Shown: positions 1 through 36,710 of the stretch, in pieces
Layout: the number at the start of each line of letters is the position of its first letter
How positions within the stretch are numbered: position 1 is the stretch's first letter
Source of the DNA: an uncultured virus (IMG/VR IMGVR_UViG_3300044712_001838)
Taxonomy: Duplodnaviria > Heunggongvirae > Uroviricota > Caudoviricetes
Virus record (IMG/VR): IMGVR_UViG_3300044712_001838
Reading direction: 5' to 3' (one strand)
DNA length: 36,710 nucleotides
The notes under the pieces: generated by a model
What the model was told of the DNA's origin: nothing
The model's database searches: none
What the model saw: only the letters and a program-made list of their open reading frames with translations
Position numbers and translations under genes: made by a program

Positions 1-1
1 C

Positions 2-73
2 CGCCTGTCCGCCAAGGGCGCGCAGATCGTCTCCAAGTACATCAACGCGGTTCCGTCGCCTGTAAACGCCTAG
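2..73 (+). CDS. 3' end of a gene entering the window (…YINAVPSPVNA)
   Basis: Open frame from the window edge to TAG at 71-73, followed by a terminator-like hairpin. Confidence 0.6.
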   Translation, partial: RLSAKGAQIVSKYINAVPSPVNA

Positions 74-91
74 CGGCGTCGGGGGCGGTCA

Positions 92-131
92 GAGGGGGCG
101 GCTCGCGGGAGCCGCTCCCTCATTCTTCTTT
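92..131 (+). terminator. probable rho-independent terminator
   Basis: Stem AGGGGGCGGCTC/GAGCCGCTCCCT followed by a pyrimidine/T-rich tail. Confidence 0.6.
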
Positions 132-143
132 GGGAGACAAGCT

Positions 144-470
144 ATGAAATGCCCCAAATGCGGTTGCGAAATTGACACCGAGGACGAGCACAAGTACGAG
201 CCGTCCAAGGACCAAATTGCGGACTTGCCGCCTTCGATCAAACAGCGATTCCTTCCCTACGACTCATGTACGCCTGCCGGAAAGCCGTACAAGGCTCCGC
301 CGCGCTTCCTTCAGTACTCAGACGACCATCTCAACGATTGGAACTTTACGCATCCGATCAAAGCCGAAGAGGACGGCTCCGTCTGGATGGTTCGGACATA
401 CAGCCCTACCTTCAACTCCAAGCGAAACTGCGGCGGCTACGACGTTATCTACTGCCGCAAAACCAAGTAA
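144..470 (+). CDS. hypothetical protein, N-terminal CxxC
   Basis: GGGAG RBS, ATG, 108 aa. Confidence 0.7.
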   Translation: MKCPKCGCEIDTEDEHKYEPSKDQIADLPPSIKQRFLPYDSCTPAGKPYKAPPRFLQYSDDHLNDWNFTHPIKAEEDGSVWMVRTYSPTFNSKRNCGGYDVIYCRKTK

Positions 471-485
471 GTGTCAAAAACGCCG

Positions 486-510
486 TTAGGACTCTGTTAG
501 GAGCAGGCGA
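486..510 (+). promoter_or_regulatory. 25-bp element copy 1
   Basis: TTAGGactctgTTAGGAGCAGGCGA; ATG 7 nt downstream (518). Confidence 0.85.
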
Positions 511-517
511 AGAAACC

Positions 518-724
518 ATGAACAGAAACGCGAACCCTCAACTGCTGAATCTCTTGCGCATGGGTTGCAAGGTTGAATTCCCTACCGGAGCATGGCTTCG
601 GGGAGACAAGGGCTACATCAAAGTCGGCAGCGAGCAACGCGGAGAACTTGGTGCTTGGTCTCTTGACCGCGAGGGGCTTCGCAACGCCATGTCCGACAAG
701 GACTTGTGGGCAGGTAACGATTGA
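518..724 (+). CDS. hypothetical protein (possibly leaderless)
   Basis: ATG at fixed offset from element; 68 aa. Confidence 0.7.
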   Translation: MNRNANPQLLNLLRMGCKVEFPTGAWLRGDKGYIKVGSEQRGELGAWSLDREGLRNAMSDKDLWAGND

Positions 725-731
725 GGAAGCC

Positions 732-932
732 ATGAAAAACCCGAATTGCGACAACATCCATTGCACCAAAGCCAACGGGGAAGTCCGCTTGCTGCCGACC
801 GGAGGCGACGGCAATATGATCGTCTGCCGTTCCTGTTACGAGCACGAAATGGCGTTCCGCCGCTCGTTCAGCAAGAGAGGGGTTAAACCCGATCTCCCGA
901 GTTGGGAGTCGCTCAAAGTCTACGAAGGGTAA
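732..932 (+). CDS. small Cys-rich hypothetical protein
   Basis: GAGG RBS; NPNCDNIHC…CRSC. Confidence 0.7.
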   Translation: MKNPNCDNIHCTKANGEVRLLPTGGDGNMIVCRSCYEHEMAFRRSFSKRGVKPDLPSWESLKVYEG

Positions 933-946
933 CAGTGCAACACTTA

Positions 947-971
947 TTAGGCTTCCGTTAGGAGCAGACGA
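947..971 (+). promoter_or_regulatory. 25-bp element copy 2
   Basis: TTAGGcttccgTTAGGAGCAGACGA; ATG 7 nt downstream (979). Confidence 0.85.
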
Positions 972-978
972 GATAAAC

Positions 979-1359
979 ATGATCAAGGTTCAATACTCGC
1001 TGGCAGACCTGTCGTCTGCTGGACCGCAGATTGAGAATGCATGCTTGAAGTCGGGCATGAGTATTGAAGAGGTCCCTGGCGGTTTGATTGCCCTACCAGG
1101 GAAAGGAACGAGTCAGTTTCCGCTGGTGCAAGGGGAGAGATGGGTCAATGTGTCAACTTCCATCGAATCCTACCTCTTCCTTGCCCGCTACTTGGCAATC
1201 ATGTCCGTTCTCGACGTCGCCTGCAAGCTTGGCGTCCTTGAGGACATCCTTGACGAAGGGGGGTTCTGGCGAAAAAGGGATCTGGACGCGCTGGTCGCTT
1301 TCAAAGAGACCTTGCAAAGTGTTCCAGATCCGCGAGAAACACGCCCGTTCATGTCGTAG
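979..1359 (+). CDS. hypothetical protein
   Basis: 126-aa ORF directly after element. Confidence 0.7.
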   Translation: MIKVQYSLADLSSAGPQIENACLKSGMSIEEVPGGLIALPGKGTSQFPLVQGERWVNVSTSIESYLFLARYLAIMSVLDVACKLGVLEDILDEGGFWRKRDLDALVAFKETLQSVPDPRETRPFMS

Positions 1360-1405
1360 AAGTTGTGCCGGAAAAGAAAATCCACGAAAAAGCACGTTTT
1401 CCGGC

Positions 1406-1434
1406 TTGACATTGTTTGTGTCGTATGGTAATGT
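1406..1434 (+). promoter_or_regulatory. sigma70-like promoter
   Basis: TTGACA-N17-TAATGT with TG extension, upstream of the 1508 gene. Confidence 0.65.
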
Positions 1435-1507
1435 GCAAGTGTTGCAGTTGGGAAAACAAACGAGCCTTTTGGCTCATAACGCCGCCTAGAGCGGAGGGAG
1501 AAAAGCA

Positions 1508-2326
1508 ATGAACGGAAGCAGCGAACAGAACAACGCGACCGAAGTCGCCAGCAACCCCGCGCCGGAAGCGACCGCCGCGCAGACCGAAACCACTCAGACC
1601 GCGACGACCGCGCCCTCGGGCAAGGTGACGCATAGCCAGATCGCCAGCAAGCTCGGCATCGACCGCTCGATTGTCACCCGCGTCCTGAACGGCAAGAGCA
1701 ACAGCCCCAAGAAAGAACTGATCCTCGCGACCGCCGCCGAAATGGGCTACGTCGCCCCCATCGCCAGCGAGCAGGCGACCGCCAGCCAGCCCGAAGCGGC
1801 TCCCGAAGTCGCCGCGCAGACGGAAAACGCCGTCCCCGAAAACGCCGTCGCGGCTGACACCGCCCCCGAAGCGTCGACCGAAGTCGCCGCCCCGAAGGCG
1901 AAGCCCAAGAGCAAGGGCAAGAAGACCGCCAAGAAGGCGAAAGCCAAGAAGTTCCCGCACGCCGCCCCGCGTATGATGGTCAACGCCGACATTCTGGCGA
2001 AGATCGAAGCGCATCCCGCCGATCTCCGCGAGAAGCTCAACGAGGCGCGGCAGGAAGAAGTCCAGACGCGCGGCTCCGGCGACGTTGACGACGCGACGGC
2101 TCGCTTGCTCTACAAGCTGGTCCATGACGACCGCATCAAGCCGGAAGCCAAGCTGGCGTACCGCGAAATGGAACCCATCTTCCATCTCAAGCGCAACAAC
2201 GGCATGTGCGCCTACCGCATCGTCGGCAAGATCGAAGCCGAACTGAAGCGCAAGGCTCGCCAGAAAGCCGCCGAAGCCCGCGCCGAAGCCAAGAAGGTCG
2301 AAGCTCCCGAAACGGTTAACGCCTAA
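1508..2326 (+). CDS. LacI-type HTH DNA-binding protein with Ala/Glu/Pro linker and Lys-rich segment
   Basis: VTHSQIASKLGIDRSIVTRVLNG…ILATAAEMGY resembles the LacI N-terminal HTH; GGAGGGAG RBS; own promoter and terminator. Confidence 0.75.
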   Translation: MNGSSEQNNATEVASNPAPEATAAQTETTQTATTAPSGKVTHSQIASKLGIDRSIVTRVLNGKSNSPKKELILATAAEMGYVAPIASEQATASQPEAAPEVAAQTENAVPENAVAADTAPEASTEVAAPKAKPKSKGKKTAKKAKAKKFPHAAPRMMVNADILAKIEAHPADLREKLNEARQEEVQTRGSGDVDDATARLLYKLVHDDRIKPEAKLAYREMEPIFHLKRNNGMCAYRIVGKIEAELKRKARQKAAEARAEAKKVEAPETVNA

Positions 2327-2364
2327 AAACGCCGACCGGAACAACGACCAATCCGGAAAAGCAG

Positions 2365-2390
2365 GGGTCGCCTTCGGGCGACCCTTTTTT
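2365..2390 (+). terminator. rho-independent terminator
   Basis: GGGTCGCC-TTCG-GGCGACCC followed by T6. Confidence 0.9.
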
Positions 2391-2407
2391 GTTGCCCTTC
2401 GAGACCA

Positions 2408-2507
2408 GGCGGATCTCCACGGGGCAGCCCTGAAGGGCACGGGGAATGTCCAGTGTCACTTCAGCATGACACAGTCGAGTGAGCTGCCCCGCCCGGTTGA
2501 CTCCGCC
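2408..2507. ncRNA. candidate structured RNA or DNA element
   Basis: Nested stems GGCGGA/TCCGCC, CGGGGCAGC/GCTGCCCCG, GTGTCA/TGACAC in an intergenic gap. Confidence 0.35.
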
Positions 2508-2518
2508 AACGTCCGGCG

Positions 2519-2543
2519 TTAGGCTTCCATTAGGAGCAGGCGG
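2519..2543 (+). promoter_or_regulatory. 25-bp element copy 3
   Basis: TTAGGcttccaTTAGGAGCAGGCGG. Confidence 0.85.
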
Positions 2544-2568
2544 GCAAGGTGGGATAAGGGAGATGACC

Positions 2569-2874
2569 ATGAATTTGAAAGAACATGAAGTTCCGCATAG
2601 TCGGGAAACATTCGGAGGCGACGAACGAGCGATCAATCGTCACAGCCAGAGACAGTACAAAGTCCCAGGGCACGATCCGATCATCTACATTGACCGGAAC
2701 AACAGCGGATGCCCGCCCTTCTACAAATTGTTTTACTTCAATCCAGGCGCTACCCTTGCAACAACCATTCAGGTCGACGGAAAGGAATATTGGGGCGACG
2801 GGTTAAGCTGGCCCAAAGCCATCGCCAAGGCAAGTGAAACGATCAGTCGCCTGCTCGAAACGGGCGGGGAATGA
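2569..2874 (+). CDS. hypothetical protein
   Basis: AAGGGAG RBS; start 2569 (or 2563). Confidence 0.7.
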   Translation: MNLKEHEVPHSRETFGGDERAINRHSQRQYKVPGHDPIIYIDRNNSGCPPFYKLFYFNPGATLATTIQVDGKEYWGDGLSWPKAIAKASETISRLLETGGE

Positions 2875-2876
2875 CA

Positions 2877-2901
2877 TTAGGTCTCCGTTAGGAGCAGGCG
2901 A
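2877..2901 (+). promoter_or_regulatory. 25-bp element copy 4
   Basis: TTAGGtctccgTTAGGAGCAGGCGA; ATG 7 nt downstream (2909). Confidence 0.85.
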
Positions 2902-2908
2902 CACGATC

Positions 2909-3130
2909 ATGGAAAAGAAAATTCGTATCTACGGCAAGCCGCTTTTGATCAAAAGGGTCAATGGTCAATTCTCTTGGAGGCTCGCCCTGTTCCAAGGGAA
3001 GGCGACCTTCTCCAACCATATCCTGCAAAGCGCAGAAGATGTCGTCCTCGAATCCTACGAGGAAGCAAACAAAGACATGAAGGTAATGGCGAAACAGTTG
3101 AAAATCATCCTGCCTCGGCGGAAGCGTTAG
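2909..3130 (+). CDS. hypothetical protein
   Basis: Starts at fixed offset; stop TAG supplied by the next element. Confidence 0.7.
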   Translation: MEKKIRIYGKPLLIKRVNGQFSWRLALFQGKATFSNHILQSAEDVVLESYEEANKDMKVMAKQLKIILPRRKR

Positions 3131-3151
3131 GCTCCCGTTAGGAGCAGGCGA
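3127..3151 (+). promoter_or_regulatory. 25-bp element copy 5
   Basis: TTAGGctcccgTTAGGAGCAGGCGA. Confidence 0.85.
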
Positions 3152-3173
3152 CTAAATCAAAGGAGAGGACCCC

Positions 3174-3722
3174 ATGGCAAACAGTTGCGGTCGGAAGCTT
3201 GAAAATGGGACAAAGGTCGTCCTGGCAAAAGATGACGATCTGCGTCGCGAACTCCACGGCAAGACGTTCATCTGTAACGGGACGGGCTTCGGCTCAGATC
3301 CGGAGAATCGCGGGAATGCCGTCTTCGGCAAGTTCGAGGACGGAACCGCAGGGCGCATCGAAGGTTACATGATCGACCTCCCCGCGACCATGGAGAAGTA
3401 CGGTAAGGAAAACGGTTGGCAGTACACGCAGGCAGACTACGACCACTTGCTCCATCGCTGCGCCCGCGTCTACAAACAGTTCAAGGTCAAGCCCTTCCAG
3501 CCCAAGCGGATGCCCAAAAGCCGCTACCGCTACGAAATCTGGCGCGACATGCCGAAGGGCGAAGCCGTCGCCGTCGAGTGTCTCGGTACGTTCCCGACCG
3601 ACAACGCGGCCCGCAAGGTCTGCGACAAGGTCGTCGAACTCACAGGCGTCCAGCATTACACCGCTGAGTACGACGCCACGGACGAGATCGAAGAACTGCT
3701 CAAGAAGGCGATCCTCTCATGA
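3174..3722 (+). CDS. hypothetical protein
   Basis: AGGAGAGG RBS; 182 aa. Confidence 0.75.
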   Translation: MANSCGRKLENGTKVVLAKDDDLRRELHGKTFICNGTGFGSDPENRGNAVFGKFEDGTAGRIEGYMIDLPATMEKYGKENGWQYTQADYDHLLHRCARVYKQFKVKPFQPKRMPKSRYRYEIWRDMPKGEAVAVECLGTFPTDNAARKVCDKVVELTGVQHYTAEYDATDEIEELLKKAILS

Positions 3723-3961
3723 AAGCAGCCCATCGACGAGTCTTGAAAGCATTGAAGAGCGGGGCGTCTGTTTGGGCGCCCTACTGCGCAAGACAGGCGT
3801 ACATCGCCTACGCCAAGGAACTCCGCTCCGACTACGTTCGAGTGTCAACGCTTAACGAGATGCTCGAACTCGGACTGATCGAGTACGAAGAGGGACGGCA
3901 TGAGACCCATCCGGACTCCCATTACATCCTGCCAAAGGAAAAGACCAATGAGCCTAGCTGA
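3719..3961 (+). CDS. hypothetical protein (possibly winged-helix-like)
   Basis: ATGA overlap with upstream gene; STLNEMLELGLIEY. Confidence 0.65.
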   Translation: MKAAHRRVLKALKSGASVWAPYCARQAYIAYAKELRSDYVRVSTLNEMLELGLIEYEEGRHETHPDSHYILPKEKTNEPS

Positions 3962-4436
3962 CTGCGTCACCCTCTTCCACGTCTCTACCGCCGCCAAGCG
4001 CGCGAAGATCCTCAAAGAGGGAATCCAGCCCAACAAGCGACCCTGCTGGACCAACGTCTTCGGTCGCCCGCTCAGGGAGAAAGACACCGTCTACGCTTTC
4101 GCCAGCTTCGACGACGCCGCCAGATGGGCTTTCAAACATCAGTTCGACGCGCAAAAACCCTGCGACATCTTCGCCTTCCAATCCGACCCCTGCTTCTGGA
4201 AGGATGACACCCATCCCGAAGCCAGCCTCGGCAAGGGCAAATGGCTCAAGAGCAAAAACGCCGTCCCGGCTCGCGCGATCAAGCATTGTCTGCCCTTCGA
4301 TCCCAACAAGTTCGGTCCACTGCTGGTCCAAACGTTGGGAGACCCCAAAGAGATCCTTCCTGACGGCAGAGTCATCGCCGTCGATAAGACCAAAATCCTG
4401 ATCATCGGCTTCTCGCCGGATTGGGTCAACTGTTAG
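3948..4436 (+). CDS. putative ADP-ribosyltransferase-fold (Tpt1/KptA-like) protein
   Basis: LFHVS…ILKEGIQP, VYAF and VPARAI motifs; AAGGA RBS. Confidence 0.5.
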   Translation: MSLADCVTLFHVSTAAKRAKILKEGIQPNKRPCWTNVFGRPLREKDTVYAFASFDDAARWAFKHQFDAQKPCDIFAFQSDPCFWKDDTHPEASLGKGKWLKSKNAVPARAIKHCLPFDPNKFGPLLVQTLGDPKEILPDGRVIAVDKTKILIIGFSPDWVNC

Positions 4437-4457
4437 GCTTCCGTTAGGAGCAGGCGA
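4433..4457 (+). promoter_or_regulatory. 25-bp element copy 6
   Basis: TTAGGcttccgTTAGGAGCAGGCGA. Confidence 0.85.
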
Positions 4458-4476
4458 CGGGGTAAAGGAGAACCGC

Positions 4477-4746
4477 ATGTCCAAACTCAAATGCCCTCAT
4501 TGCAAAGGTCGCGGTAAACTGACCATTACCTCCGTCCATATCAGCGCGAAGGGACGATCAGCCCCCGAAAAGACGGAGATCAACTGCGTTACCTGCGACG
4601 GGAAGAAAACGGTCTCCAAAGAACAGAAAGCCGCCTGGAACCGCTACCTCGCGTCCTGGTGCAAATGCAAAAAGCCTGGTACCGCCCTGTCCGACGGACG
4701 CGACTGGTACTGCTCCAAGTGCCGCAAACTGGTCCAGCAGGGTTAG
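4477..4746 (+). CDS. DnaJ-type CxxCxGxG zinc-finger protein
   Basis: CPHCKGRG, CVTCDGKK, further CxC and CxxC; AGGAG RBS. Confidence 0.7.
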   Translation: MSKLKCPHCKGRGKLTITSVHISAKGRSAPEKTEINCVTCDGKKTVSKEQKAAWNRYLASWCKCKKPGTALSDGRDWYCSKCRKLVQQG

Positions 4747-4767
4747 GCTTCTGCTAGGAGCAGGCGA
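4743..4767 (+). promoter_or_regulatory. 25-bp element copy 7
   Basis: TTAGGcttctgCTAGGAGCAGGCGA. Confidence 0.85.
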
Positions 4768-4787
4768 CTGAGCTAAGGAGATCGACC

Positions 4788-4973
4788 ATGCCTCTATACC
4801 GAGTCTTCCTTTCCGATTTCCCGACTAGCTACTTTTCAATCGGAGCGAAAAACAAGCACAAGGCAGTCCAACACGCCCGCGCTGAAGCTTCAATGGGACG
4901 CCGGAAACGGACGACTGTCCTGAAAGTCGTTCGCATACTCAAAGACGGAAGCGAAAAGAACCTTAAAGAATAG
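4788..4973 (+). CDS. hypothetical protein
   Basis: AAGGAG RBS; 61 aa. Confidence 0.7.
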   Translation: MPLYRVFLSDFPTSYFSIGAKNKHKAVQHARAEASMGRRKRTTVLKVVRILKDGSEKNLKE

Positions 4974-4982
4974 GAGAACCGC

Positions 4983-5132
4983 ATGTCCCGCGAAGTGACA
5001 CTCAAACTCGACAAGTTCGCGGCGGGGAAGCAGAAAAAGGACCCCCAAGGCGCCATTCAACCACAAGCCCTACTGAACGGAAAGCACACCAAATCCTTCA
5101 ACATCGGAAAACGCCGACAGTCATTTAGGTAA
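4983..5132 (+). CDS. small hypothetical protein (49 aa, not in ORF track)
   Basis: AGGAG RBS; MSREVTLKLDK…; stop lies inside the next element. Confidence 0.55.
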   Translation: MSREVTLKLDKFAAGKQKKDPQGAIQPQALLNGKHTKSFNIGKRRQSFR

Positions 5133-5149
5133 CCGTTAGGAGCAGGCGA
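5125..5149 (+). promoter_or_regulatory. 25-bp element copy 8
   Basis: TTAGGtaaccgTTAGGAGCAGGCGA; ATG 7 nt downstream (5157). Confidence 0.85.
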
Positions 5150-5156
5150 CCAGATC

Positions 5157-5540
5157 ATGGAAAAGACTAACTTCGACGATCGTGCCTATATCGTTTGCGC
5201 CCTTTGGTCCACCCTCGACGGCTCAACCCCGAGCGGCGGATATCCCCTGGACAAGAACTACAGCCCCGCTGATATCGATCAGGCGACGCTTACGCAAATG
5301 GTTGCCGATTGCAAGGACTTCCAAGATTCGAACACCGAAGCCCTCGTCGAAGCTTGCGCCCAGGGCGGAGATCCGGAACGAAACGGTCATGACTTCTGGC
5401 TGACCCGCAACCGCCATGGCGTCGGCTTTTGGGATCGCGGGTACCAAGGCGAATTCGTCCGCCACCTCGTCGATAACGCGCACGCCTACGGCAGCTACGA
5501 TCTCTACGTTGGAGACGATAAGAAGATCCATGGAAACTGA
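5157..5540 (+). CDS. conserved phage hypothetical protein (GHDFWLTRNxHGxGFWDR family)
   Basis: Motif GHDFWLTRNRHGVGFWDRG recalled from phage proteins of unknown function. Confidence 0.8.
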   Translation: MEKTNFDDRAYIVCALWSTLDGSTPSGGYPLDKNYSPADIDQATLTQMVADCKDFQDSNTEALVEACAQGGDPERNGHDFWLTRNRHGVGFWDRGYQGEFVRHLVDNAHAYGSYDLYVGDDKKIHGN

Positions 5541-5553
5541 TCAGGGAGACACT

Positions 5554-6096
5554 ATGACAGCCACTGAGACGTCCTCGAAGATCATCCAATTGGTCTCTCG
5601 TCCCGAGCAGGCGACGCTTGTTCTGGACCCCGAGGACCTGATTCTCGCCTACAGAGCCGGACGCGAGTCCATGAACAGCTTCCTCTCCGGCAAAGGCGAC
5701 CTTCCCTGCCAGTTCTCACACCCGCTTCAAAAGCAGGAATGGCTCCGGGCTCGGCGCGACGTCCTCGACCAAGTACTTTGGAAGGCGACGGATGATGGCT
5801 GCCAGCACGCGTTGTTTGGAGATCACCCCGGTGTTAAGTACTCCGGCAAACTGAAGGAAGCCTGGGACAAGGGCGTCCGGCGCGGAGAAAGTGTCATCGC
5901 CAAGACCGAACCCAAGGAACTCGCTTGGATGCGCGGCTGGCATGCTGGTGCCTACTCCGAAGGTCTGCCCGATAACCCCTACGAAGAAACGCCTCTTGCA
6001 ATTCACTGGCTCAAGGGGTATGATGCCGGATTGAGTACAATCGAAGCCCTGGCTTCACGCGAGAATGTCGCCAGAAAGGTCAGGGAAGCCTGTTAG
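5554..6096 (+). CDS. protein with tandem RMF/CrpP-like repeats
   Basis: AYRAG…CQF…EWLRARRD and AWMRGWHAG…NPY…HWLKGYDAG; GGGAG RBS. Confidence 0.6.
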   Translation: MTATETSSKIIQLVSRPEQATLVLDPEDLILAYRAGRESMNSFLSGKGDLPCQFSHPLQKQEWLRARRDVLDQVLWKATDDGCQHALFGDHPGVKYSGKLKEAWDKGVRRGESVIAKTEPKELAWMRGWHAGAYSEGLPDNPYEETPLAIHWLKGYDAGLSTIEALASRENVARKVREAC

Positions 6097-6117
6097 GCTT
6101 TCTTTAGGAGCAGGCGA
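6093..6117 (+). promoter_or_regulatory. 25-bp element copy 9
   Basis: TTAGGctttctTTAGGAGCAGGCGA. Confidence 0.85.
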
Positions 6118-6157
6118 TCCGGTCGGGAGAAAGACCGCAGCCAAAAGGAACCTCAGA

Positions 6158-6631
6158 ATGACTCGAACTGACATTCTCCCATTACTGGCGACAATAGCTC
6201 CGCCTTCAACGATGGATGAGGCAATTTCCCGCATTGCTGAGTATACCAACGCAATGCAAATCAGGGACGAACTCACCGCGCTGGAGACTTGGCTGACAGA
6301 GCAACGAGACACAGCAAAGAATGACCCCGCTTACGAGCCTGTCGTCTTCCGAGTCTACGAGGAAGTCATCGAACAAGTCGCCATCTTGAAGGGAGAGCGC
6401 CAAACTCGCGGGCTGGTCGGCATCACGGGCATGAAGTTTGACTGCATCGAACAGTTTACCGCCGCCATGCAGGAATGCGGCTGGAACATCTCTGCGCGAG
6501 AATGGAAGAAGGACGACGCGCAAATCCTGTATCAGGTTGACGCAATCGGGAAAAACGCCGATAAGAACTGGATGCTTCTCCGCGCAATCCTCGGAAGCTG
6601 GCTCGAAGTCCTCATCGTCAAGGATCTGTAA
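6158..6631 (+). CDS. hypothetical protein
   Basis: AAGGA RBS; start at MTRTDIL. Confidence 0.7.
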   Translation: MTRTDILPLLATIAPPSTMDEAISRIAEYTNAMQIRDELTALETWLTEQRDTAKNDPAYEPVVFRVYEEVIEQVAILKGERQTRGLVGITGMKFDCIEQFTAAMQECGWNISAREWKKDDAQILYQVDAIGKNADKNWMLLRAILGSWLEVLIVKDL

Positions 6632-6652
6632 AACGCCGACAAGGAGAAACCC

Positions 6653-7465
6653 ATGGAACCAATCGTCTTCGGCACCCATTACCGCTTCTCGAAAACCCGC
6701 CAAGTAGGCGACCCGAGCGGCGCCGGGATTCCCGCGCCGGAAGCCGTCTGCGAGTTAGCCGCCCGCTTGGAAGGCGAAATCCTCCCCCTGAAGGCGGCGT
6801 TGGACATCATCCAACCCGCCGTCCCGAGCGGTTGGGAACTCCGGTCCGCCCAAACGGAAACCTCCAAGCACAACAACCAAGGAATCATCCTGTTGTCCGA
6901 CGCAGGCGCAGGGTTTAACGCTGAGCATGGCTGGAACATCGCGGCATACGACGAACTCAAATGCAGCGAGTGCGGCAAAAACCTCGTCGCCTGCGAGCTT
7001 TTCGTCCATTCAGGCTCCGTCCTGTACTGCCCGAATGACGCAGTCATGACCGTCGCGAAGTTGAAGAACTGTCTGCCCGCGCTGGTAACGAAGTCAGACC
7101 CATGCGCGCTTTGCGGCAAACCCTCTTGCGGGCGGATCTTTGACTTCTTCATAGAACGGGGAAAAGGCGACCTTGCCTACAACGTCTGCCTGCTGCACTT
7201 CCAAGCGGTCATGGGAACCTGCTTGACGCCTGCTGAGTTCCACATGCTGACGCGCCAAGCAGGCGGCATTACCTTTAACACTCACGAAGACTTCTATACA
7301 GACGACGGGGAAGCCGTCCAACGCCGGATTGAGCGCAAGAGCATCATCAAGAGCCTGCCAAAGAAAAAGGCTCCGCCGAAAGAGGCAGAGCCGAAATCCA
7401 AGCCAGTTCTCGATCCTTGGGAAACTACTTCGAGCGGCGAAGAGCCTCCGACAGCGAATCCTTGA
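6653..7465 (+). CDS. hypothetical protein with Cys/His zinc-binding motifs
   Basis: AAGGAG RBS; CSECG, CALCG, CLLH. Confidence 0.7.
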   Translation: MEPIVFGTHYRFSKTRQVGDPSGAGIPAPEAVCELAARLEGEILPLKAALDIIQPAVPSGWELRSAQTETSKHNNQGIILLSDAGAGFNAEHGWNIAAYDELKCSECGKNLVACELFVHSGSVLYCPNDAVMTVAKLKNCLPALVTKSDPCALCGKPSCGRIFDFFIERGKGDLAYNVCLLHFQAVMGTCLTPAEFHMLTRQAGGITFNTHEDFYTDDGEAVQRRIERKSIIKSLPKKKAPPKEAEPKSKPVLDPWETTSSGEEPPTANP

Positions 7466-8000
7466 TCGCGTCCTTCACGAAATCCATTACAGCCGCAGCC
7501 AGGATGTTGTCGCCTCCGGTCAGGTCAGCCGCGTAGGTGGCGACTTCCTTGATGCGTTTGAAGTCTTCGCGCATAGCGGACTTCCAATTATCCGTATCTT
7601 GTCCTCCCCGAACCTTGGCGAATATTGCCTCATCCTCTTCCTGCACCATGGTTTGTACTTTCTTAGCTACAGGCTTCGGTTGAACGTTACGGAAAGCCTT
7701 GGCGGCTTCTAGTTCTGCCTGGGTGTTTTGCTCCTGGATCAGCCTGGGAGGATCTTCGCCCGGAGGAGTTCCGTTCTCTTCCGGTGTCTTGAGGACGACA
7801 AACCGCTCCGTAACCACCCTGGGCGATTCGGGGCGATGGTTGTAGATCGTCTTCATCTCTTCGCCAACGGGCTTAATGTTCTGGACGATAATCCCGCGAT
7901 CATTACGCAGAATCCCCGCCCCAATTTCCTTTGATTCAGCCTCAATCGTACCTTGCTGTGGTTTCCCACTCCGGTCAAACCCCTCATACTGAAATTCCAT
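7425..8000 (-). CDS. protein with PilC/GspF-like N-terminal domain and no TM segments
   Basis: MEFQYEGFDRSGKPQQGTIEAESKEIGAGILRNDRGI resembles the T2SS-F/PilC N-terminus; GGAG RBS. Confidence 0.65.
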   Translation of the reverse strand: MEFQYEGFDRSGKPQQGTIEAESKEIGAGILRNDRGIIVQNIKPVGEEMKTIYNHRPESPRVVTERFVVLKTPEENGTPPGEDPPRLIQEQNTQAELEAAKAFRNVQPKPVAKKVQTMVQEEDEAIFAKVRGGQDTDNWKSAMREDFKRIKEVATYAADLTGGDNILAAAVMDFVKDAIKDSLSEALRRSK

Positions 8001-8110
8001 GGCTCCGCCTTCCTATTTTCGTAACTGTGTCATGAAACTATGACACTGGTAACTTGGTCACTTGCAGCTCACGACCAGCCTGGTGATCGATCGCTGGATC
8101 AATGTTCATC

Positions 8111-8491
8111 TTAATTGCCGGACTTCTCGCAGAAGACCTTCCAATCGAAGTCCTTGGTATCAACGGAGATACCGAAACGCCCCATCTCAGACTGCAACGC
8201 GCCATCTGCCCGGACCACATCCTCTTGGTCGACTGGATCGACATGGATCAAGCCGGCGCTGAACAACCGATTCGGCTCAGGAACCTCGAACGCCAGGGCT
8301 TCGATGCCGACAACCGTCTTGTTAGAGTCAAAGAAGAACTGGACGCGAGGTGCAAATGGGGAGAATTGGTCCTTCAGAGCAGCCAGGATCTTCTCCGTTG
8401 GCGTCTCCGGACCGTAATCGACGCCCGCAACGGACGCCAAATACTCTGTAGGGACTGTCGTGCAGCGGTACATCCGAGCAGTGATCTTCAT
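8111..8491 (-). CDS. hypothetical protein
   Basis: AGGAGG RBS; 126 aa. Confidence 0.7.
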   Translation of the reverse strand: MKITARMYRCTTVPTEYLASVAGVDYGPETPTEKILAALKDQFSPFAPRVQFFFDSNKTVVGIEALAFEVPEPNRLFSAGLIHVDPVDQEDVVRADGALQSEMGRFGISVDTKDFDWKVFCEKSGN

Positions 8492-8554
8492 CGTCGCCTC
8501 CTGGTGATGTTCATCAACCAGGAGCGATTATACAACGTCCGGTGTCATGTCTAG

Positions 8555-8588
8555 AAACAGCGAAGGCTGTCTCGAAGAGGCAGCCTTG
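8555..8588 (-). terminator. hairpin, possible terminator
   Basis: AAGGCTG-CTC/GAG-CAGCCTT stem with a short T tail on -. Confidence 0.45.
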
Positions 8589-8628
8589 CTAGGCGGGATT
8601 GAACGGGGATGTCGCCCTAGGCCTCGCC

Positions 8629-8657
8629 TGAATACCGCGCGAAGCAGGTTATGTCAA
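8629..8657 (-). promoter_or_regulatory. sigma70-like promoter
   Basis: TTGACA-N17-TATTCA. Confidence 0.5.
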
Positions 8658-8726
8658 GGGCGGTCGGCAAACTTCACTCTACATCAACAGTGAACTTTGT
8701 CAATATAAAAAGATTAGAAATATCTC

Positions 8727-8770
8727 AGAAAACAACAATCCCCTCAGCAGCGGTTGCCAAGGGGATTGTC
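8727..8770 (-). terminator. probable terminator
   Basis: ACAATCCCCT/AGGGGATTGT stem followed on - by TGTTTT. Confidence 0.55.
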
Positions 8771-9051
8771 TTCAGCCGTTGTTCAGGCCGCCGGTCAGTA
8801 ATAACAATTAGCTCACGAACGCGAAGTGACGCATTTGACTTTCCCCCATCCTGCGGTTAACAGGCTCCGTCGCCTGATTTGAGGTTAGTGCCCAGTCTGC
8901 ATAAGGGGACAATTTCTCCCCTTTTATGCATTCTCGCTCCATGCAGGCGGCAGGTACGCCCGACATTTCGACATCGCAAGCATTCGCCCCACGGTACGGC
9001 AGATTGTTACAAACCCATACTACCACGTCTTCACTTAAAGTCAAGCGGAAT

Positions 9052-9378
9052 CTACCGCAAGTTGACATTGCGGCAGTTGCCCGCGTACGTATGTCCGGTC
9101 GGCGCCACCCGCCGAGCAAAGCGAGCATCGTTCAACGCATCTTCCGGACTGGAGCCGACGCCTTCGACCCGCAAATGGAAGCTCTCCCATCGCCGGACGG
9201 TCGGTCCCAACGGCGAGTCCGTACTGAGCAGATAGAACTCAGCAGGCTCTCCAGGCGGGTTGCTGACGACCTTCGCGCTGTCGTAGCGAAGCATGTCCAT
9301 AATGTCATGGACCGCATTCGCCTTGTCTTCCAGCGCGTCCTTTTTGATCAAGAAGTACCAAACCTTCGGTTTCGCCAC
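9052..9378 (-). CDS. phage hypothetical protein (DMLRYD…PTxxRWxSF)
   Basis: GGGAGGG RBS, GTG start. Confidence 0.7.
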   Translation of the reverse strand: MAKPKVWYFLIKKDALEDKANAVHDIMDMLRYDSAKVVSNPPGEPAEFYLLSTDSPLGPTVRRWESFHLRVEGVGSSPEDALNDARFARRVAPTGHTYAGNCRNVNLR

Positions 9379-9403
9379 GGTCCTGTCCCTCCCTTTGATC
9401 CTG

Positions 9404-9428
9404 TCGCCTGCTCCTAATGGAGTCCTAA
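9404..9428 (-). promoter_or_regulatory. 25-bp element copy 10
   Basis: TTAGGactccaTTAGGAGCAGGCGA on -. Confidence 0.85.
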
Positions 9429-9829
9429 GTCAAGCTTGCGTAAATCATTTCTTTGAGTTCTTCTTCAAGCCTGTTACGCCCCGCCGTCTTGTGGACAATG
9501 GCAGAAACCGTAGCATCGCTAAGAAGAGCGTCAAAAACCTCTTGCGAACGCTCAGTAGCATCCGCTAAACAACTCTCGCAAACAAGTACCTTGTTCCAAG
9601 CAGGCGACTTGGCAATCTTTTCAACAGCAGTTTGGACAGTCTTCCGAGCGTCGCGCCAGCCCATTTCGTAAACAGCTTGACCAGACTCCGTCCAGCGTGT
9701 CATTCCGAACTGCTTTAAGCCTTTCGGTGAGATGCCGTAGTAAGCACTTATCGGCAACCCCGCCCGATAGTCTTTCGCCCCCTTCTCTTTTAAGGCGACA
9801 ACTCTGGAACTCTCTAGTTTCGCGTTCAT
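9425..9829 (-). CDS. hypothetical protein, N-terminal RMF/CrpP-like segment
   Basis: GAKDYRAGLP…YEMGWRDA; ATG 7 nt after element. Confidence 0.65.
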   Translation of the reverse strand: MNAKLESSRVVALKEKGAKDYRAGLPISAYYGISPKGLKQFGMTRWTESGQAVYEMGWRDARKTVQTAVEKIAKSPAWNKVLVCESCLADATERSQEVFDALLSDATVSAIVHKTAGRNRLEEELKEMIYASLT

Positions 9830-9836
9830 GATTCTC

Positions 9837-9861
9837 TCGCCTGCTCCTAACGCAACCCTAA
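9837..9861 (-). promoter_or_regulatory. 25-bp element copy 11
   Basis: TTAGGgttgcgTTAGGAGCAGGCGA on -. Confidence 0.85.
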
Positions 9862-10106
9862 ACCTGCTCCAGCTTGACGACCCCATCAGAGCCAATGCTC
9901 TTGACGCTGACCGGAACATTGCCGTCGCGCCGGACGAGGACGACCTCGGTAGCGACTGATTTGAACCCCGTCATCACAACATGAGACAGCAACATCCGAT
10001 CCTCAACCGTAACATCCAGCAACATGAAGTTGCCTGCTTGAAAAGACAGTGTCTTCTTGGCAGGATGCTTGATTCTGATCTGAATCGCCGCTTGAATGCG
10101 CCTCAT
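9858..10106 (-). CDS. hypothetical protein
   Basis: 82 aa; stop supplied by element. Confidence 0.65.
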   Translation of the reverse strand: MRRIQAAIQIRIKHPAKKTLSFQAGNFMLLDVTVEDRMLLSHVVMTGFKSVATEVVLVRRDGNVPVSVKSIGSDGVVKLEQV

Positions 10107-10107
10107 T

Positions 10108-10377
10108 TTAACCCCGCTTCCTGTACCAGTAAAACTGCCCGTCCTTCACACTCTCCGCAACGCAAAGCCCGTTCTCCAACGCCAGATGGCGACATTTGTA
10201 GCCAGGATTCTTCGGACAATCGGCAAAAAAGCTGCCGACAACCTTGACCACCGTCCCGCCTAACTGCGGCGGAAGCCGAACATCGTCCGGAACATCCCCG
10301 CCAAACAGCAACGCGCACTCTTCCTCGTTGACCGGAAGCCCGCCTGGTACTTTGTTGAAGCGCATCGTATCGCCCAT
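10108..10377 (-). CDS. hypothetical protein
   Basis: GGAG RBS; 89 aa. Confidence 0.65.
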   Translation of the reverse strand: MGDTMRFNKVPGGLPVNEEECALLFGGDVPDDVRLPPQLGGTVVKVVGSFFADCPKNPGYKCRHLALENGLCVAESVKDGQFYWYRKRG

Positions 10378-10379
10378 TA

Positions 10380-10548
10380 CTAATCTCCGTGATCAGCATC
10401 ATTCTTGATATTGATTGCCGTCTGCTCGGCGGCTTTGTCGATGGCAAGCCCTAACAGGATCTCGACAGCATCACGGCTGAAACTTTCTTTCTTTCTTAGC
10501 CGGAAGAACCTTTTCGATGATTTGTTCTTTTTGCCAGTCGCTTATCAT
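10380..10548 (-). pseudogene. small gene apparently frameshifted in an (AAAG)n run
   Basis: Removing one AAAG unit at 10483-10497 gives a 54-aa ORF that fills the gap. Confidence 0.45.
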
Positions 10549-10751
10549 TTCAGCCCCTTGGGGATCTCCCCCGTCCAGATGGCGACCGTTTCCCCATCGC
10601 CTACGAACACGAAGTACCCCTTCTCCGAAATGGCATTGACCGTATATTTGCCTGTCTGCTGCAAAAGCCCGACTGGCTTCGTCTTTCGGTACGGGTACGG
10701 ATTCCCGCACATCGTAAAGACCGACCCTGTCTCAAGCTCGCCAAAGTTCAT
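10545..10751 (-). CDS. hypothetical protein
   Basis: 68 aa; ATGA-coupled. Confidence 0.65.
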   Translation of the reverse strand: MNFGELETGSVFTMCGNPYPYRKTKPVGLLQQTGKYTVNAISEKGYFVFVGDGETVAIWTGEIPKGLK

Positions 10752-10918
10752 TTCTTTCCCCCAATGCGGGGAGTCAGATGAACAATCTCTCCGGTGTCTC
10801 GCTCGATCTCAAGCTCCCGCGCTGCATTCTCGCAAATATGCGCCATGCCCGCGTTCCCTTGCCGCCGCTCGCGCGCCGCCGCTCCCCGCCAACATTTGAT
10901 CGCTTCATTAAAGCTCAT
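10748..10918 (-). CDS. small hypothetical protein (56 aa, not in ORF track)
   Basis: MSFNEAIKCW…; ATGA overlaps at both ends. Confidence 0.6.
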   Translation of the reverse strand: MSFNEAIKCWRGAAARERRQGNAGMAHICENAARELEIERDTGEIVHLTPRIGGKK

Positions 10919-11094
10919 GAGAATCCCTTGGATTTACGCTGTCGCGGAACTAACCCCTTCAACCCGCTACATTCTGACTCTCTGAACCCACCAATTCGGC
11001 GGCGACAAGATTTGCAAGTAACCTTGAGACTCGCGCTAATGGGTAGCAGAGTCTCTACCGTCTTCTTGCAAATAAAACAAGTCGCCTGCCCCAT
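10915..11094 (-). CDS. small zinc-ribbon protein
   Basis: CFIC…CKSC. Confidence 0.55.
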   Translation of the reverse strand: MGQATCFICKKTVETLLPISASLKVTCKSCRRRIGGFRESECSGLKGLVPRQRKSKGFS

Positions 11095-11095
11095 A

Positions 11096-11347
11096 CTAGA
11101 CCCCATCGAAAACAACAATATTGCCAGTCCGCTTGACAATGGCAACCGCATTCTCAGCAGGCGACCAGACGGCGACTGAATCGTTGATATTCCCGACCGC
11201 CGCCAAAAGATCGGCGTCTGCTTTGTTCAGGCGACGCTCAATCGCGTCGTAGTTCCGAACGGTCCCAAGGACCTTCCCGCGAACCTTTTTGAACTCATGG
11301 ATGTAGCGAGTCGCCGCCTTGACGCAGTCTGCCTTGTTGTTTTTCAT
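11096..11347 (-). CDS. hypothetical protein
   Basis: ATG 7 nt after element. Confidence 0.7.
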   Translation of the reverse strand: MKNNKADCVKAATRYIHEFKKVRGKVLGTVRNYDAIERRLNKADADLLAAVGNINDSVAVWSPAENAVAIVKRTGNIVVFDGV

Positions 11348-11354
11348 GATAGCG

Positions 11355-11379
11355 TCGCCTGCTCCTAATGAAAGCCTAA
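11355..11379 (-). promoter_or_regulatory. 25-bp element copy 12
   Basis: TTAGGctttcaTTAGGAGCAGGCGA on -. Confidence 0.85.
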
Positions 11380-11392
11380 ATCCAGAAGGCAC

Positions 11393-12034
11393 TCAGTCCC
11401 TGTACTTGACCTTGAACCAGCCAGGATTCTCTTTCGCCCGATTGAAGTCGCCCCGCAACGTCGATCCCGCCAGCTTCATCACCAGCCCCTCGCTGATGAC
11501 CCCATCGCTCCCCCGCTGACCCGCCTCGTACTCCCGCTCCAACCGCTCAAACAACTCAACAAACCCGCTCCGAACGCTCTTGCAGACGACAATGCGCGGC
11601 GTCTTGACTTTCGCCTTCGCAAAGTGCAACTCCAAGAGTGTAACCAAGTTAGCGAGACGCTGCTCGTACGGAATGTCGCCCTGCCATTGACCCTGATAGT
11701 ACAAAAGGTCGAATACCTCGAACCAATGGCGACCGCCTGTAAATTCAGTGTCCCGATTGCCCATCCATTCCATGTCGAACGCAGTGCCATCGGGAATGTT
11801 GAGAGTGTCAAGCTCCGCCACCAAATCCGCCGGCGGCTGCGACTTCGCCTCAACTCCCGTCTCGTACTTGGAATGAAACGTCCAGATCCCCTGCTTGTAC
11901 CCCGGTCGCCTCCAACCGTTCCGCTTGATCTGCCCAATCCAAGTCCCAGGCTCCTTGTCCGCCTGCTCAAGCAGTTCGCGGAAGTGCCTTATCGGATTGT
12001 CCGGACAACGAAATGGCATCGGTTTCGTCAACAT
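11393..12034 (-). CDS. ATP-dependent ligase-family nucleotidyltransferase, adenylation domain only
   Basis: Motifs I KRNGWR, III FDMEW, IIIa FEVFDLL, IV EGLVMK, V WFKVK; protein ends right after motif V; start 12034 or 12055. Confidence 0.8.
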   Translation of the reverse strand: MLTKPMPFRCPDNPIRHFRELLEQADKEPGTWIGQIKRNGWRRPGYKQGIWTFHSKYETGVEAKSQPPADLVAELDTLNIPDGTAFDMEWMGNRDTEFTGGRHWFEVFDLLYYQGQWQGDIPYEQRLANLVTLLELHFAKAKVKTPRIVVCKSVRSGFVELFERLEREYEAGQRGSDGVISEGLVMKLAGSTLRGDFNRAKENPGWFKVKYRD

Positions 12035-12252
12035 CAGTTGCTCCCCGCATGGCATTCCCCATGCCGCGCCACGACCGCATTGGAAACTGCCCCTGCCAAT
12101 ACAATCTCCCCGCCAGCCAAACTCGCCGCCCCGCCCGCAACCGCCAGTAACAGGCGACGGTCGGCTTCTAGGGCGGCAGCTTGCGGTGTCATGCCAGCGG
12201 CTGCCAGTTTTTCGGCAATGATGCGGGCAAGTTCGGTTCTTTGAAACTTCAT
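12034..12252 (-). CDS. Ala-rich hypothetical protein
   Basis: GAGGAG RBS. Confidence 0.6.
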   Translation of the reverse strand: MKFQRTELARIIAEKLAAAGMTPQAAALEADRRLLLAVAGGAASLAGGEIVLAGAVSNAVVARHGECHAGSN

Positions 12253-12389
12253 CGGTACTCCTCGCCGCGCTCAGACCGGATAAAGGCTTCTGTCCGGATA
12301 GCCGCCGTCGATTGCTGCAACCCCTGTTGGGAGGTCAACCAAGCAATCCAACGGCGATACAAGTCCGGATTCCGCACTCTGATAAACAT
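12249..12389 (-). CDS. small hypothetical protein (46 aa)
   Basis: GAGG RBS; ATGA-coupled to the next gene. Confidence 0.5.
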   Translation of the reverse strand: MFIRVRNPDLYRRWIAWLTSQQGLQQSTAAIRTEAFIRSERGEEYR

Positions 12390-12400
12390 GGGTGCCTCGA

Positions 12401-12442
12401 AATGAAATGGGGCGGGAACAAGCCCCTTGTTGTCCCCGCCCC
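12401..12442 (-). terminator. probable terminator
   Basis: GGGGCGGG-AACAAG/CTTGTT-CCCGCCCC stem followed on - by ATTTCATTT. Confidence 0.6.
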
Positions 12443-12461
12443 CAACGCTCAGGAAGGGCGC

Positions 12462-13292
12462 TTACTTTTTGGAGCGCGCCGTTTCCTCTTGACGAACCTT
12501 CAGAGTGCCGTTGCCAATGGTCAGCAACCCCTCGTTCTTCGCCTTCTTGACCTTCTGCTCGACAATCGGGTCCAGCGAATAGTCGCTCGCCAGACACGCC
12601 GCCTTACCGTCTGCCGTCTTGCGCAGGACGATCATCGGGACGTAGTCGAAGAACGTCGCGAAGTTACAGCCGCCGTCCTCGGGCATCGCCGTCCCCGCCA
12701 GCATGCGCTGCAACTGCGCCAAGCGCGCCGGAGAGTTGGAAACGTCCGACTTGAGTGTCAGCACGTTCTCGACGTTGAAATACTTGTTCCAGCCGTCCAT
12801 GCCGAAGATTTCTTGCAGGTTCTTCTTGAACCAGGGCAAGGTCCGCTCTTTGGCAGGGTCCAGCTTGCCAACGTCGATGGCGAAGTACGTAAACGTCAGC
12901 CCGCCAGCGCAGACCGACATGTAGAAGACCTTGTCCGCGCGGCAGAGCTTCAGACGCTCGGCTTCAAGGACCGGACGAATCTGACCGCCCGCCAAATCCT
13001 TGTTCGCCTTCGCCGCCTTCTCTTTGGTGTCTTCCTCGACGTACTTGACAATCGCCCCCTTGATGCCATCGGGAGTCGTAATCTCCGGCGTGTCGCCCTT
13101 CTTGACGGGCTTCGGCGCCGCCTGCATCCCCATCGACGCCAGCATATCATCCGCAGTCTGCTGCGCGGGCGGGCAAGGCGGAACAACCTTGTCCGAGACC
13201 GGAACGTTCGGGATTGTCTCCGCCACTGTCTGCGTCGGGGTCGGAGCAACCGCTGTCCCGCCTTCCGTCGCCTGTTTGGTCCGCTTTGCCAT
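12462..13292 (-). CDS. hypothetical protein, probably highly expressed
   Basis: AAGGAGAG RBS; biased codons; own element and terminator. Confidence 0.8.
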   Translation of the reverse strand: MAKRTKQATEGGTAVAPTPTQTVAETIPNVPVSDKVVPPCPPAQQTADDMLASMGMQAAPKPVKKGDTPEITTPDGIKGAIVKYVEEDTKEKAAKANKDLAGGQIRPVLEAERLKLCRADKVFYMSVCAGGLTFTYFAIDVGKLDPAKERTLPWFKKNLQEIFGMDGWNKYFNVENVLTLKSDVSNSPARLAQLQRMLAGTAMPEDGGCNFATFFDYVPMIVLRKTADGKAACLASDYSLDPIVEQKVKKAKNEGLLTIGNGTLKVRQEETARSKK

Positions 13293-13338
13293 TTGCCTTG
13301 CTCTCCTTAATCTGAGTCCCTTGTCCTGCACAAACTGC

Positions 13339-13363
13339 TCGCCTGCTCCTAATGAAAACCTAA
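13339..13363 (-). promoter_or_regulatory. 25-bp element copy 13
   Basis: TTAGGttttcaTTAGGAGCAGGCGA on -. Confidence 0.85.
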
Positions 13364-13770
13364 ATCAGCGGCAACCGCCCGCCGTTCGTCTCCTGTTCAA
13401 TGACCGGAACCATCTTCGCGCAGAGCTTCACCAACGACTCGTTGCGCAAATCAAAGTTCCCCTCTTTCGCCTTCCCCGCCCACATCTTGACCAACTCGAC
13501 CAGCAGGCGACCAAACCCCTGCTGAAGCGTCCGATGAGTGTAATGAACCGCCTCGGTACAGAAACCCTTGATCACCTCGTCCTCATTGGAAAGGGTATTC
13601 AGCGCGTCCATTATGCCCCGCGCCATGCGCTTTCCCGCTTCCGCCCCGCCAATCCGTGGATAGTCGGCGGCTAGGGCGGCTTTGGCAACCTCTTTCGGGT
13701 CCCCCTTGCCGTCCCGAATGTCCTGCAACGCCGCCCGTAGCTTGCTTTCCATCGCTTCCGTATCGTACAT
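13360..13770 (-). CDS. phage hypothetical protein (HRTLQQ…DxRNE)
   Basis: GGAGG RBS; 136 aa. Confidence 0.75.
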   Translation of the reverse strand: MYDTEAMESKLRAALQDIRDGKGDPKEVAKAALAADYPRIGGAEAGKRMARGIMDALNTLSNEDEVIKGFCTEAVHYTHRTLQQGFGRLLVELVKMWAGKAKEGNFDLRNESLVKLCAKMVPVIEQETNGGRLPLI

Positions 13771-13820
13771 ACCGCCCTCCGCAACCCGCTGGCGATCCTG
13801 TCGGATTGAAATCCGTCAGG

Positions 13821-13848
13821 ATTCTAACCCGCTTACCAGAAATGTCAA
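13821..13848 (-). promoter_or_regulatory. sigma70-like promoter
   Basis: TTGACA-N16-TAGAAT. Confidence 0.6.
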
Positions 13849-14156
13849 GCGGTTTTCTTCGCCGCCTGCTCAACCAATTCCCAAATCTTCGACATCTGCT
13901 GATGGTCGAATGTCCCATGGCAGAGGAAAACAAGCTGGTTCAAGACCATGACCGTCACCGGATGGAAACGAACCCAAGCCGTATTATGGTCCTTCATCTT
14001 GAGCAGTTCCTCGTTCATCCGTTGCCAGGAATTCACCAGGGCAACCAAGTTCGGCGCCGACTGCATGTTCAGGACGTCCTGTGCCATCTTCTTGGGGATG
14101 TCGTCCACAGTATAGAAGTAGTCGCCCAAACTAAGCTCGATCTTCTTTTCAGCCAT
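13845..14156 (-). CDS. hypothetical protein
   Basis: GGAGG RBS; 103 aa. Confidence 0.75.
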   Translation of the reverse strand: MAEKKIELSLGDYFYTVDDIPKKMAQDVLNMQSAPNLVALVNSWQRMNEELLKMKDHNTAWVRFHPVTVMVLNQLVFLCHGTFDHQQMSKIWELVEQAAKKTA

Positions 14157-14177
14157 CTCTATTACCCTCCAGTCAGG

Positions 14178-14202
14178 TCGCCTGCTCCTAATGCAACCCT
14201 AA
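14178..14202 (-). promoter_or_regulatory. 25-bp element copy 14
   Basis: TTAGGgttgcaTTAGGAGCAGGCGA on -. Confidence 0.85.
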
Positions 14203-14495
14203 CCCATTATGTCTTTCACTAACTGAGCAGCCAACGCCGCCAGTTCCGCCTCGTCTTGTTCCAAAACAACCACGTCCGGCATCGAAATGATCGTCGGCGC
14301 TGAAGGGTCGGCTGGCTCGGGTTCCGGAATCTCTTCTCCGGCTTCCTGTAACGCTGCCAACGCCCGCGCGCTCTCTTCCTGTTCCCTCAACTGGTTCTCA
14401 GTCAAGGTCGCCGCCCAACGCGATTTGTCGTACCCGCAGTCAGTTTCTGCGTCGCCTTCTTGTTCACCCAAGTCCTTTGCCCACTCAGGGATCAT
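14199..14495 (-). CDS. acidic hypothetical protein
   Basis: GGAGG RBS before MIPEWAK; very Glu/Asp-rich. Confidence 0.7.
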   Translation of the reverse strand: MIPEWAKDLGEQEGDAETDCGYDKSRWAATLTENQLREQEESARALAALQEAGEEIPEPEPADPSAPTIISMPDVVVLEQDEAELAALAAQLVKDIMG

Positions 14496-14584
14496 GCCAA
14501 CCTCCATGTCAGTTTGACAAAAATCTGTCCAGCACTTCTACACATCAACTTGCGGTGTGCCGTTTCATCGGCTACCATTCCCAT
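14492..14584 (-). CDS. 30-aa peptide
   Basis: ATG 7 nt after element copy 15; ATGA-coupled to the next gene. Confidence 0.4.
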   Translation of the reverse strand: MGMVADETAHRKLMCRSAGQIFVKLTWRLA

Positions 14585-14591
14585 GAGGCAA

Positions 14592-14616
14592 GCGGCTGCT
14601 CCTAACGGAAACCTAA
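14592..14616 (-). promoter_or_regulatory. 25-bp element copy 15 (variant)
   Basis: TTAGGtttccgTTAGGAGCAGCCGC on -. Confidence 0.75.
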
Positions 14617-14781
14617 TCCGACAGAGCCGCCGCCTGCTGCCAGTGTCTTCTTTTTGACCGCAAGCCGTCGCCTGCGGTCCGGTGTCATGCTCCGCCCTGC
14701 TTGTAATGACAAGCTCAGGCAACGGTGCCAAGCCCGGCAGGCGACTTTTTGCCGACTTGGGACCATTTCGCGGAGATCGCC

Positions 14782-15294
14782 ATGACAAACCTGTTTCCAG
14801 TGTCAAAAGAGATCGAGGCGTTCGCCGCCCTGCTCACGGAAGCCCAAGTCTGCCTGCTTGACACTAAGAAGGCGACAGCCCGCCAGGTTACCGAAAATCT
14901 ATTGGAAGCCGTCCAGCAGTTCGCGGATGGCGACCTTCAGGGTTGCTTGAAGTCCCTGAATCAGGCGACCCGCAAAGAACCGCGCCCCGTACTGCCTCCG
15001 GAACTCCAAGATCCCAATATCTTCGAGAACTATAGAAAAATTCTAATGAACAGGGAAGGTCGCCATCGAGTGTCGCTCATGCCAGTTACGGGCTTCGCCG
15101 CTAGGGAGTTGGCTGATGCCGTCGCCTTCGTGCTCGGCACTCATGGCGAGAACTCAAGGATCATGTATCGGGCGAGAACCTTTGCGTGCTTCCTCCTCAT
15201 CGCCTGCGAGAGCGTACTAGCAGGCGACGTCGCTGGCGGAGAGCGGTTCCTCGCCAACCATCTCGACATCATGAAAGCCCTGGCTGGCAAGTAA
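14782..15294 (+). CDS. hypothetical helical protein
   Basis: GGAG RBS; lone + gene next to the non-coding region. Confidence 0.7.
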   Translation: MTNLFPVSKEIEAFAALLTEAQVCLLDTKKATARQVTENLLEAVQQFADGDLQGCLKSLNQATRKEPRPVLPPELQDPNIFENYRKILMNREGRHRVSLMPVTGFAARELADAVAFVLGTHGENSRIMYRARTFACFLLIACESVLAGDVAGGERFLANHLDIMKALAGK

Positions 15295-16034
15295 CTCCTG
15301 TCGCCTTCCGGGTTTGGCGGTACCGGCCAGAACCAGCCGTTCGGGAAAACGCCGACGGGTGTTACGCCGAGCAGGCGACACTGTTTTCGAGAAAACGCCG
15401 ACACTCAATTCTTTTGAACTCTAATAGATTTTCGCTATTGCGATCAATTCCGTTGAGTTCTTTAGCGAAATCCTAACGAGTGCGACACCAGTGCCGAAAA
15501 CGCCGACACCGTCGCCTGCTAGTCCGGCGTGTAGCGCAGCATGCCCGCATTTGCGTTCCTGAGCGTTCTGGCGGGCTTTCTGGCGATGCGCAGCCCGACG
15601 GAGCCAAACACGCAGGCGACGCGCCAGGCGCGTTCTAATTGCCTTTTAGCAAAATTCTAAAGAGTGCGGGAGAGTGCGGCACCGAGATTACACTAATTCT
15701 ATAAATTTCGGGCGCGACAAACAGGCGATCACTCGCCTGGATGGACGGGAATAATTTGGTCGCCTTCGTGTTGCGAGCGGTCGCGGGAAGGTTGCGAGCG
15801 GTCGCAATCGTCGCCTGCGAGCTATTTATATCGTTTCATGGTATGGGGCGGGAGCGGTTCAATAGAATTTTTCTAAAGAGTCGATAAGCCATTACAAAGC
15901 ATTGTCTAGCCTCTCCGGAGTTGGTCGATGACCCCGAACGACCGAACTTGAAGGCGACTTGGTCCCATAACCCGCCTGACTTCTGCTCCCGCCCGCTTGA
16001 TGATGCGGGAATAATATATCGCGGGATTGGGGAG
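15295..16034. other. putative replication origin / non-coding control region
   Basis: No credible ORF; clustered repeats, AT-rich patches; apparent GC-skew switch. Confidence 0.55.
15770..15805 (+). repeat. 15-bp direct repeat GTTGCGAGCGGTCGC x2
   Basis: 15770-15784 and 15791-15805, 21-bp period. Confidence 0.9.
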
Positions 16035-16038
16035 TCAA
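16011..16038 (-). promoter_or_regulatory. sigma70-like promoter facing the non-coding region
   Basis: TTGACT-N16-TATTAT. Confidence 0.5.
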
Positions 16039-16565
16039 GGCAAAACTTTGAGAAAACGCCGACGAGGGGTTGAATCGAAAAACCTGAGCAACTCTTGGAT
16101 CTTGAAGGCGGCATCTGACGGGGAGAGCGAGTCGGCAGCTAATTGCGCGTCCCTGGCGTTGGCGTAAGAAAGTTCCCTGGCATTGGCGTCGAACTGGACG
16201 GGCGGGCGGCTGGCAGGTGTTGAAGGGTCGCCAGCGACACGGCGGGCGAGGGTATCTGGATTGGCGGTCAGGTGTACGATAAAGGCGTTGTGCTTGAGGC
16301 AGGCGACGGAATCGGGGTTAAGGGCAAAGCCGGCACCTGTAGCGATGATGGTCATGTCTTTGGAGGCGGCTTCTTGGATGGCAAGGGTTTCGAGGTAACG
16401 GAAGAAGGGTTCCCCGTACAGGTTGAAGACTTGGGAGATAGACAAACCGGAGCATTCTTGGATGATCTGGTCGGTGTCAAGGAAGGACCAACCGAGGGTT
16501 TCGGAGAGGCAAAATCCTATTGTAGTCTTACCGGAGCCTCTTGGACCGATGAGAGCGATGTTCAA
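16035..16565 (-). CDS. aroK: shikimate kinase
   Basis: Walker A GPRGSGKT, DTD, GEPFFRYLE, IIATGAG, RP lid motif. Confidence 0.85.
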   Translation of the reverse strand: MNIALIGPRGSGKTTIGFCLSETLGWSFLDTDQIIQECSGLSISQVFNLYGEPFFRYLETLAIQEAASKDMTIIATGAGFALNPDSVACLKHNAFIVHLTANPDTLARRVAGDPSTPASRPPVQFDANARELSYANARDAQLAADSLSPSDAAFKIQELLRFFDSTPRRRFLKVLP

Positions 16566-17500
16566 GCGAGTTCTTTCTTCAAGCTGGCGTCCATCTTTGT
16601 GGCGGCGTCAAGGAGTTCCTTGGCATAGAGGGCGTTCATATCGACCCTGTAGCGGCGTTGTCCAGCGGACCGGAAAGGGAGCCAAGTCTTGTTCAGGTCG
16701 TCCATGGCGATATTGATCATGCAAAGCTCGACCAATCTGTCGCGGATGGCAGTCCAGGCGGGGGAAGCCGGATCAGGGGGAGTGTATTTGAAAGGTGTGA
16801 GGTAGGCGACCTTGAGGGCGGAGTCGTAAGAGCCGCCGCGCATGGCTTCGACGAAGGCGTTGTATTTCTTATCTTCGTTGGGCATGATGTCGTCTTCGAG
16901 GCTGAACAGGAGTCTGTCGTGTTCCTTGGAAGCCCGATCAAGGGTTTGGAGCTTCTGTTTGGTTTGGATGACCCAATTGAGCCAAGAGTCGGCGTCTAGT
17001 TTGAGGGTATTGGCGTATTTCTGGCGGTCGATGCCGTCGGTGGCTTTGAAGAGGATATCCTTCATTTTTGGGAGCCAGTCGGGGTGGAAGAGGGCTAAGC
17101 CGAAGCCGTAGTGTCGGAAGCGGTGTTCGATGGATTCCTGTTGGATGTAGCCGAGGAAGTCGCTTATGGAGTCGATCTTGATGGGGAAGGCGGCTTCTTT
17201 GGGATGGTTTTGCTTGAAGTCGGCTGAGTAGGCGATGTCGCCTTTATTGACCATTTTCCTGATGGTGGCGAGGATATGGTCGGTTATGGGGGATTGCTGG
17301 ATGTCTTTGATTTGCCCTGCGCCGTCGTAGGTGCCGTAGATGGGCAGGAACATGGGTTGCCAGAGGTCTGTTGAAGAGAGGATTGAGTTATCTCTACCTC
17401 CCTTGAGTTTACGTTGGACGAGGATGATTAGTCCTGCTTGGGTTTTGGACTCGAAGATGGGGAGACCGGAGAAGATGCAGGTGGCGTTGAAGGTACCCAT
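16562..17500 (-). CDS. large-phage hypothetical protein (MGxFNxTCxxSxLPI family)
   Basis: AGGAGAG RBS; WQPMFLPIYGTYDGAG. Confidence 0.75.
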   Translation of the reverse strand: MGTFNATCIFSGLPIFESKTQAGLIILVQRKLKGGRDNSILSSTDLWQPMFLPIYGTYDGAGQIKDIQQSPITDHILATIRKMVNKGDIAYSADFKQNHPKEAAFPIKIDSISDFLGYIQQESIEHRFRHYGFGLALFHPDWLPKMKDILFKATDGIDRQKYANTLKLDADSWLNWVIQTKQKLQTLDRASKEHDRLLFSLEDDIMPNEDKKYNAFVEAMRGGSYDSALKVAYLTPFKYTPPDPASPAWTAIRDRLVELCMINIAMDDLNKTWLPFRSAGQRRYRVDMNALYAKELLDAATKMDASLKKELA

Positions 17501-17504
17501 TGTC

Positions 17505-17834
17505 TTAGTATCTCTCCTCGTAGATGTCAACAGAGTCGCGAGACATTTGGCGGATGGTGGCGCGGTCTTCCAATTCTTGGCGGCTGAGGTTGAAATCGGG
17601 GATCGAGCCTTTGCTGAGGGCTGATTCGACTTCTTCTTTGGAGTTGAAGTAACGGGTTGTTTTACCCCAAGAGCCGTCTAGCTGAAGGTAGCGGTTGATG
17701 GGGTCGCCGTCTGGACCGTCGATGGAAGAGGCGGCGAACCATTTTCCTACAAAGTCTTTGCCGCAGATGATGGGGCTATCGATGGAGCGGATACGGAGGT
17801 TTGGGATTTTTGTTCCCATGTTATCTTCTTCCAT
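17505..17834 (-). CDS. hypothetical protein
   Basis: ORF downstream of a promoter; start 17834 or 17819. Confidence 0.7.
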   Translation of the reverse strand: MEEDNMGTKIPNLRIRSIDSPIICGKDFVGKWFAASSIDGPDGDPINRYLQLDGSWGKTTRYFNSKEEVESALSKGSIPDFNLSRQELEDRATIRQMSRDSVDIYEERY

Positions 17835-17880
17835 GCCTACGTTTTCTTTCCCCGCGAAGGGCTGTTGGGTTCACGGTTTA

Positions 17881-17908
17881 ACTATACCATGCAGGCGATA
17901 TGTGTCAA
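17881..17908 (-). promoter_or_regulatory. sigma70-like promoter
   Basis: TTGACA-N16-TATAGT with TG extension. Confidence 0.7.
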
Positions 17909-18069
17909 GGGGAAACGTAGACGCCTATATACAAACCGTCTTGTCGGAAGATGGCGACTCCCTGATCTGACTTGAGGGTTTTAACGATTGACCTGGCTTT
18001 ACGGCAGGCTTTATGGAGTGTCATCAGGTTGGAGATGCGTTTACCTTCTTGGAAGACGGCGAACCTCAT
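17905..18069 (-). CDS. small hypothetical protein (54 aa)
   Basis: GGGG RBS; MRFAVFQEGK…; fills the gap. Confidence 0.5.
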   Translation of the reverse strand: MRFAVFQEGKRISNLMTLHKACRKARSIVKTLKSDQGVAIFRQDGLYIGVYVSP

Positions 18070-18104
18070 TTTCTTTCCCCGCGATGGTCGGCTTCTAGGG
18101 CAGG

Positions 18105-18635
18105 TTATTCTGCCCCCGTGATAATGGGGATCAGGTTAGGCCCTTTGGAACCCATGAGACCGATGGTGTCGTAGATGCAGATCCAGTCTTGGAAGGTATA
18201 GGGGTTGGTGTAATGGATAGTCTGAGCGGGTTGTCGCCTGAAGAGCAGGATGTAGTCGCAGCCTTTAGTCTGTAGTCTTGCGATCTCTCTGTCGAGCTTC
18301 TTCTGGAGATTAGCTTTGATATCGGCTTCTTCGGAGTAGGGTCCACAGAATTCGATTTGGAAAAGAGGGGCGAGGACGAAATTACACCCTGAGACGGGGA
18401 GTATTGATTCCGATGGGGGATTGTAACCTGAGACAACGAAAGCAGTTCCATTGGTTAGGCGTGCTGCCGCCATCTTGTCGTGGGGTATGAATACTTCCTT
18501 GATGGTAAGGTTTGTCTGGACGATTTTTGCGGCCGGAACTGTTGAGACAGTCGGATTTGCCGATTCTTTAGCGGGGGTTTTGAAGCCGAAGAGAGCCAAA
18601 CCGCTTAGGCTTGCGAGGAATGATCTGCGTTGCAT
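18105..18635 (-). CDS. hypothetical protein with twin-arginine-like N-terminus
   Basis: MQRRSFLASLSGLALFG. Confidence 0.7.
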   Translation of the reverse strand: MQRRSFLASLSGLALFGFKTPAKESANPTVSTVPAAKIVQTNLTIKEVFIPHDKMAAARLTNGTAFVVSGYNPPSESILPVSGCNFVLAPLFQIEFCGPYSEEADIKANLQKKLDREIARLQTKGCDYILLFRRQPAQTIHYTNPYTFQDWICIYDTIGLMGSKGPNLIPIITGAE

Positions 18636-18641
18636 GTGATT

Positions 18642-18944
18642 TTACTCCGAAGGGGACTGTTCGATGGGACCGAGATGTTTGGGATCGGTAGCCCGTCCGA
18701 GTTGAACGGAGAGGACATTGAAGTCGCCTGCCAAGCTGGCGACGTCGTAGGCTTCTTGAAGTTCGAGGACGTGTTGTTCGAGGACGGCTTGTTCGAGGTT
18801 TTTGTCGGGGTCAGTTTTGATGTCGCCGTTCTTGAAGTTTAGTCGCATACAATCCATCTCGTCATCGTTGACGGGGCGTGTAAAGGCGACGACAATCAGC
18901 GCGGAATCCTTTGATGAGAAGTGTGCGAGGTTGCGACTAAGCAT
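18642..18944 (-). CDS. hypothetical protein
   Basis: GGAG RBS. Confidence 0.7.
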   Translation of the reverse strand: MLSRNLAHFSSKDSALIVVAFTRPVNDDEMDCMRLNFKNGDIKTDPDKNLEQAVLEQHVLELQEAYDVASLAGDFNVLSVQLGRATDPKHLGPIEQSPSE

Positions 18945-18946
18945 GG

Positions 18947-19387
18947 TTATACTCCGGAGTGGTCGGGGTGGTTAAGGTCGTATTCCTTAAGGGTTTGGAG
19001 ATTAGCCCTTGCCAGACAGAGGGCTGCGGGGTTGGAGGGGTTATCCAAGCCGCGTTTGATGTTGGAGATGATGGCTCTTAGGGCTTGGGTATGGACTTTG
19101 ACGAAGAGGTCGTCTTCTTGGGTTTGGTCGTCCATTATCTTTTCCCCGCGATCAGAGGCGGCTTTTCTGGCGGCTTCGTATTCCTGAGGGGAATCGAAGC
19201 TGATGGTTTTGACGAGTTTGTAGTGTTTCCAGTCTTCGCTTTCATGGGCGGAGAATCGGCAGGGGTTACGGTTTCCAAACTCATTGTGGCAAAACCTTGT
19301 CCAGGTGTTGTCTTGGTTCCTGGACGAGCCGAAGTGGGTGCTTCCGCACTTGGAGCAGACCCATTGCAGGGATTCTGTTTCTTTCAT
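18947..19387 (-). CDS. zinc-ribbon hypothetical protein
   Basis: WVCSKCG…FCH…C. Confidence 0.7.
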   Translation of the reverse strand: MKETESLQWVCSKCGSTHFGSSRNQDNTWTRFCHNEFGNRNPCRFSAHESEDWKHYKLVKTISFDSPQEYEAARKAASDRGEKIMDDQTQEDDLFVKVHTQALRAIISNIKRGLDNPSNPAALCLARANLQTLKEYDLNHPDHSGV

Positions 19388-19800
19388 GCGGGTGTTTCCT
19401 CATTTTTGCCGCCGAGGTACGAGCTTTGGACGGGGACGCCGACGATTTTGCGGGCGTAGGCGTCGAGCTTGTTGTGTTTGAGGCGTTTTTCGATGGCGGA
19501 CCATTTCTGAGTCGCCATATGGAGAGCGATATGGGATCGGACGGCGAGAGGCAGGGTCGGCAAAACGCCGATGGGGGCTTTTTTGGCGCGGGCGATGGCG
19601 GCGCAGCGACCCCGACGCTTGTTGAAGACATCGGCGATGGTGCAGACGGACATTCCGGCATGGAGTTCGTCCTGTCCGGTCGCCTGATTGGTCTGCTGAA
19701 TGAAGGCGACGGTGATGCCGCCGCGACAATGGATGTTCTCGTTATTCTCGCCTGTGCGGACACGGAAGTGGAAGACGGTTGTCTTTGGGTCAATGGGCAT
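19384..19800 (-). CDS. phage hypothetical protein
   Basis: AAGGAG RBS; GGITVAF…CTIADVFNKRRGR. Confidence 0.75.
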   Translation of the reverse strand: MPIDPKTTVFHFRVRTGENNENIHCRGGITVAFIQQTNQATGQDELHAGMSVCTIADVFNKRRGRCAAIARAKKAPIGVLPTLPLAVRSHIALHMATQKWSAIEKRLKHNKLDAYARKIVGVPVQSSYLGGKNEETPA

Positions 19801-19820
19801 GGTTGATCTCCTTGGGTTGA

Positions 19821-19848
19821 ATGATACCTAAACGGGGGTGAATGTCAA
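19821..19848 (-). promoter_or_regulatory. sigma70-like promoter
   Basis: TTGACA-N16-TATCAT. Confidence 0.6.
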
Positions 19849-19859
19849 GTGAAATCCGG

Positions 19860-20123
19860 CTAAGACTGGGCGTATTTCTCCAGCGGCTCGAATTTGAGGT
19901 TCTTATGTCCTAGAGATTCAAGTGCGGCTTTGATATGCTCAGGGTTATTGCTATAGATGACTTTGGGTTTGAGCATCTTGCGGACGTATGGCTTGCTTAA
20001 GAGTTCTTGCATATCCCCTTTGTCTGCGACACTGAGGTAGTCGGTCTGCCAGTACTGGAGGTAGAACGACTGTAATATTGATAGTGCTTTTTTGAAGTCT
20101 CTCTTGGCTGTTTGTTTTTTCAT
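19860..20123 (-). CDS. hypothetical protein
   Basis: AGGAG RBS. Confidence 0.65.
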   Translation of the reverse strand: MKKQTAKRDFKKALSILQSFYLQYWQTDYLSVADKGDMQELLSKPYVRKMLKPKVIYSNNPEHIKAALESLGHKNLKFEPLEKYAQS

Positions 20124-20150
20124 GATGCTTTGCGCTCCTAATAGAATCGC

Positions 20151-20480
20151 CTATTTTTCGCCAGTGTACCAAGCACCGCAAGCGTTGCACTTGTAATGGT
20201 TTGGGTTGGTAGAAGACTGGCGGAACACATTGCACAAGCAATCGCAACGAAATGAGGGGTTGGAACGACCATTGAGGAAGATCATTTTGTCCTCGTCGGT
20301 CGTCTGTTCCGGCTCGGGGATAGGCGTGTCGCCTTCTGAGTTGAGGATGTTGATGATCTTTCCGGCGAACTTGTACCAATCGTCGTTGGACAAGCCATTG
20401 GGGCGGTCTACCAAGTGTTCCTTGATAGCCGAGCCTTGGATGAGACCGATTCCGATGTCGTCGAAGCTGAACTTGTTCAT
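20151..20480 (-). CDS. hypothetical protein with C-terminal zinc ribbon
   Basis: FRCDCLCNVF…YKCNACG. Confidence 0.7.
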   Translation of the reverse strand: MNKFSFDDIGIGLIQGSAIKEHLVDRPNGLSNDDWYKFAGKIINILNSEGDTPIPEPEQTTDEDKMIFLNGRSNPSFRCDCLCNVFRQSSTNPNHYKCNACGAWYTGEK

Positions 20481-21280
20481 TTCGTTTTCCCCGTAGGCGG
20501 CGCGAACTTAGCGATTTGAGGCTCGTCCTTTTCAAGCGGCGAGATTTTCCTAACGAGTTTGAGGGCTGTCGTCCCGATGGTGCCATTGGGCGCAGGTTCG
20601 ACGTAGGCAGACAAGGTTCTGAGTTTTTCTTTTGGCGTATTCCAGAAGAGGTCGGCTTCGAGTGCCATGGGGTACGGTGGCGGGTTCCAGAAGAGATTGG
20701 CGTATTGTCTTATATGGGCGGCGGCGAGTCTTTGATTCATGGGCGCAGGGGTAACGACATGGCACATCCAAATCTCCAATACGCGGCATGTCGGTGGGAG
20801 ACGGTATTGGCTTTGTGTTGGTTCTCCGCCGATTTCGCGCATGTATTCCCGCGCTCCGCACAGGCTTGAAAAGGCGAAGAGCTTGCTGTTGGGGATCTGG
20901 GGCTTTGCCCATTGGTCGGGGGCGTATGTAACATCGTGTTTAGAACCGCAGGACGAGAAGGAACACCGACGATTTCCGAGTACGGAGACGATCTTGAAGG
21001 CGATGTTGGGGCCTTTGACCTTGACGAACTCGTCGTCGCGGGTATTGATACGGAAGTTGTCGATGATGCGATCTTCAGAGACGACGTCTCGTCGCCATCC
21101 GTAGTAGACTCCGGATTCGTTTTTGGACGGTTCGAGGACGGTGATAGGCGAGTGTTCGAGGTTTGTTCCCTTCCAGCTTTTGTAGATGACCTGGTCGCCT
21201 GCTTGGAGCTTAAGGTCGTGGATGGGCTTGTTGTAAAGGCTTCCGCAATGCTCGCAATGGGTCTTGATGGTTCGTTTCAT
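20477..21280 (-). CDS. hypothetical protein; C-terminal domain paralogous to 32879-33301
   Basis: WAKPQIPNSKLFAF…PAPNGTIGTTALKL. Confidence 0.7.
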   Translation of the reverse strand: MKRTIKTHCEHCGSLYNKPIHDLKLQAGDQVIYKSWKGTNLEHSPITVLEPSKNESGVYYGWRRDVVSEDRIIDNFRINTRDDEFVKVKGPNIAFKIVSVLGNRRCSFSSCGSKHDVTYAPDQWAKPQIPNSKLFAFSSLCGAREYMREIGGEPTQSQYRLPPTCRVLEIWMCHVVTPAPMNQRLAAAHIRQYANLFWNPPPYPMALEADLFWNTPKEKLRTLSAYVEPAPNGTIGTTALKLVRKISPLEKDEPQIAKFAPPTGKTK

Positions 21281-21298
21281 TTTCCCGAAATCCTTGTC

Positions 21299-21445
21299 CT
21301 AGTTGATTTTATGAAGGGTACAGGTCGTGAAGCCATGGCTCCATTGGCAATTGGACGATGGGCAATAGTGCCCGACGGAGTCTTTCTTGCGTTTGGCTCC
21401 GCAGTACTTGCAGTAGACGGGGCAAGGGCACTTAGGCTTTGGCAT
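21299..21445 (-). CDS. small Cys-rich protein (48 aa)
   Basis: AAGGA RBS; CPCPVYCKYCG…YCPSSNC. Confidence 0.6.
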   Translation of the reverse strand: MPKPKCPCPVYCKYCGAKRKKDSVGHYCPSSNCQWSHGFTTCTLHKIN

Positions 21446-21453
21446 TTGGGTCC

Positions 21454-21759
21454 TTAGCGGTAACCGAATTCGGCAGGGTCAGGCGTAATCGGCGGCTGGT
21501 TGGCATCGAGCAGGAAGTCGACGAGGGAGATGGCGTCGCAGAACATGAGGGCTTTGCCGTCGTCGTCGGTCATGGGGTGTTTGGCAGCTTCCTTGTAGAC
21601 CTTCCAATGTTCGATTATCTTCCCCTTAACGCGGGGGAACCGGACACACCGGAAGGCGTCGATTGTGAAGGATTCAATGCTTGACGTTGAGGGGTTCAGA
21701 AGCTCCTTTAGGAAGTCTTCCTTTGCCTCCAGCGTTTTGACGAGATCGGAAGCTTTCAT
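21454..21759 (-). CDS. hypothetical protein
   Basis: Coupled ORF. Confidence 0.65.
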   Translation of the reverse strand: MKASDLVKTLEAKEDFLKELLNPSTSSIESFTIDAFRCVRFPRVKGKIIEHWKVYKEAAKHPMTDDDGKALMFCDAISLVDFLLDANQPPITPDPAEFGYR

Positions 21760-22244
21760 TTAGGTTTTGCCTTGGGGAAGTGGCGAGCTAGAGTCTCTGC
21801 CGTTTCGGGGTCATACTTCTTGATGATGGCGTTTGTGTCTTCAAGCCCTTCGAGGAAGTCTGGTTCGGAGCCGAATACCTCATTCCAGATGGCGGCGGAC
21901 TGTTCGAGCAGACATTCGTATCCTGGATGTCTCTCGACTTCTAGTGCGCGGGAGAGAAGGGCGTGAGCCGTTCCTCCGATGAGGGGGAGGCATGCTGGAC
22001 ATTCATCAGCGTTCTTTTTGGAATCGGTCGCGATCGCTCGTTGCTCTTCGAGGAAGAGGAAGCGGTATCCTTTTGGCTCGTTCTCGAAGACGCATTTCCA
22101 AACGTCCCAACGGAAAGACTCGTTGGGCTTGGCTGCTTGGATGGACGCCTTCAGGGAGCGGAGGCATTCGTCCTTTTTGAAGCTCTTTTTGGCGGCTTTG
22201 AAAGCCTGTAGTGCCTTTCGGGCGTCTTCGACGCAATCGCTCAT
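21756..22244 (-). CDS. hypothetical protein
   Basis: ATGA-coupled start. Confidence 0.65.
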   Translation of the reverse strand: MSDCVEDARKALQAFKAAKKSFKKDECLRSLKASIQAAKPNESFRWDVWKCVFENEPKGYRFLFLEEQRAIATDSKKNADECPACLPLIGGTAHALLSRALEVERHPGYECLLEQSAAIWNEVFGSEPDFLEGLEDTNAIIKKYDPETAETLARHFPKAKPK

Positions 22245-22519
22245 TTGACCGTCCCATCGCAACGGAGTCCGTCCTCGCGAGGGTTGTCGCGGGGTTCTTC
22301 CTTACTGGGAAGGTTTTGGAGAAGCAGGTTGATTTCTTTGATGTTGTCCAAGTAGGAAGCACGCATGGTGCGCCCGTGCTCGTCCGCTCCGAGGGAGTTC
22401 TTAGGTTCGAGAGACATGGCGAAGTCCTGCAAGGCGACATGCACTGTCATGGTTTGGGCGACATTGAGCCTTTGCCCGTTGACGGTAATCTCGATCTGGT
22501 TTACTTGGTCTAGCGTCAT
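22241..22519 (-). CDS. hypothetical protein
   Basis: MTLDQVNQIEITVNG…. Confidence 0.65.
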   Translation of the reverse strand: MTLDQVNQIEITVNGQRLNVAQTMTVHVALQDFAMSLEPKNSLGADEHGRTMRASYLDNIKEINLLLQNLPSKEEPRDNPREDGLRCDGTVK

Positions 22520-22523
22520 GGAC

Positions 22524-22739
22524 CTACAGGCCCTTATCGACAAGCGGGACGACGAAGCACTGGCTGATCCAGTACTCGAACTCCTCCATGCTCGTACAGT
22601 CCTTTTGCCATCGTCGGCAGTTGCATGGATTACGACCGTCAAAATGTCTGAAAAACAATTCGTCCCCGCATCGCTTATACGCCTTCACGAAGCCATATTC
22701 AAGCGTAAAATCCTGAATATCGAGATAGTATTGGGGCAT
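22524..22739 (-). CDS. hypothetical protein
   Basis: AGGAGG RBS. Confidence 0.6.
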   Translation of the reverse strand: MPQYYLDIQDFTLEYGFVKAYKRCGDELFFRHFDGRNPCNCRRWQKDCTSMEEFEYWISQCFVVPLVDKGL

Positions 22740-22750
22740 CACTTTGCCTC

Positions 22751-22981
22751 CTAGACAACCAAAATCCGGCGCAAGCCTTGGATGGATCGGTACATTTGAA
22801 CCCATCTACATCCCTTGTAGTGCCCGTGTGAACTAATCTCGGGATCGGAACGCCCGCAAAACTTGCACTTGTAGTACGGATTCCCATGTTCAATGCGCAC
22901 GGTAGGGTAGGAACCGTCCGTCTTCCCCCATCGCTGTTCGAGCATTTCGATGTATTCTTCAAACGTGCGCTTATGGTACAT
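22751..22981 (-). CDS. small Cys/His protein
   Basis: YKCKFCG…HYKGC. Confidence 0.65.
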   Translation of the reverse strand: MYHKRTFEEYIEMLEQRWGKTDGSYPTVRIEHGNPYYKCKFCGRSDPEISSHGHYKGCRWVQMYRSIQGLRRILVV

Positions 22982-22992
22982 TGCCTGCCTTT

Positions 22993-23385
22993 TCAACCGC
23001 CTTCGGGGAAGGCTTGTTGTTCCTCGAAGCCGCCGTATTCGTATCCGTTGTTCCGAACGTGGGCGATCGCATCATCCAGTTTCAAGAACTTCTCGTTCAG
23101 CGCGTGAAAATGCTGCCCTGGAACGAACTTGGTAACTCTGGCGGTCGGCTTCTGGTTTGGCTTCCAGTATTTAAGGTCATTGATTCGGACGCGGATGGCG
23201 TCGGCATCCTCGCGTGCGAAGGCGGACAAGAGGCAAGCCCAATGGATGTCCCAAAGCTGTCCAGTTGAGACGCCGTGCAAAAGATTTCTAGCTGCGTATT
23301 CGGCGAAGTTACGCCCGTTGAAGCCAAGGCTAATCAAGCCCTCTTCGTCGGCTGTAAGCTTGGCATGGGCGTCGTAGCTCATCAT
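22993..23385 (-). CDS. hypothetical protein
   Basis: ATGA-coupled start. Confidence 0.65.
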   Translation of the reverse strand: MMSYDAHAKLTADEEGLISLGFNGRNFAEYAARNLLHGVSTGQLWDIHWACLLSAFAREDADAIRVRINDLKYWKPNQKPTARVTKFVPGQHFHALNEKFLKLDDAIAHVRNNGYEYGGFEEQQAFPEGG

Positions 23386-23876
23386 TTGCCTTCGCAGTAA
23401 AGCTCGATCTTCTGCCGCTGGAACTGTCCGATGCCGTAGGTTCCGGTGTTGCTCATGGCTTCGAGTGCGCGCCATTCGTCTTCGGTAGCGTACTTAACGC
23501 CCTTGATCGGTTTACAACAACGATATGGCGGGTGCAGAATGCCGGCATGCGACATGTTGGGATCTTCGAGACCACAAATTTCGACGCGGCTCATGAGGAA
23601 GCAGAAATGCGGGATGGCAATCGAAAACATGACGATAGGACCACCGTCCTCGTTCCAAGCGTCTTTCTCATCCATGCCAAAGCGTCTGATTTGAACGCCT
23701 GGCATTCTGCCGACCTCTGTGCTCAACAGAGAGAAGCCCTTGCAAGCTACGTCGCCTGCTCGGAGGATGCGCGGGGCGGGCTTGTAGGGGTAGCCCCGTT
23801 TGGCGTCTTCCGGAGAGGAGGGGACGCAAAGCTCTTTCCCGTTCTCGTCGAAGTAGAAGAGAATTGTGTCAAACAT
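23382..23876 (-). CDS. hypothetical protein
   Basis: GAGGAGG RBS. Confidence 0.7.
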   Translation of the reverse strand: MFDTILFYFDENGKELCVPSSPEDAKRGYPYKPAPRILRAGDVACKGFSLLSTEVGRMPGVQIRRFGMDEKDAWNEDGGPIVMFSIAIPHFCFLMSRVEICGLEDPNMSHAGILHPPYRCCKPIKGVKYATEDEWRALEAMSNTGTYGIGQFQRQKIELYCEGK

Positions 23877-23877
23877 A

Positions 23878-24159
23878 TTAACCCTCCTCTTCCTCGTCGC
23901 CTTCGGGTTCAGGCAAGGCTTCTTCGAGAGTCTGCCGGATAGCGTTGGCGAAATCGGTATGGTGAATGGATTCGCAGAAGAATTCGGGAGCCTCGTCTGG
24001 CGTTCCGGCGTCGATCCAATCCTGCGCGTCTTTCAGCAGGCGAACGAGGTCTTGCTGCTCGTCTTCGGAGAGTTGATGGGCGGCCCAACAGGCGTCGGAG
24101 AGCTTGCGGGCGACCTTCATTGCCTTGGACTCGGTTGGCTTCTTGGCTTTGGCAGGCAT
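23878..24159 (-). CDS. acidic hypothetical protein
   Basis: AGGAG RBS; first gene after a promoter. Confidence 0.7.
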   Translation of the reverse strand: MPAKAKKPTESKAMKVARKLSDACWAAHQLSEDEQQDLVRLLKDAQDWIDAGTPDEAPEFFCESIHHTDFANAIRQTLEEALPEPEGDEEEEG

Positions 24160-24185
24160 GGCTTGTCTCCTGTTCGTCTTCACGG

Positions 24186-24213
24186 ACTATACCATGCGAT
24201 AGAGTTGTGTCAA
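24186..24213 (-). promoter_or_regulatory. sigma70-like promoter
   Basis: TTGACA-N16-TATAGT with TG extension. Confidence 0.7.
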
Positions 24214-24554
24214 GCCGATTTTATGTCCCAAGTCTGGATTGTTGCGCTGCGTTCCCTTAGCCAAGCCAATGCTTCTGCTTCGGCATCGAAGATTCTGTCA
24301 TGGACAAGGTCATTGAGATTCAGGGCTTCGCAGTCCTTGTCGTAGTCCCCCATGGTACATGCCCAATCGGACGGGACGGAATGTGGACCCGCATGCTTCC
24401 AATAGCGGTCGTAGATAGTTCCACCCTTGGGGACCAGCTTAAGAATGGCGTAGATCAAGTTGGGGCAGTCCCAATTGTCCTCGTTGTAGTAACCGACGAG
24501 GACTTCTTTTCCAGCCTTGAGGCGTTCGATTATCTGTTCTTTGGTTGAGATCAT
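24210..24554 (-). CDS. hypothetical protein
   Basis: Probable start MISTKEQ. Confidence 0.6.
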   Translation of the reverse strand: MISTKEQIIERLKAGKEVLVGYYNEDNWDCPNLIYAILKLVPKGGTIYDRYWKHAGPHSVPSDWACTMGDYDKDCEALNLNDLVHDRIFDAEAEALAWLRERSATIQTWDIKSA

Positions 24555-24829
24555 GATTAAGCTCGTGAACGGGTTGCAAGCGCGAATTCCACGCGCGTCG
24601 GTTTCTCCAAGCACCTGCCCCACTCGTACGCAATGCGCCATATTCGGTGCTTTTCGGGTTGCAGCCCCAGCGTACTAATGGCAAGCATTCCGTTCGCTCT
24701 GCAAAGCTCCCGAAATGCTTTTGGTCTCGCAGTCCGTAACTGCGGCTTCGTTTGTTTACACGTTATCGATCCGTGCCGTTGCCGCCCGTCCACAAGCTGC
24801 AAATCATCCTAAGCGCGTTAGCCTGAGAG

Positions 24830-25756
24830 TCAACTAGATTCTTGATTTCCTGGCAAAAGAACATTCAAGGCTTTGGTGAGGGCTTTGTCAGGCTTGACGC
24901 GCTTCTTCGGTCGCCTGTTTACTGCTCCAACTTCCCGTTGTGCCTGTTCAAGCAACTTCTCGACGGGCGGATTAACTCCGTGCGCCGTAAACATGTTGGC
25001 AAACTTACAAGCGACCTTTGACCCATAGGCTTCACGGATGATGCAAAAGAGCCTCGCAAAGTCAATGACTGCCTTTGTCGTATTGATGGCGACTGTCGTG
25101 TTATGCGGGTCCTTCTCGGTTGTATTCTCGATGACGGCGTCCAAATGGCAAGCGTATTGTGGCAAGTTCGAGACGATCTCTTCTTTCGGGTCCCAAGGGA
25201 CGTCCTCGTGCTTATCCAAGATGGTAAGCAAGGCGATGGAGATGGCGGCTTGCTGAAGCACGCGCTTCTTGAGTTCGACCTTTGCATGCGGGTTGCTACG
25301 GTTAACCTCGTCGATCTTAGCGACGCGTTTCCGGAGCATTCGCTTCCATTCCTCGATGCCCCAAGCACCATTACTTTTGCCCCACAGGAACTCCTGGACG
25401 ACCCTGGCAGCGATGATGGCTTCCTTGAGGTTCTCTTCTGTTGTTGAGAGTTGTGCGTCGTCGCCTTTGACGGCTAAATCGGTTTCGTTTGAGAAGGCAA
25501 CGTAGTTGTCCTTCATAGCGTTGTCGATCAGTATCTTCGCGCCCCAAAGGGTCCAGCACTTACTCTCGTTGCTGTAGATGACGCAATTGGTCATGAGAGG
25601 GTTGACTCTAGACTTAAAGGTCTCCAATGTCGCCTGATTCATGACCAAGAAGGCGACCTTGGACTGCTTTTCTAGGACGGCAAAGATCGACCAAAGCTGC
25701 ACCAAGAGGCGGTCAGACGCGAAGTCGACAAGCACGACGAGTGTTGCATTCTTCAA
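24830..25756 (-). CDS. hypothetical protein; central helices weakly MazG-like
   Basis: AAGGA RBS with TTG; ELKKRVLQQAAISIALL. Confidence 0.65.
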   Translation of the reverse strand: MKNATLVVLVDFASDRLLVQLWSIFAVLEKQSKVAFLVMNQATLETFKSRVNPLMTNCVIYSNESKCWTLWGAKILIDNAMKDNYVAFSNETDLAVKGDDAQLSTTEENLKEAIIAARVVQEFLWGKSNGAWGIEEWKRMLRKRVAKIDEVNRSNPHAKVELKKRVLQQAAISIALLTILDKHEDVPWDPKEEIVSNLPQYACHLDAVIENTTEKDPHNTTVAINTTKAVIDFARLFCIIREAYGSKVACKFANMFTAHGVNPPVEKLLEQAQREVGAVNRRPKKRVKPDKALTKALNVLLPGNQESS

Positions 25757-25767
25757 GAGGTTGTTCC

Positions 25768-26025
25768 TTAGAACGAGTCGAGGATGATGCAAGGTTCGGC
25801 GGCTTCTGAGTCGGACGGCCAAGACATTGTCTTGTCGGTTCCAAACTTACCTAGCTTTGCCCCGTTAATCCTGTTCAGAGAGTCGCTTTCCGCCATATGG
25901 AAGACAGGGATGTCGGGCATTGAGAGCAGCATTTGCGCCAACTGATGGGCGGTTATGCGCGGGAGGGTAACTTCCTCTCGGAGCAGGGAGCCGTCGGGCT
26001 GAGGGGTGTATCTTGCGAAGTCCAT
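25768..26025 (-). CDS. hypothetical protein
   Basis: AAGGAG RBS. Confidence 0.6.
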   Translation of the reverse strand: MDFARYTPQPDGSLLREEVTLPRITAHQLAQMLLSMPDIPVFHMAESDSLNRINGAKLGKFGTDKTMSWPSDSEAAEPCIILDSF

Positions 26026-26285
26026 ATGTCTCCTTTGTCCTTCCATTCGAACCATTGCTTTGCGAGGTCTTTCCTACCTCCGCCCAAGAATGCTGATGCC
26101 GCCATTTGACCGATGAATTGGGCGTAGATGGGAAGGCGACCGTTGTCGTCGAACCCGTCGAGGTACACCTTGAGGGGCTGGTTGCATTGGTCGAAGAGAT
26201 GAGGGATCGTAAAGAAGCAGCCCATCTCATCGGTGCCGAAGAACTCTGAAACGGGAATGGGCGGGTGCTTGCACTTACTTGTCAT
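25953..26285 (-). CDS. hypothetical protein
   Basis: Coupled ORF; overlaps the next gene. Confidence 0.55.
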   Translation of the reverse strand: MTSKCKHPPIPVSEFFGTDEMGCFFTIPHLFDQCNQPLKVYLDGFDDNGRLPIYAQFIGQMAASAFLGGGRKDLAKQWFEWKDKGDIWTSQDTPLSPTAPCSERKLPSRA

Positions 26286-26676
26286 GTCTTAGCCCGAACC
26301 TTTTGAAGTCGTCAACTAGGTAATCGTTGTTGAGCGCGTATTGGAGCAGGGTAGCCAGTTCTGAAAGCATGGCTTTATGCTGCTTTGTAAACCCTTTTGG
26401 GGTCCAGCCAATCGGCTCATAGCTTCTTGCCCATACAGGAAGCATGTCTGGCAGGACCGAGCCTTCGGTGCCGTCCGTGTTGACGACCTTGATATCGTCG
26501 CCTTCAAAGTACCAGCACTGCAACGCGTTGATGCGAAGGGCTGTAATGCGAACGCCTGGAATGCAGTTGATCGCTTTGAAAAGCTCGGCAATCCGTTTTT
26601 TGATAAGCGGTGATTGACGGCGAGCAACTGCGCGGAGTTCATTCTCCGTTTGGGCGATGAGATTAACCTTCTTCAT
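26275..26676 (-). CDS. hypothetical protein
   Basis: AAGGAG RBS. Confidence 0.7.
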   Translation of the reverse strand: MKKVNLIAQTENELRAVARRQSPLIKKRIAELFKAINCIPGVRITALRINALQCWYFEGDDIKVVNTDGTEGSVLPDMLPVWARSYEPIGWTPKGFTKQHKAMLSELATLLQYALNNDYLVDDFKRFGLRHDK

Positions 26677-26684
26677 GACTCTCC

Positions 26685-27095
26685 TTACCAGCGTTTTGCC
26701 GCGATGTCTTGCTTGACGATCTGGACGAGCTTGTTGTGGTCAAGCTTTCCAGTTTCCATGTATTCCTCGCGCGCCTCGGGTGTAAGGACGCCGGGGTAGT
26801 TCTTGTCCCAATACTCCAGTCGCGCCTTACGATGCTTGGTCTGGAGCTTCTTCTCGATTTGCCCCTTCGGCTTGTTCAGGATGGCGATCTCGATGTAGGC
26901 AGAGACGTCCTCGGGTGTAACGCGATAGTGGTGCTCGTGTTCTTCCCCGATGGACTTGTGGACAATCTCGACCATTTTCTGGTCGGGAGAAACGATGCGG
27001 ACATTCTGGCGACCGACGGTATAGGTCCAGACCTTGCCGTCGATATGCAGCTTGCGCTTGCCTTCAGACGCCAATCTTTTGTGCTTCTTTTCCAT
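26685..27095 (-). CDS. hypothetical protein
   Basis: GAGG RBS; MEKKHKR…. Confidence 0.7.
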   Translation of the reverse strand: MEKKHKRLASEGKRKLHIDGKVWTYTVGRQNVRIVSPDQKMVEIVHKSIGEEHEHHYRVTPEDVSAYIEIAILNKPKGQIEKKLQTKHRKARLEYWDKNYPGVLTPEAREEYMETGKLDHNKLVQIVKQDIAAKRW

Positions 27096-27297
27096 CTTGC
27101 ATCCTCGTTTTCTGGTCCTTGGGCGGCTCCAATTTGGGTCCCCAAACGGTCTGGCTGTCGAAGTCCTCGTAGGCGTTACTATCGTCGCCTGCGAAGCCAG
27201 CGCGAAGCTCTCCGCGAACGTTGAAGATTTCGACGATGGTCCAATCGTCATCGGGTCTTGACTTGACCCAATAGAATCCTGGCTGCGTTGGTGTCAT
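27064..27297 (-). CDS. small phage protein (PTxPGxYW…WGPxLxPP)
   Basis: AAGGA RBS. Confidence 0.7.
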   Translation of the reverse strand: MTPTQPGFYWVKSRPDDDWTIVEIFNVRGELRAGFAGDDSNAYEDFDSQTVWGPKLEPPKDQKTRMQDGKEAQKIGV

Positions 27298-27307
27298 GGG
27301 GTTCCTT

Positions 27308-27553
27308 TTATCCAATGTAAACGGCGCGAACGGCTTGCTTTCGGTCCCGTGAAGGGACGTCCTTCAAGTTGTCTGTATGCTCGAAGTCGCTCATGCCGTA
27401 GGTGTCATGGCTTTTCCATCGGTGCATCCAGCCGTCCTTGACTTCGTCAATCTCGGCTACGGTAGCTTCGCCAGCCTCGCCACAAACGATGGCGTCGCCT
27501 GGAACGGTCTTGAGCAGTTCGTTGACCTTGTTTGCCAGTTCTTGAAGCGTCAT
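27308..27553 (-). CDS. small phage protein (MTxxEL…PxD family)
   Basis: AGGA RBS. Confidence 0.7.
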   Translation of the reverse strand: MTLQELANKVNELLKTVPGDAIVCGEAGEATVAEIDEVKDGWMHRWKSHDTYGMSDFEHTDNLKDVPSRDRKQAVRAVYIG

Positions 27554-27561
27554 TTGCTGTC

Positions 27562-27789
27562 CTAATAAATATCCAGAACGGCTACTCTTGCTTTTGTTTG
27601 GCAATCATTCGGCTCATTGCCATTCTCGTACAAGATTTCATCGCCATTTATCAAAACGTCTTCGGTAGAAACCTTGCCTATTTCTTGCAAGGGATAGTCA
27701 TCGTTATTTCGAATTGCCTCCGCCCTTAAAACTACAGTCAGGTCTTTTGGAAGCTTTTTTAACTTGGACACCAGTTCTTGTACCGTCAT
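27562..27789 (-). CDS. small phage protein (MTxxEL…PxD family)
   Basis: MTVQELVSKLKKLPKDLTVV. Confidence 0.7.
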   Translation of the reverse strand: MTVQELVSKLKKLPKDLTVVLRAEAIRNNDDYPLQEIGKVSTEDVLINGDEILYENGNEPNDCQTKARVAVLDIY

Positions 27790-27798
27790 GTTTACATC

Positions 27799-28164
27799 CT
27801 AATCGCCGAAGTCAGGGACTTCCTGGCGGAGTCCAAGAACAGTGATCGTCTTTTTGCGCTGAGTCTCCTGTCGGTACCCGCAATGCCAACAAGTTCGCGT
27901 CCAAGCGGGGGTTGACGTTGGCGGGATGTAGCAGGGGAGTTGCCTGTCGACGCCCATGGTTCCGGGCGGGTCGCCTGCGAAGTTGTATCCTGGCGTTTCG
28001 CGCGGGGAGTAGACAGGGGGTCTCCAGTCGTGCCGACAAGCTCGAACGACTTGCGCGGCGTGCTCTTGAGCCGCTTCGAGTTGTTCACGGGCTTCCTTGA
28101 TCCGGCGTTGAGCTTCGTCATAAGGCGGGATAGCGGGCGGGTCGCTATATGGTCGCATAGGCAT
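27799..28164 (-). CDS. hypothetical protein with zinc-binding motifs
   Basis: CRHDW…RTCWHCG; GGAGG RBS. Confidence 0.7.
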   Translation of the reverse strand: MPMRPYSDPPAIPPYDEAQRRIKEAREQLEAAQEHAAQVVRACRHDWRPPVYSPRETPGYNFAGDPPGTMGVDRQLPCYIPPTSTPAWTRTCWHCGYRQETQRKKTITVLGLRQEVPDFGD

Positions 28165-28167
28165 CGC

Positions 28168-28401
28168 TCAGCCCTCCAGCTTCTGCGTTGCAGGCGGCAA
28201 GTGTTCGATCAAATCCCCGAGGAGGTCGATGTGCCGTTTGAGAGTGTCCATAGCATCGGAGACTTTTTCCTCGTCGGTCAATTCCGGACCGTTCAGTCCG
28301 CGAAAAATCTTTCGCTGTTTGCACAATCCGGTTTCGATCAGCAGCTTCCAGTAGGTAATCAAAGCCAGTCGCTGTTGAATTTGCCCTTCGATGAGTGTCA
28401 T
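28168..28401 (-). CDS. hypothetical protein
   Basis: AAGGA RBS. Confidence 0.65.
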   Translation of the reverse strand: MTLIEGQIQQRLALITYWKLLIETGLCKQRKIFRGLNGPELTDEEKVSDAMDTLKRHIDLLGDLIEHLPPATQKLEG

Positions 28402-28403
28402 GG

Positions 28404-28763
28404 CTAGAATTTCCTTCTCGCTTGAGCTTCGGTTATGCACTTTTTGCACATGCCCTTGGGCTTCTGCGCGCGGCAATGCTTACAGATGCGGCAAGGGTAG
28501 CTCTTTCGCCGCTTACGCTTTGCGGACTGAATGGCGCGCGACATGCAATCCTGGCAGAAGTAGGCATTGAACTCGTTGCCGCCATGGACTCCGGACGGGA
28601 TGTACTCGTCAACGTAGTAGCAAAGGAACGCTTTCTTGCCATTCAGCTTCGCATGACAAGAGGAGCATTCCGTGTCGTCGGCAAGTCCGTCGTTGCCAGG
28701 GTTGCAGATTGGACCCATTGAGCCAATGGTTATTATCTGCTCTACCTTCATTTGCCGCTCCAT
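28404..28763 (-). CDS. Cys-rich zinc-finger protein
   Basis: CSSC, CQDC, CRIC, CKKC. Confidence 0.65.
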   Translation of the reverse strand: MERQMKVEQIITIGSMGPICNPGNDGLADDTECSSCHAKLNGKKAFLCYYVDEYIPSGVHGGNEFNAYFCQDCMSRAIQSAKRKRRKSYPCRICKHCRAQKPKGMCKKCITEAQARRKF

Positions 28764-29134
28764 TAACACATGAATGAGGGTTGCTTGCGGTCCGTCAACT
28801 TCTGGAACTCTTCAAGCAGTTTCGGCGGAACGGGTCCGACCTTATGAGCGTCGTAAATTTCGGTCAAGACGACGTCGAGATTTCGGGATGTAACCTTGCC
28901 GGATGCAACTGGCTGAAACCGACATGCCCATCCTTTGACAGGGAAAGAACCGCCGCCTTCGCACTCAAGGAAGGCAGCCATGTGCTTAGCTTTATCTTCC
29001 CTCTCCTTCTTAACGCATTTGTACGGTTTTCCAGCGGCGAAGATGAGCTTCCCGTCCTCTTGGAGGTTTACGTTGCACGCATAGATTTCGCCTACTACGA
29101 AGTCGTCAACCTTCAGTTCAGTCATTTGACCCAT
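28763..29134 (-). CDS. 'DAHK' family protein, paralogue 1
   Basis: C-terminus VLTEIYDAHK…LLEEFQKLT…PSF. Confidence 0.75.
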   Translation of the reverse strand: MGQMTELKVDDFVVGEIYACNVNLQEDGKLIFAAGKPYKCVKKEREDKAKHMAAFLECEGGGSFPVKGWACRFQPVASGKVTSRNLDVVLTEIYDAHKVGPVPPKLLEEFQKLTDRKQPSFMC

Positions 29135-29155
29135 GCCCCGAAATTCACCAAGGTG

Positions 29156-29183
29156 AGCATATCACAAGGAAACGGCGGATCAA
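29156..29183 (-). promoter_or_regulatory. possible sigma70-like promoter
   Basis: TTGATC-N16-TATGCT with TG extension. Confidence 0.45.
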
Positions 29184-29189
29184 GAGGAA

Positions 29190-29501
29190 TTATTTGATTT
29201 CCGTGATGACAACCGTAAACGGTCCAGCCTTGACCTGTTTTCGCAATTCCTCAATCTCGACCGAGTCCAACTCTACCCAAGGTGTAAGCTTCAGTTTAGG
29301 GTCGTTGTAGACCGTTAGCTGGACCCATTTCTTTGGGATTTGGTAGCCATTCTCTTTTAGGACTTTCTCGGACGGAGTAAACGTCCCGAACTTCATCCGC
29401 TTACGGGCAGTACTGACCGCCGTTAGCACGAGCGTCAGGATGATTACAGAAAGGGCGCAACCGACTTTGAATTCCATGTGCCCGCGCATATCATTCTCCA
29501 A
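29190..29501 (-). CDS. hypothetical membrane-anchored protein
   Basis: Hydrophobic segment ALSVIILTLVLTAV. Confidence 0.6.
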   Translation of the reverse strand: MENDMRGHMEFKVGCALSVIILTLVLTAVSTARKRMKFGTFTPSEKVLKENGYQIPKKWVQLTVYNDPKLKLTPWVELDSVEIEELRKQVKAGPFTVVITEIK

Positions 29502-29757
29502 GCTTCTCTTTGACTTCGTACATAAGCTGCAAAAACGTCAAAAAGTCAACTTTCCCGCACTTGCCCTTGATGCCGCCGATTTCTTCCCCGTACAACGCCA
29601 GACGTTTGAAGTCGTCCTTACTGGTGCCATCAAATATAGCGCGCAGAAGAGCTACCTTTGTAACGATGTCCTTATCCTCGCGCAACATTTGGGCAAGTTC
29701 GTTCAAAGACAGGGTAACAACGGCATCGACGGAAACGGTCTTCTTGATCTCGATCAT
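29491..29757 (-). CDS. hypothetical protein
   Basis: ATGA-coupled. Confidence 0.65.
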   Translation of the reverse strand: MIEIKKTVSVDAVVTLSLNELAQMLREDKDIVTKVALLRAIFDGTSKDDFKRLALYGEEIGGIKGKCGKVDFLTFLQLMYEVKEKLGE

Positions 29758-30083
29758 TGTACGCGTGCCCTTTTTCTGTTCGCGGCTGTCCGTTTGATCT
29801 CGATCCAGTCACAATAGTTATTGAAGATTTCGACAGACATCCGCATTTGGTCGCCTACCTTGACGTCATCACGAAAGGAGGCGACGACGCGAAGGATGTA
29901 AGTCTTGTACGGTTCGCCAAAGTCTTCTACTATCTCAAGCCCGCAAGTCTCCCAAATGGCGGCTTCGGGCAAGATGGTTCGGTGCCAACGGATACCGTCC
30001 CTAATGTTGATTTCTAAGGGCGACGTCGTCTGCATGCCATCCTTGACCATGCAAAGCTTGAAAAGTCTGATTTTGGGCGGCAT
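29754..30083 (-). CDS. hypothetical protein
   Basis: GAGGA RBS before MPPKIR. Confidence 0.65.
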   Translation of the reverse strand: MPPKIRLFKLCMVKDGMQTTSPLEINIRDGIRWHRTILPEAAIWETCGLEIVEDFGEPYKTYILRVVASFRDDVKVGDQMRMSVEIFNNYCDWIEIKRTAANRKRARVQ

Positions 30084-30119
30084 AGCTTTCCTCACAGTAT
30101 AACAACGCCCCACTGTACT

Positions 30120-31187
30120 TTACTTCAACGTTTTCGGGGGATCAGCCGGAAGAACGACGATTTCCGTTTGGAAAGACTTGTGAACAACGGACGGCGTCTT
30201 TAACCGTTCAAAGATGACATGCCCGAAGTCCGGAACGAGGAAGTCGCCTTCGGGGGTGCTGCTGAACAGACCGACCTTCATGTCGTAATCTAGGTCAAGG
30301 TCAACCTGTTTGTACTTAACGACGCTGATCTGCGTCGAGAAGTTGCTCGCGTAGGCGACCTGAGGCTGAGAAATGAACAGCTTGGTAATCCATCCTCTGA
30401 CTTCCGTCTGGTGTCCGGAACCGCAACTCTCCAACCAGAACATCTTTTTCCAGAACGCCGCGTTCTCAATGTTCTCCGCAACCTCTTTCAAAAGCTTCAA
30501 TACTTCCTGCGACCAGGTGCCGACAGGGACGACCTCGGAGAGCTTCTCCCAATTGAAGGCGACCTTGAGCCAGTCCTCTCGCGTCCCCCTGACGTCGATG
30601 CACGGAATGTCGCAGAGGAACATGCCGTAGTTGTAGTATGGGCTGCACAAGTCGGCGAAGGCGCACTGCATGGCGTGCTGGCTGCTTGGGGTTGAAGTCG
30701 AGAACTGCGGCATGAAGACGGAAGATTCGGTCGGGACGAGGCTGGTCAGCATGTCAACCAGTTTGTCCATGGGCATTTCGACGATGCTGCTGCTCTGGAC
30801 AAGGATTGTTTGCTTCTTGTCAGAGGTTGAGAAGAGGCTGCGGTACTTCTCGGCATTCCCCTTGACGACGGAGGCGATCTCCGTAAGGAGCATGTACCAG
30901 ACGATGTCGGGGGTAATGACCGCCCCAAGGTGCTGCGCCCAGCAAGTATTGAGGTAGCTCAAATAGTTCTTTTGAGCAACAGGTCCGATACTGATGACGC
31001 GGGTTTGGAGTGGCGTCGTCGTTATGGTCGAGTAGTCCGATCCGTAATCCGACGAGCTTTCGAGCAGTCCGTCGACCAGTTGTTTGACAGGATCTTGGGG
31101 AACGTTTTCGTAACCCTTTCCGACCTTCTCGTATTTGGTCGGCTTCCTGTAGGTGCCAACTTTGATGTCTGACAGTTTCAGCTTCAT
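30120..31187 (-). CDS. DUF4419-family protein
   Basis: H…TPDIVW…NAEKYR, FSTST, YYNY…CDIP…GTREDW, GWI motifs. Confidence 0.75.
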   Translation of the reverse strand: MKLKLSDIKVGTYRKPTKYEKVGKGYENVPQDPVKQLVDGLLESSSDYGSDYSTITTTPLQTRVISIGPVAQKNYLSYLNTCWAQHLGAVITPDIVWYMLLTEIASVVKGNAEKYRSLFSTSDKKQTILVQSSSIVEMPMDKLVDMLTSLVPTESSVFMPQFSTSTPSSQHAMQCAFADLCSPYYNYGMFLCDIPCIDVRGTREDWLKVAFNWEKLSEVVPVGTWSQEVLKLLKEVAENIENAAFWKKMFWLESCGSGHQTEVRGWITKLFISQPQVAYASNFSTQISVVKYKQVDLDLDYDMKVGLFSSTPEGDFLVPDFGHVIFERLKTPSVVHKSFQTEIVVLPADPPKTLK

Positions 31188-31196
31188 GCTTTCTCC

Positions 31197-31463
31197 TTAG
31201 AGTTCGTCTTCCGGAACGGTCTCGAAATTTTCAGTATGGTAGCCCCAACGGACACTGCCGCCCTTAGCGACAACGATGCAATGATCTGGCATGTTCTCGA
31301 TCTCTCCCAAGAACAGAACATGCTCCCCGTCTTCAAACGGGTACTGACCTGCAAGCGTCGGGGTAGGGAGAACAAACTTGACTACCGAGTTCGGTGCTGG
31401 CTTTCTTTCAAGCTTACCCGTTTTCTTCGCCACTTTTTGCTCCTGTTTGCGTTCTAGCGTCAA
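31197..31463 (-). CDS. phage hypothetical protein
   Basis: FLGEIENMPDHCIV…GYHTENF; start uncertain. Confidence 0.7.
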   Translation of the reverse strand: MTLERKQEQKVAKKTGKLERKPAPNSVVKFVLPTPTLAGQYPFEDGEHVLFLGEIENMPDHCIVVAKGGSVRWGYHTENFETVPEDEL

Positions 31464-31683
31464 GCCATTTTTGGTATTTCTTCCGTGCGCGCTCTATCCA
31501 TGGATGGTCATTAGTATAGGGCATCGCCTTAGGCGGCAGCACGTACAAGGTACACTTTTGGTAAAACTTCCAATCGCCGACTAGGCAAACTTCCCAATCG
31601 AGAGTGTAACAGTCTTTCATAACCAGTATGGAAAGTGGTCCGATGGACTTATCGCACATCCCGTTGAACAAGGATTTGTTCAT
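31414..31683 (-). CDS. hypothetical protein
   Basis: ATGA-coupled start. Confidence 0.55.
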   Translation of the reverse strand: MNKSLFNGMCDKSIGPLSILVMKDCYTLDWEVCLVGDWKFYQKCTLYVLPPKAMPYTNDHPWIERARKKYQKWLDARTQTGAKSGEENG

Positions 31684-31940
31684 TCTATGGGTCCTAGATG
31701 ACTGGAGGTACGAAAGAACGCCCCTAGCTCGAACGGCCATTCCTTCTTTTCGCAAGCCTCCGCCAACGTACGCAGCTTCTCGGCTAGTTGTCGCCTGCGT
31801 TCGGGGTATTTGGTCAGCCAGTGCGGTACGGTTCCAGGGATGTTGAACCACATCTCATCCTCGCAACCTTCCGGCAAGAGGATCTTGACAAGTAAGTCAT
31901 CGCCTTCGAGAGTAAAGTTGCCTTTGTCGTCAAGTTTCAT
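31680..31940 (-). CDS. hypothetical protein
   Basis: Abutting ORF. Confidence 0.65.
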   Translation of the reverse strand: MKLDDKGNFTLEGDDLLVKILLPEGCEDEMWFNIPGTVPHWLTKYPERRRQLAEKLRTLAEACEKKEWPFELGAFFRTSSHLGPIE

Positions 31941-32279
31941 TTACATTACCTGAGTAAGTTCTTCTTTGGAAAGATGGATGATGTCACCGTCGTTCAAGTG
32001 CTCAACGGCTTCGAGAACATCTTGGCACGCCAAGTATTGCTTTCCGTACATGAAACTCCATGACTCCGCCCAAGGGTCCAACTCGACTGTCGCAGGAATG
32101 GCGGGCTTGTATCGGAACAACCATGCAAGAAATCGGTGCCTTCTAATCCAATTGTTACGGACGGTTGCCGCCTCGTGTCTTGCTTGTCTCTCAGCACGAA
32201 GGCGCGATAGGTCAATGCTCTTGATATGGGCTTTGGCATTTCTCCGAACGACGCCGACCGCGACTGGAATCTGGCTCAT
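31941..32279 (-). CDS. hypothetical protein
   Basis: ATGA-coupled. Confidence 0.65.
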   Translation of the reverse strand: MSQIPVAVGVVRRNAKAHIKSIDLSRLRAERQARHEAATVRNNWIRRHRFLAWLFRYKPAIPATVELDPWAESWSFMYGKQYLACQDVLEAVEHLNDGDIIHLSKEELTQVM

Positions 32280-32818
32280 TTTAGCAAACCAGCCTTCTTG
32301 AGGACATCCAAGGCTCTTTCAAGCTGATCACCCGTCACATGAATGCGAAGATCGTAGTCGTCGTTCAGCAGACGTTCGTCGAAAGAGATGTCAACGCTAC
32401 CATAGGTCTTCTGAAGATCCTCAATGATCTTGCGTTTGCGTTTGGCGTTACGATCTACCTTAGTGCGCCTTTCGGCGCTCTCGTTGTTCGCCTTGGTTGT
32501 ATCAAGTATACATTGGGCGATGGCTTTGTAGTCGAGTCCGGTCGCCTTCTTGGTCTTAAAGACCTTCTTGCGGTTCGGCCAAGCGTCGATACTGACGTAG
32601 ACGTGCTCCATGTCGTAGTTGTACGACGTCCGCCAACCCGTATTGAGGAACTCGATGGAGACGCGCGGGCTTCTATCGTCATCTTCAATAATGACGGAGT
32701 CATGATAAATCCGGGGATCGCCGGACTTGACCGCTTGGGCCTTGGCGCCCAACTCGACCAAGGCTGCTACGATCTTGGCGGCGACCAGATTCTGGATTTT
32801 GACGTGATCTAAAATCAT
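32276..32818 (-). CDS. hypothetical protein
   Basis: GAGGGG RBS; first gene after a promoter. Confidence 0.75.
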   Translation of the reverse strand: MILDHVKIQNLVAAKIVAALVELGAKAQAVKSGDPRIYHDSVIIEDDDRSPRVSIEFLNTGWRTSYNYDMEHVYVSIDAWPNRKKVFKTKKATGLDYKAIAQCILDTTKANNESAERRTKVDRNAKRKRKIIEDLQKTYGSVDISFDERLLNDDYDLRIHVTGDQLERALDVLKKAGLLK

Positions 32819-32837
32819 CTCGACCCCTCTTCACTCA

Positions 32838-32866
32838 AGAATACCATGTCGGACGGTCTGAGTCAA
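32838..32866 (-). promoter_or_regulatory. sigma70-like promoter
   Basis: TTGACT-N17-TATTCT with TG extension. Confidence 0.65.
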
Positions 32867-32878
32867 GCAGGATTTAGC

Positions 32879-33301
32879 TTACGCCAAAAACTCTTCCGTT
32901 GGTACCAGTCTAGTCAACTTAATGGCTCTGGCTCCCATGGTACCAGGCGGCGGTCTGCGGTGAGCCAAATTTGTCAAATCATCTGTCTTCAATACTGAAT
33001 CAGGGTCTTTCCAAAAAGCGACAACTACGTTTGGGGAATCCCAGTCTCGGGCACAAACCCGAAGCGGTTGCGGATCGCACGCTTCGCATTCAAAGACGCT
33101 CGTACGATGACACAGGCTCCGTTCGAAGGCGACTGCGCAAACAAGTGTCTGGAATACAAACAGACGACTGCCCGGAATGGTTGGTCGTACCCATTTACCA
33201 AGCCTGTACTTTACGGAAGTCAGGCTATGGAGCGAGGACAGGAAGGTTTCAGGATCGCCAGCGCACGACCTTACGACCTTGTAGAACTTTTCCCTTGGCA
33301 T
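32879..33301 (-). CDS. hypothetical protein paralogous to the C-terminus of 20477-21280
   Basis: WVRPTIPGSRLFVF…PPPGTMGARAIKL. Confidence 0.7.
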   Translation of the reverse strand: MPREKFYKVVRSCAGDPETFLSSLHSLTSVKYRLGKWVRPTIPGSRLFVFQTLVCAVAFERSLCHRTSVFECEACDPQPLRVCARDWDSPNVVVAFWKDPDSVLKTDDLTNLAHRRPPPGTMGARAIKLTRLVPTEEFLA

Positions 33302-33308
33302 GATTCCC

Positions 33309-33830
33309 TCAACCGAGCGTTATCTGGTATTGACAGAACAGCAAGTCTTGAGTCCGCCAATCGGTTCCATCCGATTGCCATAGAAGCATCAAGGGACCTT
33401 GGTAAACCTCTTTATAGTCCTTTGTCGCGAATGCTTGTGCTGCTTCGAGCGTATTGAATGGCTTCGTCCAGGATTCTTTGATAGAGCCTTGGCTGTGCAT
33501 TGGACCGCCAAGCTCAGAGAGATCCAAGCGCGTCAATTGGTAGATCGGAGAGCACTTGCGAAGCATTTCCATTGCGACGCGAACCAATGGCGTCGGGATG
33601 TTGCATTTTTCCCACCAAGCACTCGGTCGGAGCTTCATGTTACAGCTAATCTGGTATCCGCCGTCAGGGTCGCCTTTTAGGAACGGCAAGTCGCCTTTAT
33701 GAATAGAGATGCCAATGACGGGCCAGTGCTTGCCAGTTGGGGCAAAGTGGCGCGCGAACAAGGCGTAGGGCGACTGGCAATACTCCTTGTACTTGCTTTT
33801 GCTGGTATCAATCTCTTTCCATTCCGTCAT
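33309..33830 (-). CDS. hypothetical protein
   Basis: GGAGG RBS. Confidence 0.7.
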   Translation of the reverse strand: MTEWKEIDTSKSKYKEYCQSPYALFARHFAPTGKHWPVIGISIHKGDLPFLKGDPDGGYQISCNMKLRPSAWWEKCNIPTPLVRVAMEMLRKCSPIYQLTRLDLSELGGPMHSQGSIKESWTKPFNTLEAAQAFATKDYKEVYQGPLMLLWQSDGTDWRTQDLLFCQYQITLG

Positions 33831-33967
33831 TTCTTCCTCCGGACAAACGACTTGACGACGGCGTCAATCTCTTCCTTGGTTAGCCGATGCTGGAAATGGC
33901 AAGCGAGGAAGAAGCCCTTATTCCTCGCGTGCTTGAGAAAAGCCCTGACGACTTGTGGCTTGGTCAT
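33827..33967 (-). CDS. small hypothetical protein (46 aa)
   Basis: AAGGA RBS; ATGA overlaps at both ends. Confidence 0.6.
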   Translation of the reverse strand: MTKPQVVRAFLKHARNKGFFLACHFQHRLTKEEIDAVVKSFVRRKK

Positions 33968-34188
33968 TTGCTTTCCTTTTGGGGCGATTGGACGGTTTGG
34001 ATTTTAATGCCCCCGCCGCAATGGGAACATACGAGCTTGAAGCCATTCAAATCCCACCCAAAGCCGCGATGACACATGGTTTTGTACGTTACGTACGAAT
34101 CCAGAGCATTTTGCGACTCCTCTTCAAGCGCAAGCTTAAAATCTTCTTTCCCGCACTTCTCGCAACAAACTTTCGTTATGTACTTCAT
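33964..34188 (-). CDS. zinc-ribbon protein
   Basis: CEKCG…CSHCG. Confidence 0.7.
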   Translation of the reverse strand: MKYITKVCCEKCGKEDFKLALEEESQNALDSYVTYKTMCHRGFGWDLNGFKLVCSHCGGGIKIQTVQSPQKESK

Positions 34189-34847
34189 TCGCTTTCCTTA
34201 CGTTCCAGTGCCTCAATGGAGACCTTTTGCGTCAATTTGTCAAGAATCGCATTCAAGTCTTTCTCAACGTTTGACACGGACTTGCGAATCTCGCCGATAC
34301 GCTCTTCTGCCGTCTTCAGGATACGCTGCTTGGCGATCGCGAGGGCTTTCTGGCGGTCAATGACCTTGAAGAACCCTGTTGGATAGCCGCTGTCCGACTC
34401 GGACTCCAACTTAAATACAGGCTCTTCGAAAAGCTTGGGTTCTACTGAATGAAGCCTATCGACGGGAACTATGCGCCGGATGCCGTAATAGGTCTCGCCT
34501 TCCGATTTGCGGACAGACGTTACGAAGGCGACGTCAAGCTCGTCTTCCGACACTGCAAAGTCTTGGAACATGAGGACGAAGTCGCCCAACGCGGCTGGAA
34601 CAAGCTCAGAGATAGCACGGATGCTTACGCAATCGAACTGGTCGTCGAGGGAGAACTGCTTGCGGAAAGTTTCTTCAAGATCGCCCTTTCCATACCAAAG
34701 CTCTACGATCCGACTAAGCTCGTTAAAGGGAACTTGAAAATAGAGCATCCTGCCATCGCCGACAACCTCGATCTCGCACTTGCTGACCTTGGTCGCCTGC
34801 ACGAAAGCTTCTTGCATGGCTTTGATCTGTTTGGGTGTCAGTTTCAT
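34185..34847 (-). CDS. hypothetical protein with C-terminal coiled coil
   Basis: GGGAAGG RBS before MKLTPKQ. Confidence 0.7.
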   Translation of the reverse strand: MKLTPKQIKAMQEAFVQATKVSKCEIEVVGDGRMLYFQVPFNELSRIVELWYGKGDLEETFRKQFSLDDQFDCVSIRAISELVPAALGDFVLMFQDFAVSEDELDVAFVTSVRKSEGETYYGIRRIVPVDRLHSVEPKLFEEPVFKLESESDSGYPTGFFKVIDRQKALAIAKQRILKTAEERIGEIRKSVSNVEKDLNAILDKLTQKVSIEALERKESE

Positions 34848-34993
34848 CCTTCCCTTTCGCGTCTTATCTGGTACTGTTCTACTTCGCATTCCCGCAAGAC
34901 TTTGTAGGCGGCTTTCCAAGACGTATAGTCGCCTTCCTCTCCGGCTTGCACGATCTTCCAATGACCGTTGATGAAATCGACGTTATAGGTCAT
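34844..34993 (-). CDS. small hypothetical protein
   Basis: MTYNVDFINGHW…; coupled. Confidence 0.55.
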   Translation of the reverse strand: MTYNVDFINGHWKIVQAGEEGDYTSWKAAYKVLRECEVEQYQIRREREG

Positions 34994-35339
34994 TGGGCAA
35001 ATCCGAAAGAACGTACATGGCGTAGGCAATCCGAATCAATCGGTCCTTGGGCGTGAAGATGCGGAGTACGCCATCCTGCTCATCGTCAAATACTTTCGGG
35101 GCGATTCCGTCAACAATCCGGACAGCGGCGACGCGAAGAGCTTGTCCGCGAAGTTCGTCGAATCCGAATTCCTCGAAGACCCTTTTCCAGAATTGATCTT
35201 CAGTCCCGCTGGAAGTATAACGTCCGAAATGAATGCTTCGGATCAGACCGGCCAAAGAACGTTTCTTCCTCTCAGGCGACAGCGGCATTGTCGAAGGCGG
35301 GAATTCAGCGACTGCCGGTGCTACGAGTTCTTTGCTCAT
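34983..35339 (-). CDS. hypothetical protein
   Basis: AAGGA RBS. Confidence 0.7.
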   Translation of the reverse strand: MSKELVAPAVAEFPPSTMPLSPERKKRSLAGLIRSIHFGRYTSSGTEDQFWKRVFEEFGFDELRGQALRVAAVRIVDGIAPKVFDDEQDGVLRIFTPKDRLIRIAYAMYVLSDLPNDL

Positions 35340-35348
35340 GGCTGTTCC

Positions 35349-35627
35349 TTATGGGACGTTGTACTTGACCAAGTTGTTCGGTATGAGGCTGAACGTGCCG
35401 CCAGGATAGACGATGATGTCGTATAGCCCTGCATAGCAAATCGTCAGCGGCTGCGACGTCTCCCGCGCCTTCTTGTATGTTTCGCGGATGTTCTCAACAA
35501 GGTCTTGCCAACTGTCCGGACCAACACCGTTATTGCCAACCTCAGCAACCAAATGCGAGATATGCAAACGCTGCCCTTCGTCAGCAGGCGACAACAAGCC
35601 TTCTTCGTGCGTCATGACGACCTCCAT
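35349..35627 (-). CDS. hypothetical protein
   Basis: ORF after a promoter; start 35627 or 35615. Confidence 0.7.
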   Translation of the reverse strand: MEVVMTHEEGLLSPADEGQRLHISHLVAEVGNNGVGPDSWQDLVENIRETYKKARETSQPLTICYAGLYDIIVYPGGTFSLIPNNLVKYNVP

Positions 35628-35635
35628 CGAAGTTC

Positions 35636-35663
35636 ACTATATGTCAAGAAACACCAGAGTCAA
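35636..35663 (-). promoter_or_regulatory. sigma70-like promoter
   Basis: TTGACT-N16-TATAGT. Confidence 0.6.
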
Positions 35664-35814
35664 GAAATTTCGGGGCGATCTTTGTCTTCTGATGCTTGCC
35701 GCACCAGGGGCAGAACCATGCCTTCTTTTGACGAGGAGCGTCGCCAATGGACCACCATTTCCTGCACTTGCCGCATTGAAAATGGACAAGTCGCTCGACT
35801 GAGTAGGAATGCAT
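35644..35814 (-). CDS. small zinc-ribbon protein
   Basis: HFQCGKCRKWWS…FCPWCG. Confidence 0.65.
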   Translation of the reverse strand: MHSYSVERLVHFQCGKCRKWWSIGDAPRQKKAWFCPWCGKHQKTKIAPKFLDSGVS

Positions 35815-35819
35815 TGGGT

Positions 35820-36467
35820 TTATGCCAAGAAGGCGGGGCGATCTTTGCCTGTCAGTGCCTTGTATTCGTCCAGTAACGCCTGCGGGACGTTCCTTGTCTT
35901 GTGCGCGTCCCAAATGTCAGCTAGGATGTCGTCTATCAACCGAACCTGTCGCTCCGGTTTCGCCGCCGCGCAGGGGCAGAAACATTTCCAATATTCAGCC
36001 GATTCTGAGATCGTATGTTCTGCACCACAAGCACCTACGACTTGGAAGGCGGTCTCGTTCGGGGGTTGTGAGGTAACTCTAGCGATTTTGTAGGTATCGC
36101 CCTTAAAAAAACAAATGCCAATTGTTTCGATGCATTTGATTTCGTCGCCTGCTTTGAGATTTAGCATAGTAACAGGTGCCGCTGGTGCATTCGCAGCGAC
36201 TGGAGAAGTCATGGCAACTTTGATCGTCGTAGGGACCGAATTAGCTGTCTGCGTCTGAGCGGCGAGTTCGAACTTGTCGAGCCAGTCGCCTTCAGAGCAA
36301 GTCGCGACATTCCCGTTCTCGCCATTCATCCAAATTCCGTGACTGGAATGGGGTCCGGCTACCGTGTACTTTTTGCCCTTGGCAAAGTACAGGACTTGGT
36401 TTCTGTCTAAAAGGTCCTCCAAGCAGACCAACTCATCTCCAACTTTGAGGTTCGCAGCTTTTAGCAT
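35820..36467 (-). CDS. 'DAHK' family protein, paralogue 2, with duplicated N-terminal module
   Basis: NLKVGDELVC…FAKGKKYTV and NLKAGDEIKC…FFKGDTYKI; IWDAHK tail. Confidence 0.8.
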   Translation of the reverse strand: MLKAANLKVGDELVCLEDLLDRNQVLYFAKGKKYTVAGPHSSHGIWMNGENGNVATCSEGDWLDKFELAAQTQTANSVPTTIKVAMTSPVAANAPAAPVTMLNLKAGDEIKCIETIGICFFKGDTYKIARVTSQPPNETAFQVVGACGAEHTISESAEYWKCFCPCAAAKPERQVRLIDDILADIWDAHKTRNVPQALLDEYKALTGKDRPAFLA

Positions 36468-36470
36468 TTG

Positions 36471-36710
36471 TCAATCCATGAATGCGGGTTTCGGCTTCCC
36501 CGTCAAGCCCTTGTATTCGTCCAGTAACGCCTGCGACACGCTCTTTGACTTGTGAGCGTCCCAAATCTCGTTCAGGACCATTTCGACGGAACGCGAGCAG
36601 GCGACGGCCGTTTTCTTCGTCGCAACCGCAAATTTCTCCAACCATCCGTCTGAGGGCAAAGAACTAATGTAATACAGGCGACCATTGTCAGCGATGACAG
36701 CGTAGGAAGC
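36471..36710 (-). CDS. 'DAHK' family protein, paralogue 3 (5' part outside window)
   Basis: Frame open to the window edge; VLNEIWDAHK…LLDEYKGLTG…PAF. Confidence 0.75.
   Translation of the reverse strand, partial: ASYAVIADNGRLYYISSLPSDGWLEKFAVATKKTAVACSRSVEMVLNEIWDAHKSKSVSQALLDEYKGLTGKPKPAFMD

Follow-up and report, generated by a model that had tools for sequence, protein, structure and literature searches.

Does the octamer CAGGCGAC, which recurs throughout a 36.7-kb phage-like soil sequence (hereafter the window, meaning the whole stretch of DNA analysed), constitute a signal, and if so, at what level is it read? We counted 49 exact CAGGCGAC/GTCGCCTG copies on both strands, compared with a mean of 1.63 (sd 1.24, largest 5) in dinucleotide-preserving shuffles, none of 100 of which reached 49, giving an approximately thirty-fold excess over chance. 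The core AGGCGAC is present in 90 copies (6.15 ± 2.38 expected). Eight octamers lie inside 25–26-bp elements at gene starts and 41 are dispersed, 29 of the latter within ORFs. These counts bear out the preliminary description, which had placed about 40 copies outside the elements, on both strands and inside genes, where composition predicted 1–2; all eleven of its example coordinates carry a copy. The k-mer enrichment that it had proposed to check is evident against Markov models of order 1, 2 and 3 (1.6, 2.1 and 4.8 expected), while orders 4, 5 and 6, which give 11.4, 26.8 and 42.2, are built from the octamer's own enriched sub-words.

The excess might, as had been anticipated, vanish under a codon-preserving shuffle, and it did not. 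Coding nulls were run on 69 crude gene calls, which hold 31 copies. Shuffling synonymous codons per gene yielded 5.8 ± 2.0 (maximum 14, 1000 shuffles), pooling synonymous codons across genes 3.8 ± 1.8 (300 shuffles), and a shuffle preserving proteins, codon usage and all dinucleotides 5.0 ± 2.0 (maximum 11, 500 shuffles). Under this last null, antisense copies in genes are also enriched about 4-fold (10 versus 2.3 expected). Among all 6-, 7- and 8-mers, the top outlier against synonymous shuffles is the G-(C/A)-AGGCGAC word (z 10–12). Density of the iterated word ranges from 1.3 to 2.5 per kb, at approximately 1.6 per kb for G-(C/A)-AGGCGAC and 2.5 per kb for the core.

Reading frame, another check suggested earlier, points the same way, as the octamer occupies all six frames and encodes unrelated peptides. 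Sense copies read Q-A-T at 1772–1779 (+, ORF 1508–2326), 5608–5615 (+, ORF 5416–6096, ending a degenerate element-like stretch at 5590–5615), 13267–13274 (−, ORF 12462–13331(−)) and 14962–14969 (+, ORF 14725–15294), and A-G-D at 15221–15228 (+, ORF 14725–15294) and 36144–36151 (−, ORF 35820–36467(−)); the copy at 14738–14745 (+) lies in ORF 14725–15294(+), upstream of an ATG at 14782. Antisense copies read V-A-C at 1216–1223 (−, ORF 979–1359(+)), 2846–2853 (−, ORF 2834–3130(+)), 6986–6993 (−, ORF 6653–7465(+)), 16300–16307 (+, shikimate-kinase ORF 16035–16565(−)) and 36598–36605 (+, ORF 36471–36659(−)); S-P at 11158–11165 (+, ORF 11096–11392(−)), 35273–35280 (+, ORF 34983–35339(−)) and 35585–35592 (+, ORF 35349–35627(−)); and R-L at 11228–11235 (+, ORF 11096–11392(−)) and 13504–13511 (+, ORF 13360–13770(−)). 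Outside gene calls we find 55–62 (−), 5280–5287 (+), 8869–8876 (−), 9601–9608 (+), 11081–11088 (−), 12151–12158 (+), 14667–14674 (−) and 36675–36682 (+). The remaining frame, R-R, uses the rare pair AGG-CGA, which is the commonest Arg-Arg codon pair here (5 versus 0.73 expected).

The edges of the word, G-(C/A)-AGGCGAC, are sharp: GCAGGCGAC has 35 copies and GAAGGCGAC 22, compared with 0–8 for any other single substitution. Further context is weak (CnAG...g), and upstream of the word no promoter-like box was found, only period-3 codon effects. Because the excess survives coding-preserving shuffles, all six frames are used, the edges are sharp and there are almost no one-mismatch relatives, we conclude that CAGGCGAC is a genuine signal and that reading takes place at the level of nucleic acid.

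The same word recurs at gene starts, where the 9-mer GCAGGCGAC terminates eight of 15 junction elements, all 15 of which lie in sense with respect to the following gene. Those with the exact end lie at 2877–2902 (+), 3127–3152 (+), 4433–4458 (+), 4743–4768 (+), 5125–5150 (+), 9403–9428 (−), 11354–11379 (−) and 14177–14202 (−). The earlier statement that the octamer forms the 3' end of the element thus holds for these eight; in the other seven the word is altered in its last 1–3 bases or internally, namely at 486–511 (+, TTAGG-N6-TTAGGAGCAGGCGAA, last base of the word differing), 947–972 (+, GCAGACGAG), 2519–2544 (+, GCAGGCGGG), 6093–6118 (+, GCAGGCGAT), 9836–9861 (−, GCAGGCGAG), 13338–13363 (−, GCAGGCGAG) and 14591–14616 (−, GCAGCCGCT). 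An ATG follows 6 nt downstream of the elements starting at 486, 947, 2877, 5125, 9836, 11354 and 14591. The first TTAGG contains the TAG stop of the ORF at 2834–3130, 3900–4436, 4477–4746 and 5416–6096 in the elements starting at 3127 (which has its own AAGGAG downstream), 4433, 4743 and 6093, respectively. Two further element matches lie about 8–11 kb to the left of the window on a public contig; positions 1–15747 recur, with no difference listed, in contigs from two public runs that belong to separate studies, and one of these may be the source of the window. The word was also correctly placed in a terminator stem near 2365, a two-way terminator-like hairpin at 2363–2386 with arms GGGTCGCC and GGCGACCC.

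A second word, AAGGCGAC, put at about 30 copies in the preliminary description, occurs 31 times, with 15 starts on the plus strand over 2999–34532 (2999, 5693, 5782, 7164, 9792, 14869, 15951, 18883, 19703, 22431, 25650, 26133, 30556, 33126 and 34525) and 16 on the minus strand over 2367–36292 (2367, 14451, 15121, 15300, 15759, 17237, 20328, 23896, 25460, 26497, 30243, 32541, 33669, 33690, 34928 and 36285). It is largely frame-bound, reading K/E-G-D in sense and V-A-F/L in antisense. CAGGCGAC and AAGGCGAC differ in strand bias and upstream context, a distinction that the earlier reading did not make.

Two features of arrangement are likewise new. Within the leftward gene array, all 12 octamers from 18233 to 34799 lie on the minus, sense strand (two-sided binomial 0.0005), reading R-R (AGG CGA) at 18233–18240, 24910–24917 and 31790–31797; A-G-D at 18723–18730, 21194–21201, 23751–23758 and 27970–27977; P-G-D at 27494–27501; and Q-A-T at 19679–19686 and 25629–25636 (with inverted AAGGCGAC partners at 19703–19710 and 25650–25657), 27184–27191 and 34792–34799, the last closing the run. 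Sigma-70-like promoters of the array, at 35663, 24213, 19848 and 17908, are on the same strand as these copies. The other feature is a cluster of 13 AGGCGAC in 1.3 kb (14667–15958), opened by the octamer at 14667 and spanning ORF 14725–15294 and a non-coding region at 15.3–16.05 kb, where octamers lie at 15372–15379 (+), 15511–15518 (−), 15613–15620 (+) and 15810–15817 (−). Uniform placement gives a mean maximum of 8.6 per 1300 nt, and 13 or more with P = 0.0048 (5000 simulations). Strand composition flips at this non-coding region, amid the cluster.

What might read such a word? Our best guess, which we hold tentatively and rate below an even chance, is that the copies are dispersed sites bound by a DNA-binding protein that the element itself encodes. 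What we observed is an excess that does not depend on coding, a word with sharp edges that also recurs in the start elements, a block of uniform orientation and a cluster; that some protein binds the word, that the element supplies this protein and that transcription is regulated through such binding would follow by inference. G-(C/A)-AGGCGAC would then be a nucleotide-level recognition word private to the phage-like element, present within genes in six frames and also in non-coding DNA, and forming the 3' module of the 25–26-bp gene-start elements. A single sequence-specific protein could occupy the gene-start elements, the dense cluster at the putative control region at 15.3–16.05 kb and many intragenic sites, and in the 18–35 kb array, with its host-type promoters, the uniform sense orientation may let the bound protein affect elongating RNA polymerase.

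The main rival explanation is a polar signal oriented with respect to replication or recombination, and several observations weigh against a binding site. Outside the 16–35 kb array, CAGGCGAC has no sense bias (7 sense versus 9 antisense), its antisense copies in genes being enriched in their own right, and within 16.05–35 kb AAGGCGAC has no strand bias (10 on minus, 8 on plus). One-mismatch variants are at background level, making the word sharper than most protein sites, and its last bases vary in seven of 15 junction elements, such variants being almost absent elsewhere. Scans of 74 ORFs against Pfam and of 32 against PHROGs detected no DNA-binding domain, so the binding protein proposed earlier has no candidate among the 74; the suggested link to modification fares no better, with no methyltransferase within the 36.7-kb window. 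The collections searched yielded no relatives of the window. On the other side, in favour of a word private to the element, no comparable word density was seen among sampled bacterial genomes, phage genomes or phage contigs. Presence in host genomes, a check suggested earlier, found no support in this sample, and a host origin of the word is unsupported, although the missing counterpart is weak evidence.

In its statistics (density, six frames, an exact sharp-edged word, survival of the nulls), CAGGCGAC resembles HIP1, Chi and uptake sequences, as the preliminary description had it; its term 'genome-wide' goes beyond the 36.7 kb read. For the preferred reading, a site bound by the element's own protein, the proposed working model is the dispersed asymmetric operator or 'stoperator' sites of Cluster A mycobacteriophages, with DnaA boxes as an alternative analogy. 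One report describes a phage genome with >20 scattered asymmetric 13-mers, bound by a monomeric repressor and oriented with the direction of transcription (PMC9283540). Stoperators as described there lie in promoters and short intergenic spaces, whereas 29 of the 41 dispersed CAGGCGAC copies are within ORFs, and the word is 3–5 times denser here, both points against a binding site.

The octamer CAGGCGAC (the word), counted with its complement, occurs 49 times in the window against 1.63 ± 1.24 in 100 dinucleotide-preserving shuffles, none of which held more than five, and its core AGGCGAC occurs 90 times against 6.15 ± 2.38. Eight of the 49 copies end junction elements (25-26-bp sequences at gene starts) and 41 are dispersed, in keeping with the preliminary description, which had counted about 40 copies outside these elements where composition predicted one or two, together with about 30 of a second octamer; this sister octamer, AAGGCGAC, has 31. 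The 9-mers GCAGGCGAC and GAAGGCGAC number 35 and 22, which makes 57 copies of G[C/A]AGGCGAC, and per kb the window holds 1.3 octamers, 2.5 cores and 0.95 copies of GCAGGCGAC. The word differs from its own reverse complement, so that it is non-palindromic as first described and lacks the palindromy of HIP1. Markov models of orders 1-3, a null that had been proposed as a check, predict 1.6-4.8 octamers; at maximal order the expectation rises to 42.2 because such models contain the word's own enriched sub-words, and the signal thus already resides in the core.

All sense, antisense and intergenic assignments depend on 69 approximate gene calls, obtained crudely with an iterated codon-usage score and covering 80% of the window. 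Inside them lie 31 octamers, 21 in sense and 10 in antisense, which agrees with the earlier observation of copies on both strands and within genes. Permutation of synonymous codons within genes left 5.8 ± 2.0 octamers (largest 14 of 1000), pooling of synonymous codons across genes 3.8 ± 1.8 (300 shuffles) and permuted codon order 1.4 ± 1.2. The strictest null, which keeps proteins, codon usage and all dinucleotides including those at codon junctions, gave 5.0 ± 2.0 octamers (largest 11 of 500) and 15.4 ± 3.4 cores, the latter against 64 observed; the preliminary description had named loss of enrichment under a codon- or dipeptide-preserving shuffle as fatal to its claim, and the enrichment persisted. 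Under the same null AAGGCGAC retains a 3-fold excess (25 against 8.1). The ten antisense octamers are about 4-fold enriched, and when all 6-, 7- and 8-mers were compared with synonymous shuffles the word and its sub-words ranked top (z 10-12).

The octamer occupies all six frames, and the peptides encoded are unrelated: in sense Q-A-T (8 copies), A/P-G-D (10) and R-R (3), in antisense V-A-C (5), S-P (3) and R-L (2). Of the Arg-Arg codon pairs in the window AGG-CGA, composed of two minor codons, is used most (5 versus 0.73 expected). AAGGCGAC is more frame-bound (K/E-G-D 12, K-A-T 4, antisense V-A-F/L 7), and its excess is due in part to the favoured codon pairs GGC-GAC (35 versus 16.5 expected) and GTC-GCC (32 versus 17.2). 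These pairs, the frame preference of AAGGCGAC and the absorption of most of the excess by the maximal-order Markov model are what could be said for deriving the word from codon usage, codon pairs or recurrent dipeptides (Gly-Asp, Val-Ala). We give that explanation next to no credence: as the main cause it is refuted by the synonymous and the protein/codon/dinucleotide-keeping shuffles, six frames carry unrelated peptides, twelve dispersed copies lie outside ORFs, and the high-order Markov models contain the very sub-words at issue. The word is maintained at the nucleic-acid level, by selection or drive.

The seven core positions are invariant by definition of the search. Among the core copies the base at -1 is mostly C (49) or A (31) and seldom G (6) or T (4), and position -2 is G in 59 of the 82 copies outside junction elements, the only other flanking signal being a weak G/C excess at the first base after the word. 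Single substitutions in GCAGGCGAC at positions 3-9 have 0-6 copies each, about background, and those at position 1 have 5 (A), 1 (C) and 8 (T); the sole substitution clearly exceeding background is GAAGGCGAC, at position 2, with 22. The context of the 41 dispersed octamers is weak (22 have A at -2, 21 have C at -4 and 20 are followed by G), while the 31 copies of AAGGCGAC share a preceding G alone. Out to -45 no upstream box was detected, and the period-3 C excess seen there stems from codon phase. With no conserved position past -5, a promoter with an upstream box and an extracytoplasmic-function-sigma-type -35/-10 pair were both rejected. Pairing of the word with the 3' end of 16S rRNA was also rejected, the match being imperfect, though the host rRNA may differ.

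The junction element (consensus TTAGG-N6-TTAGGAGCAGGCGAC) is present in 15 copies at gene junctions, nine on the + strand (486-6118) and six on the - strand (9403-14616), all in the sense orientation of the following gene. At 3130, 4436, 4746 and 6096 the upstream ORF ends on a TAG contained in the first TTAGG of the element, and the second TTAGG contains AGGAG. An ATG lies exactly 6 nt past the element in 7 of 15 copies, mostly as nnnATCATG, and the remaining elements have a further Shine-Dalgarno-like stretch. The word had been described as the 3' end of this element, which is exact for the eight copies that carry the 9-mer; the other seven vary in the last 1-3 bases or within the word, and four of the 15 keep the near-match ends GCAGGCGAG/A/T. 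Because of this variation the dispersed word G-[C/A]-AGGCGAC overlaps the conserved element core TTAGGAGCAGGCGA without being identical to it. Pyrimidines (CTTCC, CTCC, TTTC) are plentiful in the N6 spacer, which could mask the ribosome-binding site by pairing with GGAG of the second TTAGGAG.

By the crude gene calls, 29 of the 41 dispersed copies lie inside ORFs and 12 outside, and the gaps between copies are near exponential (CV 0.91 and 1.05). Between 18.2 and 34.8 kb, 12 of 12 octamers are on the -, or sense, strand (two-sided binomial 0.0005). Across the leftward array, the long run of - strand genes at about 16.05-35 kb that is free of junction elements, 12 octamers are in sense and 1 in antisense, versus 7 and 9 elsewhere (Fisher 0.008); AAGGCGAC has 10 copies on - and 8 on + in this array (P 0.045 versus CAGGCGAC). 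When the dispersed copies are divided by position, 9.5-15.33 kb has 8 on + and 3 on -, and 16.05-35 kb has 1 on + and 12 on - (Fisher 0.002, boundaries chosen post hoc), with 3 on + and 5 on - at 1-9.5 kb and 4 on + and 1 on - at 35-36.7 kb. Three of the eight + copies in the left flank fall within the sole rightward gene, and word orientation correlates weakly with local GC skew (r -0.23, P 0.1).

The terminator-like hairpin at 2363-2386 is an inverted pair of the core, so the word does form the terminator stem that had been noticed at 2365. Three looser inverted pairs, GTCGCCT and AGGCGAC separated by 15-22 nt, lie inside leftward genes (19679-19710, 25629-25657 and 29850-29885) as possible 7-bp stems, against about one expected by chance on a rough estimate. 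A general terminator role was rejected, 2363-2386 being the only hairpin built of an inverted core pair, and the few weak terminator-like matches overlap single word copies only.

Thirteen core copies are clustered within 1.3 kb at 14667-15958 (P 0.0048, 5000 uniform placements), covering ORF 14725-15294 and a 0.7-kb non-coding region. For ORF 14782-15291 the ESM Atlas returned a low-confidence helical model with TPR-like matches below TM 0.5. The non-coding region (15300-16064) holds 18-bp same-orientation repeats TTYGRGAAAACGCCGACR at 15340, 15386 and 16047 with a partial copy at 15491, as well as ttctaaagagtgcg-type and gttgcgagcggtcgc repeats and A+T-rich patches, and resembles an iteron-type origin or some other region of control or terminal type. 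The minimum of the cumulative GC skew falls at about 15000-16500, and the GC3 skew of leftward genes, taken on the sense strand, passes from +0.21 (8-14.7 kb) to -0.50 (16-22 kb), a switch at about 15-16.5 kb that is not explicable by transcription direction. In X2, one of two public sequencing runs (X1 and X2) with contigs matching the window, a 27.4-kb contig of depth about 15 stops at 15741-15747, beyond which short contigs of depth about 5 cover 4 kb. This assembly break and fall in depth suggest that co-occurring strains diverge at about 15747, as at a module boundary, or that the DNA has a physical end there; none of the contig breaks in X2 falls at a copy of the word.

A second iterated word, AAAACGCCG (mostly AAAACGCCGAC), is present in 13 copies where Markov models of orders 1-5 predict 0.5-1.5, and all 13 are on the + strand (two-sided P 0.0002). 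They span 477-19570, starting at 477, 1824, 1839, 2326, 4255, 5108, 6552, 6630, 15346, 15392, 15497, 16053 and 19562. Several stand at gene junctions directly before a junction element or a Shine-Dalgarno site, and one is antisense within a leftward gene.

The window, with a G+C of 54%, is densely packed with short ORFs that have almost no known relatives. A PHROGs scan matched 1 of 32 ORFs, to a family of unknown function, and a Pfam scan of 74 ORFs gave clear matches only for a shikimate kinase (16035-16565, - strand, E 1.6e-31) and a DUF4419 protein (30120-31187, - strand, E 1.2e-35), with weaker ones below curated cut-offs to an ATP-dependent DNA-ligase domain (11393-12055, - strand), a DnaJ CXXCXGXG domain and DUF6469. 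The kinase, the DUF4419 protein and the weak ligase-domain match are the exceptions among otherwise orphan ORFs, and the closest relatives of the kinase, which come without taxonomy, are at most 40% identical. Among the 74 ORFs Pfam matched no DNA-binding domain, helix-turn-helix included, and no methyltransferase, Vsr-like or recombinase domain; in the window as a whole no tRNA gene, Rfam family or hallmark virion gene was found. We infer that the window is part of a large phage or phage-like element, a label that goes no further because the window is without a virion hallmark.

Megablast of window positions 1-25000 and tblastn of one ORF matched nothing in 50,697 phage records, a 322-aa ORF returned only self-matches from 5.8 billion proteins (on contigs up to 98,710 bases), and three window ORFs retrieved no related loci from viral contigs. 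Two public rhizosphere-metagenome runs from two studies carry the window DNA nearly identically, one of them possibly being its source; none of the sequencing runs listed with this DNA is of RNA. A 31,791-base contig of run X1 matches positions 1-20000 without differences and reaches about 11.7 kb past the left end, and two more stretches in that extension match, with zero differences, the junction-element copies that the window has at 2876-2914 and 3127-3167; a separate 5,857-base contig matches the element with 5 differences in 44 bases. Apparent rearrangements at contig joints (sides of 22-33 nt, at element copies) were rejected as repeat cross-matches.

AAGGAG Shine-Dalgarno-like stretches, sigma-70-like promoters and hairpin-plus-T terminators are present, and point to a bacterium as host. 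Within 1-18.5 kb a promoter scan found 14 sigma-70-like sites versus 6.5 ± 2.5 expected. Near-consensus promoters on the - strand (TTGACA/TTGACT, 16-nt spacer, TATAGT/TATCAT/TAGAAT) are located at 17908-17881, 24213-24186, 19848-19821, 35663-35636, 13848-13821, 16038-16011 and 8703-8676, with TTGACA-16-TATAGT at 17908 and 24213; their presence on the strand of the leftward array suggests that this array is transcribed by the host polymerase. A 74-nt direct repeat with 84% identity (35845-35918 and 36496-36569) joins two adjacent leftward ORFs, which are probably paralogues, and ORF 1508-2326 has an internal tandem repeat at 1775-1898.

We searched for the word and the junction element outside the window. 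In viral contigs the 15-mer TTAGGAGCAGGCGAC had 26 single matches, none related and none enriched, and the 5' part of the element 33 single matches; in JGI metagenomes the element pattern found a single unrelated contig. The pair GCAGGCGAC-N0-30-GCAGGCGAC occurs at 118 or more loci in viral contigs, and among the matches listed none had a tblastx match to the window, the denser loci inspected being local tandem repeats, mostly in G+C-rich contigs. With one genome per species (185,579 species) the GCAGGCGAC pair was found at no fewer than 120 loci in many phyla, none of them flank-enriched among the matches listed. Direct counts of GCAGGCGAC in 5 genomes showed no enrichment, and the 15-mer was found in none of five further genomes. 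In 301 genomes of the class around a Sphingomonas MAG (taken as Alphaproteobacteria) the maximum was 324 copies of GCAGGCGAC in 5.9 Mb, or 0.055 per kb, in a genome where the reversed-word control gave 66, and across the 5 + 301 genomes the ratio to the reversed control was at most 4.9. The 301-genome tally includes two genomes flagged unpublished, on which no result rests, and the sampled groups are named after the MAG at their centre, no taxonomy being reported. A looser pair, AGCAGGCGAC-N0-200-GCAGGCGAC, occurs once in the window, equivalent to about 100 per 4 Mb; it reached 3 per genome in 251 genomes of the class around an Enterobacteriaceae MAG (from tandem repeats), 2 in 221 genomes of the phylum around an Acidobacteriaceae MAG and 9 in 151 genomes of the phylum around an actinomycete MAG (from tandem repeats), in a test that is powerful only against densities near the window's own and that samples about one genome in a hundred or fewer. 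Among the matches listed by a full-text literature search, CAGGCGAC appeared in a single paper, on an archaeal primase, seemingly as an unrelated oligonucleotide. On this showing the lineage of the window has the word to itself, although the host may lie outside the sampled genomes.

The gene-start cassette carries the word too, copies are concentrated at a non-coding locus of control type, and in one long array all lie on a single strand. Our tentative preference is for a dispersed binding site of a DNA-binding protein encoded by the phage-like element, for which the operator/stoperator system of Cluster A mycobacteriophages would be the closest working model, a reading drawn from 36.7 kb of sequence with crude gene calls. 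As the main rival, though this is somewhat doubtful, the word may instead be a polar signal for genome maintenance or replication that is read by a DNA-tracking enzyme, with its orientation set by replication or by a DNA end at about 15.7 kb. Such a signal could be a Chi-like site (RecBCD/AddAB-type helicase-nuclease), a KOPS-like guide or a defined priming site on the lagging-strand template, where a DnaG-style start on template GTCGCCTG would yield the primer AGGCGAC. An exact short word in all frames and mainly within genes has Chi-type statistics, and the apparent strand flip from 8:3 to 1:12 across about 15.7 kb occurs although most genes are leftward on both sides. The flip coincides with the GC3-skew switch, with the cumulative-skew minimum and with the non-coding region, its four same-orientation 18-bp repeats and the motif cluster. 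On the other hand, the region boundaries were picked post hoc, transcription is equally explanatory for the left flank given the three + copies in a single rightward gene, polarity fails in two of five regions (1-9.5 and 35-36.7 kb), the correlation with local GC skew is weak, and AAGGCGAC has no polarity. Known primases require just about three bases, which speaks against the priming variant, and the maximum of 0.055 GCAGGCGAC per kb among 301 genomes speaks against a signal of this kind, with the reservation that the host may lie outside the sample. In its fullest form, to which we would give only guarded credence, GTCGCCTG would lie on the leading strand (that is, the lagging-strand template) to the left and to the right of an iteron-type origin at 15.3-16.05 kb and flip with GC3 skew regardless of gene direction, AAAACGCCGAC (13/13 on +) would mark the same region, and the word would be a phage-private counterpart of Chi or KOPS or a full-length priming site.

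Exactness, with one-mismatch neighbours at background, could also be left by a sequence-specific drive of the kind proposed for HIP1, whether methyltransferase-linked, of mismatch-repair type or acting through biased gene conversion from the junction elements, which would convert near-matches to the exact word and of which the word would be a functionless by-product. Use of all frames even via rare codons, enrichment on both strands and a HIP1-like density with near-exponential gaps fit such a process, but we consider it unlikely, since none of the methyltransferase, Vsr-like or recombinase domains is found in the 74 ORFs scanned, the 12/12 one-strand block and the 15-kb cluster are not predicted, and near-match ends persist in 4 of 15 junction elements. 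The 12/12 message-sense copies in the 18-35 kb array, the placing of the element's word downstream of AGGAG and ahead of the start codon (by exactly 6 nt in 7 of 15) and all-or-none word edges compatible with base pairing would suit an mRNA target, at 5' leaders and within array messages, of a small-RNA seed, an RNA-binding protein or a ribonuclease. This seems improbable in view of the roughly 4-fold enrichment of the ten antisense gene copies and the absence of sense bias outside the array (7 versus 9), and in the window no Rfam family and no complementary non-coding locus was identified. It is slightly less probable still that the window mirrors a host-wide word, whether host Chi or an uptake sequence: its density and use of frames are uptake-like, and one hairpin of an inverted pair is joined by three more inverted pairs with 15-22-nt spacers, but CAGGCGAC is incorporated in the phage-like element's own gene-start cassette, and no enriched genome was met among the species-scan loci (at least 120) and the 5 + 301 + 251 + 221 + 151 genomes. 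The earlier comparison with HIP1, Chi and uptake sequences holds for density and frame-free use; the word lacks HIP1 palindromy, and no sampled genome showed enrichment, though the host may lie outside the sample.

The word crowds the locus where strand composition flips. If a protein that binds it were found, as the binding-site reading would have it, the two would make a compact and very specific protein-DNA pair and a new phage way to mark or control a whole genome, and a word whose polarity followed replication would be a viral analogue of Chi or KOPS. Under either reading it is a cheap sequence tag that could flag relatives of this orphan lineage in metagenomes.

Most of the known frame-free words with about one copy per kb belong to bacterial chromosomes (uptake sequences, Chi, HIP1), and the iterated words of phages (stoperators, start-associated sequences, promoters) sit between genes. 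HIP1 (GCGATCGC) is a palindromic octamer of cyanobacterial chromosomes, found about once per kb in and outside genes, with unknown function; the window octamer is likewise highly iterated at about one per kb in genes and non-genic DNA and is frame-free, but it is non-palindromic and shows a strand block, and the rhizosphere contig that carries it is phage-like, with sigma-70-like promoters and Shine-Dalgarno sites. The DUS of Neisseria and the USS of Pasteurellaceae fill the host chromosome at about one per kb, in all frames and with occasional terminator-forming inverted pairs. The window word shares the density and the use of all frames and may share the occasional inverted pairs, yet it is unenriched in every genome sampled and belongs to a phage-type gene-start cassette. 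Chi and KOPS are exact asymmetric 8-mers, mostly intragenic, in any frame and in one-orientation blocks, and the same can be said of the window word, with its one-orientation block. Chi is a property of the host genome together with the RecBCD/AddAB that recognises it, enriched in that chromosome with a bias to the leading strand and oriented by replication or DNA ends, whereas the density in the window is several-fold above that of E. coli Chi and polarity is clear in one block only. DnaA boxes are asymmetric 9-mers clustered at the replication origin and also found near gene starts and scattered; the window 9-mer too crowds a candidate replication-control region and recurs near gene starts and elsewhere, but its sequence is unrelated, its excess is far higher, and the window has a putative origin with no initiator found.

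According to the part of the text available, the stoperators of Cluster A mycobacteriophages are more than 20 asymmetric 13-mers distributed genome-wide at about 0.5 per kb, within promoters and the short gaps between genes, and the monomeric repressor that binds them blocks initiation or elongation in one orientation relative to transcription only (PMC9283540). Like stoperators of the L5 gp71 type, so far as that text describes them, the window has dozens of one asymmetric word (49 CAGGCGAC and 57 G[C/A]AGGCGAC in 36.7 kb), also at gene-control sites, with an orientation apparently tied to transcription in at least one long array (12 sense and 1 antisense at 16.05-35 kb and 15/15 sense in the junction elements, with 7 and 9 elsewhere). 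Measured against the same text, the word is shorter (8-9 nt versus 13), mostly intragenic (29 of 41 dispersed copies inside ORFs), enriched on both strands and, at 1.3-2.5 per kb, 3-5 times denser. A stoperator-type repressor (helix-turn-helix plus a second DNA-binding domain) was not matched in the 74 window ORFs scanned against Pfam, and the window is itself a minor part of the genome. The stoperator comparison is a model and carries no family membership.

The junction element has its own counterpart in the start-associated sequences (SAS) of Cluster K phages, which in the available portion of the source are 13-bp asymmetric sequences with AGGAG, 3-7 bp before start codons, in a single orientation, sometimes including the stop codon of the upstream gene, and of unknown function (PMC3203893). 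On that partial account the 25-26-bp element resembles SAS/ESAS in being asymmetric, in placing AGGAG near the start codon and in its one orientation with the upstream stop included (15/15 in sense of the next gene, ATG at 6 nt in 7). Its sequence (TTAGG-N6-TTAGGAGCAGGCGAC) departs from the Cluster K consensus GGGATAGGAGCCC, the common part being only TAGGAGC, and, unlike SAS, which as described there are not scattered in genes, its 3' module is iterated alone 41 times. What is new here, set beside these systems, is a non-palindromic 8-9-mer at uptake-sequence density, mostly intragenic, in a phage-like element without relatives, and a dispersed word that is at the same time a module of a start-associated element.

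Follow-up and report, generated by a model that had tools for sequence, protein, structure and literature searches.

In a 36,710-nt stretch of phage DNA (the window, which is part of a contig of at least 98.7 kb), we identified a 25-bp element, TTAGG-N6-TTAGGAGCAGGCGA, that is probably the core of a phage-specific promoter class distinct from the phage's own sigma-70-type promoters. Phage-specific promoter families are a kind of system already known, and this sequence looks like a new addition to it. From the DNA sequence we infer that the element acts as a promoter, where transcription starts, that some mRNAs are translated leaderless and what kind of factor reads the element. A start at the eighth base past the element is supported because the pattern of conservation, the comparison with canonical promoters, the missing Shine-Dalgarno sequence in one class of genes (the ATG class), the lack of RNA structure and the lack of paralogy all fit it.

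Copy number and conservation of the element

A motif search allowing up to three mismatches found exactly 15 copies in the window, compared with 0.01 expected by chance (100 shuffles), and recovered every position given in a preliminary description of this DNA. Nine copies are on the plus strand (486-6117) and six on the minus strand (9404-14616), and the search found none in the part of the window from 15 to 36.7 kb. Ten copies were exact matches, four had one mismatch and one (14592) had two. At least three more copies lie outside the window, and those past its left end keep the same orientation.

Position-wise counts over the 15 copies revealed that conservation is sharply bounded, with its onset at base 1 and its end at base 25, and that the 25 bases upstream show none. 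Bases 1-5 and 12-25 are near-invariant, bases 7-10 are biased towards pyrimidines, and the per-position values sum to an information content of about 38 bits. Just past the element, bases 26-29 are unconserved; a pyrimidine then occupies base 32 in 14 of 15 copies, and every copy has a purine at base 33 (A in 11, G in 4).

The element contains TTAGG half-sites in tandem with a spacing of 11 bp, equal to one helical turn. CtrA boxes, TTAA-N7-TTAA, occur in phages of Alphaproteobacteria and, as described, likewise place half-sites 11 bp apart in phage promoter regions (PMC9437464); the corresponding part of the element reads TTAG-N7-TTAG. We rejected a CtrA box, since the fourth base is G in 30 of 30 half-sites, 29 of which read TTAGG. 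The half-site also differs in being asymmetric and in having nine more invariant bases after it.

The genes behind the elements are mutually unrelated, with no paralogy found among them; therefore, the conservation does not come from duplicated genes. No RNA or DNA hairpin was found in the element (fold z about 0; alifold -1.6), which makes a structured RNA or a MITE unlikely. A mobile repeat of the MITE/REP type was rejected, as there is no stable hairpin and 15 of 15 copies are co-oriented with genes; a search of the element for mobile-element features found none, neither recombinase context nor inverted repeat.

Gene context and translation starts

Independent gene calls placed all 15 copies at gene boundaries, each pointing at the next gene, in agreement with the preliminary description. 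Inspection of the flanks also bore out its claim that in 7 of the 15 copies (486, 947, 2877, 5125, 9837, 11355 and 14592) an ATG, each time after C, lies exactly 7 nt past the element, at the eighth base. These genes, which form the ATG class, have no Shine-Dalgarno sequence nearer than 13 nt, and the AGGAG inside the element is, as had been noted, 14 nt from the ATG. Across the window, 58 of the 83 called genes have a Shine-Dalgarno sequence at -4.5 kcal/mol or better, mostly 3-10 nt away. The eight non-ATG copies are followed by a separate ribosome site, which starts at base 33-35 in most of them, and seven of the eight show a pyrimidine-purine step at the same offset, as previously counted. 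The exception is 4433, with A-A at bases 32/33, the sole copy of the 15 without a pyrimidine at base 32. Part of the purine preference at base 33 in the short-leader copies could reflect the purine-rich ribosome site that follows.

Within the ATG class, the copy at 486..510 (plus strand, exact) puts the predicted start on the A of ATG 518, which opens an ORF of 68 aa (518-724). Behind 947..971 (plus, one mismatch), ATG 979, the earliest start codon of its frame, opens an ORF of 126 aa (979-1359), and behind 2877..2901 (plus, exact), where the upstream gene ends 2 nt before, ATG 2909 opens an ORF of 73 aa (2909-3130). The copy at 5125..5149 (plus, exact) precedes ATG 5157, again the first start in frame, and the 127-aa product matches phrog_1915; alignments with phage homologues, which begin at residue 1, and the PHROG alignment both back the predicted start at 5157. 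On the minus strand, 9837..9861 (exact) is followed by ATG 9829 (ORF 9829-9425, 134 aa) and 11355..11379 (exact) by ATG 11347 (ORF 11347-11096, 83 aa), for which GTG 11392 is an alternative in-frame start. The copy at 14592..14616 (minus, two mismatches) is the first of the leftward block; its C-ATG at 14584 opens a frame of only 30 codons that overlaps the next gene (start 14507). This short frame corrects the earlier description and counts against the proposed layout, as does an in-frame start upstream of the element in four of the six longer leaderless candidates (266, 2834, 9919 and 11392).

Among the plus-strand copies with a leader, 2519..2543 (one mismatch) is followed by T-G at 2550/2551, GGGAG and ATG 2569 (or 2563), 3127..3151 (exact) by C-A at 3158/3159, AAAGGAG and ATG 3174, and 4433..4457 (exact) by AAGGAG and ATG 4477. 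The copy at 4743..4767, whose single mismatch makes the second half-site CTAGG, precedes T-A, AAGGAG and ATG 4788. Behind 6093..6117 (exact), C-G at 6124/6125 is followed by a probable ATG at 6158, compared with 6212 chosen by the gene caller. On the minus strand, 9404..9428 (exact) precedes C-A with a predicted start at 9396, then AAAGGGAGG and GTG 9378; 14178..14202 (exact) precedes T-G with a predicted start at 14170, then GGAGGG and ATG 14156. These are all short-leader copies. The copy at 13339..13363 (minus, exact) has a longer leader, with T-G, a predicted start at 13331, AAGGAG and ATG 13292. In 8 of the 15 copies (3127, 4433, 4743, 6093, 9404, 9837, 13339 and 14178) the stop codon of the upstream gene is the TAG at element bases 2-4.

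About 28-30 genes lie downstream of elements within the window, fewer than the regulon of about 35 that had been proposed, and the family extends beyond the window. The motif scan found the window copies all co-oriented. Two more copies, known only from loose contig ends, count against the proposed start: at bases 32/33 one lacks the pyrimidine-purine step and the other has it a base earlier.

Canonical promoters as an internal control

The window also contains nine sites that match TTGAC[ACT]-N16/17-TA[TGC]N[AGT]T, compared with 0.54 expected, and all nine are on the strand of their genes. In five of the nine, the TGA of the upstream gene forms bases 2-4 of the -35 hexamer, comparable to the TAG in the eight elements above. 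In at least one of the nine, at 19848, a 7-nt gap separates the -10 hexamer from AAGGAG, which is the geometry of the short-leader copies. Canonical sigma-70-type promoters have an unconserved discriminator of about 6-8 nt and then start at a purine behind a pyrimidine; at the level of sequence, the flank of the element shows this trait. The element itself was rejected as a canonical sigma-70-type promoter, since it has neither of the two hexamers, TTGACA and TATAAT-like, that such promoters carry 16-18 bp apart. Only one sigma-70-like site (13848) lies within the element-bearing blocks, where it precedes a gene without an element, and the units behind elements have no other recognisable promoter.

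Proposed promoter and its reader

In the proposed promoter, the upstream TTAGG at -32 to -28 would take the role of a -35 element, and the invariant TTAGGAGCAGGCGA at -21 to -8 would have its 3' end level with that of a -10 hexamer. Next would come four unconstrained bases and a weak (A)T-C-A initiator, and transcription would start at the purine 8 nt past the element. In 6-7 units this purine would be the A of the ATG, giving a leaderless mRNA, and in the other eight it would open a leader of 12-39 nt that usually begins with a Shine-Dalgarno sequence. Such a layout would correspond to a multisubunit RNA polymerase with a specificity factor; the specificity may come from a phage sigma, from an activator that binds the tandem repeat together with a sigma, or from a phage multisubunit enzyme, and another part of the genome would encode the factor. 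Three features of the element count against a promoter: the bases of the putative -10 region (GGCGA) are rich in GC, an unusual composition for DNA that has to melt, a -35 hexamer would lie about 3 bp further from the predicted start than the upstream TTAGG does, and the invariant middle, TTAGGAGCAG, is unexplained by a two-block sigma promoter.

The preliminary description had proposed a promoter unlike sigma-70 with a phage-encoded reader. The first part fits every sequence test that we ran, but the reader was not found in the window. Searches with the window proteins, with a cutoff of E<=0.01 for the full set of 83 and of E<=0.5 for the 48 larger proteins, gave no match to a sigma factor or an RNA polymerase. 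Their scope was the 36.7-kb window, which contained no regulator gene to read the element, no gene for a single-subunit polymerase and no genes for split beta/beta' subunits.

The closest parallels in layout are described for phage-specific polymerases and sigma factors. The early promoter of AR9, a phiKZ-related jumbo phage, is read by the virion RNA polymerase and has the form AAATATATATTAT-(6N)-G+1; as described, dozens of near-identical copies precede small early genes, and the motif was found through over-representation alone (PMC5312081). The mapped layout of these promoters, in which a long conserved block is set off by 6 unconserved nt from a conserved purine start (PMC5312081), resembles that of the element, where the gap is 7 nt and the purine is the candidate start. 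However, the AR9/phiKZ-type motifs are given as AT-rich and about 13 bp, whereas the element is a GC-rich tandem repeat of 25 bp, and the phages in that account do not rely on host-type promoters, whereas the window has nine good sigma-70-like ones (PMC5312081); the split beta/beta' genes, too, were not seen in these 36.7 kb. Promoters of phage sigma factors (phiEco32 gp36, phage 7-11) are described as conserved low-copy motifs that stand beside host-sigma promoters and define a later gene class (PMC4331800), a description that also suits the element, and its gap from the last conserved base to the probable start fits a multisubunit enzyme. The differences are that conservation here runs through 14 continuous bp plus a second block, beyond what a sigma usually reads, and that the 36.7-kb window has no sigma gene. 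In halovirus HF2, intergenic repeats of 29 and 58 bp were likewise guessed to be promoters from sequence and later confirmed with reporters, but HF2 is an archaeal virus, its motifs are AT-rich and TATA-type, and its repeats are described as conserved across the virus genus (PMC8707807).

If the promoter reading is correct, the element would be a clean, orthogonal 38-bit promoter from an uncultured soil phage, and one promoter class would serve leaderless as well as short-leader mRNAs, the start being fixed to the base. Such a natural case would help to study how bacteria set up leaderless translation, and a polymerase or sigma of new specificity might be obtained from it. Regulons of this kind could then be read from sequence alone, with the canonical promoters of the genome as a ruler.

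Alternative explanations

T7/SP6-type promoters are about 23-25 bp long and near-invariant, and they serve a block of phage genes. They typically carry more information than site recognition requires, and in those of SP6 and K11 a TTAGG lies near -15 to -11. The element is similar in length, near-invariance, gene block and information excess, its roughly 38 bits far exceeding the roughly 13 bits needed for about 18 sites in a genome of at least 98.7 kb. A phage single-subunit RNA polymerase might read all 25 bp and start inside them, for example at the GG of TTA/GGAG or GCA/GGCGA (T7-type enzymes start with G), an explanation that we consider unlikely. The conservation of T7-type promoters is continuous; it begins near -17, takes in the start and extends to about +6. 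Here, in contrast, conservation stops at base 25, 7 nt short of the likely start, resumes only as the pyrimidine-purine step at 32/33, and the candidate start varies between A and G, behind a pyrimidine, in place of a fixed GG. With a start inside the element, every mRNA would have a leader of 12-18 nt or longer and none would be leaderless. It would also be left unexplained why the ATG of seven copies lies at a constant distance of 7 nt and why the ribosome site begins at base 33-35 in most of the others. The host-type canonical promoters in the window share the geometry from promoter end to ribosome site, and no polymerase gene was seen within the 36.7 kb.

Slightly less likely again, the element may not be a promoter itself but an operator, present in many copies, to which a DNA-binding regulator of the phage attaches, like the asymmetric stoperators of Cluster A mycobacteriophages. 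Stoperators are described as intergenic sites that are oriented with transcription and that block elongation when repressor is bound (PMC9283540, PMC6550527). The element is asymmetric, multicopy, intergenic and always co-oriented with transcription; however, this layout does not discriminate, because promoters share it. Stoperators are bound by the immunity repressor of the phage and occur across early and late operons; in the 36.7-kb window no repressor was identified, and its 15-36.7 kb part has no copy of the element. The 11-bp tandem of TTAGG would suit a head-to-tail dimer, and GMAGGCGAC, a 9-mer that overlaps the element, is dispersed over the genome in the manner of a binding site. An operator alone predicts neither the ATG at base 33 in seven copies, nor the pyrimidine-purine step in 14 of 15, nor the adjoining ribosome site, nor the parallel with the positions of canonical -35 and -10 hexamers. 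It would also leave the element-led units with no other recognisable promoter, the site at 13848 being the only sigma-70-like one.

A function in RNA or translation is improbable, whether as an SAS-like sequence, as a termination-reinitiation signal (with the stop in the first TTAGG and AGGAG in the second) or as a processing site. The 13-bp SAS of Cluster K mycobacteriophages is GGGATAGGAGCCC (PMC3203893). Both it, as described, and the element are asymmetric, keep one orientation, are confined to non-structural genes, include TAGGAG, adjoin start codons with a preference for ATG, and may contain the upstream stop (PMC3203893), as do 8 of 15 copies here. However, the SAS is placed 3-7 bp from the start and acts as the ribosome site (PMC3203893), whereas in the element AGGAG is 14 nt away or a separate ribosome site is present. 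In addition, 6 of the 15 copies have no upstream gene terminating within the element, no RNA structure was found in it, and AGGAG is no more invariant than the bases on its 5' side.

Least likely of all is a recombination or cassette boundary, with repeats kept for shuffling small accessory genes (a role also proposed in T4-type phages, for their promoter-stem-loop cassettes) and promoter activity secondary; unrelated ORFan genes do stand behind near-identical repeats of far more information than site recognition needs, and two outside copies match window copies over 39 and 41 nt, including 13-16 nt of downstream flank, but recombinase context and inverted repeats are absent, no relatives were found in which cassettes are gained or lost, and such a boundary would be no true alternative, since it could coexist with promoter function.

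A dispersed 9-mer shared with the element

The 3' end of the element is part of the 9-mer GMAGGCGAC, for which we found 57 sites compared with 0.86 expected. Beyond the elements, 49 further sites lie in the window, in coding and non-coding DNA and on both strands, with no promoter context. Because the 9-mer recurs 49 more times, part of the conservation of the element may serve a second function or reader. A broader reading, which is speculative and which we regard as rather unlikely, is that the phage encodes a system of its own for transcription specificity, whose promoter, a tandem repeat of 25 bp rich in GC, is of an undescribed type. The same module, reading GMAGGCGAC, would mark the genome about once per 650 bp and concentrate at a repeat-rich, gene-free, origin-like stretch. 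A single phage protein would then link the transcription of middle genes, in many cases into leaderless mRNAs, either with replication or with the recognition of phage DNA as self. The scattered 9-mer may prove a more unusual feature than the element itself.

Fifteen copies of a 25-bp element with two kinds of downstream flank

A preliminary description of the window had listed 15 sites for a 25-bp element, TTAGG-N6-TTAGGAGCAGGCGA. We scanned the window for this element allowing up to three mismatches, and the scan returned precisely these 15 sites and no others (10 exact, 4 with one mismatch and 1 with two), compared with a chance expectation of 0.01 (100 shuffles). Nine copies lie on the plus strand, from 486 to 6117, and six on the minus strand, from 9404 to 14616. 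No extra copy was found in the region 15-36.7 kb, even when parts of the motif were scanned for less stringently; this added only a partial match at 2847, on the other strand. At this place the reverse complement of GAGCAGGCGA (2846-2855, minus strand) lies inside the preceding gene, 31 nt upstream of the element at 2877-2901 (plus strand), and forms with the 3' end of that element an inverted repeat that is unique to this copy.

We aligned the 15 copies with their flanks, counting bases from the first base of the element. The results showed that the 25 bases upstream are unconserved. TTAGG at bases 1-5 does not vary, bases 7-10 have a pyrimidine bias (T, T, C, C), and TTAGGAGCAGGCGA at bases 12-25 shows little or no variation. 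Bases 26-29, beyond the element, are again unconserved. A weak A-T-C-A was observed at bases 30-33, with a pyrimidine at base 32 in 14 of 15 copies and a purine at base 33 in all 15 (A in 11, G in 4). The TTAGG words of the element are in direct orientation and 11 bp apart, which corresponds to one helical turn. Per-position values summed over the alignment gave the element ~38 bits of information, far exceeding the ~13 bits that would suffice to pick ~18 sites from a ~100-kb genome.

The copies were divided into two classes by what begins at base 33, the predicted start site. In the ATG class (copies 486, 947, 2877, 5125, 9837, 11355 and 14592), an ATG begins at base 33. The flanks agreed with the preliminary description that this ATG starts at the eighth base past the element in 7 of 15 copies, each time preceded by C, and that a pyrimidine-purine step occurs at the matching offset in 7 of the 8 remaining copies. 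Six of the ATG-class frames, of 68-134 codons, were picked independently by a codon-usage gene caller, while the seventh copy (14592) is the most divergent and has a frame of only 30 codons. The genes of this class had also been said to lack a separate Shine-Dalgarno sequence, and this was correct, the nearest one being the element's own AGGAG, 13-14 nt off; across the window, 58 of 83 called genes have a Shine-Dalgarno sequence, mostly 3-10 nt from the start. The start codon at 5157 is backed by homologues whose alignments begin at residue 1, and at 979 and 5157 the base-33 ATG is the earliest possible start. Four of the six long frames also have an in-frame start upstream of the element, from which translation would run through the element's single open frame. 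In the short-leader class (the other eight copies), a purine-rich stretch begins at base 33, which in six copies is a Shine-Dalgarno sequence or directly precedes one, and the start codon lies 12-39 nt past base 33.

Canonical promoters as a ruler for the element

The pattern TTGAC[ACT]-N16/17-TA[TGC]N[AGT]T was found at 9 sites in the window compared with 0.54 expected (300 simulated sequences). These canonical promoters lie at 35663, 24833, 24213, 19848, 17908, 16038, 13848, 9044 and 8703, all on the minus strand, where they point the same way as the genes. The stop codon TGA of the upstream gene forms bases 2-4 of TTGACA in five of the nine. Likewise, 8 of the 15 elements have the upstream stop TAG as bases 2-4 of their first TTAGG, and the TAG of the second TTAGG is used as upstream stop in none of the 15. 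In the promoter at 19848, the -10 hexamer is followed by 7 nt and then AAGGAG, the same geometry as in the short-leader elements (GGCGA, 7 nt, AAAGGAG). The stop-codon overlap and the 7-nt gap are common to both, indicating that the element fills the place of a promoter in this compact genome. By this comparison, the first TTAGG would lie at the beginning of the -35 hexamer and the last base of the element at the end of the -10 hexamer. The element is 25 bp long and the canonical promoters 28 bp, so the distance from TTAGG to the predicted start would be ~3 bp shorter than that from a -35 hexamer.

For the canonical promoter at 35663, a leaderless start was rejected because GGAGG and a second ATG lie downstream. 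The canonical promoter at 16038 faces a gene-free stretch, and it may drive an unannotated RNA since the 1.5 kb behind it contain no gene.

The element as a probable phage-specific promoter

The element and its flanks suggest that it is probably a phage-specific promoter with its start site at base 33. A promoter for leaderless mRNAs, read by a phage-encoded factor, had been proposed in the preliminary description; its anatomy was borne out by the alignment, and from that anatomy we infer that the element has promoter activity, with the start site as given, that translation can be leaderless and that a reader exists, a factor recognising the element. In initiation by multisubunit RNA polymerases, a conserved block ending at -8 is followed by a gap of unconserved bases and then by a start at a purine after a pyrimidine. 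A T7-type enzyme fits poorly as the reader, because in T7-type promoters conservation continues through the start site. The proposed layout of the element is like the one mapped for the early promoters that the virion polymerases of AR9 and phiKZ-type phages use, which have a conserved block, 6 unconserved bases and a conserved start (PMC5312081).

Since the window carries canonical promoters besides the element, phage transcription presumably begins with the host enzyme and changes its specificity later. Such a switch could be made by a phage sigma, by an activator that binds the tandem TTAGG words and acts with a sigma reading GCAGGCGA(C), or by a phage multisubunit enzyme. The spacing TTAGG-N16-GCGA(C) would be similar to that of ECF-type promoters, and TAGG-N15-GGCGA would be similar to sigma-28-type promoters. 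Searches of the window proteins against Pfam (E<=0.01 for all 83, E<=0.5 for the 48 larger), PHROGs (all 83) and NCBIfam (65 of them) found no sigma factor, polymerase or regulator. The sole regulator-like signal was a weak helix-turn-helix in 1508-2323, and two candidate proteins gave no usable structural match in the Protein Atlas (low-confidence models, TM under 0.5).

Phage-specific promoter families detected by over-representation are a well-known kind, to which T7-type promoters belong. Such families also include phage sigma promoters (PMC4331800), phiKZ/AR9 early promoters (PMC5312081) and the intergenic repeats of HF2 (PMC8707807). Among the papers listed by a full-text search (15 of 267), the motif strings matched only unrelated primers. 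The element is distinguished by its orphan phage, its GC-rich sequence and its tandem repeat, and nearly half of its copies have a start codon at a spacing fixed to the base.

Other readings of the element

The element could be taken for coding sequence, as it has an open third frame that is in phase with the ATG; this reading was rejected because two of the six cases have no start codon in that frame and the phase differs in the other copies. A CtrA box was ruled out despite the common 11-bp phasing, since the half-site is TTAG(G) and never TTAA (PMC9437464). The start-associated sequence of Cluster K mycobacteriophages was also ruled out, since that sequence takes the position of a ribosome site, at a distance of 3-7 bp from the start codon (PMC3203893). 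A structured RNA or hairpin repeat was excluded because the fold energies of the copies were no different from those of shuffles; the alignment fold was -1.6 kcal/mol, no structure was found in or around the element, and searches for Rfam families and tRNAs found none. A by-product of gene duplication was excluded because the genes behind the elements are mutually unrelated.

The 3' end of the element overlaps a word scattered through the window

The 3' end of the element overlaps a 9-mer, GMAGGCGAC, which has 57 sites in the window compared with 0.86 expected, 8 of them being element 3' ends and 49 lying elsewhere. Its core AGGCGAC has 90 sites compared with 8.5 expected, 44 on one strand and 46 on the other. 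These occur in every reading frame, sense and antisense, within and between genes, indicating that codon usage is no explanation. The word is densest at 14451-16307 (14 sites per 1.9 kb), around a gene-free stretch of 740 bp (15295-16035) that is repeat-rich, has AT-rich patches and lies at the cumulative GC skew minimum. The repeats of this stretch are TTCGRGAAAACGCCGAC in four copies (15340, 15386, 15491 and 16047), a TAGnAAAATTCTAAAGA-like word in four copies, including one that lies a little upstream (15033), and GTTGCGAGCGGTCGC as a tandem pair 21 bp apart. We regard 15295-16035 as a candidate replication origin or regulatory hub.

The simplest idea is a putative phage DNA-binding protein with sites at the origin-like region, genome-wide and in the proposed promoter class of the element. 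Such a protein, if it exists, would explain part of the excess information of the element. Moreover, since the 3' end of the element is the scattered word, the conservation of bases 18-26 in the proposed promoter need not stem from the polymerase alone. The canonical promoter at 17908 has one word site in its spacer. The stem of a strong two-way terminator at 2363-2386 is an inverted pair of the word (GTCGCC / GGCGAC), and small hairpins at 9596-9612 and 25645-25662 enclose single word copies.

Copies beyond the window and search for relatives

A contig from two metagenome runs (X1, X2) extends ~11.7 kb past the left end of the window and carries at least 2 more plus-oriented copies of the element, ~8.4 and ~11.4 kb from window base 1. 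The copy at ~8.4 kb is identical to copy 3127 over 41 nt and that at ~11.4 kb to copy 2877 over 39 nt, and the identity takes in 13-16 nt of downstream flank. A further copy was found on another contig, 5.9 kb long and similar in depth, and more copies at loose contig ends. The pyrimidine-purine step at bases 32/33 was not kept in two extra copies, being absent in one and one base earlier in the other, which argues mildly against a rigid start.

The DNA of the window was found in two rhizosphere metagenome DNA runs only, which are probably its source; the runs listed as containing it included none of RNA. The contigs of these two runs showed no variants within 1-16500, so population data are silent on constraint. 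Megablast of 1-15000 against phage records gave no match. The full motif had 0 matches in viral contigs, and the 14-mer alone gave single matches only, among 80 of 120 loci listed, which reads as chance. One exact match of the full motif in metagenome contigs and one in genome contigs (L121 and L122) were rejected as relatives, since they were unrelated by blastn and their number fits chance; the L122 genome was not enriched in the 9-mer (171 versus control 103). Four window proteins had no relatives in viral contigs, and a 312-aa protein had no tblastn match in phage records. A 272-aa protein matched only itself among 5.8 billion proteins, and it is recorded on a contig of 98,710 bases.

Genes and transcription units of the window

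The G+C content across the window is 52-58%. Codon-usage calls revealed densely packed small genes in strand blocks, from ~144 to 7465 (plus), from 7425 to 14507 (minus) and from 16035 to the window end (minus), with a single plus-strand gene at ~14.75-15.3 kb. Strong terminators were located at 2363-2386, 12442-12409, 8770-8734 and 7392-7369. The element had been claimed to define a regulon of ~35 genes; we counted 15 units of 1-5 genes each within the window, which would give a regulon of ~28-30 genes there.

Nearly all of the 83 called proteins have no match in Pfam, PHROGs or NCBIfam. The matches obtained were a shikimate-kinase-family P-loop kinase (16038-16565, minus; Pfam SKI, E 1.6e-31), a DUF4419 protein (30123-31187, minus), phrog_1915 (5157-5537; homologues in 422 phage records), a weak DnaJ-type zinc finger (4477-4743) and a weak ligase-like match (11396-12055, minus). 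The substrate of the kinase is uncertain because it scores below the NCBIfam equivalog cut-offs; its gene adjoins the origin-like stretch. The window looks like part of a large uncultured phage, from its early or accessory region. Three minus-strand genes (28763-29125, 35820-36467 and 36471-36641) have a common C-terminal domain of ~40-55 residues with 41-62% identity, and one of them matches phrog_4927. The DNA of 35820-36467 and 36471-36641 is 84% identical across 74 nt.
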